Shown here: positions 1-40,709 of the stretch, piece by piece
How the letters are laid out: each line of letters begins with the position of its first letter
Numbering within the stretch: the first letter of the stretch is position 1
NCBI GenBank assembly: GCA_031414955.1
Contig: JANOQV010000113.1
Span: 1 to 40,709 of the forward strand
Length of the DNA: 40,709 nt
Direction of reading: 5' to 3'
DNA from: Pedosphaera sp.
Lineage (GTDB): Bacteria; Verrucomicrobiota; Verrucomicrobiia; Limisphaerales; SIBH01
Notes under the pieces: generated by a model
What the model was told of the DNA's origin: nothing
The model's input: only the letters and a program-made list of their open reading frames with translations
Database searches by the model: none
Translations under genes and position numbers: made by a program

Positions 1-153
1 AAGGAACGGCAGAAGTGCCTCGTGAAGCTCGCGCAGAGCGGCGACATCCCGCCGGAGGTATTGATGAGCCTGCCGTCGCCGGATGAGATCGCGCGCCGCG
101 CCGTGGAAGCGAAAGCCAAGGCCGCCGCCGCGCTCGAAAAAGCCGGTCAATAA
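1..153 (+). CDS. 3' end of a protein of unknown function (partial)
   Basis: Frame 1 open from window start (KERQKCLVKLAQSGDIPPEVLMSLPSPDEIARRAVEAKAKAAAALEKAGQ) to TAA 151-153, with GC-rich third positions. Confidence 0.6.
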   Translation, partial: KERQKCLVKLAQSGDIPPEVLMSLPSPDEIARRAVEAKAKAAAALEKAGQ

Positions 154-201
154 AGGTCCACCGCTTTTCGACCCTGCCCAGTTCAGTTCAGTTCCACGGC
201 G

Positions 202-960
202 ATGCAACGGCTCCAGCGCAATCAAGGCGCGTATCGCGGCGAGACCATCGACATCGCCGCCACGCTGGCCGACATCAAGGCGGCTGCCACGGTCGCCGGC
301 TGGCATCAGGACAAGTTCGGTGACGACCCTGAGCTCTTCGCACTCCATCGCAAAGCTCACGAGAACGCACCGAAGCTCTATCTTTCCACCGGCATTCACG
401 GCGACGAACCCGCCGGCCCGCTCGCCGTGCTGGAATTGCTCCGTGAAAACGCCTGGCCCGACAATGCCGACCTCTGGCTCTGCCCGTGCCTGAACCCCAC
501 CGGCTTCCCGCTCAACACCCGCGAGTCGGCCGAGGGCGTGGACTTGAACCGCGACTACCTCAGCCGCCGCGCGGCCGAAGTGCGCGCCCACATCGCCTGG
601 CTGGAACAGCAGCCGCGCTTCGACCTGTGCCTCTGCCTGCATGAAGATTGGGAAGCGCACGGCTTCTACGTCTATGAATTGAACCCCGACCACCAGCCCT
701 CCCTCGCCGAGCGCATGGTCGAGGCCGTGCGCCCCGTCTGCCCCATCGACCCCAGCGAACTGATCGACGGACGCGAAGCTCAGGCCGGCATCATCCGCCC
801 GAACCTCGACCCAACCACGCGACCCGAGTGGCCGGAAGCGTTCTACCTCTACCAGCAAAAGTGCCGGCTGGGTTACACGCTGGAAGCGCCGTCGGATTTT
901 CCGCTGGCCGCGCGGGTGGCTGCGCTGGTGCAAGCGACGAAGGCCGGGGTGTTTTTGTAA
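202..960 (+). CDS. M14 family zinc carboxypeptidase (succinylglutamate desuccinylase/aspartoacylase-like)
   Basis: Motifs GIHGDEPAG (HxxE), PCLNPTG, DLNRDY, CLHED and C-terminal TLEAP. Confidence 0.85.
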   Translation: MQRLQRNQGAYRGETIDIAATLADIKAAATVAGWHQDKFGDDPELFALHRKAHENAPKLYLSTGIHGDEPAGPLAVLELLRENAWPDNADLWLCPCLNPTGFPLNTRESAEGVDLNRDYLSRRAAEVRAHIAWLEQQPRFDLCLCLHEDWEAHGFYVYELNPDHQPSLAERMVEAVRPVCPIDPSELIDGREAQAGIIRPNLDPTTRPEWPEAFYLYQQKCRLGYTLEAPSDFPLAARVAALVQATKAGVFL

Positions 961-999
961 AGCCCACCTCAGATCGTGGGCCCGAAAGCAGACCGGAGA

Positions 1000-1935
1000 T
1001 TAGCGATCCGACAACATCCGGTCCATGAAGGCGGCCCGGAAAAGGCATTCGTTGGATTCAAAGTTGATTCTTTCAGAAAGCCCGGGACTGACCCGGGCGC
1101 GCAAGGGCGACTCCCCTTCGAGCCGGCCCGAGTGAGCGGGCCGCGCGGTGGCGTGCTTGACCCAGAGAAACCAGTAAAGCTCCTTGAGGGATTGCTGGAT
1201 CAGCGAGCGGTTCAGGCGGCGAAATTTTTGCAGGACGTCCTGCTCCACGGAAAGTTTGGGATGAACCGCCCGCAACGCCTCATCACTTCGGCAGGCCTCC
1301 TCAATTTCCTCCGAGCCGTAAATTCGATAAAGATAACAATAGATCACGACCGCGAGGATCGCCGTGGTCACGCCGGGCTGAGGATCGTGCCTCGTTCGCC
1401 GGCTACTTCGACCCGGCTTCAGGGCCGAAAGAATGGCGTCCTGAATTGCGGCCAGCAGTTCTCCGGCCGGCAGGCGCAATTTCCTGGCGTCCAGCGATCC
1501 CTCCTTCAACACCTCCGCCAACTCCGCCGGGCGCGAGTTCAACCCGGCCAATGGAATCCGGGGCGCAACCGCGTGGAGGAAGAGCCCGGCCATGGTTTCG
1601 CGCAGAGCCGCGGCGGAGAATGGTTTGGCCAGCGTGCGGTCAGCCCCCACCAATCGCGCCACACCCAGATATTCCTCCGAGGCCACCGCGCCTCCCCCCG
1701 ACATGCTGATGATGGGAATGCAGGGCGCTAGTTTCCGCAGGCAGTCGATGGTCTGCAATCCACCCATGCCAGGCATGAGCACATCAGTGATGACCAACTG
1801 CACGGAACCGTCAAACTGCTGGAGGGCGTGTTCACCATCCTCCGCGACAGACACCTCGTGCCCGTCGGATTCCAGCATCAGCCGCAAGAGCATTCTCATG
1901 CTCTCGTCGTCATCGATGATTAATATGTGGGCCAT
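1000..1935 (-). CDS. Response regulator receiver domain fused to a DUF772-like (IS1182/IS5 transposase N-terminal-like) domain
   Basis: Start moved to ATG 1935 (MAHILIIDDD...ITDVLMPGMGG...SMSG...LAKPF = REC); C-terminal AVVIYCYLYRIYGSEEIEEACRSDEALR...LQKFRR resembles DUF772. Confidence 0.75.
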   Translation of the reverse strand: MAHILIIDDDESMRMLLRLMLESDGHEVSVAEDGEHALQQFDGSVQLVITDVLMPGMGGLQTIDCLRKLAPCIPIISMSGGGAVASEEYLGVARLVGADRTLAKPFSAAALRETMAGLFLHAVAPRIPLAGLNSRPAELAEVLKEGSLDARKLRLPAGELLAAIQDAILSALKPGRSSRRTRHDPQPGVTTAILAVVIYCYLYRIYGSEEIEEACRSDEALRAVHPKLSVEQDVLQKFRRLNRSLIQQSLKELYWFLWVKHATARPAHSGRLEGESPLRARVSPGLSERINFESNECLFRAAFMDRMLSDR

Positions 1936-2150
1936 GAATATCCCCTGTTCGGAGCTATTGGCGCCGTGCGTTTCGCCACTCCCACTCTGGAGCGACGATT
2001 CTTCTAACGGCGATCTGGAGGATAACTTGAACGACAAAAGGGACTGATTGATCGGGCCGGCAAAGATCCACCGGTTTTCCAGGGGCACCCCGCACTGGGA
2101 CAATCTCGAAATGGCCGAGCCTCCTCCGCCACCGACCGATGAAACGTCCC

Positions 2151-4253
2151 CTACCCTTGCGCCAGCCAGCGCGAGACTTCGCCGCGCAGTTCGCCGCGCT
2201 CTGTCTCGCCCAAACCGCGCGGGTCGAAGCGATGCCGCTGGTGCAGCGCGAGCAGGCGGCGGAGGGAAGGGTTGGGGGTTGAAGGTTGAGGGTTGAGGGC
2301 TGGTGATCTTCCCACCGCCCACCGTCCACCGCCCACCGACTCCTCCACCCGCCGCAGCCACTGGGACCAGTTCTCGCTCGCGGCCCGCTCCAGTCCGCGC
2401 GCCGCGAAATGTTTCTCGATCAGGTAGAAATCGGAGTCGGCTCCGGCGCGCTGGGCGGCGCGGCGCTTTTCCTGACGTTGCGCGCGCCGCTGCTTCCATT
2501 GCTTGCCGAAGGCGAAGCGCACCAGCACCACGATGAGCAGCGGCACGGGCGCGAGCATGAGCCATTTGCGCCACTCGGTCTTGCCCCAGCGGATCTTCGA
2601 GAACTCAAACCACAGGTCGGAGAGGAAATCCTTCACCGGTTGCAGCCACGAGGTGTGCGCGGATTCGGCGGCGTCCCAAGAGGACGGCGTGGTGTCGAAG
2701 TCGATCCAGTTCGTGCCGTTCCAAGCCAGGGTCCAGGCGTGGGCGTGGCGGTCGCGCACCACGTACTTGCTCCCCTTCCCTTCCTGCACCGAGTAGCCCA
2801 CGGCGTAGCGCGTGGGCACGCCGGCATGGCGCAGCAAGAGCGTGGTGGCGGTGGCGAAGTATTCGCAGTGGCCTGACTTGGTGCGCAGGAGGAAGCGCGC
2901 CAGGGCGGTCTCATTGGTCGTGGCGGCGGACGCGGCGGTGAGATAGCGGGCGTATTGGAACTGGCTGGTGAAGAATCTTGCCACCGTGCGCAACGCCTCC
3001 TGCGGCGGCATCTCGCGGCGCAGTCGCAACTCCCTCGCCACCTGGGCCAGGGCGGGTTCCAACTCCTCGAAGGTGCGCAGGTCTTCCTCGCTCCAGGCGG
3101 AGTCGAAGGTCACGCCGCGATCATGGCGTGCCTCGTAAATGGCCAACCCCGGACCGGCGATCATCTTCGCGCCGCCCCAGTAATTGGTCTGCACGTCGCC
3201 CGCCCACAGTCCGGCCACCCCGGCCGCGCCGGTGGGCAGCGGCAGCAAGCCCTGCCCGCCGCGGAAGTAGCCCGCGATGGAGAGGGTGAAGCGCGTGGGC
3301 TTGCGCGGAAGAATCATCCAGGCGCTCGGATCGCTCTCCGAGGGCACGCTGGTGAAGCTGCGGTTTGTCACCGTCCACAGGCTGGTCCCGCGCGAATCCA
3401 ACCGATAGGCATTGAAGCTCGTCTCGCGCAGCAATTCCGGCGGCGCGTCGCCCTCGGTGCGCAGCCGCAGCACGATGCGATCGGAGTTTTTCAAGTGGCC
3501 GATGGAGCCGATGCGGGTGCGGGCCTCGCGGTCGTTGAAGCCCAGTCCGCTGAACTTGGCGAACCAGGTCATGTTCATTTCCTCCAACCGCTTTTGCAGG
3601 CGGAACAATCCGGTGTGCGCGCCGTAGCCCGCCACCGCCACGGCCAGGAACAACGCGCACCACGGGACGAGCGAAAGCCGCCGGGGGCGCAGCGCGAGCA
3701 GCGCCCACGCCACGACCAGCGTGAAGCCGTAGTAGAACACCACGGCCCGTTCGGTGCGCGCGCTCGCCGCCAGCAGACAGAGCGCGACGTAGGGGAACGA
3801 GACATCCACAGTGTCGCGCGGCAGGGTGGAATTCGGGGTGCGCGCCTCCTGTTTGCGCAGCCACCACGAAAAAGTGGCCAGCCCCACGCGCGGCGGGTCG
3901 TTGAACACCTGCGCCAGCAGGAAGGGCAGAAAGATCATCGGGAACCACTGGAACCAGGTCAGGGCCGACTGGCCCGCCTGCCGCATGGCCTCGGGCCGGC
4001 GCCCGGCATGGGCAAAGAAATCGTCCAGCGAAACGGTGCCCTCGTTGACGAGCAAAAACGTGCCCACGCCGATGAACAGCACCGTGCAGATGTTCCAGAG
4101 CCGGTTGAAGTCGGCCTGATTGAGCGACCAGCGCGTCTTGATCACGCGAGATAATTCCAGCGCCAGCCCCGCCAGCAGGCCCAGCCAGAGATGCCCGGTC
4201 TGCCAGCCCCAAAAGAGCAGCGCGGCGAGAACGAGAAGCGGCGGCGTGTTCAT
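2151..4253 (-). CDS. Membrane-anchored transglutaminase-like protein (TgpA-like)
   Basis: N-terminal TM helices; catalytic motifs GHCEYFA, HAHAW, WIDFDTTP; lies downstream of DUF58. Confidence 0.85.
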   Translation of the reverse strand: MNTPPLLVLAALLFWGWQTGHLWLGLLAGLALELSRVIKTRWSLNQADFNRLWNICTVLFIGVGTFLLVNEGTVSLDDFFAHAGRRPEAMRQAGQSALTWFQWFPMIFLPFLLAQVFNDPPRVGLATFSWWLRKQEARTPNSTLPRDTVDVSFPYVALCLLAASARTERAVVFYYGFTLVVAWALLALRPRRLSLVPWCALFLAVAVAGYGAHTGLFRLQKRLEEMNMTWFAKFSGLGFNDREARTRIGSIGHLKNSDRIVLRLRTEGDAPPELLRETSFNAYRLDSRGTSLWTVTNRSFTSVPSESDPSAWMILPRKPTRFTLSIAGYFRGGQGLLPLPTGAAGVAGLWAGDVQTNYWGGAKMIAGPGLAIYEARHDRGVTFDSAWSEEDLRTFEELEPALAQVARELRLRREMPPQEALRTVARFFTSQFQYARYLTAASAATTNETALARFLLRTKSGHCEYFATATTLLLRHAGVPTRYAVGYSVQEGKGSKYVVRDRHAHAWTLAWNGTNWIDFDTTPSSWDAAESAHTSWLQPVKDFLSDLWFEFSKIRWGKTEWRKWLMLAPVPLLIVVLVRFAFGKQWKQRRAQRQEKRRAAQRAGADSDFYLIEKHFAARGLERAASENWSQWLRRVEESVGGGRWAVGRSPALNPQPSTPNPSLRRLLALHQRHRFDPRGLGETERGELRGEVSRWLAQG
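2270..2339. repeat. Heptamer tandem-repeat imperfect palindrome in frame within the transglutaminase gene
   Basis: GGTTGGG GGTTGAA GGTTGAG GGTTGAG (2270-2297) and CCACCGC CCACCGT CCACCGC CCACCGA (2312-2339). Confidence 0.8.
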
Positions 4254-4348
4254 GGGAAAAGGGGCAAGGCAGAAGGAGGGAAACTCAACCCCTGCCTTCC
4301 GCTTTCTTCCTTCACTTCTGCCTTCTTCATTCTTCCTTCCGCCTTCAT
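4250..4348 (-). other. Repeat hairpin spanned by a 32-aa coupling mini-ORF
   Basis: ATG 1 nt after the DUF58 stop; MKAEGRMKKAEVKEESGRQGLSFPPSALPLFP; TGA overlaps the transglutaminase ATG (ATGA); GAAGGCA/GAATGAA-type units and an inverted CCTTCTGCCTT arm. Confidence 0.6.
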
Positions 4349-4349
4349 T

Positions 4350-5777
4350 TCACAGCCTCGCCAGCCCTTCCTCAATTTTGCCCACCTCCAGCACCTGCCA
4401 TGACTCCGGATCATCCGGCCGCCGCTCCAGCGCCGCCGCGCCCGCCTCGCGAACAATCAACACCATCGCCGGCACGCCCATCTGAGTGAGCTGGCGCACG
4501 AGCTGGCGGCGCGGCTCATCCCACGCGAGAAAAATGCAGATGCAGCCGCTCACCGAAGCCGCGTGCACCACCACCAGTTGCTCCAGCGCCGCGAAGGACT
4601 GATGCGGCGCGGGGGCCACCGACGCCAGCAGCTCCAGCATCTGATCCGCGCCACCCAGCCCGCGACCGATGGTGAAGCAAAACGCCTCCGGTCCGATGAA
4701 GAGCAAATCGAGCAGCGATTCCTGGGTGTCGATGGTGCAGGCAAATGATGCCGCCACGGAGACAGCCTCCTCGAAAACCGCCGAATCGACCTGCTTCGAG
4801 GTGGCCCGCCTCGCGCTGCGAGGCGAGTCGGATTCCTGTTCCTCAGACTGGCCACGGCCAGGAGCACGGCTCGCAGCGCGAGCCTTTCCACCTGGAGCTT
4901 TGGATTCGCCGAATGTGTCCAGAATCAGCGCGTGCCGGACGAAGAATTCATCCTGAAACTCCTTCACCACCGGCCGCCCGGTTTTGGCCCAGCTCCGCCA
5001 GTGAATGCGCCGCATCGGATCGCCCGGTCGATAATCCCGCAGCGCCACGAACTCCTCCGACTCGCCAATCGCCGCCGCCAGCGCCACCCCGCCGTGCTGA
5101 TATTGTTGCGACCCCGGCAGCGCCAGCGCGGGCAGTGGATAACGCTTGGGCAGAATGGTCAGCGCACCCGGCGCCTTCACGTTGAGGAACGCGCGGAACA
5201 ATCCGAACGGGTCCGGCCGCGCCACCGTCACCGCGTCGAAGTGCAACACCCCGCGCCGCAGCGGCACCAGTTCCACCTCCACCTGCGCCTCGCCCCGCGG
5301 CGGCAAGGTCGCGAGCGATTGCGGCTTGAGCGCCCGCACCCGCCGCACATCCGGCGGTGCGGTGAAGCGGAACAGCCGCCCGCGTCGCTGCGGCCGGAAC
5401 GTGGCCACGAACTCCGCCAAGCCCGGTCGCGGATCGACCAGCCCATCCAGCACCTGCAACCCCGCCTGCGCCCGTCCCGACAGATTCCGCACCGCCACCG
5501 TGTAGCGCAGCGGCTTCCCCGCGCTGCCGAACTTCGGCAGCAATCGCTCCACGGAAAACTTCGCGCGAAAGAACGGCGCCACCGCCACCGCCGCGACGCC
5601 CAGACAAAGCAACAGCGCAAAGGCCTGATACCCGTGCGACTGCTCCGTATCCGTGGCCATGCCGGCGGTGAGCCACAGCCCCACGAAAACAATCCACCCG
5701 CCCGGCGTAAGCCGCCGCTTCGCCCAATAATTGAGCGAGGAGACGATCCGGTAGAGGCGATAGGCGAGGCGGTTCAT
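4350..5777 (-). CDS. DUF58 domain-containing protein
   Basis: DPFGLF, EFVALRDYRPGDPMRRIHWRSWAKTG, VKEFQDE, FEEAVSVAAS; probable start MNRLAY at 5777. Confidence 0.9.
   Translation of the reverse strand: MNRLAYRLYRIVSSLNYWAKRRLTPGGWIVFVGLWLTAGMATDTEQSHGYQAFALLLCLGVAAVAVAPFFRAKFSVERLLPKFGSAGKPLRYTVAVRNLSGRAQAGLQVLDGLVDPRPGLAEFVATFRPQRRGRLFRFTAPPDVRRVRALKPQSLATLPPRGEAQVEVELVPLRRGVLHFDAVTVARPDPFGLFRAFLNVKAPGALTILPKRYPLPALALPGSQQYQHGGVALAAAIGESEEFVALRDYRPGDPMRRIHWRSWAKTGRPVVKEFQDEFFVRHALILDTFGESKAPGGKARAASRAPGRGQSEEQESDSPRSARRATSKQVDSAVFEEAVSVAASFACTIDTQESLLDLLFIGPEAFCFTIGRGLGGADQMLELLASVAPAPHQSFAALEQLVVVHAASVSGCICIFLAWDEPRRQLVRQLTQMGVPAMVLIVREAGAAALERRPDDPESWQVLEVGKIEEGLARL
4799..4893. repeat. 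REP-like inverted palindrome pair in frame within DUF58
   Basis: AGGTGGCCCGCCTCGCGCTGCGAGGC...GGCTCGCAGCGCGAGCCTTTCCACCT; each arm is self-complementary and the arms are inverted relative to each other. Confidence 0.7.
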
Positions 5778-5808
5778 CTGGGGAAAGGTTCTCCGAACAG
5801 GGAGAATT

Positions 5809-5829
5809 GTCCAAGGTCCAAAGTCCAAG
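5809..5829. repeat. Single arm of a heptamer repeat (GTCCAAG/GTCCAAA x3)
   Basis: GTCCAAG GTCCAAA GTCCAAG with no inverted partner nearby. Confidence 0.65.
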
Positions 5830-5907
5830 GCCGGGAGCGCACTGGGCGCAGCCGCACCAACCCACAAACTCTTTGAACAGGCGTGGCGTTCAGGGCATCA
5901 ATGCCTC

Positions 5908-8622
5908 GTGCATCTCCCAACCGCCACTCTGGCTGTCCTGCTGAGCGCGACCGTGCTCGCGCGGGCGGAGACACCCGGCGGGCGGCATTTCACGGAGAAG
6001 GTCAAGCCGCTGCTGGACTCGCGCTGTGTCAGTTGCCACGGGCCGGACAAGGTGAAGGCGGCGCTGCGCCTCGACTCGCGCGCGGCCATGCTCAAAGGCG
6101 GCGAGAACGGACCGGCGGTGATTCCCGGCAAGCCCAACGACAGCCTCCTGCTCCAGGCCATCATGCACACCAAGAAGGATCTGGAGATGCCGCCCAAGGA
6201 AAGGCTCACCACGAACGACATCGCGGTGTTCAGGCGCTGGATCGAGGAAGGCGCACCGTGGCCCGCGAGCGCGACGAATATGGCCGCGGCCGAACCGATC
6301 AAACCCGGCGAACGGCTCGGCGATGCGTGGAGCGACCCGCGCAATCCCATCGTGAAGATATTTGGCGGGCAACGGCTGGACTTGTGGTCGCTCAAGCCGG
6401 TGCGGCGGGTGGAACCGCCAAAGTCAGTCAGCAGTGAAACAGTAAACAGCAGGTCAGGGAACCACGGCGCGAAGGGTGCGGGCGCGCGCACTGTTTCACG
6501 AATTACTGATTACCCCACTCACAACCCCATCGACCGGTTCATCCACGCCAGGCTCGCGGAGAAACGCCTCCAGCCCGCGCCCGAAGCCGACCGGCGCACG
6601 CTGGCCCGGCGAGTTTATTTCGATCTCACCGGGCTGCCGCCCGCGCCGGAAGAAGTCGCGGCGTTCGTGAACGACACTTCGCCCTCAGCCTACGAGCGGC
6701 TCGTGGACAAGTTGCTGGCCTCGCCCCGCCACGGTGAGCACCAGGCCCGGCTCTGGCTGGATGTGATTCGCTACAGCGACAGCAACGGCTTTGACTGGGA
6801 TGAGTTCCGGCCCAAGGCGTGGCGCTTCCGCGATTACGTCATCCGAGCCTTCAACCAGGACAAGCCGTACGACGAGTTTATCCGCGAGCAACTCGCCGGC
6901 GATGAATTGCTGGCGGGCGCGCCGAAGAACGAGGCGGAGCAGGATGCGCTCGTCGCCACCGGTTACCTGCGGCTCGGCCCGCAGGACAATTCCGCCGGAG
7001 CCTTCAACGAACAGGACCGCAGTCGCGCCGAGTTGTTGGCCGACCTGACGGAGACGACCAGCAGCGCGTTCCTCGGCCTCACCATGTCGTGCAACCGCTG
7101 CCATGATCACAAATTCGATCCGCTCTCGCACGCCGACCATTACCGGCTGCGCGCGTTCTTCGAGCCGGTGAAGTTCGCCGACGACATTCCGCTCGATGTC
7201 GCGCCCGAGCAGGAAATCATCCGCGCGCAGAACAAATCGCTCGATGAAAAGCTCAAGCCATTGCAGGAGCAGCGCGATGCCTTGCTCGAAGTCGTGAAGA
7301 AAAAACTGCGCGAGGAAAAGGCCGCGAAGCTCACACCCGAGGACCGCGCGCTGCTCGACACGCCCAAGGAGAAACGGACGAACGACCTGAAAGACAAGAT
7401 CGCCGCGCTGGAAAAGAAAGTGGAACCGAAGGACAAAGAGATTCAGGCCGCGCTCACGGAGGACGAGAAGAAACAGAACGCCGCGCTCGGAAAGCAGATT
7501 GATGAACTCAAGAAACAGAAGCGCGCCTTCACCCTGGCGCTGTTGATGACGGACAACGTGGAGAAGGTTCCCGTCACCAAAATTCTTTTCCAGGGCAATC
7601 ACAAAGATCCGCGTGACCCGGTGGTGCCGGGCTTCATCTCCGCGCTTGATCCAAACCCGGCGCAGATTCGCAAGGCGCTGAATCCGAAAACCACCGGACG
7701 CCGCCTCACGCTGGCCGATTGGATCGCTTCCACCAACAACCCGCTGACTGCGCGTGTGCTGGTAAACCGCGTCTGGCAGCAGCATTTCGGCAACGGACTC
7801 GTCGCCACGCCGAATGACTTCGGCCTGGCCGGCGCGCGCCCGACACATCCTGAATTGCTCGACTGGCTGGCCAGGGAGTTCGTGCGCGAAGGCTGGTCGT
7901 TGAAGAAGCTGCACCGGCTGATGGTGACGAGCACGGCCTACCGGCGGAGTTCAGTGAACAGGGAATCAGTGAACACTGGCGCAAGAGTCGGCGCGGCCCG
8001 CGCTGTTTCACCGATCACCGGCTCACCGATTACTGATTCACTGACTACTGGTTACTCCCGCCCAAGCATCCGCCGCCTGAGCGCCGAGCAATTGCGCGAC
8101 TCGCTCCTCGCCGTCTCCGGCCTGCTGCAACTCGATCACCTCGGTGGCCCGCCCATCTGGCCCGATCTGCCGGCGGAGATTTTGCAGGCCAACCCCGCCT
8201 TCCTGGATGACAACGAAACGAAGACCAAAGGCTGGTATCCCTCGCCCAAGACGAACCAGAACGTGCGCAGCGTTTTCCTAATTCAGAAAAAGACGGTGCG
8301 CGTGCCGTTCATGGAGACGTTCGACATGCCGGAGAATTCCGTGTCGTGCGCTCGCCGTACCGAATCCATCGTCGCGCCCCAGGCCCTTGCGCTGCTGAAC
8401 AGTTCGCTCACCGCCGAGGCCGCGCGGGCGCTGGCCGGGCGGGTGCAACGTGAAGCCGGTGCCGACACGGCGAAGCAAATCGAGCGCGCCTTCGACCTCA
8501 CGCTTCAACGCCCGCCCGATCAGGACGAACGCCAGGCCTGTTTCACGCTTCTCCAGCAACGCAGTCTGGCCGAACTTTGCCGCGCCTTGGTCAACCTGAA
8601 CGAATTCATCTACCTCGATTGA
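5908..8622 (+). CDS. PSCyt1/DUF1549/DUF1553 planctomycete-type cytochrome c domain protein
   Basis: Signal peptide; CVSCH; MPPK...WIEEGA; NPIDRFI; RRVYFDLTGLPP; CNRCHDHKFDP; NPLTARVLVNRVWQQHFG; THPELLDWLA; PQALALLN; NLNEFIYLD. Confidence 0.93.
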   Translation: MHLPTATLAVLLSATVLARAETPGGRHFTEKVKPLLDSRCVSCHGPDKVKAALRLDSRAAMLKGGENGPAVIPGKPNDSLLLQAIMHTKKDLEMPPKERLTTNDIAVFRRWIEEGAPWPASATNMAAAEPIKPGERLGDAWSDPRNPIVKIFGGQRLDLWSLKPVRRVEPPKSVSSETVNSRSGNHGAKGAGARTVSRITDYPTHNPIDRFIHARLAEKRLQPAPEADRRTLARRVYFDLTGLPPAPEEVAAFVNDTSPSAYERLVDKLLASPRHGEHQARLWLDVIRYSDSNGFDWDEFRPKAWRFRDYVIRAFNQDKPYDEFIREQLAGDELLAGAPKNEAEQDALVATGYLRLGPQDNSAGAFNEQDRSRAELLADLTETTSSAFLGLTMSCNRCHDHKFDPLSHADHYRLRAFFEPVKFADDIPLDVAPEQEIIRAQNKSLDEKLKPLQEQRDALLEVVKKKLREEKAAKLTPEDRALLDTPKEKRTNDLKDKIAALEKKVEPKDKEIQAALTEDEKKQNAALGKQIDELKKQKRAFTLALLMTDNVEKVPVTKILFQGNHKDPRDPVVPGFISALDPNPAQIRKALNPKTTGRRLTLADWIASTNNPLTARVLVNRVWQQHFGNGLVATPNDFGLAGARPTHPELLDWLAREFVREGWSLKKLHRLMVTSTAYRRSSVNRESVNTGARVGAARAVSPITGSPITDSLTTGYSRPSIRRLSAEQLRDSLLAVSGLLQLDHLGGPPIWPDLPAEILQANPAFLDDNETKTKGWYPSPKTNQNVRSVFLIQKKTVRVPFMETFDMPENSVSCARRTESIVAPQALALLNSSLTAEAARALAGRVQREAGADTAKQIERAFDLTLQRPPDQDERQACFTLLQQRSLAELCRALVNLNEFIYLD
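6423..6512. repeat. In-frame palindromic CAGTGAAACAGTAA-family element
   Basis: Left arm CAGTGAAACAGT, right arm ACTGTTTCAC...TTACTGATTAC; encodes SVSSETVNSR...TVSRITDY. Confidence 0.75.
7949..8055. repeat. Second in-frame palindromic element of the same family
   Basis: TCAGTGAACAGGGAATCAGTGAAC...CTGTTTCACCGATCACCGGCTCACCGATTACTGATTCACTGACTACTGGTTAC. Confidence 0.75.
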
Positions 8623-8625
8623 CGA

Positions 8626-8732
8626 AGCGCGACGCACCGACGTCGCGCGAGGCCTCCACTTTCGCAAAGCTTTCGCCACTCCTCACCCACCTCTCAGTTT
8701 CTTGGCCTGGCGCGACGTCGGTGCGTCGCGCT
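8626..8732. repeat. REP-like inverted doublet between convergent genes (possible bidirectional terminator/stabiliser)
   Basis: Perfect 23-bp inverted repeat AGCGCGACGCACCGACGTCGCGC (8626-8648 / 8710-8732); each copy has an internal 8-bp stem and a GAAG/GGAG foot. Confidence 0.8.
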
Positions 8733-8782
8733 CCAATGCAAAAGCGCAGGCACTGGCCTGCGCCTGCTTGGGCATGGACGGA

Positions 8783-9313
8783 TTATTGCCCCTCGGGCGG
8801 GCGCTGATTGCGGCGTTGCGGGCGCGCGCCTTCCGCCGGCGGCTCGTTGCGGTCGCCGCGAGGATTGACGCCTTCGGGACCGCCCTCGGGACGGCGCCCG
8901 TCGCCCCGCACGCCAGCCTCCGGCCCGCCCGGACGCTGCGGGCGAATCTCATCGGCGGTAATCTTCCCGTCGCCGTTCTTGTCGAGTTTGCGCAAGGCCT
9001 TGGAGGCGTTCCCGATCTCGTCCTCGTCGATTTCGCCGTCGTGGTTCGCATCGAGCGCGGCCATCAAAGGCGAGATCATCATGGGGCGCTGCCCGGCCCC
9101 ACCGGGGCCGCCCTCGCGATTGGCACCCGGTCGCTCCGCGCCGGGCGCATCGCCGTCGCGCTGGGGGCGGCGGTTCGCCGGTTCCCCGGCCTCCGCTGCG
9201 CGGGCGGCGGGGCGTTCGCGGCGGGGCGGGCGCGGCTGATCCGAATCCTGGGCCAAAGTCATCGCTGGCAACGCAAGTCCCAACGCCATCCAGAGTGCTG
9301 CTGTGTTTTTCAT
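8783..9313 (-). CDS. Secreted EF-hand pair protein with G/P/R-rich disordered linkers
   Basis: AAGGA RBS, signal peptide MKNTAALWMALGLALPAMTLA, EF loops DANHDGEIDEDE and DKNGDGKITADE. Confidence 0.85.
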   Translation of the reverse strand: MKNTAALWMALGLALPAMTLAQDSDQPRPPRRERPAARAAEAGEPANRRPQRDGDAPGAERPGANREGGPGGAGQRPMMISPLMAALDANHDGEIDEDEIGNASKALRKLDKNGDGKITADEIRPQRPGGPEAGVRGDGRRPEGGPEGVNPRGDRNEPPAEGARPQRRNQRPPEGQ

Positions 9314-9409
9314 AATCTGTCCTTCGCTTTCTCGGCGATGTTCATCACCGCCATCTACCAACATGAGACGGGGGCGACGTAAAGTTTCGGTGTGATTGGC
9401 GCGCAGAAT

Positions 9410-9426
9410 TGTTAAGCGGGTGTAAA
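9410..9426. promoter_or_regulatory. Possible OmpR/CpxR-type direct-repeat operator
   Basis: TGTTAA-N5-TGTAAA (11-bp period) in the divergent intergenic region. Confidence 0.3.
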
Positions 9427-9469
9427 AAATGCGGCGTTCCACAAAGAAGCCGCTATTCTCGGCCCCGCC

Positions 9470-10195
9470 ATGAATGCCACTGCCCGCCCGCGCCTGCTCG
9501 TCATTGATGATGACAAGAAGTTGTGTCGGCTGATCGCCGACTACCTCACGCCGATGGGCTATGAGGTCTCGATGGCGCACACCGGACCGGAGGGCGCGGA
9601 GGAAGCCGCCGGCAGCCCCTGGTCGGCGGTGATTCTGGACGTGATGCTGCCGGGCATGGACGGCTTCGAGGTGTTGAAGCAAATCCGCAAGACCAGCGAC
9701 GTGCCGGTGCTGATGCTGACGGCGCGCGGGGACGAGGCGGACCGGATCGTGGGGCTGGAAATCGGCGCAGACGATTATCTGCCCAAAACATTTTCCACGC
9801 GCGAACTGCTGGCCCGGCTGCGGGCCGTGATCCGCCGGACCACGGACACCGGCACCCGCAAATCAGGGGACAGCGACCGCGAGGCCGAGATCGTGGTGGG
9901 CCAACTGCGCGTGGACCCGAACACACGCACGGCCGCGTTCAAGAGCCAACCGCTCACGCTCACGCCAGTTGAATACGACCTGCTGGCCAGCCTGGCGCGG
10001 GCGCGTGGCCGGGTGAAGACGCGCGAGCAGTTGCTGGAGGAAATCCGCGATCGCAACTACGAGGTCTTCGACCGCAGCATCGACGTTCACATCTCGGCCC
10101 TGCGCAAGAAGCTGGGCGATGACGCGAAGGAGCCGAGGTTCATCAAAACGGTGCGGGCGGCGGGCTACATGTTCATCAATCCGGCTGGAGCATGA
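9470..10195 (+). CDS. OmpR/PhoB-family response regulator (CpxR-like)
   Basis: REC motifs (LVIDDD, ILDVMLPGMDG, GADDYLPK) plus winged helix (DRSIDVHISALRKKLGDD...IKTVRAAGY). Confidence 0.95.
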   Translation: MNATARPRLLVIDDDKKLCRLIADYLTPMGYEVSMAHTGPEGAEEAAGSPWSAVILDVMLPGMDGFEVLKQIRKTSDVPVLMLTARGDEADRIVGLEIGADDYLPKTFSTRELLARLRAVIRRTTDTGTRKSGDSDREAEIVVGQLRVDPNTRTAAFKSQPLTLTPVEYDLLASLARARGRVKTREQLLEEIRDRNYEVFDRSIDVHISALRKKLGDDAKEPRFIKTVRAAGYMFINPAGA

Positions 10196-11718
10196 AGCGC
10201 TTCCCGCTCTACGCCCGGATCCTGCTCTGGTTCTTCCTCAACCTGCTGGTGCTGGCGGGGGCCGTGGTGGCCTTGCTCGTCTTTCAGTTTCAAGCCGGGC
10301 CGGAACTGTTCCTCGGCGGGCGCGCCGGCGAACGGCTGCAAGCGGTCGCGCAGATCATCACGGACGAACTCAACACCCAGCCCAGCCAGGATTGGAACGC
10401 CACGCTGCAGCGATTTGGAAATGCCTACCGCGTCCGGTTTATGCTTTATCGCAATGAGGGCGGGCAACTGGCCGGCGAGACCACGACGCTTCCCCCGCCG
10501 GTGGCCCAGCGCGTCTTCACGCCCGGAGGAGCCCGGCGCGAAGGGCGTGCCCCGCGCGATTCCGCCCGGGAGCCGGAGGCCAATGGCCCGGCCCGGCCCG
10601 GAGGTCGTCCCTTGCAGCCACGAGAGCCGCCCGGGGAAGGCTTGGAATTTCGCGGCCCACCGCGCGGCCCGCGCGACACACCGCGGGTGCGGGAAAGCTT
10701 TATTTCACGGACGGCGGACCCGCGGCGGTATTGGATTGGCTTGCGCATGGCCGTGATCGAACGCCCGCCCGAGCGCCCGGTTCCGGCAACCCTCATTCTG
10801 GTCACAGACTCCCTGAACGCAGGCGGCTTGCTCATGGACTTCACTCCCTTCTTGTGGGTCGGGGGCAGCGCGCTGCTCTTCTCGGTCCTGTTCTGGCTGC
10901 CGCTGGTGCGCAGCATCACGCGATCCCTGAAGCAAATGAACCTGGCCACGGCCCAGATCGCCGAAGGGAAATTTACGGTTCGCGTGAATGAAAAGCGCCG
11001 TGATGAACTGGGCGAGCTGGGCGGAGCCATCAACCGCATGGCTTCGCGCCTCGCCGGGTTCGTCACCGGCCAGAAGCGCTTCACGGGCGACATTGCCCAC
11101 GAGCTTTGTTCCCCCATCGCGCGCATGCAAATGGCCGTGGGCATCCTCGAAGAACGCGCCGATCCGAAGGACAAGCCCTACGTCGAGGATCTGCGCGAAG
11201 AGGTGGAGCACATTTCCAGCCTGGTGAATGAGTTGCTGTCCTTCTCCAAAGCCTCCCTGGGGGCCACGAGTCTGCGCCTGGAAACGGTGGCGCTTCGAGC
11301 TTTGGCGGAGAAGGCGGCCAAGCGCGAGGCACGCCACGGCGAAGAGGTTCGGGTGGAGATGGCCGAGGATCTTGCCGCCATCGCCGATCCGGAACTCATC
11401 GTGCGCGCACTGGCCAATCTGATCCGCAACGCGGTGCGTTACGCCGGCAACACCGGCCCCATTACGATCACTGCCCGCCGCCTCGAAGGCGAAGTGGAAC
11501 TGATCGTGGCCGATGGCGGACCGGGTGTGCCCGAGGCCGAGTTGCCCAAACTCTTCGACCCCTTTTATCGGGTCGATACATCACGCGCCCGGGAGACCGG
11601 TGGCGTCGGACTCGGCCTTTCGATTGTGAAAACCTGCATCGAAAGCTGCCACGGCTCGGTCACCTGCCGTAACCGTCAGCCTTCCGGACTCGAAGTCGTC
11701 ATCCTCCTTCCCGCCTGA
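10192..11718 (+). CDS. HAMP-domain sensor histidine kinase (CpxA-like)
   Basis: Two TM segments, HAMP, H-box DIAHELCSP, N-box NLIRNA, DGGPG, GGVGLGLSIV; ATGA overlap with the regulator. Confidence 0.95.
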   Translation: MKRFPLYARILLWFFLNLLVLAGAVVALLVFQFQAGPELFLGGRAGERLQAVAQIITDELNTQPSQDWNATLQRFGNAYRVRFMLYRNEGGQLAGETTTLPPPVAQRVFTPGGARREGRAPRDSAREPEANGPARPGGRPLQPREPPGEGLEFRGPPRGPRDTPRVRESFISRTADPRRYWIGLRMAVIERPPERPVPATLILVTDSLNAGGLLMDFTPFLWVGGSALLFSVLFWLPLVRSITRSLKQMNLATAQIAEGKFTVRVNEKRRDELGELGGAINRMASRLAGFVTGQKRFTGDIAHELCSPIARMQMAVGILEERADPKDKPYVEDLREEVEHISSLVNELLSFSKASLGATSLRLETVALRALAEKAAKREARHGEEVRVEMAEDLAAIADPELIVRALANLIRNAVRYAGNTGPITITARRLEGEVELIVADGGPGVPEAELPKLFDPFYRVDTSRARETGGVGLGLSIVKTCIESCHGSVTCRNRQPSGLEVVILLPA

Positions 11719-11914
11719 CTATTTCCGGACTCGGCAAGCTGGCTGCTAAGGGATGCTGATGTTCCTGAGAACCAATATGATTCGACATGAAGTACGGCAG
11801 CCAGCAGCATCCCCAGTGTTGCTGGAAGCCATAAAATCCAAGTTGTTGCCCGCGTGTTTCACCTCCTGGGCGGTTCGGTAAGCCGTTTAGATTGACTCAC
11901 CCCCCTGTTGCGAA

Positions 11915-13387
11915 ATGGTCACGCCGCCAAAATCTGAACTGCCGATGGGCCTGATGAAGGGCTACGATCCGAAGGGCTTTTTCGACGAGATGTTCGACCA
12001 GTCGGGCGAAGTCCTTCCGCACTACCGTAAATTTCAGGAACTGTTCAGCAAACTTTCGCTCGACGAATTCGACGGCAAGCGCCACTCCGTCGATCTGGCC
12101 TTCCTGCGCGGAGGCGTGACCTTCAACGTCTATGGAGACGCACGCGGGCAGGAGCGCATCTTCCCGTTTGACCTCGTGCCCCGGATCATTCCGGCCAGCG
12201 AATGGCAGTTCATCGAACGCGGACTGACCCAGCGCATCATCGCGCTGAATTTGTTCCTGCACGACATCTACCACGAGCAGCGCATCATCAAGGACGGCAT
12301 CATCCCGGCGCATTACATCCTCTCGGGAAAACATTTCCGGCGCGAGTTCGTGAACTGCGCCGTGCCGAAGGACATCTACATCCACGTCTGCGGCACGGAT
12401 TTGATTCGCGGCGCGGACGGCGAATACATGGTCCTGGAGGACAACGGCCGCACCCCGAGCGGGGTGAGCTACGTGCTGGAAAACCGTCGCGCCTTGAAGC
12501 GCGCCTTCCCGCATATGTTCGAAAGCATCGGCGTCCGCCCGGTGGATCATTATCCGCAGGAGCTGTTGAAGATGCTGCAATACATCGCGCCCACGGGCGT
12601 GGCCGATCCGACGCTCGTCGTGCTCACGCCCGGCGCGGCCAACAGCGCCTACTTCGAGCACACCTACCTGGCGCGCCAGATGGGCATTGAGATTGTCGAA
12701 GGCCGCGATTTGGTGGTGAAGGACGCGCACGTTTACATGCGCACGACGAAGGGGCTCAAGCCGGTGCATGTCATCTATCGCCGGCTCGACGATGACTTCC
12801 TCGACCCGACCGTCTTCCGCCGCGACTCGATGCTGGGCGTGCCCGGACTGATCAACGCCTACCGCTCCGGTAACGTCTCGCTGGCCAACTCCGTCGGCAC
12901 CGGCATCGCCGACGACAAGGTGATGTACTACTTCGTGCCGAAGATGATTAAGTACTACCTCGACCAAGATCCGCTCATCCCGAATGTCCCGACCTACCTC
13001 GCCAGCGAGGAGGAAGATCTGAAATACATTCTCGACCACTTGAACAAGCTGGTGGTGAAGGCGGCGAACGAATCCGGCGGTTACGGCATGCTGATGGGGC
13101 CAAAGGCTTCGACGGAGGAAATCGACCAGTTCCGCCGCCGTATTCAGGCCGACCCGCGCAATTACATCGCCCAGCCGATGATCAGCCTGTCGCGCCATCC
13201 GACCTATGGAGACGGCCACTTTGAGGGACGCCACATCGACCTCCGCCCCTACATCGTCTACGGCGAGAAAATCAGCATCGTGCCCGGTGGCCTGACCCGC
13301 GTGGCGCTGCGCAAAGGCTCGCTGGTGGTAAACTCGTCACAGGGTGGCGGGAGCAAGGATACGTGGGTGCTGTATGGAAACGAATAA
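11915..13387 (+). CDS. Circularly permuted type 2 ATP-grasp protein (DUF404/DUF407)
   Basis: [67 protein letters not shown]; start could be 11945 or 11954. Confidence 0.93.
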
Positions 13388-13496
13388 GGCCAACTTTGAA
13401 CCTCGAACTTTGAACTTTGAACTTCGAACTCGGAGTTCGCGTTCGAGCGCTTTGTTCAAGGTTCAAAGTTCAAGGTTCAAAGTTCAAAGTTCTTAA
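13374..13496 (+). other. AACTTTG/GTTCAAA heptamer hairpin (13392-13492) spanned by a 40-aa coupling mini-ORF
   Basis: [40 protein letters not shown]; overlaps the upstream gene by 14 nt; TAA ends 2 nt before ATG 13499. Confidence 0.65.
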
Positions 13497-13498
13497 AA

Positions 13499-14602
13499 AT
13501 GCTCTCCCGCGTTGCCAACTCCCTCTACTGGATGTCGCGCTACATTGAGCGCGCCGAAAACCTCGCGCGCATCCTCGACGTGAACCTCCAGTTGCTCCTC
13601 GACCTGCGCAGCTCGGACGACTCGTCCTTGCGTGACCACTGGCTGCCCATCGTGCAGGCCACCGGGGATGAAGAGTTGTTCGAACGACTCCATGGCCGCG
13701 CCACCGCCGCCGCCGTGGCCGAGTTCATGGTCTTCCAGGAAACGAATCCGAATTCCATCGTGTCGTCCATCTGTCAGGCGCGTGAAAACGCCCGCATGGT
13801 GCGTGACCAAATCACCAGCGAAATCTGGGAGGAGTTAAATCGCCTTTATCTCTTCGTCACCTCGCCGCAGGCCCGGCATGTCTGGACGCAAAGTCCCACG
13901 GAGTTTTTCAACCAGATCAAGGCCAGCTCGCTGCATCTCATCGGTTCGAGCTACTCGACGCTCTTCCGCAGCGAAGGCTGGTGGTTCAGCGAGGCCGGCA
14001 AAGTCATCGAGCGCGCGGACAAAACCTCGCGCATCCTCGACATCCGCTACCAGATGCTGCCCGAGCGCGGCTTCCCCGACACCGTCAGCCAGGATGAATC
14101 CCTCGGCTGGTCGGCCATTCTGCGCTCGTGCAGCGCGTGGGACGCCTACAAGTCCATCCACGGCGCGGATGTTTCGCCGAAGCTGGTCGCGGAGTTCCTG
14201 ATTCTCAACGAGGATTTTCCCCGATCGATTCGCTTCTGCGTCACCCAGTTAAACAAGGCGCTCCGCCACATTTCCGGCGTGCCGGATGGCCGCTTTGTCA
14301 ACGACGCTGAAAAACTTTCCGGCCGGCTGGTGGCTCAACTTCAATTCACGAGCATCGAGGAGATTGCCGAGTTCGGTCTGCACGGCTACCTCGACGAAAT
14401 CCAGAAGAAGCTAAATGACATCGGCGAGGCGCTCTTCAACGCCTACATCTTCCACGCCTTCAACACGGCGCTGACGGACCACTTCGTGCAGCAGGAGGAA
14501 CAGCAGCAGCAGCAGTGCGGGAAAGTAATCAGTGAAACAGTAATCAGTCATCAGTGCCGCCTCGCACCGATGACGACTGCCTCACCGATTACTGATTACT
14601 GA
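13499..14602 (+). CDS. Alpha-E domain protein (DUF403) with Q/E-rich tail and repeat-derived extension
   Basis: MLSRVANSLYWMSRYIERAEN, ARENAR, ERADKTSRILD, FPRSIRFC; ends QQEEQQQQQ followed by CGKVISETVISHQ...PITDY. Confidence 0.92.
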   Translation: MLSRVANSLYWMSRYIERAENLARILDVNLQLLLDLRSSDDSSLRDHWLPIVQATGDEELFERLHGRATAAAVAEFMVFQETNPNSIVSSICQARENARMVRDQITSEIWEELNRLYLFVTSPQARHVWTQSPTEFFNQIKASSLHLIGSSYSTLFRSEGWWFSEAGKVIERADKTSRILDIRYQMLPERGFPDTVSQDESLGWSAILRSCSAWDAYKSIHGADVSPKLVAEFLILNEDFPRSIRFCVTQLNKALRHISGVPDGRFVNDAEKLSGRLVAQLQFTSIEEIAEFGLHGYLDEIQKKLNDIGEALFNAYIFHAFNTALTDHFVQQEEQQQQQCGKVISETVISHQCRLAPMTTASPITDY

Positions 14603-14607
14603 TTACT
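14524..14607. repeat. AGTAATC/GATTACT heptamer palindrome containing the alpha-E stop
   Basis: AGTAATCAGTGAAACAGTAATCAGT...GATTACTGATTACTGATTACT. Confidence 0.85.
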
Positions 14608-14612
14608 TTTTC

Positions 14613-17600
14613 ATGTCCATCCACGTCGCCCTCTTCCACAAAACGCATTACACGTACAGCAAAGCCGTGGGCCACGGCCCGCATGTCGTGCGGTTGCGGC
14701 CCGCGCCGCATTGCCGGACCAAGATTCTCAGCTACTCGCAGAAGATCACCGGCGGCGAGCATTTCATCAACTGGCAGCAGGACCCGTTCGCGAACTGGAA
14801 CGCGCGGCTGGTCTTCGAGGGCAAGATGAAGGAACTGTGCGTCGAGGTGGAACTCGTCGCGGAGATGGCGGTCCACAATCCGTTCGACTTTTTCATCGAT
14901 GAGTCGGCGCAGACGTATCCGTTCGTTTACGAGCCGGTCCTGAAGAAGGAACTCGCGCCCTTCATGGAGTTGCCTTCGCCCACCACGAAGCATCTCGCGC
15001 TCGTGGATGAACTGCTCGCGAAGTATCTCACGGCCAAGGCGCGCACGATTGATTTCCTCGTCGAGGTCAACCAGCGGCTTCAGCAGGACATCAAATACAC
15101 CATCCGCCTGGAACCCGGCGTGCAGACGCCCGAGGAAACGCTGACCAATGGCACCGGCTCGTGCCGCGACACCGGCTGGCTGCTCGTGCAGACGATGCGT
15201 TCGATGGGTTTCGCCGCACGCTTTGTTTCCGGCTACCTGATTCAACTCGCGCCGGACGTGAAGTCGCTCGACGGGCCGAGCGGCACCGAAATTGATTTCA
15301 CCGATCTGCACGCGTGGTGCGAAGTCTATTTGCCGGGCGCGGGCTGGATTGGTTTTGATCCGACTTCGGGTCTGCTCGCGGGCGAAGGACACATCCCGCT
15401 CAGTTGCACGCCGGAGCCGAGCAGCGCCGCGCCGGTGACTGGCGGAGTGGACAAGTGCGAGTCGAAGCTGGTCCACGAGATGAAGGTCACGCGCATCTAC
15501 GAATCGCCGCGCGTCACCAAGCCTTATACCGAAGAGCAGTGGAAGGAGATTGAGAAACTCGGCCACGCCATCGACGCCGACCTCACGAAGCACGACGTGC
15601 GGCTCACGATGGGCGGCGAGCCGACGTTTATTTCCATCGACGACCCCGACGGCCCGGAGTGGAACTTCACCGCCACGTCGCCGAAGAAGCGCATTCTCTC
15701 GGACACGTTGCTCAAACGGCTGCGCGGCAAGTTCGCCCCCGGCTCGCTCGTGCATTACGGGCAGGGCAAGTGGTATCCCGGCGAGTCGCTGCCGCGCTGG
15801 GCCTTCGGTTGTTACTGGCGCAAGGATGGTTTGCCCATCTGGCAGAAGGACGAACTGATCGCCGACGAAGCGGCGAATTACCAACACACGAACGAGCACT
15901 CGGCGAAATTCATCGCGGCGTTGAGCACCCGGCTTGGCGCGGACCCGAAGTGGATCATGCCCAGCTTCGAGGATCCGTTTTATCACGTCTGGAAAGAACG
16001 CCGTCTCCCGACCAACGTGGACCCGCACAAGGCCGATCTGAAGAAGGAAGAGGAGCGCGTTCGCCTCGCGAAGATTCTGGAGCAGGGACTCGACAGCGTC
16101 GTCGGTCACGCTCTGCCCATCCAGCGGGCCTGGAAGAGTCACGCGCCGGTCTGGGTCAGCGGCCCGTGGTTCCTGCGCGCCGAAAAACTCTACCTCGCGC
16201 CCGGAGACTCGCCGATGGGGCTGCGGCTCCCGCTCGATTCGCTGCCGTGGGTCAAAGAGTCGGACTACCCCTACGTCCACGAACTCGATCCGACGGCGAA
16301 GCGCCCGCCGCTGCCTTCGCCCGAGGAATTTCGCCAGCGCTACCTGCGCACCGACACGCCCGCGCGCCGCAGCGCCGTAGCGCTCCGTCGTCGCGGGCAA
16401 AGCGAGGAGGACGCGAAGAAGGAAGCACTCCGTGAAGACCCGACACGCGTCCCGCAGCCCGGTGAATCCGCTTCGTGGATTGTCCGCACCGCGCTCTGCG
16501 TCGAGCCGCGCGGAGGCAAACTCCACGTCTTCATGCCGCCCGTCGCGACGCTTGAGGACTATCTCGAACTCGTCGCCGCCGTCGAAGACACCGCCGCGCA
16601 ACTCGGCACGCCCGTCGCCATCGAAGGCTACACGCCGCCGCGCGATTCGCGTCTGAACGTGCTCAAGGTCACGCCCGACCCAGGCGTGATCGAAGTGAAT
16701 CTGCATCCGAGCAAATCGTGGGACGAACTCGTGGACCGCACCACCGTGCTCTACGAGGAAGCGCGCCAGACGCGGCTCGGCACTGAGAAGTTCATGGTGG
16801 ACGGACGCCACACCGGCACCGGCGGCGGTAATCACATTCTGATCGGCGCGGAGACGCCCATTGATTCGCCTGTGCTGCGCCGCCCTGATTTGCTGCGCTC
16901 GCTGATCGCCTACTGGCAGAATCATCCGTCGCTCAGTTGGTTGTTCAGCGGCCTGTTCGTCGGTCCCACGTCGCAAGCACCGCGCGTGGACGAGGCGCGC
17001 AACGATTCGCTCTACGAACTCGAAGTCGCGTTCAAGGAACTCGACCGGCAGTTGAAAATCTCAGCGCAACCTTCTGTTGCAGGTGCAACAAAAGGTTGCA
17101 ACGTTCCGCCTTGGTTAGCCGACCGCCTGTTCCGCAACCTGCTCATCGACTCGAGCGGCAACACGCACCGCGCCGAGTTCAGCATCGACAAGCTCTACTC
17201 GCCCGACGGCAGCGCGGGGCGTCTCGGTCTCGTCGAGATGCGCGCCTTCGAGATGCCGCCGCACGCGCGCATGAGCCTGGCGCAACATCTTCTGCTGCGC
17301 GGACTCGTGGCCAAGTTCTGGCAGCATCCTTACACCAACGATCTCGTGCGTTGGGGCACCGACATCCACGACCGCTGGATGTTGCCGCACTTCTGCGAGA
17401 CGGATTTCAAGGATGTCATCCACGACCTGCGCGACGCGGGCTTTCCCTTCGAGTTCGACTGGTTCACGCCGCACTTTGAGTTTCGTTTCCCGCGCATCGG
17501 CGATTTCGCGCAGCGTGACGTGCAGGTCGAACTCCGCACCGCACTCGAACCGTGGCATGTCCTCGGTGAAGAAGGTGCGACGGGCGGCACCGTGCGTTAC

Positions 17601-18026
17601 GTGGACAGCTCACTCGAACGCCTGCAAGTGAAAGCCCGCGGTCTTGTGGGCGAACGCTTCGTCCTCACGGTCAATGGCCACCGCGTCCCGCTGCATTCGA
17701 CTGGGACCAACGGCGAAGCCGTCGCCGGCGTCCGCTACCGCGCGTGGCAGCCGCCGAACTGCCTGCAACCCACGATTCCCTCGCACGCCCCGCTCGTGTT
17801 CGATCTCTACGACACCTGGAACAAACGCTCGCTCGGCGGCTGCCAGTATCACGTCGCGCATCCCGGCGGACGCAGCTACGACACTTTCCCCGTGAACAGC
17901 TACGAAGCGGAGGCGCGCCGCCTCGGACGCTTCTTCACCCACGGTGCGACGCAGGGGAAATTCACGCCGCCGCCGCAGACTGAGAACGTGGACTTCCCGT
18001 TCACGCTCGACCTGAGAAATGCCTGA
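14613..18026 (+). CDS. Transglutaminase N-terminal/core domains fused to DUF2126 putative amidoligase
   Basis: GSCRDTGWLLVQ, DLHAWCEVYLPGAGWIGFDPT, LTMGGEPTF, VTPDPGVIEVN, GTGGGNH, GNTHRAEF, EMRAFEMPPH, FTLDLR. Confidence 0.93.
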   Translation: MSIHVALFHKTHYTYSKAVGHGPHVVRLRPAPHCRTKILSYSQKITGGEHFINWQQDPFANWNARLVFEGKMKELCVEVELVAEMAVHNPFDFFIDESAQTYPFVYEPVLKKELAPFMELPSPTTKHLALVDELLAKYLTAKARTIDFLVEVNQRLQQDIKYTIRLEPGVQTPEETLTNGTGSCRDTGWLLVQTMRSMGFAARFVSGYLIQLAPDVKSLDGPSGTEIDFTDLHAWCEVYLPGAGWIGFDPTSGLLAGEGHIPLSCTPEPSSAAPVTGGVDKCESKLVHEMKVTRIYESPRVTKPYTEEQWKEIEKLGHAIDADLTKHDVRLTMGGEPTFISIDDPDGPEWNFTATSPKKRILSDTLLKRLRGKFAPGSLVHYGQGKWYPGESLPRWAFGCYWRKDGLPIWQKDELIADEAANYQHTNEHSAKFIAALSTRLGADPKWIMPSFEDPFYHVWKERRLPTNVDPHKADLKKEEERVRLAKILEQGLDSVVGHALPIQRAWKSHAPVWVSGPWFLRAEKLYLAPGDSPMGLRLPLDSLPWVKESDYPYVHELDPTAKRPPLPSPEEFRQRYLRTDTPARRSAVALRRRGQSEEDAKKEALREDPTRVPQPGESASWIVRTALCVEPRGGKLHVFMPPVATLEDYLELVAAVEDTAAQLGTPVAIEGYTPPRDSRLNVLKVTPDPGVIEVNLHPSKSWDELVDRTTVLYEEARQTRLGTEKFMVDGRHTGTGGGNHILIGAETPIDSPVLRRPDLLRSLIAYWQNHPSLSWLFSGLFVGPTSQAPRVDEARNDSLYELEVAFKELDRQLKISAQPSVAGATKGCNVPPWLADRLFRNLLIDSSGNTHRAEFSIDKLYSPDGSAGRLGLVEMRAFEMPPHARMSLAQHLLLRGLVAKFWQHPYTNDLVRWGTDIHDRWMLPHFCETDFKDVIHDLRDAGFPFEFDWFTPHFEFRFPRIGDFAQRDVQVELRTALEPWHVLGEEGATGGTVRYVDSSLERLQVKARGLVGERFVLTVNGHRVPLHSTGTNGEAVAGVRYRAWQPPNCLQPTIPSHAPLVFDLYDTWNKRSLGGCQYHVAHPGGRSYDTFPVNSYEAEARRLGRFFTHGATQGKFTPPPQTENVDFPFTLDLRNA

Positions 18027-20661
18027 GGCCGGCGAGAATAAAATTGGCGGTGAAAGTTCGCGCACGTTAAAAACTTCGCCAGCGATGACCCAGGTCACCC
18101 CGGATGCCCAAACTTCCCGGCCACGCCCGAGCCTGCTTGTGAATTACAAGCCGGGCACGCCGGTTTTTGATGAACTGGTGGACGGTGAAAACTTGCGCCC
18201 TCACTACGCCGGGCTGATGCAGGGTCTGGATGAACTCGGCCTCGCGGAACTCAAGCGCCGCGACGTCACCTGCCAGCGCCTCGTCCACGAGCAGGGCATC
18301 ACCTATAACGTCTATGGCGACCCGCGCGGCATGGAGCGTCCGTGGCAGCTCGACCCGGTTCCGTTCGTCATCGCGCCGGAGGAGTGGCGCAAGCTGGAAG
18401 CCGGACTGATTCAACGCGCCACGTTGCTGAACAAAATTCTCGCCGACTGCTACGGTGCGCAGGATTTGATTCGCTCGCGCTGGCTTTCGCCGGCGCTGAT
18501 TTTCGCGCAGCCGGATTTCCTGCGCCCTTGTCACGGGCTGCGCGTGCCGGGTGACAGGTTCCTGCATTTCTACGCCGCGGATCTCGCGCGTTCGCCGGAT
18601 GGACAGTGGTGGGTCATCTCGGATCGCACGCAGATTCCCACCGGCATGGGCTACGCGCTGGCGAACCGGTTGGTCACCTCGCGCATTCTGCCCGAGTCCT
18701 TCCGCGACAACCATGTGCATCGTCTCGCCGGATTCTTCCGCGACACGCAGCGCACGCTGGTGGAACTCGCCCCGCACCAGAACAGCGATCCACGCGTGGT
18801 CCTGCTGACGCCGGGGCCGCACAATGAAACTTATTTCGAGCAGACGTATCTCGCGCGCTACCTCGGCTACATGCTGGTCGAGGGCCAGGATCTGACGGTG
18901 CGGGACGATCACGTTTATCTCAAAACGCTGAACGGTCTCGAACGCGTGGACGTGATTCTGCGTCGCGTGGATGACGACTTTTGCGACCCGTTGGAACTGC
19001 GCAACGACTCGATGCTCGGCGTGCCGGGACTGCTCGAAGCGGCGCGCGCCGGCAATGTGACCATCTCGAACGCGCTCGGCAGCGGGCTGCTGCAAAGCCC
19101 GGCGTTCATGTCGTTCCTGCCGGAACTGTGCCAGCATTTGCTCGGGGAAGAACTCAAGCTGCCGTCCATCGCGACCTGGTGGTGCGGGCAGGAATCCGCG
19201 CGCCGTTACGTGCTTGAACATCTCGACGAGTTGTATTTCAAGTCCGCCTTCCGCACGCGCACGCGCGCGACGAACCCAGACCGGCCGATGACCGCCACCG
19301 AGCGCGAGGAATTGCGCCGCCACATCCAGTTCGATCCGGATTTGTTTGTCGCGCAGGAACATGTCGAACTGTCCACCGCGCCGTCCTGGAATGGCGGCGC
19401 GATCACGCCGCGGTCCGTGGGATTGCGCACGTATCTGGTCGCGAAGGGCGACAGCTACACCGTCATGCCCGGCGGTTTGACGCGCGTGGCGCCGGACGCG
19501 GACGGACGGTTCATCTCCATGCAGCGTGGCGGCAGCAGCAAGGACACCTGGATCATTTCCGACACGCCGGTGGAGGAAATTTCGCTGCTCTCCACCTCCA
19601 GCCAGGCCATTGAGTTGCGCCGCACCGGGAACAACCTGCCTTCGCGCCTCGCGGATAATTTCTTCTGGATGGGCCGTTACTCGGAACGGGCGGACGCCAC
19701 GGCGCGGCTGCTGCGGAGCGCGTTGCAACGCTTCAACCCCGAGCGTACCGGCAGCGCCCTGCCGCTGCTCGCGCCGGTGTTGCGAACGCTCGAAGTTCAC
19801 GGACAGCTCTCCGACGTGATGGGCCACCGGGAGTTGCGGCAGAACCCCGAAGCCTTCGAGGCGGAACTGCTCTCGGCAATTTTTGATCCCGCCACTCCGG
19901 GCAGCCTCAGCAGCACGATCGATCATCTGTTCCGCGTGGGCATGCAGGTGCGGGATCGCACTTCGACGGACATGTGGCGCGTGATCACCCGGCTCAACGA
20001 CCGGCTCTCCACGCCCACGGCCAGTCTCGTGATGCTGGCGGGCGACGCGGTGGCGGTGCTGAACGAAGCGCTCTTGAGCCTCGCGGCCTTCCACGGACTG
20101 GCGCGCGAGAACATGACGCGCGCGCAGGCCTGGCGTTTCATCGACATGGGAATGCGCATCGAGCGCGCGGTCTATCTCTGCACCTTGCTGGATTCCACGC
20201 TGCGTTCGCCGGACGCGGAAAATCCCAGCGTGCTCGAAGCCGTGCTGGAAGTGGCGGACAGTTCCATCACCTATCGCTCGCGCTACAGTTTGCTGCCGCA
20301 CATCGCGCCGGTGTTTGATCTCGTGTTTCTCGATGACAAGAACCCGCGTTCCGTCCTCTTCCAAATCAACCAGTTGATGAAGCACTTCGACCGGGTGCCG
20401 CTCGAACTCAACTCGGGCAAGCCTGGTTCCGGCAAAGCCATCCTGCACGACTGTCACGCCCGTCTCGAACGCTGCGACACGCGGGAACTCGCCGGATTGA
20501 AAGGCCCCGGGCACGAGAGCAAGGTGGGGCGACTCATCCAGCAGACGCTGCGAGACCTGCCGAAGCTGTCCGACGCCATCGCCGCGAGCTACTTCGCGCA
20601 CTCGGCCATTTCGCGCACCGGACGCGAAGGGGACGCGGGGTGGGATTGGAGCGGGCGATGA
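18019..20661 (+). CDS. Circularly permuted ATP-grasp fused to alpha-E domain
   Basis: RPWQLDPVP, YFEQTYLARYLG, RRVDDDFCDPLELR, MPGGLTRV, SKDTW, then LPSRLADNFFWMGRYSER, NPRSV; start 18019 overlaps the upstream stop (18085 is an alternative). Confidence 0.92.
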   Translation: MPEAGENKIGGESSRTLKTSPAMTQVTPDAQTSRPRPSLLVNYKPGTPVFDELVDGENLRPHYAGLMQGLDELGLAELKRRDVTCQRLVHEQGITYNVYGDPRGMERPWQLDPVPFVIAPEEWRKLEAGLIQRATLLNKILADCYGAQDLIRSRWLSPALIFAQPDFLRPCHGLRVPGDRFLHFYAADLARSPDGQWWVISDRTQIPTGMGYALANRLVTSRILPESFRDNHVHRLAGFFRDTQRTLVELAPHQNSDPRVVLLTPGPHNETYFEQTYLARYLGYMLVEGQDLTVRDDHVYLKTLNGLERVDVILRRVDDDFCDPLELRNDSMLGVPGLLEAARAGNVTISNALGSGLLQSPAFMSFLPELCQHLLGEELKLPSIATWWCGQESARRYVLEHLDELYFKSAFRTRTRATNPDRPMTATEREELRRHIQFDPDLFVAQEHVELSTAPSWNGGAITPRSVGLRTYLVAKGDSYTVMPGGLTRVAPDADGRFISMQRGGSSKDTWIISDTPVEEISLLSTSSQAIELRRTGNNLPSRLADNFFWMGRYSERADATARLLRSALQRFNPERTGSALPLLAPVLRTLEVHGQLSDVMGHRELRQNPEAFEAELLSAIFDPATPGSLSSTIDHLFRVGMQVRDRTSTDMWRVITRLNDRLSTPTASLVMLAGDAVAVLNEALLSLAAFHGLARENMTRAQAWRFIDMGMRIERAVYLCTLLDSTLRSPDAENPSVLEAVLEVADSSITYRSRYSLLPHIAPVFDLVFLDDKNPRSVLFQINQLMKHFDRVPLELNSGKPGSGKAILHDCHARLERCDTRELAGLKGPGHESKVGRLIQQTLRDLPKLSDAIAASYFAHSAISRTGREGDAGWDWSGR

Positions 20662-20858
20662 AAACAAAAGGCATCCTTGCTCATGGAGGCTCGGGGCGTG
20701 AAACCCCAAATCCCAAAGCCCAAACCCCAGAGATACTGCAAGCTGCAAGCTTCAAGCCGGAAATTCTCGGACTGAGTGTGTGCCAATTGGTATTTGGAAC
20801 TTGGTGCTTCTCTGGGGTTTGGGATTTGGGATTTGGGGTTTCTTCATTCCGGCCATGA
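20658..20858 (+). other. CCCAAAT/ATTTGGG heptamer hairpin (20701-20841) spanned by a 66-aa coupling mini-ORF
   Basis: ATGA overlap with the upstream stop (20658-20661) and ATGA overlap with the downstream start (20855-20858). Confidence 0.7.
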
Positions 20859-21730
20859 CCTACGACATCACGCATCGCACGACTTACGATTACGCCGCGC
20901 CGGTGAGCGTGTCGCATCATGTGGCGCGGCTGGAGCCGCGCGCGGCAGGGACGCAAGAGGTCGGCTCCTTCGCGCTGCGAATTTCTCCCCAGCCCACGCT
21001 GCGCAAATCGCGCGAGGATTACTTCGGCAACCGCCTTTGCTCGTTCAGCATCCAGCAAGTCCATGAGCGGCTGGAGACCGTGACCAGCAGCCGCGTGACG
21101 GTTCACCCGCCGCAGTTCGTGGCCCCGGAACAGTCGCCCGCGTGGGAGACGGTGGCGCGGCTGTTCCGCGATCCGGTTTCGCCGGAGGTTATCGCGCCGT
21201 ATCAGTTCGTCTTCGATTCGCCGCAGGTGCGCGGCTCGTTTGAACTGGCCGACTACGCGCTGGAAAGTTTTCGTCATGACACGCCGTTGTTGGCGGGCGC
21301 GGCGGATTTGATGCGCCGCCTTCACCTCGATTTCAAATACGACCCCAAGGCCACCACCGTCGCGACGCCGCTGGAGGAAGTCTGGAAAAAGCGGCGTGGG
21401 GTCTGCCAGGATTTCGCGCATCTGAGCATCGCCTGCCTGCGCTCGCTCCGCTTGCCTGCGCGCTACGTGAGCGGCTACCTGCGCACGCACGCGGTGCCCG
21501 GCCAGGCCCGGCTGGTGGGAGCGGACGCGTCGCACGCGTGGTTCTCGCTCTTCAGCCCCGAGGCGGGCTGGGTGGATTTTGATCCCACGAACAATGTCCG
21601 GCCCGCCGAGGAGCACATCACCGTGGCCTGCGGTCGCGACTTCGGCGACGTGAGTCCGCTGAGTGGAATTCTCACGGGCGGTGGCGCGCACGAGGTGCGA
21701 GTCTCGGTGGATGTGGCACCGGTGGAGTGA
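20855..21730 (+). CDS. Transglutaminase family protein (Bact_transglu_N + core)
   Basis: MTYDITHRTTYDY, DYFGN, GVCQDFAH, ARYVSGYL, SHAW, FDPTN, GRDFGDVSP. Confidence 0.93.
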   Translation: MTYDITHRTTYDYAAPVSVSHHVARLEPRAAGTQEVGSFALRISPQPTLRKSREDYFGNRLCSFSIQQVHERLETVTSSRVTVHPPQFVAPEQSPAWETVARLFRDPVSPEVIAPYQFVFDSPQVRGSFELADYALESFRHDTPLLAGAADLMRRLHLDFKYDPKATTVATPLEEVWKKRRGVCQDFAHLSIACLRSLRLPARYVSGYLRTHAVPGQARLVGADASHAWFSLFSPEAGWVDFDPTNNVRPAEEHITVACGRDFGDVSPLSGILTGGGAHEVRVSVDVAPVE

Positions 21731-21906
21731 GATTTCAAAATTCCAAAACCCAAATTCCAAATTCCAAACAAGCTCCAAAGTCCCCAATTCCAAATCCGAA
21801 AACGGCCCGACCGCAGCCAGCATCCTTGGGACTTGGCCGTTGGAATTTGTTTGGCATTTGGGATTTGGAATTTATCCCTGCACCCCGCTTTCTCCTGACT
21901 CCCTAA
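21727..21906 (+). other. CCAAATT/AATTTGG-type heptamer hairpin (21735-21873) spanned by a 59-aa coupling mini-ORF
   Basis: GTGA overlap with the upstream stop; frame open (VRFQNSKTQIPNSKQAPK...IWDLEFIPAPRFLLTP) to TAA 21904-21906, 1 nt before ATG 21908. Confidence 0.65.
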
Positions 21907-21907
21907 C

Positions 21908-22738
21908 ATGCGCTGGGACATCCAACACATCACTCGTTTCGACTACGCCGCTCCGGCGCGAGAGAGTTTCAACGAAGCGCACCTGCAACCGTTCTCGAAC
22001 GACCAGCAGCTCGTCGAGTCGTTCGTGCTCAAGGTGCTGCCCTCCACGCGGCTGCGGCACTACCAGGATTTTTACTCCAACTGCATCCATCACTTTGAAA
22101 TCCCGGAACCCCACACCTCGCTGCATGTTGAAAGCCAGTTGACGGTCAAGACCCTGCCCCCGAGGTGGCTCGCGCTGGATGCGACCCCAATACCCATGAC
22201 CCGCATCAAGGAGGCGTTGCAGGGCGCGCAAGCCTATGACTTTCTGTTGCCGAGCCGCTACGTGGACGTGGCACCCGAGACGTGGCGCCGCGCGGTGGAT
22301 GCCACGCATGGCGAACAGGACATCTGGCAAACGGCGGTGCGCTTGATGCGCTACGTTTACGGTCATCTCCTCTACGAAAGCCGATCGACTTCAGTTCACA
22401 CCCACATGCGCGAGGTGCTGGCGCAGCGGCGCGGTGTCTGCCAGGACTTCGCGCACGTACTGCTCGGCCTGTGCCGCACCATGAAAATTCCCGCGCTTTA
22501 CGTGAGCGGCTATCTCGCCACCGAAAAAGCCAGCGCCACCCACGCCTGGGTGGAGGTCTATGTCCCCGGGGTCGGCTGGCAGGCGCTCGATCCGACGCAC
22601 AACTGCACCCCCGACGAGAGCTACGTGAAGATTGCCGTGGGCCGCGATTACGCCGATGTGCCGCCCGTGACCGGCACGTACAAGGGGACAACCGAGCGGA
22701 CGATGGACGTAGTGGTGAGAATCACCCCCGCGACCTAG
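21908..22738 (+). CDS. Transglutaminase family protein
   Basis: GVCQDFAH, YVSGYL, THAWVEV, LDPTHN, GRDYADVPP. Confidence 0.93.
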   Translation: MRWDIQHITRFDYAAPARESFNEAHLQPFSNDQQLVESFVLKVLPSTRLRHYQDFYSNCIHHFEIPEPHTSLHVESQLTVKTLPPRWLALDATPIPMTRIKEALQGAQAYDFLLPSRYVDVAPETWRRAVDATHGEQDIWQTAVRLMRYVYGHLLYESRSTSVHTHMREVLAQRRGVCQDFAHVLLGLCRTMKIPALYVSGYLATEKASATHAWVEVYVPGVGWQALDPTHNCTPDESYVKIAVGRDYADVPPVTGTYKGTTERTMDVVVRITPAT

Positions 22739-22786
22739 CGGCGGGCCTGTAGCACCAGCGGCCTGGGGCGAAAAATCCATCATTCT

Positions 22787-23152
22787 TTGTCACGCCCGGC
22801 CCTCCGGCCGTCATTCAATCCGGTGCGGAAGGATTCGTCCCAAATCGAAAATGGCGTCGCGGATGACACTCCGCTGGCGGACGCTACGATTCCGCGCCGG
22901 GTGTTCCGCGCCGGATTGGCGGATCCGCTGCACGGCGCCGACGGCGCTCTCGAAGCGCAGGAATTCGCGCGTCTCGATCTGGCGGGTCCGGGCGCGGGGG
23001 AGATCGCCGGACGCGCCCGCCCGTTTGGTTTCTCGTCGCTCGGCGGTCTCATCCGCGCGCGGGAATTGGAGAGAGACATCCCGCACGCGCTCGCCATCCG
23101 CGTGGACAAGAGCCGCCTCAACGTGCAACTGCCCAGCGTCGACCTTGGCTGA
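22787..23152 (+). pseudogene. Possible gene fragment of an uncharacterised protein
   Basis: Protein-like segment GFSSLGGLIRARELERDIPHALAIRVD with no convincing start or RBS. Confidence 0.3.
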
Positions 23153-23262
23153 CTCCTGGGCAAGAGCGTCAAATCATCGTGCAGGCCCGGCGTGAAAAAA
23201 ATTCTTTTCCAACCGAGGCGCGCATTGCTAAAGAAATGCCGTCTGCTCAACAACTAAACACC

Positions 23263-24153
23263 ATGAACTTCATACTCGCCGCTGCTGACCTGGCCACCAA
23301 CGCCGCCACTCCTTTGATCAAACCCAGCCTGCCGTGGATCCAGCGGATTGAAGAGGCCACCGGACTGCCGCCCGAGGTCACGGCCTGGGGTGTGCGCGTG
23401 TTGGGCGCGCTGGTCATCGTCATCGTGGGTTACATCCTGGCCGGGTTCGTGCGCAATCTGGTGGGCAAGCTGTTCGCGCGCCGTAGCATCGATGCCACGG
23501 TCGGCGGTTTCGTCGGCAACCTGGTTCACGCGGCGCTGATGACCTTCGTCATAATCACGGCGCTCGGCCAGTTGGGCGTGGACACCAAAACTTTCGCCGC
23601 CGTGATCGCGGCCGCCGGCCTGGCCATCGGCCTCGCGCTCCAAGGTGGCTTGTCGAACTTCGCGGCCGGGTTCCTCATCGTCGTCTTTCGCCCGTTTAAG
23701 GCCGGCGATGTGATCAACGGCGCCGGCATCGAAGGCACGGTCGAGGAGGTGCAGATTTTCTCGACCATGCTGAACACCATCGACAACAAGAAGATTATCG
23801 TGCCGAACAGCGCGTTGATGGCGGGAACCATCACCAACTACACGGCCAACGGCACGCGCCGCGTGGACCTGCCCTTTGGTATCGGTGCGGCCCACGATGT
23901 GGCCTTGGCCCACACCGCCCTGCTGAAGGTGGCCAACGCCGACGCGCGGGTGCTCAAGACGCCGGTGGCCGCGGTCGCCAACACCAAGCTGATCGATGGC
24001 GGCACGCAGATCGAATTGCGCGCCTGGTGCCAGACCGGGGATTTTGCCGCCCTGAGCAGCGACCTGCTGGCGCACGCCCCCAAAGCCCTGGGTGAGGCCG
24101 GCATCAAAGGCCCGGACAAGACTGTTTATTACGTGGAGCGAAAGCCGAGCTGA
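23263..24153 (+). CDS. mscS: Small-conductance mechanosensitive channel
   Basis: TM helices, AAGLAIGLALQGGLSNFAAG, RPFKAGD, GTVEEVQIFST, IIVPNS, NYT...RRVDL. Confidence 0.9.
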   Translation: MNFILAAADLATNAATPLIKPSLPWIQRIEEATGLPPEVTAWGVRVLGALVIVIVGYILAGFVRNLVGKLFARRSIDATVGGFVGNLVHAALMTFVIITALGQLGVDTKTFAAVIAAAGLAIGLALQGGLSNFAAGFLIVVFRPFKAGDVINGAGIEGTVEEVQIFSTMLNTIDNKKIIVPNSALMAGTITNYTANGTRRVDLPFGIGAAHDVALAHTALLKVANADARVLKTPVAAVANTKLIDGGTQIELRAWCQTGDFAALSSDLLAHAPKALGEAGIKGPDKTVYYVERKPS

Positions 24154-24266
24154 AGCGAAAGCAGGCTGGGGTTTCACCAACCAAACAGTGAAACTCGGAG
24201 ACCGGCGGAAGAGAGAGCGTTGTCATCCCCAAGCGTTCAGGTCATAAAGCTGCGTTCCGAATTTCC

Positions 24267-27200
24267 ATGACGCCAGCCGAATTCAAAAAGAAGTGGGCGA
24301 AGTACACCGGGAAAGAATCTTCGGCGTACCAAGAGCACTTCAACGACCTGTGCCATTTGCTCGGCCATCCCACGCCCGTCGAGGCCGATCCGAGCGGCAA
24401 AGATTTCTTCTGCTTTCAGAAGGGCGTGATCAAGGACTTGGAACTGCTGGGCCTGGATGAGGCCGAGACCACACCGCGCAAGAAGGGCTTCGCCGACGTG
24501 TGGAAGAAGGGCTGCTTCGGCTGGGAATACAAGGGCAAGCACAAGAACCTCGACGAGGCTTACAAGCAACTGCTCCGCTACCGGGAATCGTTGCTGAATC
24601 CGCCGTTGCTCGTGATTTGCGATTTTGACCGCTTCATCGTCAAAACGAATTTCAACGGCACGGTTCAGGAAATTTACGAGTTCACCAACGCGCACCTCGA
24701 CACGCCGGAAAACTGGCGTGTGCTCCGCTCCCTGTTTTTCGATCCTGGTTTCCTCAAGCCGCAGCGCACCACCGCCCAAGTCACGGAGACCCTCGCCACG
24801 ACCATCGCCGAGGTCGCGCAGTCGCTCCAGAAGCGTGAGAGCGTGGAACTGGCCGACGCCAAGACCCGCGCGGAAGTGAACTTCGCGCAACGGCGCAACC
24901 TCCGCATCGCCCGCTTCCTCAATCGCATCGTCTTTTGCTTCTTCGCCGAGGACACCGGCCTGCTGCCGAAAACCATTCTCGGCGACATCGCCAAAGCCTC
25001 CATCGACCAGCCAAAGTTCTTCGCCGAACGTCTGGAGGAATTGTTTGCGGTCATGGCCAGGGGCGGCGCGTCTGGTCATCACAAAATCCGCCACTGCCAC
25101 GGCCATCTCTTCGAGGACGCCACCGTGTTCGAGCTGACTGAGGACGAGATTCGGCTGCTCGCGAAAGCTTCCGAGTCCGACTGGCAGTTCATCGAACCCA
25201 CCATCTTCGGCACGCTCTTTGAGCGCGGTCTGGACCCTGACCAGCGCGCGCAACTGGGCGCGCACTTCACGAGTGAGCAGGACATCAGAACGCTGGTGGA
25301 ACCCGTGCTCATGGCTCCGCTCCGCCGCGAGTGGGCGGTGCTGAAAGGTGAACTCGCCACCGCCTTCAAGAAGGGCCAGGGCACGAAGGCCGACCGCGAC
25401 AAACTCGCCGCCTTCCTCAAAAGGCTTTCGGCCCTCACGGTGCTCGATCCTGCGTCGGGCAGCGGCAACTTCCTCTACGTCTCGCTGCGGCTGCTGCTCG
25501 ATCTGGAGAAGGAGGTCATCACCTTCGCGCTGCAACTCGGCTTCACCTTTCAGCCGCGGGTCAGCGTGCAGCAGCTCAAGGCCATCGAGATCAACCCCTA
25601 CGCCTACGAGCTGGCGCAGGTGTCCGTGCAAATCGGCTTTCTTCAATGGCGGCGGGACAACGGCTTCGACAACGACCGCACGCCCGTGTTGCAGAACCTC
25701 CAGGGCTTCGAGAACAAGGACGCCTTGATGCACGAGACGTTCCGCAAGAAGCCGAAGAACCTCAAAGCCGCGCGCAAGGAGGAGCACGAGTTCCAGGACA
25801 CGCTGTTCAAGGTGTACGTGGAACGCGCCTGGCCGGAATGCGATGTGATTGTGGGCAACCCGCCGTTTCTTGGGGGCGGGATGCTTCGCAGTCAACTCGG
25901 TGATGCGTACGTCAGTGAGTTGTTCAGCATGTTTGGCGCTCGTATCCCGAATTTCAGTGATCTCTGTTGCTATTGGTTTGAGAAGGCGCGCGATTTGATT
26001 GAACACGGCAAGTGCAAGCGCGCGGGCCTGCTGGCGACGCAGGGAATCCGTGGCGGGGCAAACCGTGAAGTGCTCAAAAGAGTCAAGGAATCAGGTGACA
26101 TCTTCTTTGCCATTAGTGACCGGGAATGGTTTCTCGACGGAGCAAACGTCCACGTCAGCCTGGTGGGCTTCGACAATGGGGATGAAGAAGACCGTTCGCT
26201 GGATGGTCATTCTGTTGATGTAATCAATGCGAATTTGACAACAAGCGCCGATGCGACAACCGCAGGGCCATTGAGTGAGAATCGCGGCGTCTGCTTTATG
26301 GGGCCGTCGCCAAAGGCTCCGTTTGATTTATCCGACGCACTCGCACTTTCCATGATTGGTAATGGCGGCAACGTGAATGGAAAACCAAATTCTGATGTCG
26401 TGAGGCGTGTGCAAAGCGGTGTCGATCTCACCAGTCGAGATCGGCGCGTGTGGACGCTTGATTTCAGTCTGATGGCCGCAGAGGAGGCCGCAAAATATGA
26501 AGCCCCGTTCGAGCACGCCACGAAGGAAGTCAAACCTCTACGCACTGGACGGAAGAGCCAGACGAACAAGAACTGGTGGCAGTTCGAGCGGCCTCGGGTT
26601 GAATTACGAAGGGTACTGAAAGGACAGTCGCGATTCATCGCGACTCCTGAAGTTGCCAAACATCGCATTTTCGTTTGGCGCTCGCCGGAGTTTCTCTGCA
26701 ATCAACAGACGCTCGTGTTTGCACGTTCTGATGATTTCTTCTTCGGTGTTCTTCATTCCCGCTTCCACGAAGTTTGGTCGCTGGCGCAAGGAACGCAACT
26801 GCGCGAGAAGGAATCTGGCTTTCGCTACACGCCGACAACTTGCTTTGAAACCTTCCCTTTTCCCTTTGCCGATGATTTGACCGAACCGCTCGACAACACC
26901 GAGGCCATGTTGAATGCGGCCAAGCATTACGCGCACATCGTGTTGCACGAGGAACCGCCGCCACGAACGCCCGAGGAACACCGCGCCGCCATCGCCGCCG
27001 CTGCCGAGGAACTGAACGAACTGCGCGAGCGTTGGCTGAATCCGCCGGAGTGGACCGCCGAGCGCCTCCTCGAATTCCCCGGCTCCACGGATGGCCCGTG
27101 GGCGCGCTACGTTCACAAGCCAAACAAGGACGGCATCGGCACCGTGCGTTATCCGCGCCTGGAACCGCGTGACGCCGAGTGCGCCGCGCAACTGAAAAAG

Positions 27201-27431
27201 CGCACGCTCACCAACCTCTACAACGAGCGCCCCGCGTGGCTGGACCTCGCCCACAAAAAACTGGATGCCGCCGTTGCCGCCGCCTACGGCTGGCCCGCCG
27301 ATTTAACCGACGAACAAATCCTCGAAAACCTTCTCGCCCTCAACCTCGCCCGCGCCGCCGAAGAAGCGAAAGCCGTCAAGGTGAAGAAGCCAAAGGCGAC
27401 ACGCGAGAGGCACGCGGATGAAATGATTTGA
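24267..27431 (+). CDS. MmeI-like (Type IIL/IIG) fused restriction endonuclease-adenine methyltransferase
   Basis: N-terminal FADVWKKGCFGWEYK nuclease-like motif; IFGTLFERGLDP, LGAHFT, VLDPASGSGNF (motif I), IVGNPPF (motif IV), C-terminal TLTNLYN...LDAAVAAAYGW. Confidence 0.9.
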   Translation: MTPAEFKKKWAKYTGKESSAYQEHFNDLCHLLGHPTPVEADPSGKDFFCFQKGVIKDLELLGLDEAETTPRKKGFADVWKKGCFGWEYKGKHKNLDEAYKQLLRYRESLLNPPLLVICDFDRFIVKTNFNGTVQEIYEFTNAHLDTPENWRVLRSLFFDPGFLKPQRTTAQVTETLATTIAEVAQSLQKRESVELADAKTRAEVNFAQRRNLRIARFLNRIVFCFFAEDTGLLPKTILGDIAKASIDQPKFFAERLEELFAVMARGGASGHHKIRHCHGHLFEDATVFELTEDEIRLLAKASESDWQFIEPTIFGTLFERGLDPDQRAQLGAHFTSEQDIRTLVEPVLMAPLRREWAVLKGELATAFKKGQGTKADRDKLAAFLKRLSALTVLDPASGSGNFLYVSLRLLLDLEKEVITFALQLGFTFQPRVSVQQLKAIEINPYAYELAQVSVQIGFLQWRRDNGFDNDRTPVLQNLQGFENKDALMHETFRKKPKNLKAARKEEHEFQDTLFKVYVERAWPECDVIVGNPPFLGGGMLRSQLGDAYVSELFSMFGARIPNFSDLCCYWFEKARDLIEHGKCKRAGLLATQGIRGGANREVLKRVKESGDIFFAISDREWFLDGANVHVSLVGFDNGDEEDRSLDGHSVDVINANLTTSADATTAGPLSENRGVCFMGPSPKAPFDLSDALALSMIGNGGNVNGKPNSDVVRRVQSGVDLTSRDRRVWTLDFSLMAAEEAAKYEAPFEHATKEVKPLRTGRKSQTNKNWWQFERPRVELRRVLKGQSRFIATPEVAKHRIFVWRSPEFLCNQQTLVFARSDDFFFGVLHSRFHEVWSLAQGTQLREKESGFRYTPTTCFETFPFPFADDLTEPLDNTEAMLNAAKHYAHIVLHEEPPPRTPEEHRAAIAAAAEELNELRERWLNPPEWTAERLLEFPGSTDGPWARYVHKPNKDGIGTVRYPRLEPRDAECAAQLKKRTLTNLYNERPAWLDLAHKKLDAAVAAAYGWPADLTDEQILENLLALNLARAAEEAKAVKVKKPKATRERHADEMI

Positions 27432-27477
27432 GCCGAGGCTGGCATGTTTGCTGCCTTCGCGTTAAATGATCGGAACG

Positions 27478-27702
27478 ATGAGCACAGCGGAACTCATTTT
27501 CGAGAAAGCGCGCAGCTTGCCGAGTGACAAGCAGAACGAGGCGTTGCGCTTCGTGGATTTCCTCCTGGCCCGCCGTTCCGCCGAAGCCGAGGCTGCCGAG
27601 TGGCGCAAGCTGCTCCGCGAGACGCAAAGCGCGCCCGGTGTTTCTGCCATCACCGACGACGACATTGCCTGTGAAGTCGCCGCCGTCCGCAACCGCCCAT
27701 GA
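27478..27702 (+). CDS. Putative antitoxin (DUF2281-like)
   Basis: Small protein with LPSDKQNEALRFVDFL; ATGA overlap with the PIN gene; start may be 27466. Confidence 0.7.
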   Translation: MSTAELIFEKARSLPSDKQNEALRFVDFLLARRSAEAEAAEWRKLLRETQSAPGVSAITDDDIACEVAAVRNRP

Positions 27703-28103
27703 GGGTGGTGGTGGATACAAACGTGGTGGTGTCGGCGATTCTCCGCGACCGCAACCCCGAAAAGGCCACCCTGCATCTGGTGGAAAATCCAGACTGCGAA
27801 TGGCTGGCCTCTGAAGAAATTCTGGCCGAGTACCGCGAGGTGATGCGCCGCCCGCGCTTTGGACTTTCGCCGGAAATCCTCACGCGTTGGGATGACCGTT
27901 TCCGCGAAGCCATCGCCGTCTGGCCCGTGACGGTGCCGGTGGATTTTCCGCGCGACCAGAAGGACGCGAAATTTCTCGCCTGCGTGCTGGCCTCCCAAGC
28001 CGATTACCTGCTCACAGGCGACCGTGACTTCGAGGAGACAAAGGCCTTCCCAAACGTGAAGATCATTTCCGTGAGCCGGTTCGTGGCGGAGTTCTGTCCG
28101 TAG
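27699..28103 (+). CDS. PIN-domain toxin (VapC-like, PIN_3 type)
   Basis: MRVVVDTNVVVSA, ILAEY, RDQKDAKFLACVLASQADYLLTGDRD. Confidence 0.9.
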   Translation: MRVVVDTNVVVSAILRDRNPEKATLHLVENPDCEWLASEEILAEYREVMRRPRFGLSPEILTRWDDRFREAIAVWPVTVPVDFPRDQKDAKFLACVLASQADYLLTGDRDFEETKAFPNVKIISVSRFVAEFCP

Positions 28104-28174
28104 TAGCAGACGCGATGATTTAATTTTGAGTGGGACCGTATTTGTCCGCCCACGGTCGGTAGGATCGCGCGCCT

Positions 28175-29005
28175 ATGGGACTGACAATTCATTATCGACT
28201 GAGCGCGCCCGCGGGTTCAGAGCGGAACGTGGCCTGGCAATTGGTGTCCGAGGCCGCGTGGGCTGCACAGCGGCGGGTGGCCTCGGGCGGTTTTCGCTCC
28301 GTCGGACACGTTGGCTGGAACGCAGAGCATCGGCGGTGGTCCCGGCGCTGGCGCGAAATACCGCTGCCCAGCGATCCCCCCGCCACTCCGGGTTGCATCT
28401 CTCGCAGCTACTACGACCTGGAAATCGAGCCGGCGGAGGGCTGCATGTTCGAGGTGGACGTGGGCCGCGATTGCGAGTTGTTGTCGGTGGGGTTGTGCCG
28501 GTATCCGCTGTCGCTGCCCATGCCGTGGCAGTTGCATGCGTGGCTCCCGCCGAACCGACGACGCCAGAAGATCAGCACGGGTCTGCCGCCCGGCTGGTAT
28601 TTTCACGGCTTCGCCAAGACTCAGTTTGCCAGCCTGCACGGCTGGGAATATTTCCGCCGCTGCCACGTCGGCATCATCGACTATCTCGCGGAGTTGAAGA
28701 CCATGGGCTGGGGCGTGCGCATCAGCGACGAGGGCGAATACGGGCCGCGCCGCTCGCTGACCAAGCTGCGCCGCAACATTGATGAAATGAACGGCGTGGT
28801 GGCCGCCGCCGCGGGCGCGTTGAAGGATCTGGATGAAGCGATTAATGGCACGGACGGGGTGCAGTCGCCCATTTTCGCGCACAAGGATTTCGAGCGATTG
28901 GAAGCGGCGGGCGAAGCGCGGGCGGGCGCGATGATTCGCGAAGCACGCGGGGAGATTTCCGGGTTGTTGCGAACGAAGGGCGGCAAAGGCAACGCAACCG
29001 GCTGA
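28175..29005 (+). CDS. Hypothetical protein (MGLTIHY...FAKTQFA...SDEGEY)
   Basis: 276-aa ORF with plausible codon usage; no function recognised. Confidence 0.7.
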   Translation: MGLTIHYRLSAPAGSERNVAWQLVSEAAWAAQRRVASGGFRSVGHVGWNAEHRRWSRRWREIPLPSDPPATPGCISRSYYDLEIEPAEGCMFEVDVGRDCELLSVGLCRYPLSLPMPWQLHAWLPPNRRRQKISTGLPPGWYFHGFAKTQFASLHGWEYFRRCHVGIIDYLAELKTMGWGVRISDEGEYGPRRSLTKLRRNIDEMNGVVAAAAGALKDLDEAINGTDGVQSPIFAHKDFERLEAAGEARAGAMIREARGEISGLLRTKGGKGNATG

Positions 29006-29051
29006 TCCTTGGACACAGGCGTGCCTAAGCCCCGGCCAGCCAGCAAACCGT

Positions 29052-29081
29052 TTGACACCGGGCGGAATCTTCACGAAATAT
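29052..29081 (+). promoter_or_regulatory. Probable sigma70 promoter for the tRNA
   Basis: Perfect TTGACA at 29052-29057; only a weak -10 (AAATAT) 18 nt downstream. Confidence 0.4.
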
Positions 29082-29096
29082 CCCGGCCCGATGGTT

Positions 29097-29171
<75 letters not shown>

Positions 29172-29233
29172 CTTTCAAGGGGTGGTGGCGCGCTGCGCCC
29201 ACTCCGCCTGGGTGGGATGCGGTTTGGCCTTGG

Positions 29234-29935
29234 TCAAGCCAGCCGCCGGTTCAGTTCCTCCAACCCTTCATGCGACCCAATCTCGTAAAACCTTTCCCGC
29301 ACCTCCCAGCCCGCCATCTGCCCGCGCTCCACCAGGCGCTTCATCACGGCGGCCAGGTCGAACGGCTGGTCGGCCGGCCACTCGTCGAAGGCGCGGGCCT
29401 GGAACAGGCTGAGGCCGTAGTCGATGTGGCGCATCTCGGGCCGCCGTTGCTGCTTGTCGTAGAGCTTAATCTCGCCTTCGCCGAAGACGGTGTTGCTCGT
29501 GTCGTATTTGCCTTCGTTGTGATAAACCGTCATCAGTCCGAGCTTGCCGCTGCTCAGGAAGAATTCCGCCACCGGCCCAAATGGTTCGGTGAGATAGCTG
29601 TCGCCGTAGAGCACGAAGAAATTCTCGCCCAGCTTGGGCAGCGCCTGCCGGAGCGCGCCGCCGGTGCCGAGCAGTTTCGGCCCGTCGAACGAGTATTCAA
29701 GTTGCACTCCGTAGGCCCGCCCGTCGCCGAACTGCTCCACGACCTTCTCGCCGAGATGCCCGAGGCACAGCACGACCCGGGTGAGACCTTGCTGGCGCAG
29801 TAAAGCAAGCTGGTGTTCGAGGAACGGCTTGCCGGCGACAGCGACAAGCACCTTGGGAATCTTTTCCGTGATCGGACGGAGTCGCGTGGCGAGTCCACCG
29901 GCGAGGAGAGCCACGGTTAAGGGCGCAGCATTCAA
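29234..29935 (-). CDS. hddC: Nucleotidyltransferase, heptose-1-phosphate guanylyltransferase-like
   Basis: LLAGGLATRLRP...PKVL, LGTGGAL, LYGDSY, FYEIGS; coupled to the hddA-like gene. Confidence 0.7.
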   Translation of the reverse strand: MNAAPLTVALLAGGLATRLRPITEKIPKVLVAVAGKPFLEHQLALLRQQGLTRVVLCLGHLGEKVVEQFGDGRAYGVQLEYSFDGPKLLGTGGALRQALPKLGENFFVLYGDSYLTEPFGPVAEFFLSSGKLGLMTVYHNEGKYDTSNTVFGEGEIKLYDKQQRRPEMRHIDYGLSLFQARAFDEWPADQPFDLAAVMKRLVERGQMAGWEVRERFYEIGSHEGLEELNRRLA

Positions 29936-30915
29936 GAGCTGACGAGTTTCGTGCCCTCGAAATCAAACCGGAACCGCACCTCCTTCAACCCCGCGCCGCG
30001 CATCGCATGGCGCAGTTTCGACTTGTCCTCCTCGGCGTAGAACATCAGGAAGCCGCCTCCGCCCGCGCCGATGAGCTTGCCGCCGAGTGCGCCGTGAGCA
30101 CGGGCCAGGTCGTACCATTCGTTGATTTTGGAGTTACTCATGCCGCCGCTGCGGGCGCGCTTGCGCTGCCAGTGCTCGTCCATCAGGCGGGCGAACTCGC
30201 GCAGGTCGCCGCTCTCGAGCGCGCGCTGGCTGGCGTGGCCGATCTCCTTGGTGCGATGCAGATTCTCCAGCATCGCCGGATCGTCCTGCTTCGACTTTTC
30301 GTTCTGGTCCTTGAGGATGCTGCCGGCGCTGCGGCTGTAGCCGGTAAAGAACATCACCAGGTTGTCTTCGAGATTGTAGCGGGTCTCCTCGGCGATCTTG
30401 GCCGGCCAGGCCTCAACGCGACCGTCCGGATGGAAGTTAAAACAAGTGATCCCTCCCAGGGCCGCGATGTATTGGTCCTGTTTGCCCACGGGTTCCTTGA
30501 GCCGGTTGATCTCGATGTCGCAGGCCTGCGCAGCGATCTCGGCATTGGGGATCAGATTTCTTTGATGCGCGTGCAAGACCTTGAGCAGCGCCGTGGTGAA
30601 GCTGCCGCTGCTGCCCAAGCCCGTGCCCGAGGGGATGTCGGCCATGCTGGTCAGTTCCAGATAGCCGCCATCGATGCCGAGCATCTGAAACGCCTCGCGG
30701 ATGATCGGGTGCTCGATTTGCGCCGCCTGGGCCACCCGTTCCAGCTTGGAGTATTTGATGATGAACTCCGGCACGAAGGTCTCGTGCAGGGTGAGGTAAA
30801 TGTATTTGTCGATGGCGGCCGTGATGAGGAAGCCGCCGAATCGCTCGTAATACGACGGCAAATCCGTGCCGCCGCCGCCGAGGCTGATGCGAAGTGGTGA
30901 ACGTGCGATGATCAT
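29932..30915 (-). CDS. hddA: GHMP kinase, D-glycero-alpha-D-manno-heptose-7-phosphate kinase-like
   Basis: RSPLRISLGGGGTD, PSGTGLGSS, GKQDQY, GGKLIGAGGGGF. Confidence 0.8.
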   Translation of the reverse strand: MIIARSPLRISLGGGGTDLPSYYERFGGFLITAAIDKYIYLTLHETFVPEFIIKYSKLERVAQAAQIEHPIIREAFQMLGIDGGYLELTSMADIPSGTGLGSSGSFTTALLKVLHAHQRNLIPNAEIAAQACDIEINRLKEPVGKQDQYIAALGGITCFNFHPDGRVEAWPAKIAEETRYNLEDNLVMFFTGYSRSAGSILKDQNEKSKQDDPAMLENLHRTKEIGHASQRALESGDLREFARLMDEHWQRKRARSGGMSNSKINEWYDLARAHGALGGKLIGAGGGGFLMFYAEEDKSKLRHAMRGAGLKEVRFRFDFEGTKLVSS

Positions 30916-31055
30916 GCGTTTGCGGGCGAGGTTTTAGAGCCGCCGCCGGAGGGCCGCAAGACTCCCTTTTCCGGGCTTCCATTTTTCCCGGAGTGTCGTG
31001 CCGCGGGCGAGTCGTGGTTCGGTGCGCCCCTCCAGCGGCCCTCCCGGCCCGCATG

Positions 31056-31091
31056 AACAAAAACCCGCGCCTCGTCTCCAAGGCGCGGGTT
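31056..31091 (-). terminator. Rho-independent terminator of the Gfo/Idh/MocA gene
   Basis: 11-bp stem AACCCGCGCCT/AGGCGCGGGTT followed by a T-run on the minus strand, 21 nt after the stop. Confidence 0.75.
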
Positions 31092-31112
31092 CCGAATTGG
31101 CCGAGCAGGCCG

Positions 31113-32453
31113 TTACACCTGATCGATGCGCGTCTTGCCGGGGACGGGCAGTTGATAGAGACCATCGGGGCCGGGCTTGACCAGCGGCTCGGCGTCCCAC
31201 GCGAGATTCTTCGGCATGGTATCGTTCTTGGAGTTGAGCGCCTGCTCCCAGGTCACTTCCTTGCCGGTGTAGGTGGACATGCGGCCCAGAATCGAAGTGA
31301 GCGAACTGTGCGCGCCGTATTCGCCTTCGTTGTAGGGCGTGTCGTTACGGATGGCGGCGAAGAAGTCGTCGTGCTCCTGTTGGTATGGATCCTTGGCCCG
31401 ACCTTGGAACCGCCAGGCATTCTCACCCGTGATAATGTTGCGCTCGAAGTCGCTCCGGCCCTTGGTGCCGATGGCCTGTTGCCCGACCTCATTCCAACAA
31501 CCGAGTTGATGGCGGCACTGGCTGAAGCAAACCGAGCCGTCCTCGTAGGTGTATTCCACGACGTGATGGTCGAAAATCTCCCCGTAGTCCGGCCCTTTGC
31601 GGGTTTCGCAACCACCGTTGCCGCGAGCCTTGATCGGATGGCCCTTCTTGAGCCAGTTGACCATGTCGAGGTTGTGGATGTGCTGCTCGCAGATGTGATC
31701 GCCGCAGAGCCAGACGAAGTAGTACCAGTTGCGGAGCTGGTATTCCATTTCGGTGAGCTTGCGGCCATGCTTGGCTTCGAGTTCCGCGCGGGGATGAACC
31801 CACGGAGTATTACCATTCCAATAGGCGCGCATGGCCACGATGTCGCCGATTTGGCCGTCATGCAGTCGCTGGATGCATTCCATGTGCCCGGCATGGTGAT
31901 GGCGCTGGAGACCAACGCCGACTTTCAAATTCTTCTTCTTCGACTCCTCCACCGCCGCGAGGAACTTGCGCACGCCCGGGCCATCGACTGCGACCGGCTT
32001 CTCCGTGAACACATGCTTGCCCTGCCGTACCGCTTCCTCGAATTGCATCGGGCGAAAGCCGGGCGGAGTGGCCAGAATCACCACATCCGCCAGCGCGATG
32101 GCCTGTTTGTAGGCTTCGAAGCCGATGAACTTGTGATCTTCCGGCACCTGCACCTTGTCTTTGTGCTTCCCGCCGAGGTTCTTGAGGCTGCCATCCATGC
32201 GATCCTTGTGCACGTCGGCGATGGCGACGAGTTTCACGCTCTCGCCCGTGCTCAACGCTTGATCTGCCGCGCCCGAGCCGCGCCCGCCGCACCCGACGAG
32301 GGCGATCTTGATCGTGTCCCCGGGCGACGCCGCATGGGCAAACCGCTCAATGGGTAGCGCGCTCAACGCCGCCGCGCCCGCGAGGGTTCTGGAGGTGTGG
32401 GAAAGAAAACTCCGACGAGTCAGAGCCTGTGTGACCGGAATAATTTTGTTCAT
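31113..32453 (-). CDS. Tat-exported Gfo/Idh/MocA oxidoreductase
   Basis: TRRSFL twin-arginine motif, LVGCGGRGSGA, ATPPGFRP, EKPVA, EQHIHNLD. Confidence 0.92.
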   Translation of the reverse strand: MNKIIPVTQALTRRSFLSHTSRTLAGAAALSALPIERFAHAASPGDTIKIALVGCGGRGSGAADQALSTGESVKLVAIADVHKDRMDGSLKNLGGKHKDKVQVPEDHKFIGFEAYKQAIALADVVILATPPGFRPMQFEEAVRQGKHVFTEKPVAVDGPGVRKFLAAVEESKKKNLKVGVGLQRHHHAGHMECIQRLHDGQIGDIVAMRAYWNGNTPWVHPRAELEAKHGRKLTEMEYQLRNWYYFVWLCGDHICEQHIHNLDMVNWLKKGHPIKARGNGGCETRKGPDYGEIFDHHVVEYTYEDGSVCFSQCRHQLGCWNEVGQQAIGTKGRSDFERNIITGENAWRFQGRAKDPYQQEHDDFFAAIRNDTPYNEGEYGAHSSLTSILGRMSTYTGKEVTWEQALNSKNDTMPKNLAWDAEPLVKPGPDGLYQLPVPGKTRIDQV

Positions 32454-32654
32454 GGCATTGGGTATTAAAGACGATTTTCCGACGCCCGGAAGACGCACAC
32501 TTATTCAATCGCGAATTTCGGGAGACGCGGAAAGGGTGGCGGCTCGCCCCGGTCATGTCCAGCGGGGAATCGGCACCCGGTGGGTCTGCCCTCCCCGCCA
32601 TCTGACCGCTTGCCTGCGGAGGTCGTTCGCTGGCATACCATGCGCCAGAATTCG

Positions 32655-34799
32655 ATGAGCTTCGGCTTCAACATCCGGCATTTGGTGGCGCTTGTTTTCG
32701 GCACGCGCTTATTGCTGTTCCCAGGTGATTCGAGCGCGGCGCAGACCCGGCCCCAAGTCGGGCACTTCCCGGCGCAACCCAAGTCCGGAGAATCCGTCAC
32801 CATTCAGGTGCGGTTCAGCGGAGCCACCAGCGGACGGGCGGTGAAGTTGCACTCGCAGGTCGTCGAGCCGGGCAGCTACCTCCGGCGCACCGACGGAGCC
32901 TTCACGAATGCCTGGCGCGAATTTCCAATGCACCACGAGGGCAAAGCCGGAGACCTCAAGCAAGCCGGGGACAACTTTGCCGCCGTTCTCCCCGCAGAAT
33001 TCCAACAACATCGCCGGCTCGTCCGCTACTTCATCTCCTTCGCTGAGGCGAACGGGGCGCAGGCGCGCTTCCCGGAAGCAAGCAACGCCTGCCCCAACTT
33101 CGCCTACTTCGTTTATGACGGTTTGCCCTCCTTCACCGGCGCGGATCGTCCGGGGCAGACACCGCCGCTCGACTTCTCCGCCGCCTTCATGAACACGATG
33201 CCCGCGTATCACCTCATCGCCCGCCGGGAAGAGGTGGAGCAGAGCCAGTGGGACGGCGGCGCGAACAAGAAGCGTTTCTTCGGCACGCTGATTTATGACG
33301 GGCAGGTCTATGATCACATCCAGTTCCTCAATCGCGGCAAGGCCAGCACCTATGTCTCGGGCAAGAACAAGTGGGGCTTCAAGTTCAACGACGCGCAGCC
33401 GTTTCGCGATCGCGATCTGGGGGGGCGTGAACTGACCAACGAATCGAAAAGCCTCAGCCTCACGGCCTGCGCCAGCCCGTGGGCACCGGTCAATCGCGGC
33501 ATGGCCGGCATGGACGAAGCCGTGTCGTTCCGCGCGTACCAACTGGCCGGCGTGCCCAGCGCGAACACCCACTGGATTCAATTCCGCGTCATCTCCCGCA
33601 CCAATGAAGTCACCGCGAAGACCCAGTATGCGGGCGACCTCTGGGGCTTGTATCAAGTGATTCAGGAACCGAACGGCGAGTGGTTGCGCGAGCGCGGTCT
33701 GCCCGAGGGCGACATCTACTCGCCGGAAACCGGCGTGAAACATCGCGCCCGGAACTCGCCCACGAATGACGTGGCCGTCCAGGAATTCATGGACGGGTGC
33801 CACCGGGGCGGGACTGAGGGCTGGTGGCGCAGCAACTTGAACCTGAACGCTTACTATACTTTCCACGCGCTCAATCGCGTCCTCGGTAACGTCGATGTGC
33901 GCCCCGGCGCGAATCATTACCTCTATCACCAGCCTGATGGACGCTGGTCGGTCGTGCCGTGGGATCTCGACATGATGTTCATCGCCAAGACGCATCAGCC
34001 CGGCTTCGTCGATGCCGCGAGCTGCCTCTCCGTGCGGGAACTGAAGGTCGAATACCAGAATCGCGGGCGCGAAGTGCTCGACCTCTTCTGCTCCGACACG
34101 AGCGCGAACGGCGGGCAGATCGGCCAACTCGTGGATGAACTCGCGCAGTTCCTCAAGCCCGCCGGCTTCGACCGCACCTGGCCCGAGCTCGACCGCGTGA
34201 TGTGGAACCATCACCCGCGCAGCAACGCCAAGGGCCAGTTCTACCTGACGCCTTTTCGCGACGGGCGCGGCGGCGGCGAATGGACCCGCACGCTGGCCAC
34301 GGCGGACTTCGCCGGCTTCTGTAAATACATCGTGGACTACGGCACCGACTCGCGCCCGACCAACAACTACGCCATCAACGACGGCGACCAGCGCGGCTAC
34401 GGCTTCGGCTGCCTGACGGTTGAATCATGGAGCAAGAGCGCGCCGGAGCGCCCAGGGATTCGGCGGGTGGACAAAGTGACCGGCGCGAAGAGTTTGACCT
34501 TTGAGATCTCAGATTTCAAAGCCCCGGCCGGAATCACCAACACCGCCTTGGCCGCGATGCAGTGGCGGGTGGCGGAAATCAGCGCGCCTGGCCTCGCCGG
34601 CTATCAGCCGGGCACGCCGCGCAAATATGAGATCGAGGAACTCTGGCACAGCGAGGCCCTCACCAACGCCGTCTCGCGCTTCGAACTGCCCCTGACCATG
34701 ACTCAGCCCGGCCACACCTACCGCGCCCGCGCCCGCTACCTGAACAACACCGGCCGCTGGAGCCACTGGTCCGCCCCAGTCCAGTTCGTGACCCGTTAG
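32655..34799 (+). CDS. CotH kinase family secreted protein
   Basis: YDGQVYDHI..RG...KNKWGFKFN, WGLYQVIQE, NHYLY, VPWDLD; start uncertain (32640 or 32655). Confidence 0.75.
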   Translation: MSFGFNIRHLVALVFGTRLLLFPGDSSAAQTRPQVGHFPAQPKSGESVTIQVRFSGATSGRAVKLHSQVVEPGSYLRRTDGAFTNAWREFPMHHEGKAGDLKQAGDNFAAVLPAEFQQHRRLVRYFISFAEANGAQARFPEASNACPNFAYFVYDGLPSFTGADRPGQTPPLDFSAAFMNTMPAYHLIARREEVEQSQWDGGANKKRFFGTLIYDGQVYDHIQFLNRGKASTYVSGKNKWGFKFNDAQPFRDRDLGGRELTNESKSLSLTACASPWAPVNRGMAGMDEAVSFRAYQLAGVPSANTHWIQFRVISRTNEVTAKTQYAGDLWGLYQVIQEPNGEWLRERGLPEGDIYSPETGVKHRARNSPTNDVAVQEFMDGCHRGGTEGWWRSNLNLNAYYTFHALNRVLGNVDVRPGANHYLYHQPDGRWSVVPWDLDMMFIAKTHQPGFVDAASCLSVRELKVEYQNRGREVLDLFCSDTSANGGQIGQLVDELAQFLKPAGFDRTWPELDRVMWNHHPRSNAKGQFYLTPFRDGRGGGEWTRTLATADFAGFCKYIVDYGTDSRPTNNYAINDGDQRGYGFGCLTVESWSKSAPERPGIRRVDKVTGAKSLTFEISDFKAPAGITNTALAAMQWRVAEISAPGLAGYQPGTPRKYEIEELWHSEALTNAVSRFELPLTMTQPGHTYRARARYLNNTGRWSHWSAPVQFVTR

Positions 34800-34840
34800 C
34801 CGCGTAAGATTGGTTTGAATCCTGCCCGCGCCTTGCAATC

Positions 34841-35959
34841 ATGCCTCCCATGATCACGCAAGACACAACCCGGAGAGACTTTCTCAAGACGGTTTCCACC
34901 GCCGCCGCCGCCGCCGCCACGCTCGCGCCGGCCGCCTTCGCACAGGACAAGGCCCCGAAGAAACTCGGCCACAAGCTCGGCCTCGACAACTTCGCCGTGC
35001 GGGACATGAAGTGGAAGGCACCGCAACTCATCGACTACGCCGCGCAGCTCAAGACTGACTCGCTTTTCATCACCGACTTCGGACCGTTCGAGAAGACCGA
35101 CGACGCCTACCTCAGCGACCTCCGCAAGCTGGCGGCGGACAAGGGCCTTCAGATTCAACTCGGCTCCTGGAGCATCTGCCCCACGTCCAAGTCCTACCGC
35201 AAAGACCCGCGCTGGAACTCCGCCGAGGAGCACCTCGCGCTCGGCCTGCGCATGGCCCAGGCGCTCGGCTCGTCCGTCTTCCGCGTCGTGCTCGGCAATG
35301 CCGACGACCGCAAGAGCGAAGGCGGCATCAACGCGCGCATCGACGACACCGTCAAAGTCCTCAAGAGCCAGCGCAGCCTCGCCCTGGATTCCGGCGTCAA
35401 GGTCGCCATCGAGAACCACGCCGGCGACCTGCACTCCACCGAACTCGTGCGCCTCATTGAGGACGCGGGCAAGGACTACGTGGGTGCAAACCTCGACTCC
35501 GGCAACGCCTGCTGGACGCTGGAAGACCCATTGCAAAGCCTGGAGAACCTCGGGCCCTACGCCATCACGACCAGCTTGCGCGACTCCGCAGTCTGGGAAT
35601 ACGAGGACGGTGCCAAGGTCCAGTGGACGGCGATGGGCGACGGCCAAATGGATCTGAAGAAATACTTCGCGCGCTTCGCCGAGTTGTGCCCCGGCGTGCC
35701 CGTCCACATCGAGACCATCTCCGGTTTCTCGAAGCCCTTCCCCTATCTCAAGGCCGACTTCTGGAAGCCCTACTCGACCATCCCGGTGGCCGAGTTTGCC
35801 AAGTTCGTGGCGCTGGCCAAAAAGGGTCAACCCTTCACCACCGTGAAAAATCCCGAGGGCAAAGACCGCACCGAGACGAACCAACTCGGCCAGAAGGCGG
35901 AGATCGAGCGCAGCATCAAGTATTGCCAGCAAGTGCTGGGGCTGGGGTTGAAGGGGTAA
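34841..35959 (+). CDS. Tat-exported sugar phosphate isomerase/epimerase (xylose isomerase-like TIM barrel)
   Basis: TRRDFL motif, AIENHAGD, NLDSGN, AMGDGQMD, HIETI. Confidence 0.88.
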   Translation: MPPMITQDTTRRDFLKTVSTAAAAAATLAPAAFAQDKAPKKLGHKLGLDNFAVRDMKWKAPQLIDYAAQLKTDSLFITDFGPFEKTDDAYLSDLRKLAADKGLQIQLGSWSICPTSKSYRKDPRWNSAEEHLALGLRMAQALGSSVFRVVLGNADDRKSEGGINARIDDTVKVLKSQRSLALDSGVKVAIENHAGDLHSTELVRLIEDAGKDYVGANLDSGNACWTLEDPLQSLENLGPYAITTSLRDSAVWEYEDGAKVQWTAMGDGQMDLKKYFARFAELCPGVPVHIETISGFSKPFPYLKADFWKPYSTIPVAEFAKFVALAKKGQPFTTVKNPEGKDRTETNQLGQKAEIERSIKYCQQVLGLGLKG

Positions 35960-35974
35960 GAGGCCTTGCCCTCC

Positions 35975-36334
35975 ATGCGCGTTTGCCCAATAGCCTCCCT
36001 GGCCGTGCTCCTGATTCTGGGTGCCTGCTCATCGAAACAGTTGGCTCGAATCGCTCCGGCGGATCGCGTAGTTGCGGTCGATGAATCTGGCGCCCCAATG
36101 CTCACGGCAACCGGGGATAAAGCGGCGAAGCTGGTGCGAGCAGTTTCATCTGCGAAGCGCGATAACCTGCCCTACAAAGCAACCTTCTCGTGGAGTTTAC
36201 AGTTTTATCGCCGGACGAACCTCTTGGATGTTCTACGCTTTCAACAAAGCTTAGTAATTATTGACGGTAAGACTCACAACGATGGCAGCGGAGTGCTGGA
36301 TGCATTCAACGATCAGGTGCTGGCCGCGCGGTAA
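35975..36334 (+). CDS. Small putative lipoprotein, AT-richer than its flanks
   Basis: MRVCPIASLAVLLILGAC lipobox; 119 aa. Confidence 0.6.
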   Translation: MRVCPIASLAVLLILGACSSKQLARIAPADRVVAVDESGAPMLTATGDKAAKLVRAVSSAKRDNLPYKATFSWSLQFYRRTNLLDVLRFQQSLVIIDGKTHNDGSGVLDAFNDQVLAAR

Positions 36335-36583
36335 GGACCGAGAAACGGAAATGAGCGAATCCAATGCTGGTTAGGGAAACGCTGATCTGATCGAATCGCG
36401 TACTCAATGGAGGTGCCCGCTCAAATCGCCCGGCTTCGGCTAATCAAAAAAGCTCCACCGAACCGGCGTGTTGCGGGATAGACTCGGACCGATTGAAGTC
36501 GCAAGATGGCGTCGAGCCAAACACCTGACTGAGCGTTTGGCTTTGGAACCATGTTTTGCAAACCCGACATTTTGAGGGCGCTG

Positions 36584-39277
36584 ATGAAATGGCGCGTGTG
36601 GATTACTTTTGGTGCCCTACTGCAATTCGGCACGGTCCCGGTCGTATTCGCGGAGGTGGTTGTTCCTGGACTGGCTTCCAGCCAGCTCGAGCCGACGCTG
36701 AAAGGATTGGTGCTGATTGAGGAGTTGAATTGCGCGGCCTGCCACGCAGGCGATCCGTCCTTGGCGGCACGCTCGAAGAAGGCACCGCGACTTGCCGACA
36801 TCGGTTCGCGGGCGAATCCGGCATGGCTGGAGACGTTCATCGCCAATCCGCATGGGACCAAGCCTGGCACGACAATGCCGGATCTGCTCGGGCAATTGGG
36901 CGTGGAGGAAAAGAAGCAGACGGCGACGGCGCTCACGCACTTTTTGCTTTCGCTGAAAAAGAACGACTTCGCGCTGCAACCGCCGGATGCGGTGGCGGCG
37001 GGACATGGGATGCGGCTGTTTCATTCGCGCGGATGCGCGGCGTGTCACTCGCCTCGCGATGAAAAGGGCGCGGAGTTGCTGCCGAAGAATTCCGTTCCGC
37101 TCGGTGCGCTGGAGAAAAAATACAGCTTCAAAAGCCTCGTGGATTTTCTGCGCCAGCCGCACGCGAGCCGGCCCTCGGGAAGAATGCCGGACATGCGGCT
37201 CGCCGCGAAAGACGTGGAGCGCATCGCCCATTATCTACTCCAACACACGCGCGTGCCAGGCTCGCTCAGCTACACGTTTTATCGCGGAGAGGTGTGGGAG
37301 GGATTGGAGAGTGAGAAGGTGACGGCGGAGCGCGCGGGGCTTGTGAACGACTTTGCGCTGGAGAGCCTTGGCATGGGAAAAATCCCGCAGCACTCGGCGA
37401 TCAAATACGACGGCTGGTTGAACATCGCGGACGCGGGACGCCACACGTTTTCCCTCAAGATGAACGGCGGCTCGCTGCTCGTGGACGGAAAGCAAATCAT
37501 CCAGCAGGAGCCGAGCGACCGGCGCGGGGTGAAGGAACTGCAAGGCGTGGCGGAACTCGCGGCGGGTTGGCGCAAAATTCAGCTCACGTATTTTCACACG
37601 GGACGCGAGGCAAAGTTTTCGTGCGAGATGGAAGGGCCGCAGTTGAAGCGGGGACCGATTCCTTCGTCACGGCTTTCGATTTCCAACGAACCCATCGCGC
37701 CCTTCGAGCCGCTCAAGGTGAATGCGGAACTCGCGGCCCGTGGACGAGAGCATTTCGGCAAACTCGGCTGCGCGAATTGCCACGACGATCTCAAGGTGCC
37801 CGCGACGTCGGGCATCGCGTTGGCCAGGCTCGATGCGAGCCGCGGATGCCTCAGCGAAGCCGCCGGAGCGTGGCCGCGCTTCGACTTGAATGCGGAGCAA
37901 CGCACGGCCATCGCGAAGGCGCTGCCCAGCGCGGAGAAGCCGCAGCTCGACGACACGCAGCAAATCAACAAGACGCTCGCCACGTTCAACTGCATCGCGT
38001 GTCACGAACGCACGGGCCTCGGCGGAATCGCGCCGGAACGCAACGCGCTCTTCACCGGAACTCAACCGGCGCTCGGCGATCAAGGCCGCATCCCTCCGCC
38101 GCTCTCGCACGTCGGCGCGAAGCTGAAGCCCGAGTGGATCGCCGAAGTGCTGCTGCGCGGAAAACGTCAGCGCGCTTACGTGGATGCCGCGATGCCGCAG
38201 TTTGGCGAAGCGAACGTCGGGCATCTCGTGGAGTTGTTTGGTAAGGTCGATGCGCTGGAAGCGGCGACCATTCCTAAAGTGGCGAATGTTCAGGAGTCCA
38301 AAAATGCCGGCTACGAAATGATTGGCACCAGCGGACTGAGCTGCATCGTCTGCCATGAATTCAACGGCCAAAAATCCGGGGAGATGAGCGCGCTCGATCT
38401 CGCGCGTGTGTCCGAGCGGCTCAAGAAGAACTGGTTCCACCTCTACATGCGGCAGCCCTCGCGCTTCCACCCCACGGTAATCATGCCCATCTACTGGCCC
38501 GACGGTCAGTCCCCGCTTCCCAAGATTCTTGGCGGCGACGCTGGGCAGCAGATCGAAGCGCTCTGGACTTATTTGGAGGACGGCACTCGCGCGAAGAAAC
38601 CGGCCGGCCTTTCCCGTCAGTCGAACGAACTGCGCGTGGGCGACACCACCGAGATCTGCCGCGGGCAAAGCCCCGTGGGCTATCGCGGCATCGGCGTCGG
38701 CTATCCCGAGCGCATCAACCTCGCCTTCGACTCAGGCGAAATGGCGCTGCGCCAGCTTTGGAAAGGCGACTTCGCCACCGTGGACTCGGGCCATTTTCGA
38801 CCGCGCGGAACTGACTCCATTCCTTTTCCACCCGGCATTCCGTTTCACCGGTTGGAATCACTGGAGGACAATTGGCCCTACAAGGGGAAGGCCAACCATG
38901 CCTTCCCTCAGGATCATGGCTACCAGTTTCGCGGCTATCATCTGGATGCCGCGCGCAGACCGACGCTCCTCTACCACTACGGCGACATTGCGGTGGAGGA
39001 CTTCTTCGAGGATGCGCGCGACAAGGACGGCAAAGCCTACTTCAAACGCACGCTCCGCTTCGACACGCCCGCAGAGCAAACACCGTTCTATTTTCGCGCC
39101 GCCGCCGGGAAAAAAATCACTGCTGCCGGCGACCGCACATTCACCGCGGACAAACTCCAGGTCCGCATCACCAGCGACCACAAGGGCATCGTCCGCGAAG
39201 GCGAAAACGGCGACGTGTTGATCCCGTTGACCCTGCCCAAAGGGCGCTCCACTCTCACGCTGGAATACCAATGGTAA
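36584..39277 (+). CDS. Multiheme (5 CxxCH) cytochrome c protein with a PA14-like domain
   Basis: CAACH x2, CANCH, CIACH, CIVCH with distal MP motifs; signal peptide; GAGGG RBS before ATG 36584 (36551 is an alternative). Confidence 0.88.
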   Translation: MKWRVWITFGALLQFGTVPVVFAEVVVPGLASSQLEPTLKGLVLIEELNCAACHAGDPSLAARSKKAPRLADIGSRANPAWLETFIANPHGTKPGTTMPDLLGQLGVEEKKQTATALTHFLLSLKKNDFALQPPDAVAAGHGMRLFHSRGCAACHSPRDEKGAELLPKNSVPLGALEKKYSFKSLVDFLRQPHASRPSGRMPDMRLAAKDVERIAHYLLQHTRVPGSLSYTFYRGEVWEGLESEKVTAERAGLVNDFALESLGMGKIPQHSAIKYDGWLNIADAGRHTFSLKMNGGSLLVDGKQIIQQEPSDRRGVKELQGVAELAAGWRKIQLTYFHTGREAKFSCEMEGPQLKRGPIPSSRLSISNEPIAPFEPLKVNAELAARGREHFGKLGCANCHDDLKVPATSGIALARLDASRGCLSEAAGAWPRFDLNAEQRTAIAKALPSAEKPQLDDTQQINKTLATFNCIACHERTGLGGIAPERNALFTGTQPALGDQGRIPPPLSHVGAKLKPEWIAEVLLRGKRQRAYVDAAMPQFGEANVGHLVELFGKVDALEAATIPKVANVQESKNAGYEMIGTSGLSCIVCHEFNGQKSGEMSALDLARVSERLKKNWFHLYMRQPSRFHPTVIMPIYWPDGQSPLPKILGGDAGQQIEALWTYLEDGTRAKKPAGLSRQSNELRVGDTTEICRGQSPVGYRGIGVGYPERINLAFDSGEMALRQLWKGDFATVDSGHFRPRGTDSIPFPPGIPFHRLESLEDNWPYKGKANHAFPQDHGYQFRGYHLDAARRPTLLYHYGDIAVEDFFEDARDKDGKAYFKRTLRFDTPAEQTPFYFRAAAGKKITAAGDRTFTADKLQVRITSDHKGIVREGENGDVLIPLTLPKGRSTLTLEYQW
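39218..39277 (+). repeat. Direct repeat copy 1 (last 20 codons of the cytochrome gene)
   Basis: 52/60 nt identical to 40043-40102; encodes LIPLTLPKGRSTLTLEYQW*. Confidence 0.95.
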
Positions 39278-39305
39278 GCACGCGAGCGATCAGCCTAACT
39301 ACAAC

Positions 39306-39986
39306 ATGAACCCGGAACTCAGGAACGTTTCAGAGCAAATGAAGGCCCTCGGGCTAGGAGCGTTGACACATGCACTCCGACTGTCGCTCTATTCGGCACA
39401 GGAGAATCCTTCGTGGGGAGACCTTTCAGTGCTTAACGCCGCCCACGCTGCAGAAATCTTGATCAAGGCGCGGTTGGCCGCCGAGCACCCCCTCCTGATT
39501 TTCACGCAGATCCCAAAATCGACACAGGTGGACGGCACGATGTTGGATTTTGAGGATCTATTTGCTCGTGGTCAGACGATAGACTTTCAAGATTTACCAG
39601 AGCGATTGTGGGCGGCAACAGGCCTTCGCTTGCCGAATGTCGATATCTACGCGGGCTTTGGAAAATTGCGGAACGCGATACAACACTTTGCTCCACCGAC
39701 GGAGGACTCGGGGACTAGAACTCTTGAGTTTGTGTTCCGTGTTCTCGATCCATTCATCTTTCAAGCGTGGGGTCTATACGCAATCGACTTCAATGAAGAG
39801 TTCGGTGATCACTACGAGCATATTTTTGAAGGCCTCGTTCATTCCAACATACGTCCCCTGATCTCACCCGATGCAGCTAAGGTTTGGAGCGAGCTAAACT
39901 ACCAACCAGCCAAAGACGCTCCACCCGGATATGCGAAGTGGTTCAAGACAGCCATGAAAGTTGCGTTAGCGAAATGCCCGCAATGA
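39306..39986 (+). CDS. Putative HEPN-domain protein (candidate RNase/defence gene), low GC
   Basis: AHAAEILIKARLAAEHPLLIF helix and RNAIQH (RX4H) motif; atypical codon usage. Confidence 0.65.
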   Translation: MNPELRNVSEQMKALGLGALTHALRLSLYSAQENPSWGDLSVLNAAHAAEILIKARLAAEHPLLIFTQIPKSTQVDGTMLDFEDLFARGQTIDFQDLPERLWAATGLRLPNVDIYAGFGKLRNAIQHFAPPTEDSGTRTLEFVFRVLDPFIFQAWGLYAIDFNEEFGDHYEHIFEGLVHSNIRPLISPDAAKVWSELNYQPAKDAPPGYAKWFKTAMKVALAKCPQ

Positions 39987-40042
39987 TTGCAAAAGCAAAC
40001 AGCTATGATCTTTCAAAGGTCGTTCGCGAGCCTCGAAGAGGG

Positions 40043-40102
40043 CTGATTCCCCTGACCCTGCCCAAAGGCCGCTCCACTCTTACTCTCGAATACCAATGGT
40101 AA
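40043..40102 (+). repeat. Direct repeat copy 2, inside mini-ORF 39983-40102
   Basis: Same peptide as copy 1 with 8 differences, all synonymous. Confidence 0.95.
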
Positions 40103-40709
40103 GGACACAACGCATCATCGCACTCGCCGTTCTCGTCGTGGCACCGCATCTCCGCGCCGCCGAAGACCTCGGGGCCATGTGGGGCACCGCGGCGGAGGAG
40201 GCGAAGTATTATCCCATCCTGAATATCCCCATTCCCTCCACCGTGCCCATGCGGCCGGGCGGGTTGGAGAGCTTGCCGGACGGACGTCTCGCGGTCGGCA
40301 CACGGCGCGGCGACATCTATTTCGTGAAGGGCGCGTTCGATTCACCGCCGAAGCCCGAGTTTCACCTCTTCGCCAGCGGGCAGGACGAAATCTTCACCCT
40401 CTCGTGGCGCTCCGGCGCGATGACCGCCATCACCTGGGGCGAAGCCACGCGCATCACCGACACCGACGGCGATGAAGTCGCCGACCGCTACGACACGCTG
40501 ACGAGCAACTGGGGCTACGCCGAGGGGCACGAATTCGCCTTTGGTTCCAAGCACGATCCCGAGGGCAACATCTGGGTGGCCTTGGGCCTGAGCGGTTCGT
40601 ATGAATCGCACAATCTTTTCCGCGGTTGGGCGGTGAAAGTGACGCCGCAGGGAAAGATGATTCCGATTTGCAGCGGACTGCGCAGCCCCGGCGGCGTGGG
40701 CGCGAATGC
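40096..40709 (+). CDS. Secreted beta-propeller protein (glucose/sorbosone dehydrogenase-like), partial
   Basis: My translation: MVRTQRIIALAVLVVAPHLRAAEDLG...LPDGRLAVGTRRGDIY...DTDGDEVAD...HEFAFG...RGWAVKVTPQGKMIPICSGLRSPGG; open to window end. Confidence 0.8.
   Translation, partial: MVRTQRIIALAVLVVAPHLRAAEDLGAMWGTAAEEAKYYPILNIPIPSTVPMRPGGLESLPDGRLAVGTRRGDIYFVKGAFDSPPKPEFHLFASGQDEIFTLSWRSGAMTAITWGEATRITDTDGDEVADRYDTLTSNWGYAEGHEFAFGSKHDPEGNIWVALGLSGSYESHNLFRGWAVKVTPQGKMIPICSGLRSPGGVGAN

Follow-up and report, generated by a model that had tools for sequence, protein, structure and literature searches.

Palindromic inserts built of heptamer repeats occupy tight operon junctions in a Pedosphaera genome; judged from sequence, they are likely mobile and likely retained only where a stop-to-start frame crosses them, a reading to which we assign a probability of about 0.7. 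The inserts, their presence or absence among close relatives, the excess of frames coupled at both ends and the setting of the frame at each site are directly observed.

Results

The window, meaning the whole stretch of DNA analysed, comprises 40,709 nt of the source genome (G000), in which gene starts were taken from our own gene caller. Its elements, mini-ORFs and flanking genes are listed below, with fold z-scores comparing native with shuffled sequence.

2151..4253, minus strand: transglutaminase-like membrane protein gene, downstream of element 1 (Pfam, own caller)
2268..2338: heptamer arrays within the transglutaminase-like gene, in frame and towards its 3' end (repeat and ORF inspection)
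4250..4348, minus strand: mini-ORF 1, 32 aa, starting 1 nt after the DUF58 stop and overlapping the transglutaminase start by ATGA
4261..4348: element 1, heptamer element of AAGGCAG type, asymmetric and folding into a weak hairpin only (z −0.3)
4350..5777, minus strand: DUF58 family gene, upstream of element 1 (Pfam; start from own caller, open frame to 5867)
7955..8056 (approximate ends): heptamer inverted repeat, within the DUF1553 domain encoded by the 5908-8622 gene and in frame with it
11945..13387, plus strand: circularly permuted ATP-grasp gene, upstream of element 2 (Pfam, own caller)
13374..13496, plus strand: mini-ORF 2, 40 aa, junctions −14/+2
13392..13492: element 2, AACTTTG/GTTCAAA heptamer hairpin with 38-nt arms (z −7.8)
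13499..14602, plus strand: alpha-E gene, with a C-terminal extension through the fifth hairpin (Pfam, comparison of relatives)
14522..14609: fifth hairpin, AGTAATC/GATTACT, crossed by the upstream ORF (z −6.9)
14613..18026, plus strand: transglutaminase/DUF2126 gene (Pfam)
18085..20661, plus strand: ATP-grasp/alpha-E fusion gene, upstream of element 3 (Pfam, own caller; open frame from 18019)
20658..20858, plus strand: mini-ORF 3, 66 aa, ATGA at both ends
20700..20842: element 3, AAACCCC/TGGGATT heptamer hairpin with 49-nt arms (z −9.3)
20855..21730, plus strand: transglutaminase gene 1 (Pfam, own caller)
21727..21906, plus strand: mini-ORF 4, 59 aa, junctions GTGA/+1
21734..21873: element 4, TTCCAAA/TTTGGAA heptamer hairpin (z −3.3)
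21908..22738, plus strand: transglutaminase gene 2 (Pfam, own caller)

An earlier note on this DNA had described the four stop-free frames, and all of them exist with these coordinates and stop/start junctions. Its count of four in-operon hairpins was incomplete: the fifth was overlooked, which carries no mini-ORF and is instead read across by the alpha-E ORF, whose stop lies 10 nt ahead of the next start. Elements 2-4 and the fifth hairpin fold much better than shuffles and element 1 does not; in element 1 the 5' arm is long and the 3' arm short, and our hairpin finder missed it. The flanking genes have Pfam support, and our gene caller picks identical downstream starts. Contigs from one DNA run, possibly that of the source sample, matched 14120-14694 and 21458-22300 with no differences. 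When the window was searched with Rfam covariance models at the gathering score, one tRNA was the only hit and nothing was returned for the elements. Two additional heptamer elements of the window sit in frame inside genes (2268-2338 and about 7955-8056).

In the source genome, a tight mini-ORF coupled at both ends was found at 33 of the 84 heptamer hairpins between co-directional genes, compared with 11.6 strict bridges in chimeras, 4.9 in shuffles and 4.0 in length-matched plain spacers; 55 of all 1132 plain spacers were bridged. Lengthening the loop by 1 or 2 nt reduced the strict bridges to 1 and 5 of 84, while an addition of 3 nt retained all 33. The 1- and 2-nt controls alter neither the ends nor the composition nor the gene calls, and the loss of bridges in them was significant (Fisher p 7e-13, pooled controls). 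Run genome-wide in this way, the comparison bears out the claim that double coupling exceeds controls, and the congeners agree. Bridges that arise by chance from stop-poor repeats, frequent ATGA/GTGA and our own gene caller are hardly credible: the most common heptamer units are indeed stop-free in both directions and NTGA is also frequent at plain junctions (507 and 492 of 1132), but neither accounts for bridges lost with ends, composition and calls unchanged, and junctions anchored by homology agree with the excess. Stops in the bridging frame numbered 17, with comparison figures of 37 and 31, and where NTGA stood at both junctions the spacer length was 1 modulo 3 in 21/30 cases with a hairpin vs 81/224 plain ones.

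The bridging is common rather than universal, and the claim that every hairpin is bridged fails: depending on the criterion, about 60-75% carry a mini-ORF (51/84 at a tolerance of −14 to +10; 42/57 where the hairpin fills the gap). At the same tolerance 22 of the 84 junctions lacked mini-ORF and N-terminal extension alike, or 17 if two-step relays are counted in, so crossing is not obligatory. Two-step relays were not enriched (4-5/84, in a class that the shifted controls inflate), one clear example being the element 2 junction of a relative (G005), and N-terminal extensions alone were not enriched either (11/84 vs 13.8 in plain spacers). Non-heptamer hairpins also showed an excess (14/127 bridged vs 2 and 5 in shifted controls), whereas hairpin-free spacers showed none (28/664 vs 25 and 29).

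Among congeners 11/35 were bridged vs 1 and 1 in shifted controls; a further congener count gave 5/24 vs 2 and 2 under the strict criterion and 11/24 vs 2 and 4 with wider tolerance. Outside the genus, in other phyla, the excess was smaller (4/30 strict and 7/30 wider, vs 0-1), in a count where 15/80 low-GC loci and 37 short-flank loci were skipped and the gene model was trained on the source genome. There, many heptamer hairpin copies lie between convergent genes; in the source genome this holds for 1/139 intergenic hairpins vs 238/1690 spacers.

Many orthologous junctions are a bare ATGA overlap or a short spacer, and the filled ones usually have the bridging frame, even where the inserts are unrelated. 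At the element 1 junction, two relatives have a bare overlap, one a 10-nt gap and six inserts of 88-472 nt, of which five are bridged −4/−4; the peptides encoded at these orthologous junctions are unrelated and 31-159 aa long. The element 3 junction is a bare ATGA in five relatives and filled in five genomes including the source genome, four of them bridged. The element 4 insert occurs in the source genome only, among the eight compared; the empty spacer is 43 nt long and not tightly coupled in 5/7 relatives, so there is no obvious coupling there to preserve. Two orthologous junctions of one relative (G009) are filled and yet unbridged. At eight further junctions (nine were targeted, one had no ortholog, and two artefact rows with gaps of −768 and −138 were dropped) hairpin-filled orthologs were bridged in 7/9 cases vs 0/9 and 0/9 in shifted controls, and overlaps or gaps of ≤12 nt made up 28/53 rows vs 557/2607 genome-wide. 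Together with the frame-shift controls, the orthologous junctions back the proposal that the frame is kept rather than the product; with the genome-wide counts, they suggest that the inserts are non-polar through the coupled ORF, as had also been proposed.

At some junctions most relatives carry a hairpin, though of varying sequence (5/9 genomes for element 2, 7/9 for the fifth hairpin), and inserts were found at the element 1 junction in 7/10. That a hairpin is held at some junctions in most relatives is not predicted by simple tolerance.

The bridging frame is tuned site by site rather than built into the element. The elements comprise several unrelated families of heptamer units; the arm linker is read in all three phases (7/4/7), which means that no frame is built in, and the linker-to-linker length likewise falls in all three classes. 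In mini-ORF 2, the two repeat copies that would bring a TGA into frame read CGA instead. At the downstream end a −4 overlap was found in 26 of 55 bridges (remainder −19 to +5) and at the start in 35 of 55, and spacers range from about 90 to 230 nt. The −4 overlaps, and the change from an empty ATGA to ATGA..ATGA upon insertion at the element 3 junction and at site C159:74678, would suit an element that brings its own frame and doubles the ATGA when it inserts, like a mycobacterial interspersed repetitive unit (MIRU), so that bridging is automatic without selection at each site. This construction is quite improbable, given the varied linker phases, linker-to-linker lengths and spacer lengths, the alteration of stop-bearing repeat copies where they fall in frame at element 2, and the empty alleles TAG-CC-ATG or TAA-ACC-ATG, whose filled orthologs are bridged as well with a new stop and start.

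Most bridging peptides in the source genome have a basic N-half and a W/F-rich C-half, and N-terminally fused copies look like signal peptides by eye, which could be read as a sign of functional small membrane-targeted proteins. We consider such a function very unlikely. A 7-mer array yields one and the same heptad in each of its frames, so the DNA itself explains the likeness of the peptides; the peptides encoded at orthologous junctions are unrelated, and neither elements nor peptides matched any Pfam or NCBIfam family above noise. The earlier description of the peptides as unrelated does not hold for all of them: heptad motifs imposed by the repeat DNA are common to the peptides of elements 3 and 4 and to the majority of the 55 across the genome.

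Discussion

The frames are presumably translated, with termination-reinitiation as the candidate route: a ribosome would terminate at the upstream stop, begin again on the mini-ORF, open up the hairpin while translating and then restart at the downstream gene. Translational coupling is described as needing an overlap or a very short gap, under about 20 nt, in the sections of PMC10666635 covered, and the mini-ORFs of the window and the strict bridges have such an overlap or gap at both ends. Copies without a crossing frame would be purged since they are polar. Polarity of an uncrossed insert would be expected because Shine-Dalgarno motifs are not enriched in the source genome (275 vs 257 of 3374, with a motif unanchored to the genome's own 16S, whose 3' end three short motifs failed to locate in the assembly), the stem has a mean energy of −67 kcal/mol and stops a median of about 15 nt ahead of the start codon, and both Rho and RNase III are encoded. 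C-terminal read-through, N-terminal fusion (in some cases signal-peptide-like) and an in-frame site inside a gene may be other ways to satisfy the crossing.

Alternatively, hairpin and relay could form a selected regulatory device, in which translation of the mini-ORF holds the stem open and low ribosome flow leads to RNase III cutting or Rho termination, possibly with a four-helix-bundle protein as reader. The recurrence of differing hairpins at the element 1, element 2 and fifth-hairpin junctions in most relatives is consistent with this, as are the near absence of hairpins between convergent genes, the Rho and RNase III genes, the A/C-rich, G-poor 5' arm of the heptamer elements and the four-helix-bundle genes between similar arms. 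We regard it as unlikely: the insert is missing from the same junctions in very close relatives, unrelated palindrome families are bridged likewise, and the stem shows no RNA-strand asymmetry, with G-U not exceeding A-C (122 vs 103, p 0.23) and both strands folding with equal energy. Similarly doubtful is the wider proposal of a translation-gated RNA system in several phyla, whose elements would home to stop/start junctions, replace each other while rebuilding the relay and act as switches, cutting or terminating the operon message once ribosomes no longer cross, with the four-helix-bundle proteins located between such arms as binding or mobilising partner.

PF05635 is the four-helix-bundle family of the 23S rRNA intervening-sequence protein. 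In the source genome its genes occupy operon junctions and are flanked by inverted heptamer arms, three of four apparently translation-coupled up to the gene. Unlike these loci, the window's elements carry no PF05635 gene by Pfam search, and they may be empty derivatives of such cassettes.

The earlier note knew of no description of this architecture. The relay does have precedents, in MIRUs and in the short ORFs of attC sites, from which the present case differs in build. MIRUs form one short sequence family whose frame is fixed by the element. The present inserts are long 7-mer palindromes of several unrelated families in another phylum (compared by description); their frame is not fixed by the element, many sites lack the ATGA duplication, and read-through or fusion also serves. 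According to the parts of PMC12548453 covered (citing Supply et al. 1997), MIRUs are small, apparently mobile repeats at start codons with an internal ORF coupled by a −4 overlap, which is thought to render the insert harmless to the downstream gene. The likeness lies in the same −4 coupling to the downstream gene, here in 26/55, and in start-codon inserts that are present or absent among relatives, with empty ATGA or short-gap alleles. For integron attC sites (Jacquier et al. 2009, as excerpted from PMC8876359), an mRNA hairpin blocks downstream translation and a short ORF crossing it restores translation through termination-reinitiation. No other system comes closer as an experimental precedent for the proposed mechanism, and in both cases a short ORF spans a palindrome that lies between co-directional genes. 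By description, attC sites, with their GTTRRRY core sites, differ as integrase substrates in cassette arrays, whereas the present elements have a heptamer build and lie in conserved ordinary operons.

In our literature search, conducted mostly outside subscription journals, no paper described bridging ORFs across heptamer hairpins. The covered sections of PMC4692102 and PMC4679880 describe abundant intergenic 7-mer arrays in Xanthomonas, Nostoc and Beggiatoaceae, mostly between co-directional genes and near stop/start, and propose a translational role; those sections contain no coupled bridging ORF, and the Beggiatoaceae repeats are direct, without hairpins. REP/REPIN palindromes with RAYT are dispersed, variable in occupancy and abundant in a verrucomicrobium, as stated in the portion of PMC3733652 covered. 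REP-like inserts are bridged here too, at a lower rate; the heptamer elements differ in build, in their longer arms and in being nearly absent from convergent spacers. RAYT was rejected as a partner, with no heptamer array near any of the 12 Y1_Tnp matches in the source genome. REP/REPIN palindromes are marked by a GTAG or CGTC end tag; the heptamer elements inspected start with repeat units immediately behind the stop.

Retention by a crossing frame would offer a testable reason for the location of long-unexplained bacterial heptamer repeats and would turn what MIRUs and attC sites suggest for single families into a rule for a whole genome. In genomes of this kind translation probably extends to hundreds of 'intergenic' spacers, and the repeats may be a route to new protein ends and signal-peptide-like leaders. 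The junctions also provide a natural experiment on coupling, in which one junction receives unrelated inserts, 88-472 nt long, and nearly always has a stop-to-start frame; its persistence across refilled junctions fits reinitiation by direct overlap rather than scanning.

Window elements and their mini-ORFs

Heptamer-repeat inserts are probably tolerated where translation crosses them (probability about 0.7), a reading that is based in the sequence on variable occupancy, tight target junctions and a selection-like excess of crossing frames. The four stop-free frames that an earlier note had described as coupled at both ends are all present in the window:

4348-4250, minus strand: mini-ORF 1, stop-free, touching the stop of the gene before it and the start of the gene after it
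13374-13496: mini-ORF 2, stop-free, touching both
20658-20858: mini-ORF 3, stop-free, touching both
21727-21906: mini-ORF 4, stop-free, touching both

They are flanked by Pfam-supported genes and belong to two operons, one with a junction from a DUF58 gene to a transglutaminase-like gene, the other an ATP-grasp/alpha-E/transglutaminase cluster. The inserts crossed by these frames (elements 1-4) had all been taken for hairpins, which holds for elements 2, 3 and 4 (folding z of -7.8, -9.3 and -3.3 against shuffles) and fails for the asymmetric element 1, whose fold is not more stable than that of shuffled sequence. A fifth hairpin (14522-14609), read through by the alpha-E gene itself, had been overlooked, as had two further heptamer elements lying in frame inside genes. 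In element 2, the two AACTTTG copies with a would-be in-frame TGA read CGA, and out-of-frame TGAs are kept.

Genome-wide inventory

In the 6.5 Mb source assembly (G000, with the window as contig C113), 4649 genes were called with our own hexamer gene caller; PVC-type domains among the encoded proteins point to a probable member of the Verrucomicrobiota. Period-7 arrays numbered 363, against 8-19 for neighbouring periods. The 160 heptamer hairpins, with a mean stem energy of -67 kcal/mol, were located between co-directional genes (117, of which 17 overlapped a gene end), between divergent (21) or convergent (1) genes, inside genes (18) or at contig edges (3); median distances were 10 nt from the preceding stop and 15 nt to the next start. 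Convergent placement was depleted (1/139 hairpins versus 238/1690 spacers of 60-250 nt, p 6e-8). In many G000 elements, and also at loci L176-L204, an arm has 2-3 heptamers followed by a 4-nt linker of A(C/G)AA type and 2 heptamers, mirrored on the opposite side; a build as fixed as this suggests that the structure is recognised and did not arise by free slippage. Arrays of AATGACG- and GTTGAGA-type (C9:11588 and C32:6008, among others) have stop-bearing units, and a start overlaps a stop (-4) once per 7 nt, so that a perfect array would amount to five-codon ORFs strung one after another; such elements are mostly without one bridging frame.

Frame-shift test of bridging

The count of bridges covered the 84 hairpins that lie in a spacer of 50-300 nt and have a confident co-directional gene call on each side. 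Coupling was taken as strict with a start at -4..+1 and a stop at -4..+2 (minus, overlap; plus, gap; in nt). Controls carried 1 or 2 bases added to the loop, which preserves both ends and the composition. Strict bridges were found in 33/84, falling to 1 and 5 with one or two added bases and returning to 33 with three; chimeras gave 11.6, length-matched plain spacers 4.0 and all plain spacers 55/1132. The genome-wide comparison with shuffled controls proposed in the earlier note likewise came out in favour of double-coupled frames (4.9 in shuffles). At tolerances of -14..+10 and -25..+15, bridges rose to 51/84 (shifted controls, 2 and 8) and 55/84 (6 and 11). Hairpin-filled gaps (n = 57) held a mini-ORF in 42 cases and an N-terminal extension in 5. 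At NTGA..NTGA junctions, the length class joining the two ends was occupied by 21/30 hairpin spacers versus 81/224 plain ones. The claim that every hairpin is bridged was too broad: 22/84 junctions lacked both a mini-ORF and an N-terminal extension at -14..+10, and of the arms containing at least 3 stop triplets only 3/11 were bridged. Non-heptamer palindrome families were bridged in 14/127 (shifted controls, 2 and 5), and spacers without hairpins showed no excess (28/664 versus 25 and 29). The pattern is, at sequence level, real and well controlled.

Because a 7-mer array yields an identical heptad whichever frame is read, likeness among mini-ORF peptides follows from the DNA; these peptides gave no family match above noise. 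Arm linkers occurred in the three phases 7, 4 and 7 times of 18 and linker-to-linker lengths occupied all three length classes, so the element brings no frame of its own. At five sites (C56:11724, C249:6011, C184:45155, C152:30940, C193:4605), the downstream protein carries the hairpin-encoded peptide as an N-terminal fusion. By eye these peptides, with a basic stretch followed by a hydrophobic one, resemble a signal peptide or prepilin-type leader, possibly an exaptation of the repeat.

Orthologous junctions in relatives

The element 1 junction was empty in three relatives (bare ATGA or GTGA overlap in 2, 10-nt gap in 1) and carried inserts of 88-472 nt in 6, three of them with nested palindromes and the outer arm family of G000, the other three unrelated (hexamer repeat, REP-like palindrome, AATGACG-type repeat); 5/6 were bridged -4/-4, one by a 159-codon frame across 472 nt. 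Hairpins of differing units occupied the element 2 junction in 5 genomes, bridged by one frame in four and by two serial frames in one. At the element 3 junction, a bare ATGA (5 relatives) or gaps of 4-11 nt (3) were found beside differing hairpins in 5 genomes, 4/5 bridged. The fifth-hairpin junction was read through by C-terminal extension in 7 genomes. Element 4 was found in G000 only, with an uncoupled 43-nt spacer in 5/7 relatives (G003, G004, G005, G009 and G024; L015-L022, corresponding to 21730-21908); this spacer is conserved and constant in length across genera, and could be a small cis element that has disappeared from G000 or been replaced there.

At eight further junctions, 28/53 rows were overlaps or gaps of at most 12 nt versus 557/2607 genome-wide (two artefact rows dropped), and 7/9 hairpin-filled rows were bridged versus 0/9 and 0/9 in shifted controls. 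Two junctions of the relative G009 were filled yet unbridged, one having two long open stretches in neighbouring frames that resemble a single-base shift, real or from assembly.

That certain junctions are repeatedly occupied would suit a selected switch made of hairpin and relay, but this is unlikely: close relatives have empty alleles, and the stems show no RNA-strand asymmetry (122 G-T versus 103 A-C). If inserts are instead tolerated through translation, the ribosome would terminate at the upstream stop, reinitiate on the mini-ORF, open the stem and then reinitiate again at the following gene. Coupling requires overlaps or very short gaps (PMC10666635). SD enrichment was not found in G000 (275 versus 257 of 3374), so a downstream start beside a strong stem would have to rely on coupling. 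Copies without translation would additionally be exposed to Rho and RNase III, both present in G000.

Congeners and other phyla

Among 35 congener junctions chosen by BLAST likeness to the elements, 11 were strictly bridged (shifted controls, 1 and 1) and 16 at wider tolerance (2 and 4); another 24 gave 5 (2 and 2) and 11 (2 and 4). These counts are not independent, since the genomes are related to one another and a few loci appear in more than one set. A collection-wide pattern scan found the hairpin in at least 117 stretches among the matches listed (about 910 estimated), in records titled Verrucomicrobiota, Acidobacteriota, Planctomycetota, Bacteroidota, Patescibacteria and others. With low-GC and short loci left out, the excess in these records was smaller (4/30 strict and 7/30 wider, versus 0-1), many copies being convergent and bridges few in Acidobacteriota and Bacteroidota; whether a hairpin is bridged therefore depends on lineage and site and is not built into the repeat. 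Hairpins at L085, L101, L105, L107 and L137 lie in records titled Klebsiella (63-66% GC where given), titles that may be wrong; their bridges resemble those of verrucomicrobial loci.

Relation to known systems

MIRUs are described as mobile repeats whose insertion at start codons is likely made harmless by an ORF coupled at -4 (PMC12548453); in integron attC hairpins, short ORFs relieve a translational block via termination-reinitiation (PMC8876359). The present elements appear to work like both and belong to neither on the features tested, and the two are precedents for an architecture of which the earlier note knew no description. Heptamer repeats have been noted near stop and start codons (PMC4679880, PMC4692102), where the parts describing them contain no bridging ORF, unlike here. 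None of the literature searched describes relay ORFs across heptamer hairpins. New are the extent of the pattern across the genome, the long palindromes built of heptamers, the tuning of the frame site by site and the recurrence of the frame across unrelated inserts at one junction.

Cassette genes and other features

Four PF05635 four-helix-bundle genes occupy operon junctions of G000 between inverted heptamer arms (three by scan, one by eye), and GxxExxY (PF13366) genes lie between inverted 9-mer arms seen by eye:

C217:28957-29472, C137:15523-16006, C241:17845-18535, C32:21022-21503 (L001-L004): PF05635 genes, inside operons
C19:21043-21417, C301:22777-23247, C184:108821-109273 (L005-L007): GxxExxY genes

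At the C217 locus, a GTGA..ATGA mini-ORF crosses the 3' arm and not the 5' arm; the C301 copy is missing from several relatives by BLAST coordinates. No Y1 transposase match in G000 had repeat arms. Possibly the hairpins are related to these cassettes but lack their cargo.

In the window, a GC-rich non-heptamer palindrome (8626-8732; 29-nt arms, 97% complementary) directly follows the stop of the 5908-8622 gene between convergent genes, and its family recurs elsewhere in G000. Through a 74-nt direct repeat (39219-39292 and 40044-40117, 82% identity), the 3' end of the cytochrome gene at 36875-39277 is present again 825 nt downstream. An MmeI-type restriction-modification gene, a VapB-like/PIN gene pair and a tRNA gene (29097-29168) occupy 24267-29168, possibly an island at a tRNA.

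Follow-up and report, generated by a model that had tools for sequence, protein, structure and literature searches.

How did a single gene come to lie between two host genes of an operon, with a second, diverged copy of the upstream gene's end placed behind it? This question was raised by a locus of Pedosphaera sp. at the end of the analysed window, that is, the whole stretch of 40,709 bp. The features of the locus are listed in Table 1.

Table 1. Features of the insertion locus, with positions in the window.
Feature	Position	Strand	Remarks
Multiheme cytochrome c / PA14 gene, 908 aa	36551..39277 (start may be 36584)	+	Pfam Cytochrom_C, E 5e-22; weak PA14 match
Copy 1, working tail	39218..39277	+	First 9 bases resident-type; 3' part differs from closest relatives
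Mini-ORF 1, 12 aa	39271..39309	+	Stop overlaps cargo start (ATGA)
Cargo gene, 226-aa stand-alone protein of predicted HEPN fold	39306..39986	+	E50/K54, R122-N123-H127; C-terminal extension of ~70 aa
Mini-ORF 2, 39 aa	39983..40102	+	Starts in ATGA overlap with cargo stop
Spacer	39987..40042	+	Unrelated to cytochrome gene (29% identity in register)
Copy 2, orphan tail	40043..40102	+	First 9 bases unlike closest relatives; 3' end resident-type
Resident secreted beta-propeller-like gene	40096..40709	+	Weak DUF7133 / PVC heme-binding N-terminal match; cut by contig end

The cytochrome gene is the host gene and its 3' end the insertion target; in 83 of 164 ortholog loci the propeller gene follows it in direct coupling. 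Both host genes remain intact around the insert. As the initial annotation had reported, the junction is present in two 60-bp copies which both encode LIPLTLPKGRSTLTLEYQW* and differ at eight bases in eight codons, all eight differences being synonymous. The copies are spaced 825 bp apart and their longest perfect match is 16 bp. In the 6.55-Mb genome, blastn found the repeat at this single locus (E 2e-14; next-best match E 0.005). The 5' edge of copy 2 is abrupt, and at its other end copy 2 runs uninterrupted into the resident propeller start. A weaker upstream likeness (IVRE/VVRE) was not significant, with a p of 0.04 against shuffles but 0.23 against genome segments, and the VVRE stretch was rejected as an extension of the repeat.

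The gene between the copies is foreign. The low GC content noted earlier was verified (GC 0.52; GC3 0.56, the genome median being 0.80), placing the insert in the lowest 0.3% of 3347 genes, and a foreign origin is borne out by the rarity of the family, which occurred in 1 of 400 sampled genomes of the order and 0 of 400 of the phylum. The family comprises 867 relatives, and relatives at 76-81% identity were found in other genomes. A relative in genome G534 has nuclease-like genes as neighbours; no internal repeat was reported there. A Pfam scan of the cargo matched no family, and Foldseek gave no significant match with the structure model (pLDDT 92). The top VIA match was 4nqf (Z 12.3, rmsd 2.7, 124 aligned), followed by 2hsb (12.1) and 8xdj (11.4), and HEPN-titled or HEPN-related chains made up most of the top 11, at Z values under the caution line of the tool, which is ~13 for helical bundles. 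Profile matches of the cargo were weak (E 5e-7 to PDC-S64, 0.003 to DUF3644). Within the family, the PDC-S64 profile matched 71 of 72 members, over ~90 of 339 positions only, and the DUF3644 profile weakly matched 56 of 72. HEPN proteins are recognized by Rx4-6H with a polar residue after the arginine, and the cargo has an intact Rx4H motif of this type, in which R122 and N123 are invariant and H127 is present in at least 90% of 72 sequences. Upstream of it lies an Ex3[KR] motif, with E50 and K54 invariant in the 72 sequences. Fold and motifs point to a HEPN-fold protein, which is a predicted RNase and a candidate defence gene. As described in the accessible text of PMC3710099 and bioRxiv 2024.01.29.577857, the four-helix fold of the HEPN superfamily and the Ex3K and Rx4H motifs with the polar residue are common to DUF3644, HEC-08, PDC-S64 and the cargo. 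The cargo differs from these proteins in lacking a zinc-finger C-terminus, and its cassette in lacking an antitoxin gene. Phage defence by HEC-08 depends, according to the same text, on the motif histidine. No promoter-like or terminator-like site was found in the insert; transcription of the cargo probably starts at the promoter of the operon, and re-initiation may account for its translation. Only small shares of the window were present in RNA runs.

Relatives were found to have the site empty. In L031 the junction is empty and coupled, with 95.1% nucleotide identity to one flank and 94.3% to the other, on the propeller side, and an empty coupled site is also present in L033, L040 and G002. 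L031 is not the true recipient, a neighbouring gene being only 75% identical. Alternative cargo exists as well: genome G012 has a PIN-gene cassette at the same cytochrome junction, with a spacing of 912 bp, flanked by a short tail-plus-start duplication. The empty site in relatives and the foreign cargo together support the earlier proposal of a recombination-borne cassette with a diverged homologous junction. At the eight diagnostic sites L031 matches, in order, copies 1, 1, 1, 2, 2, 1, 2 and 2, and beyond them it agrees with copy 2 at 22 of the next 24 bases. The first 9 bases of copy 1 are common to the two closest distinct junctions (L031 and L035) and were present in 11 of 135 junctions. 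The first three codons of copy 2 encode LIP and differ at three sites from L031 and L035, where copy 1 matches. The sequence 3' of copy 1 has the score of a propeller start, though not of the resident one. A likeness of mini-ORF 1 to the propeller N-terminus had been noted and was upheld, since the score of residues 3-7 equals the median for 68 true heads (p 0.002 relative to random sequence; reached by 2 of 62 non-coupled loci). A foreign propeller allele has probably left the remnant of its start in the first ~7 codons of mini-ORF 1. L031 agrees with copy 1 at the 5' end and with copy 2 at the 3' end, and copy 1 leads into the beginning of a foreign propeller gene. Both copies thus have the look of resident/foreign hybrids, a pattern drawn from few third-position sites in two related genomes, with one discordant site. 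An exact donor was not found: the best match to the copy 1 tail has 3 mismatches in 60 bases and is followed by unrelated sequence.

The explanation we favour for the observed duplication, empty site, foreign cargo and hybrid copies is that the 825-bp insert, with its foreign predicted HEPN RNase gene, probably entered the operon by homologous recombination in the conserved final 60 bases of the cytochrome gene, without supplying its own recombinase. A foreign gene lies between diverged junction copies likely because it recombined in through the conserved gene end. The incoming DNA would have had the cargo already between two arms from the junction of another lineage, made up of the tail and ~15-20 bases of propeller start. 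A crossover within the tail would leave copy 1 with a resident 5' and a foreign 3' part, and copy 2 with a foreign 5' and a resident 3' part. The route may have been one crossover with a circular molecule, or two crossovers with linear DNA whose flanks were homogenised afterwards, and the data fit both equally. RecA needs a minimum perfect match of ~20-30 bp; the 16-bp longest match is short for RecA and counts against a crossover. The competence genes comEC and dprA are present in the genome, but also in 10 of 14 control genomes, and their presence is therefore no proof of competence.

The closest known kind of event, going by the accessible text of Furuta, Abe and Kobayashi (2010, PMC2853133), is 'insertion with long target duplication'. 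Common to that class and the present locus are direct repeats of more than 30 bp (here 60 bp at 87% identity), an empty site with one copy in relatives (here L031, L033, L040 and G002) and an insert of less than 20 kb with no mobility gene (here 825 bp and one gene). The repeats described there often span a start or stop site, operon insertions occur, and most of the hosts are naturally competent. The inserts are restriction-modification genes, whereas here the cargo is HEPN-like and sister loci carry toxin-antitoxin pairs, so the locus behaves as the class does without being a restriction-modification member of it. The present copies, at 87% identity, apparently stem from two lineages, whereas identities in that paper run from 44/46 to 47/47 in Table 2 and are looser in Table 3. 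Also unlike that class, a single genome has the layout at 14 genes, and arrays are formed. Taken alone, the locus is clearly a recombination scar of an already described kind, and its value lies in the repeated pattern. A literature search, mostly of papers outside subscription, returned nothing relevant on tail-duplicated toxin-antitoxin insertions or relay ORFs.

The repetition was seen in a tail scan of this genome, in which orphan tails were found downstream of 17 of 3842 genes, upstream of one, and with none of the mid-gene probes. Cargo genes, mostly toxin-antitoxin or methylase genes (DNA methylases at two sister loci), are present at 14 of the 17 loci, the targets including lepA, lysS, thrS and ispH. 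Three matches were dropped: C267, which resembles a diversity-generating retroelement, and C40:53003 and C142, which have no clear cargo. The same scan gave 17 matches in 3797 genes of G000, at least four of them doubtful, and one each in 734 genes of G002 and 707 genes of G059 (a tandem duplication), numbers too small for a test of excess. At genus level, an orphan tail lies behind the cargo at 8 of 8 lysS loci. The lysS loci of G015 and G030 offer a first hint of cassette re-transfer, which would leave an identical orphan edge on a shared cassette in unrelated hosts. The present locus exemplifies a habit, seen across the genus, of adding toxin-antitoxin and defence cassettes downstream of conserved gene ends.

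Some of these loci favour one-sided displacement by homology-facilitated illegitimate recombination, which we consider possible but rather unlikely here. Donor DNA would have been anchored in the cytochrome gene, brought its tail and cargo, and undergone illegitimate joining at a point 60 bases short of the resident stop. At lysS of G000, G003 and G007 the working tail is divergent and the whole long orphan is genus-typical, which fits displacement and counts against a crossover, and the same cargo is found with long and short orphans in different genomes. The abrupt beginning of copy 2 is likewise as expected. Displacement has already been proposed for T6SS effector-immunity and Rhs arrays, in which, by the accessible text of Kirchberger (2017, PMC5361080), new modules behind a conserved anchor push older sequence downstream and build-up occurs without an integrase, as here. 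Unlike in those arrays, the present targets are housekeeping or metabolic genes with the protein sequence kept, and the displaced piece is a near-synonymous tail rather than a variable toxin tip. Displacement predicts a copy 2 that is wholly resident and a copy 1 from the donor, but the LIP codons of copy 2 depart from L031 and L035 at the three sites where copy 1 matches. The cargo of the donor must, moreover, already have been sitting ~30 bases inside a propeller start, which amounts to a second event.

A remnant of an integrase island is improbable. The attachment site would have carried a replacement gene end, and the island would have decayed to one gene or been mobilised in trans. Some integrase islands bring a replacement 3' end that makes their target gene whole again, giving a working foreign tail upstream and a displaced tail downstream, and site-specific integration leaves hybrid left and right ends, as expected from the copies seen here. 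The present layout resembles such islands but differs in its size of 825 bp, the missing integrase, variable boundaries and many unrelated targets. The genome has 8 tyrosine-recombinase matches, which would favour an island; 0 of the 8 are on contigs carrying orphan-tail loci. As annotated earlier, there was no integrase or transposase among the called window genes scanned (the contig ends ~600 bp past the junction), and no integrase was found among the cargo of sister orphan-tail loci. Judged from ORF starts, an integrase-bearing form at the junction was obvious in 0 of 19 long-gap ortholog loci. Many integrases would be needed for fourteen unrelated target genes, and the variation of orphan length at one target, from ~74 to >330 bases, also argues against an island.

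That the junction was duplicated in place and then diverged, and that selection on the 39-aa peptide has preserved the orphan, is very unlikely. It would be in line with the eight synonymous differences and the open, coupled frame of the orphan. The synonymous-only differences had been put forward as special, but among 1355 ortholog tail pairs that differ at 7-9 bases, 311 (23%) also lack amino-acid changes. The pattern is, by this sequence comparison, ordinary ortholog divergence, and selection on the mini-peptide was rejected. The copies are 13% apart, against 5% between the locus and the flanks of the relative; a different propeller allele follows copy 1; and many orphans at other loci have stops or frameshifts.

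A chimeric assembly of two strains, which 5.8% contamination of the draft genome and the many related alleles in the samples might suggest, is scarcely credible and already largely refuted by Logan contigs of 932 and 964 bp that cross the two junctions without any difference, in two runs from the same study (one of the runs with matching contigs may be the source sample), by the same joint in a third run, and by a run from a second study in which the junctions are present on separate pieces. As to whether empty and filled alleles share a sample, L031-type pieces were present, but none with 31 bases on both sides of the junction. Excision between the repeats had been suggested; no joint of an excised circle was found among the run contigs, from which rare forms are dropped.

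The annotated mini-ORFs, both ATGA overlaps and the propeller start were all present. Mini-ORF 2 reads the orphan tail in frame and its end overlaps the propeller start, an arrangement with a chance of ~0.19 for such a gap; the chance of the overlap between mini-ORF 1 and the cargo is ~0.18. The genome scarcely uses Shine-Dalgarno motifs. In a curated set, relay ORFs were at first counted in 9 of 15 cases against 2.8 expected; the cargo ends of this set had been hand-picked after earlier results were seen, and cases in which the cargo stop fell within the orphan or at its edge had been excluded as by-products. After five added cases the count was 10 of 20, or 9 of 19 against 3.7 expected without the locus itself (p ~0.005). 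Among held-out thrS orphans, with cargo picked automatically, relay ORFs were found in 3 of 12 against 1.8 expected (p 0.27), and two of the three had already been counted, leaving 1 of 10 new cases. Relay ORFs are absent from the PIN cassette at the same cytochrome junction. The enrichment of the curated set was not repeated in the held-out cases, and relay was rejected as a general rule; the relay idea is plausible as a hypothesis.

Across the genus, conserved gene ends might serve as recombinase-free attachment sites, with tail-carrying toxin-antitoxin and defence cassettes stacking into integron-like arrays behind lysS, thrS, ispH and other genes, and with cassettes being favoured that pass ribosomes on through the orphan to the following gene, a reading that we put forward as tentative and doubtful. 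The orphan tail would then be kept as the arm to be used in the next transfer. The locus itself yields a stand-alone HEPN family as a predicted defence candidate. The repeated, integrase-free gains of toxin-antitoxin and defence genes behind housekeeping genes are natural replicates for the entry of accessory genes into empty sites. If orphan tails are true reusable recombination arms, they would constitute a host-recombination counterpart of integron arrays.

The duplication-flanked insertion of cargo between the cytochrome gene and the propeller gene is real. The chain of genes and mini-ORFs was confirmed as the initial annotation had described it (see table), as were its two copies of the cytochrome gene end. 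The 60 bp copies differ at eight bases in eight codons, all synonymously, and are spaced 825 bp apart. Copy 1 still ends the cytochrome gene, and copy 2 is an orphan tail, an extra gene end beyond the cargo. Nothing else resembling the repeat was found in the source genome, a draft of 6.55 Mb and 62% GC in which the window is one entire contig. Loci homologous to the window were mostly of Verrucomicrobiota type.

Features of the duplicated junction, in order along the chain
Feature	Position	Place in the chain
Cytochrome gene	36551-39277	first, before mini-ORF 1
Copy 1	39218-39277	working tail of the cytochrome gene
Mini-ORF 1	39271-39309	between cytochrome and cargo genes
Cargo gene	39306-39986	between mini-ORF 1 and mini-ORF 2
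Mini-ORF 2	39983-40102	between cargo and propeller genes
Copy 2	40043-40102	orphan tail before the propeller gene
Propeller gene	from 40096	last, after mini-ORF 2

For the cargo protein (226 aa), searches of Pfam and NCBIfam gave nothing, and the PADLOC profiles PDC-S64, DUF3644 and HEC-08 matched weakly. E50, K54, R122 and N123 were invariant and H127 nearly so in an alignment of 72 relatives. E50/K54 and R122/N123/H127 correspond to the Ex3K and Rx4H features described for HEPN RNases (available text of PMC3710099). Residues 1-157 of a structure model (pLDDT 92) best fitted HEPN structures, with a Z of 12.3 to 4nqf; a Foldseek search with the model gave no significant match. Phage defence by HEC-08 depends on the motif histidine (bioRxiv 2024.01.29.577857, in the portion available), and the cargo is predicted to be active as a HEPN-type RNase or defence protein. 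The gene is foreign to this genome, because its GC3 is 0.56 against a genome median of 0.80, its family was present in 1/400 sampled genomes of the order and 0/400 of the phylum, and it has relatives in Sorangium (80%) and on eight plasmids.

At an identity of 55% or more there were 164 ortholog loci, without dereplication. The cytochrome gene was coupled directly to the propeller gene in 83 of them, a short spacer parted the two genes in 28 and a long one in 19, and 34 had no propeller gene within the available sequence. The predicted empty site was borne out by the closest locus, L031, which lacks the insert and is 95% identical on either side. At the eight diagnostic sites L031 agrees with copies 1,1,1,2,2,1,2,2, and beyond them with copy 2 at 22 of 24 bases. 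Downstream of copy 1, residues 3-7 score as a genuine propeller start (p 0.002), but not as the resident one. Judged from these sites and this start, copy 1 would be resident 5' and foreign 3', and copy 2 the reverse, which fits a crossover within the tail; the sites that show this are a few third positions, with one discordant, in two related junctions (L031 and L035). The gene neighbouring the operon is only 75% identical in the genome of L031, and thus the operon itself moves between lineages. The most likely reading, which we consider probable, is that the cargo arrived flanked by two arms from a foreign cytochrome-propeller junction and that host recombination inserted it into the resident tail. 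The genome contains comEC and dprA, both widespread genes.

One-sided displacement is a possible but doubtful explanation of this locus. In three genomes lysS has a divergent working tail and a long, genus-typical orphan, and identical lysS cargo was found with long and with short orphans, which points to probable one-sided displacement and later trimming at those loci. A remnant of an integrase element is unlikely, with no tyrosine-integrase match on the contigs of this genome carrying tail-flanked loci. Less likely still is duplication in place: the synonymous-only divergence, at first regarded as special, proved normal for orthologs, since it was also seen in 311 of the 1355 tail pairs that differ at 7-9 bases. 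A chimeric assembly of two strains is very unlikely, since Logan contigs of 932 and 964 bp from two runs of one study span both junctions without differences, and in another study one run has the left (1 difference) and right (11 differences) junctions on separate pieces. Excision between the repeats is possible in principle; their longest perfect match is just 16 bp, and no excision joint was seen among the Logan contigs.

At the same junction, genome G012 carries a PIN-gene cassette (L004; the identical L077 output was not counted again), where a short stretch of tail and start is duplicated. Other inserts at the cytochrome-propeller junction, with no detectable tail repeat, occur at L036, L037, L054, L055, L080, L089, L100 and L145; we take them to hold peptidase-like, GNAT-like and GxxExxY-like ORFs. 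In genome G008, different genes follow the TIM-barrel gene that precedes the cytochrome operon in the window, so the operon seems a later arrival. A lower-GC stretch (35966-36550) holds a 122-aa lipoprotein-like ORF. A small defence cluster (24267-29171) comprises an MmeI-like RM gene, a PIN toxin-antitoxin pair and a 276-aa gene of unknown function that stops just short of tRNA-Met (29097-29171).

The mini-ORFs had been proposed as relays that perhaps hand ribosomes to the next gene. Shine-Dalgarno motifs are barely used in this genome (10.9% of 3361 ATG starts, with a background of 9.2%), and genes most often join through the -4 (ATGA-type) overlap; re-initiation (available text of PMC6728339) is therefore a plausible route for translating the cargo chain. 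No promoter-like or terminator-like site was found within the insert. The probability of a relay arising by chance is ~18-19% each. An in-frame start adjoined the cargo stop at 9/19 other loci against 3.7 expected (p ~0.005; hand-curated set), at only 1/10 new thrS cases, and not in the G012 PIN cassette. The relay may help translation at this locus; selection for it is no more than possible.

Structurally, the locus agrees with insertion with long target duplication, but its cargo is HEPN-like and not RM (PMC2853133), and its layout is similar to T6SS and Rhs displacement arrays (PMC5361080). Homology-assisted illegitimate recombination is a source of small variable segments (PMC2884548; available text of all three). 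A literature search, with most subscription journals outside its reach, turned up no description of tail-flanked toxin-antitoxin arrays across a whole genome.

Probes of 60 bases from 3842 called genes were searched against the neighbouring 6 kb, with 46 or more matching bases required. Orphan tails lay downstream in 17 cases and upstream in one, and orphan heads upstream in five and downstream in one; mid-gene probes gave none. Three of the 17 were left out: one (C267) is probably a diversity-generating retroelement, and the other two lack clear cargo. The remaining 14 genes include lepA, lysS, thrS, ispH, aldehyde dehydrogenase and DUF1501/DUF1553 genes. Cargo at the 13 other loci was PIN, MazF or RelE toxin genes (8), DNA methylases (2), an AAA-DUF4143 gene (1) or without assignment (2). 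At C267:10284-13428, a repeated gene end changed mostly at adenine-rich codons lies beside 154-aa and 430-aa ORFs, presumably a diversity-generating retroelement.

On contig C83 (1-11169; L194, L195), lysS and thrS converge across ~9.6 kb of cassettes parted by four lysS and five thrS tail matches. This two-sided array carries genes for toxin-antitoxin systems and methylases as well as unknown genes. Two-cassette arrays lie behind ispH (C280:3538-6322) and a DUF1501 gene (C159:1860-5838), with a separate orphan tail after every cassette. In mirror cases an orphan gene start lies upstream of the full gene (C11:42907-45628, C90:3431-7407, C184:136599-137772), with a UPF0175/DUF3368 pair or RhuM-family gene as cargo and none called at C184. 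At C3:12297-14033 a 113-180 bp repeat, present three times, separates two small gene pairs (AF2212-like, YafQ); no called gene upstream matched it.

An orphan lysS tail lay within 1.5 kb at 8/8 genus loci vs 2/22 others, and an orphan lepA tail at 3/5 vs 0/19; ispH had one at 1/28 loci. Fragments of thrS recurred in most genomes of the genus. An unbiased comparison, with too few genes for power, gave 1 match in 734 genes (G002) and 1 in 707 (G059), the latter a tandem duplication. Genomes G015 (L243) and G030 (L246), of two families, share a small two-gene cassette behind lysS with a nearly equal orphan edge, a hint that the cassette may have been transferred together with its tail. The genus-wide arrays are the part of the finding most worth pursuing.
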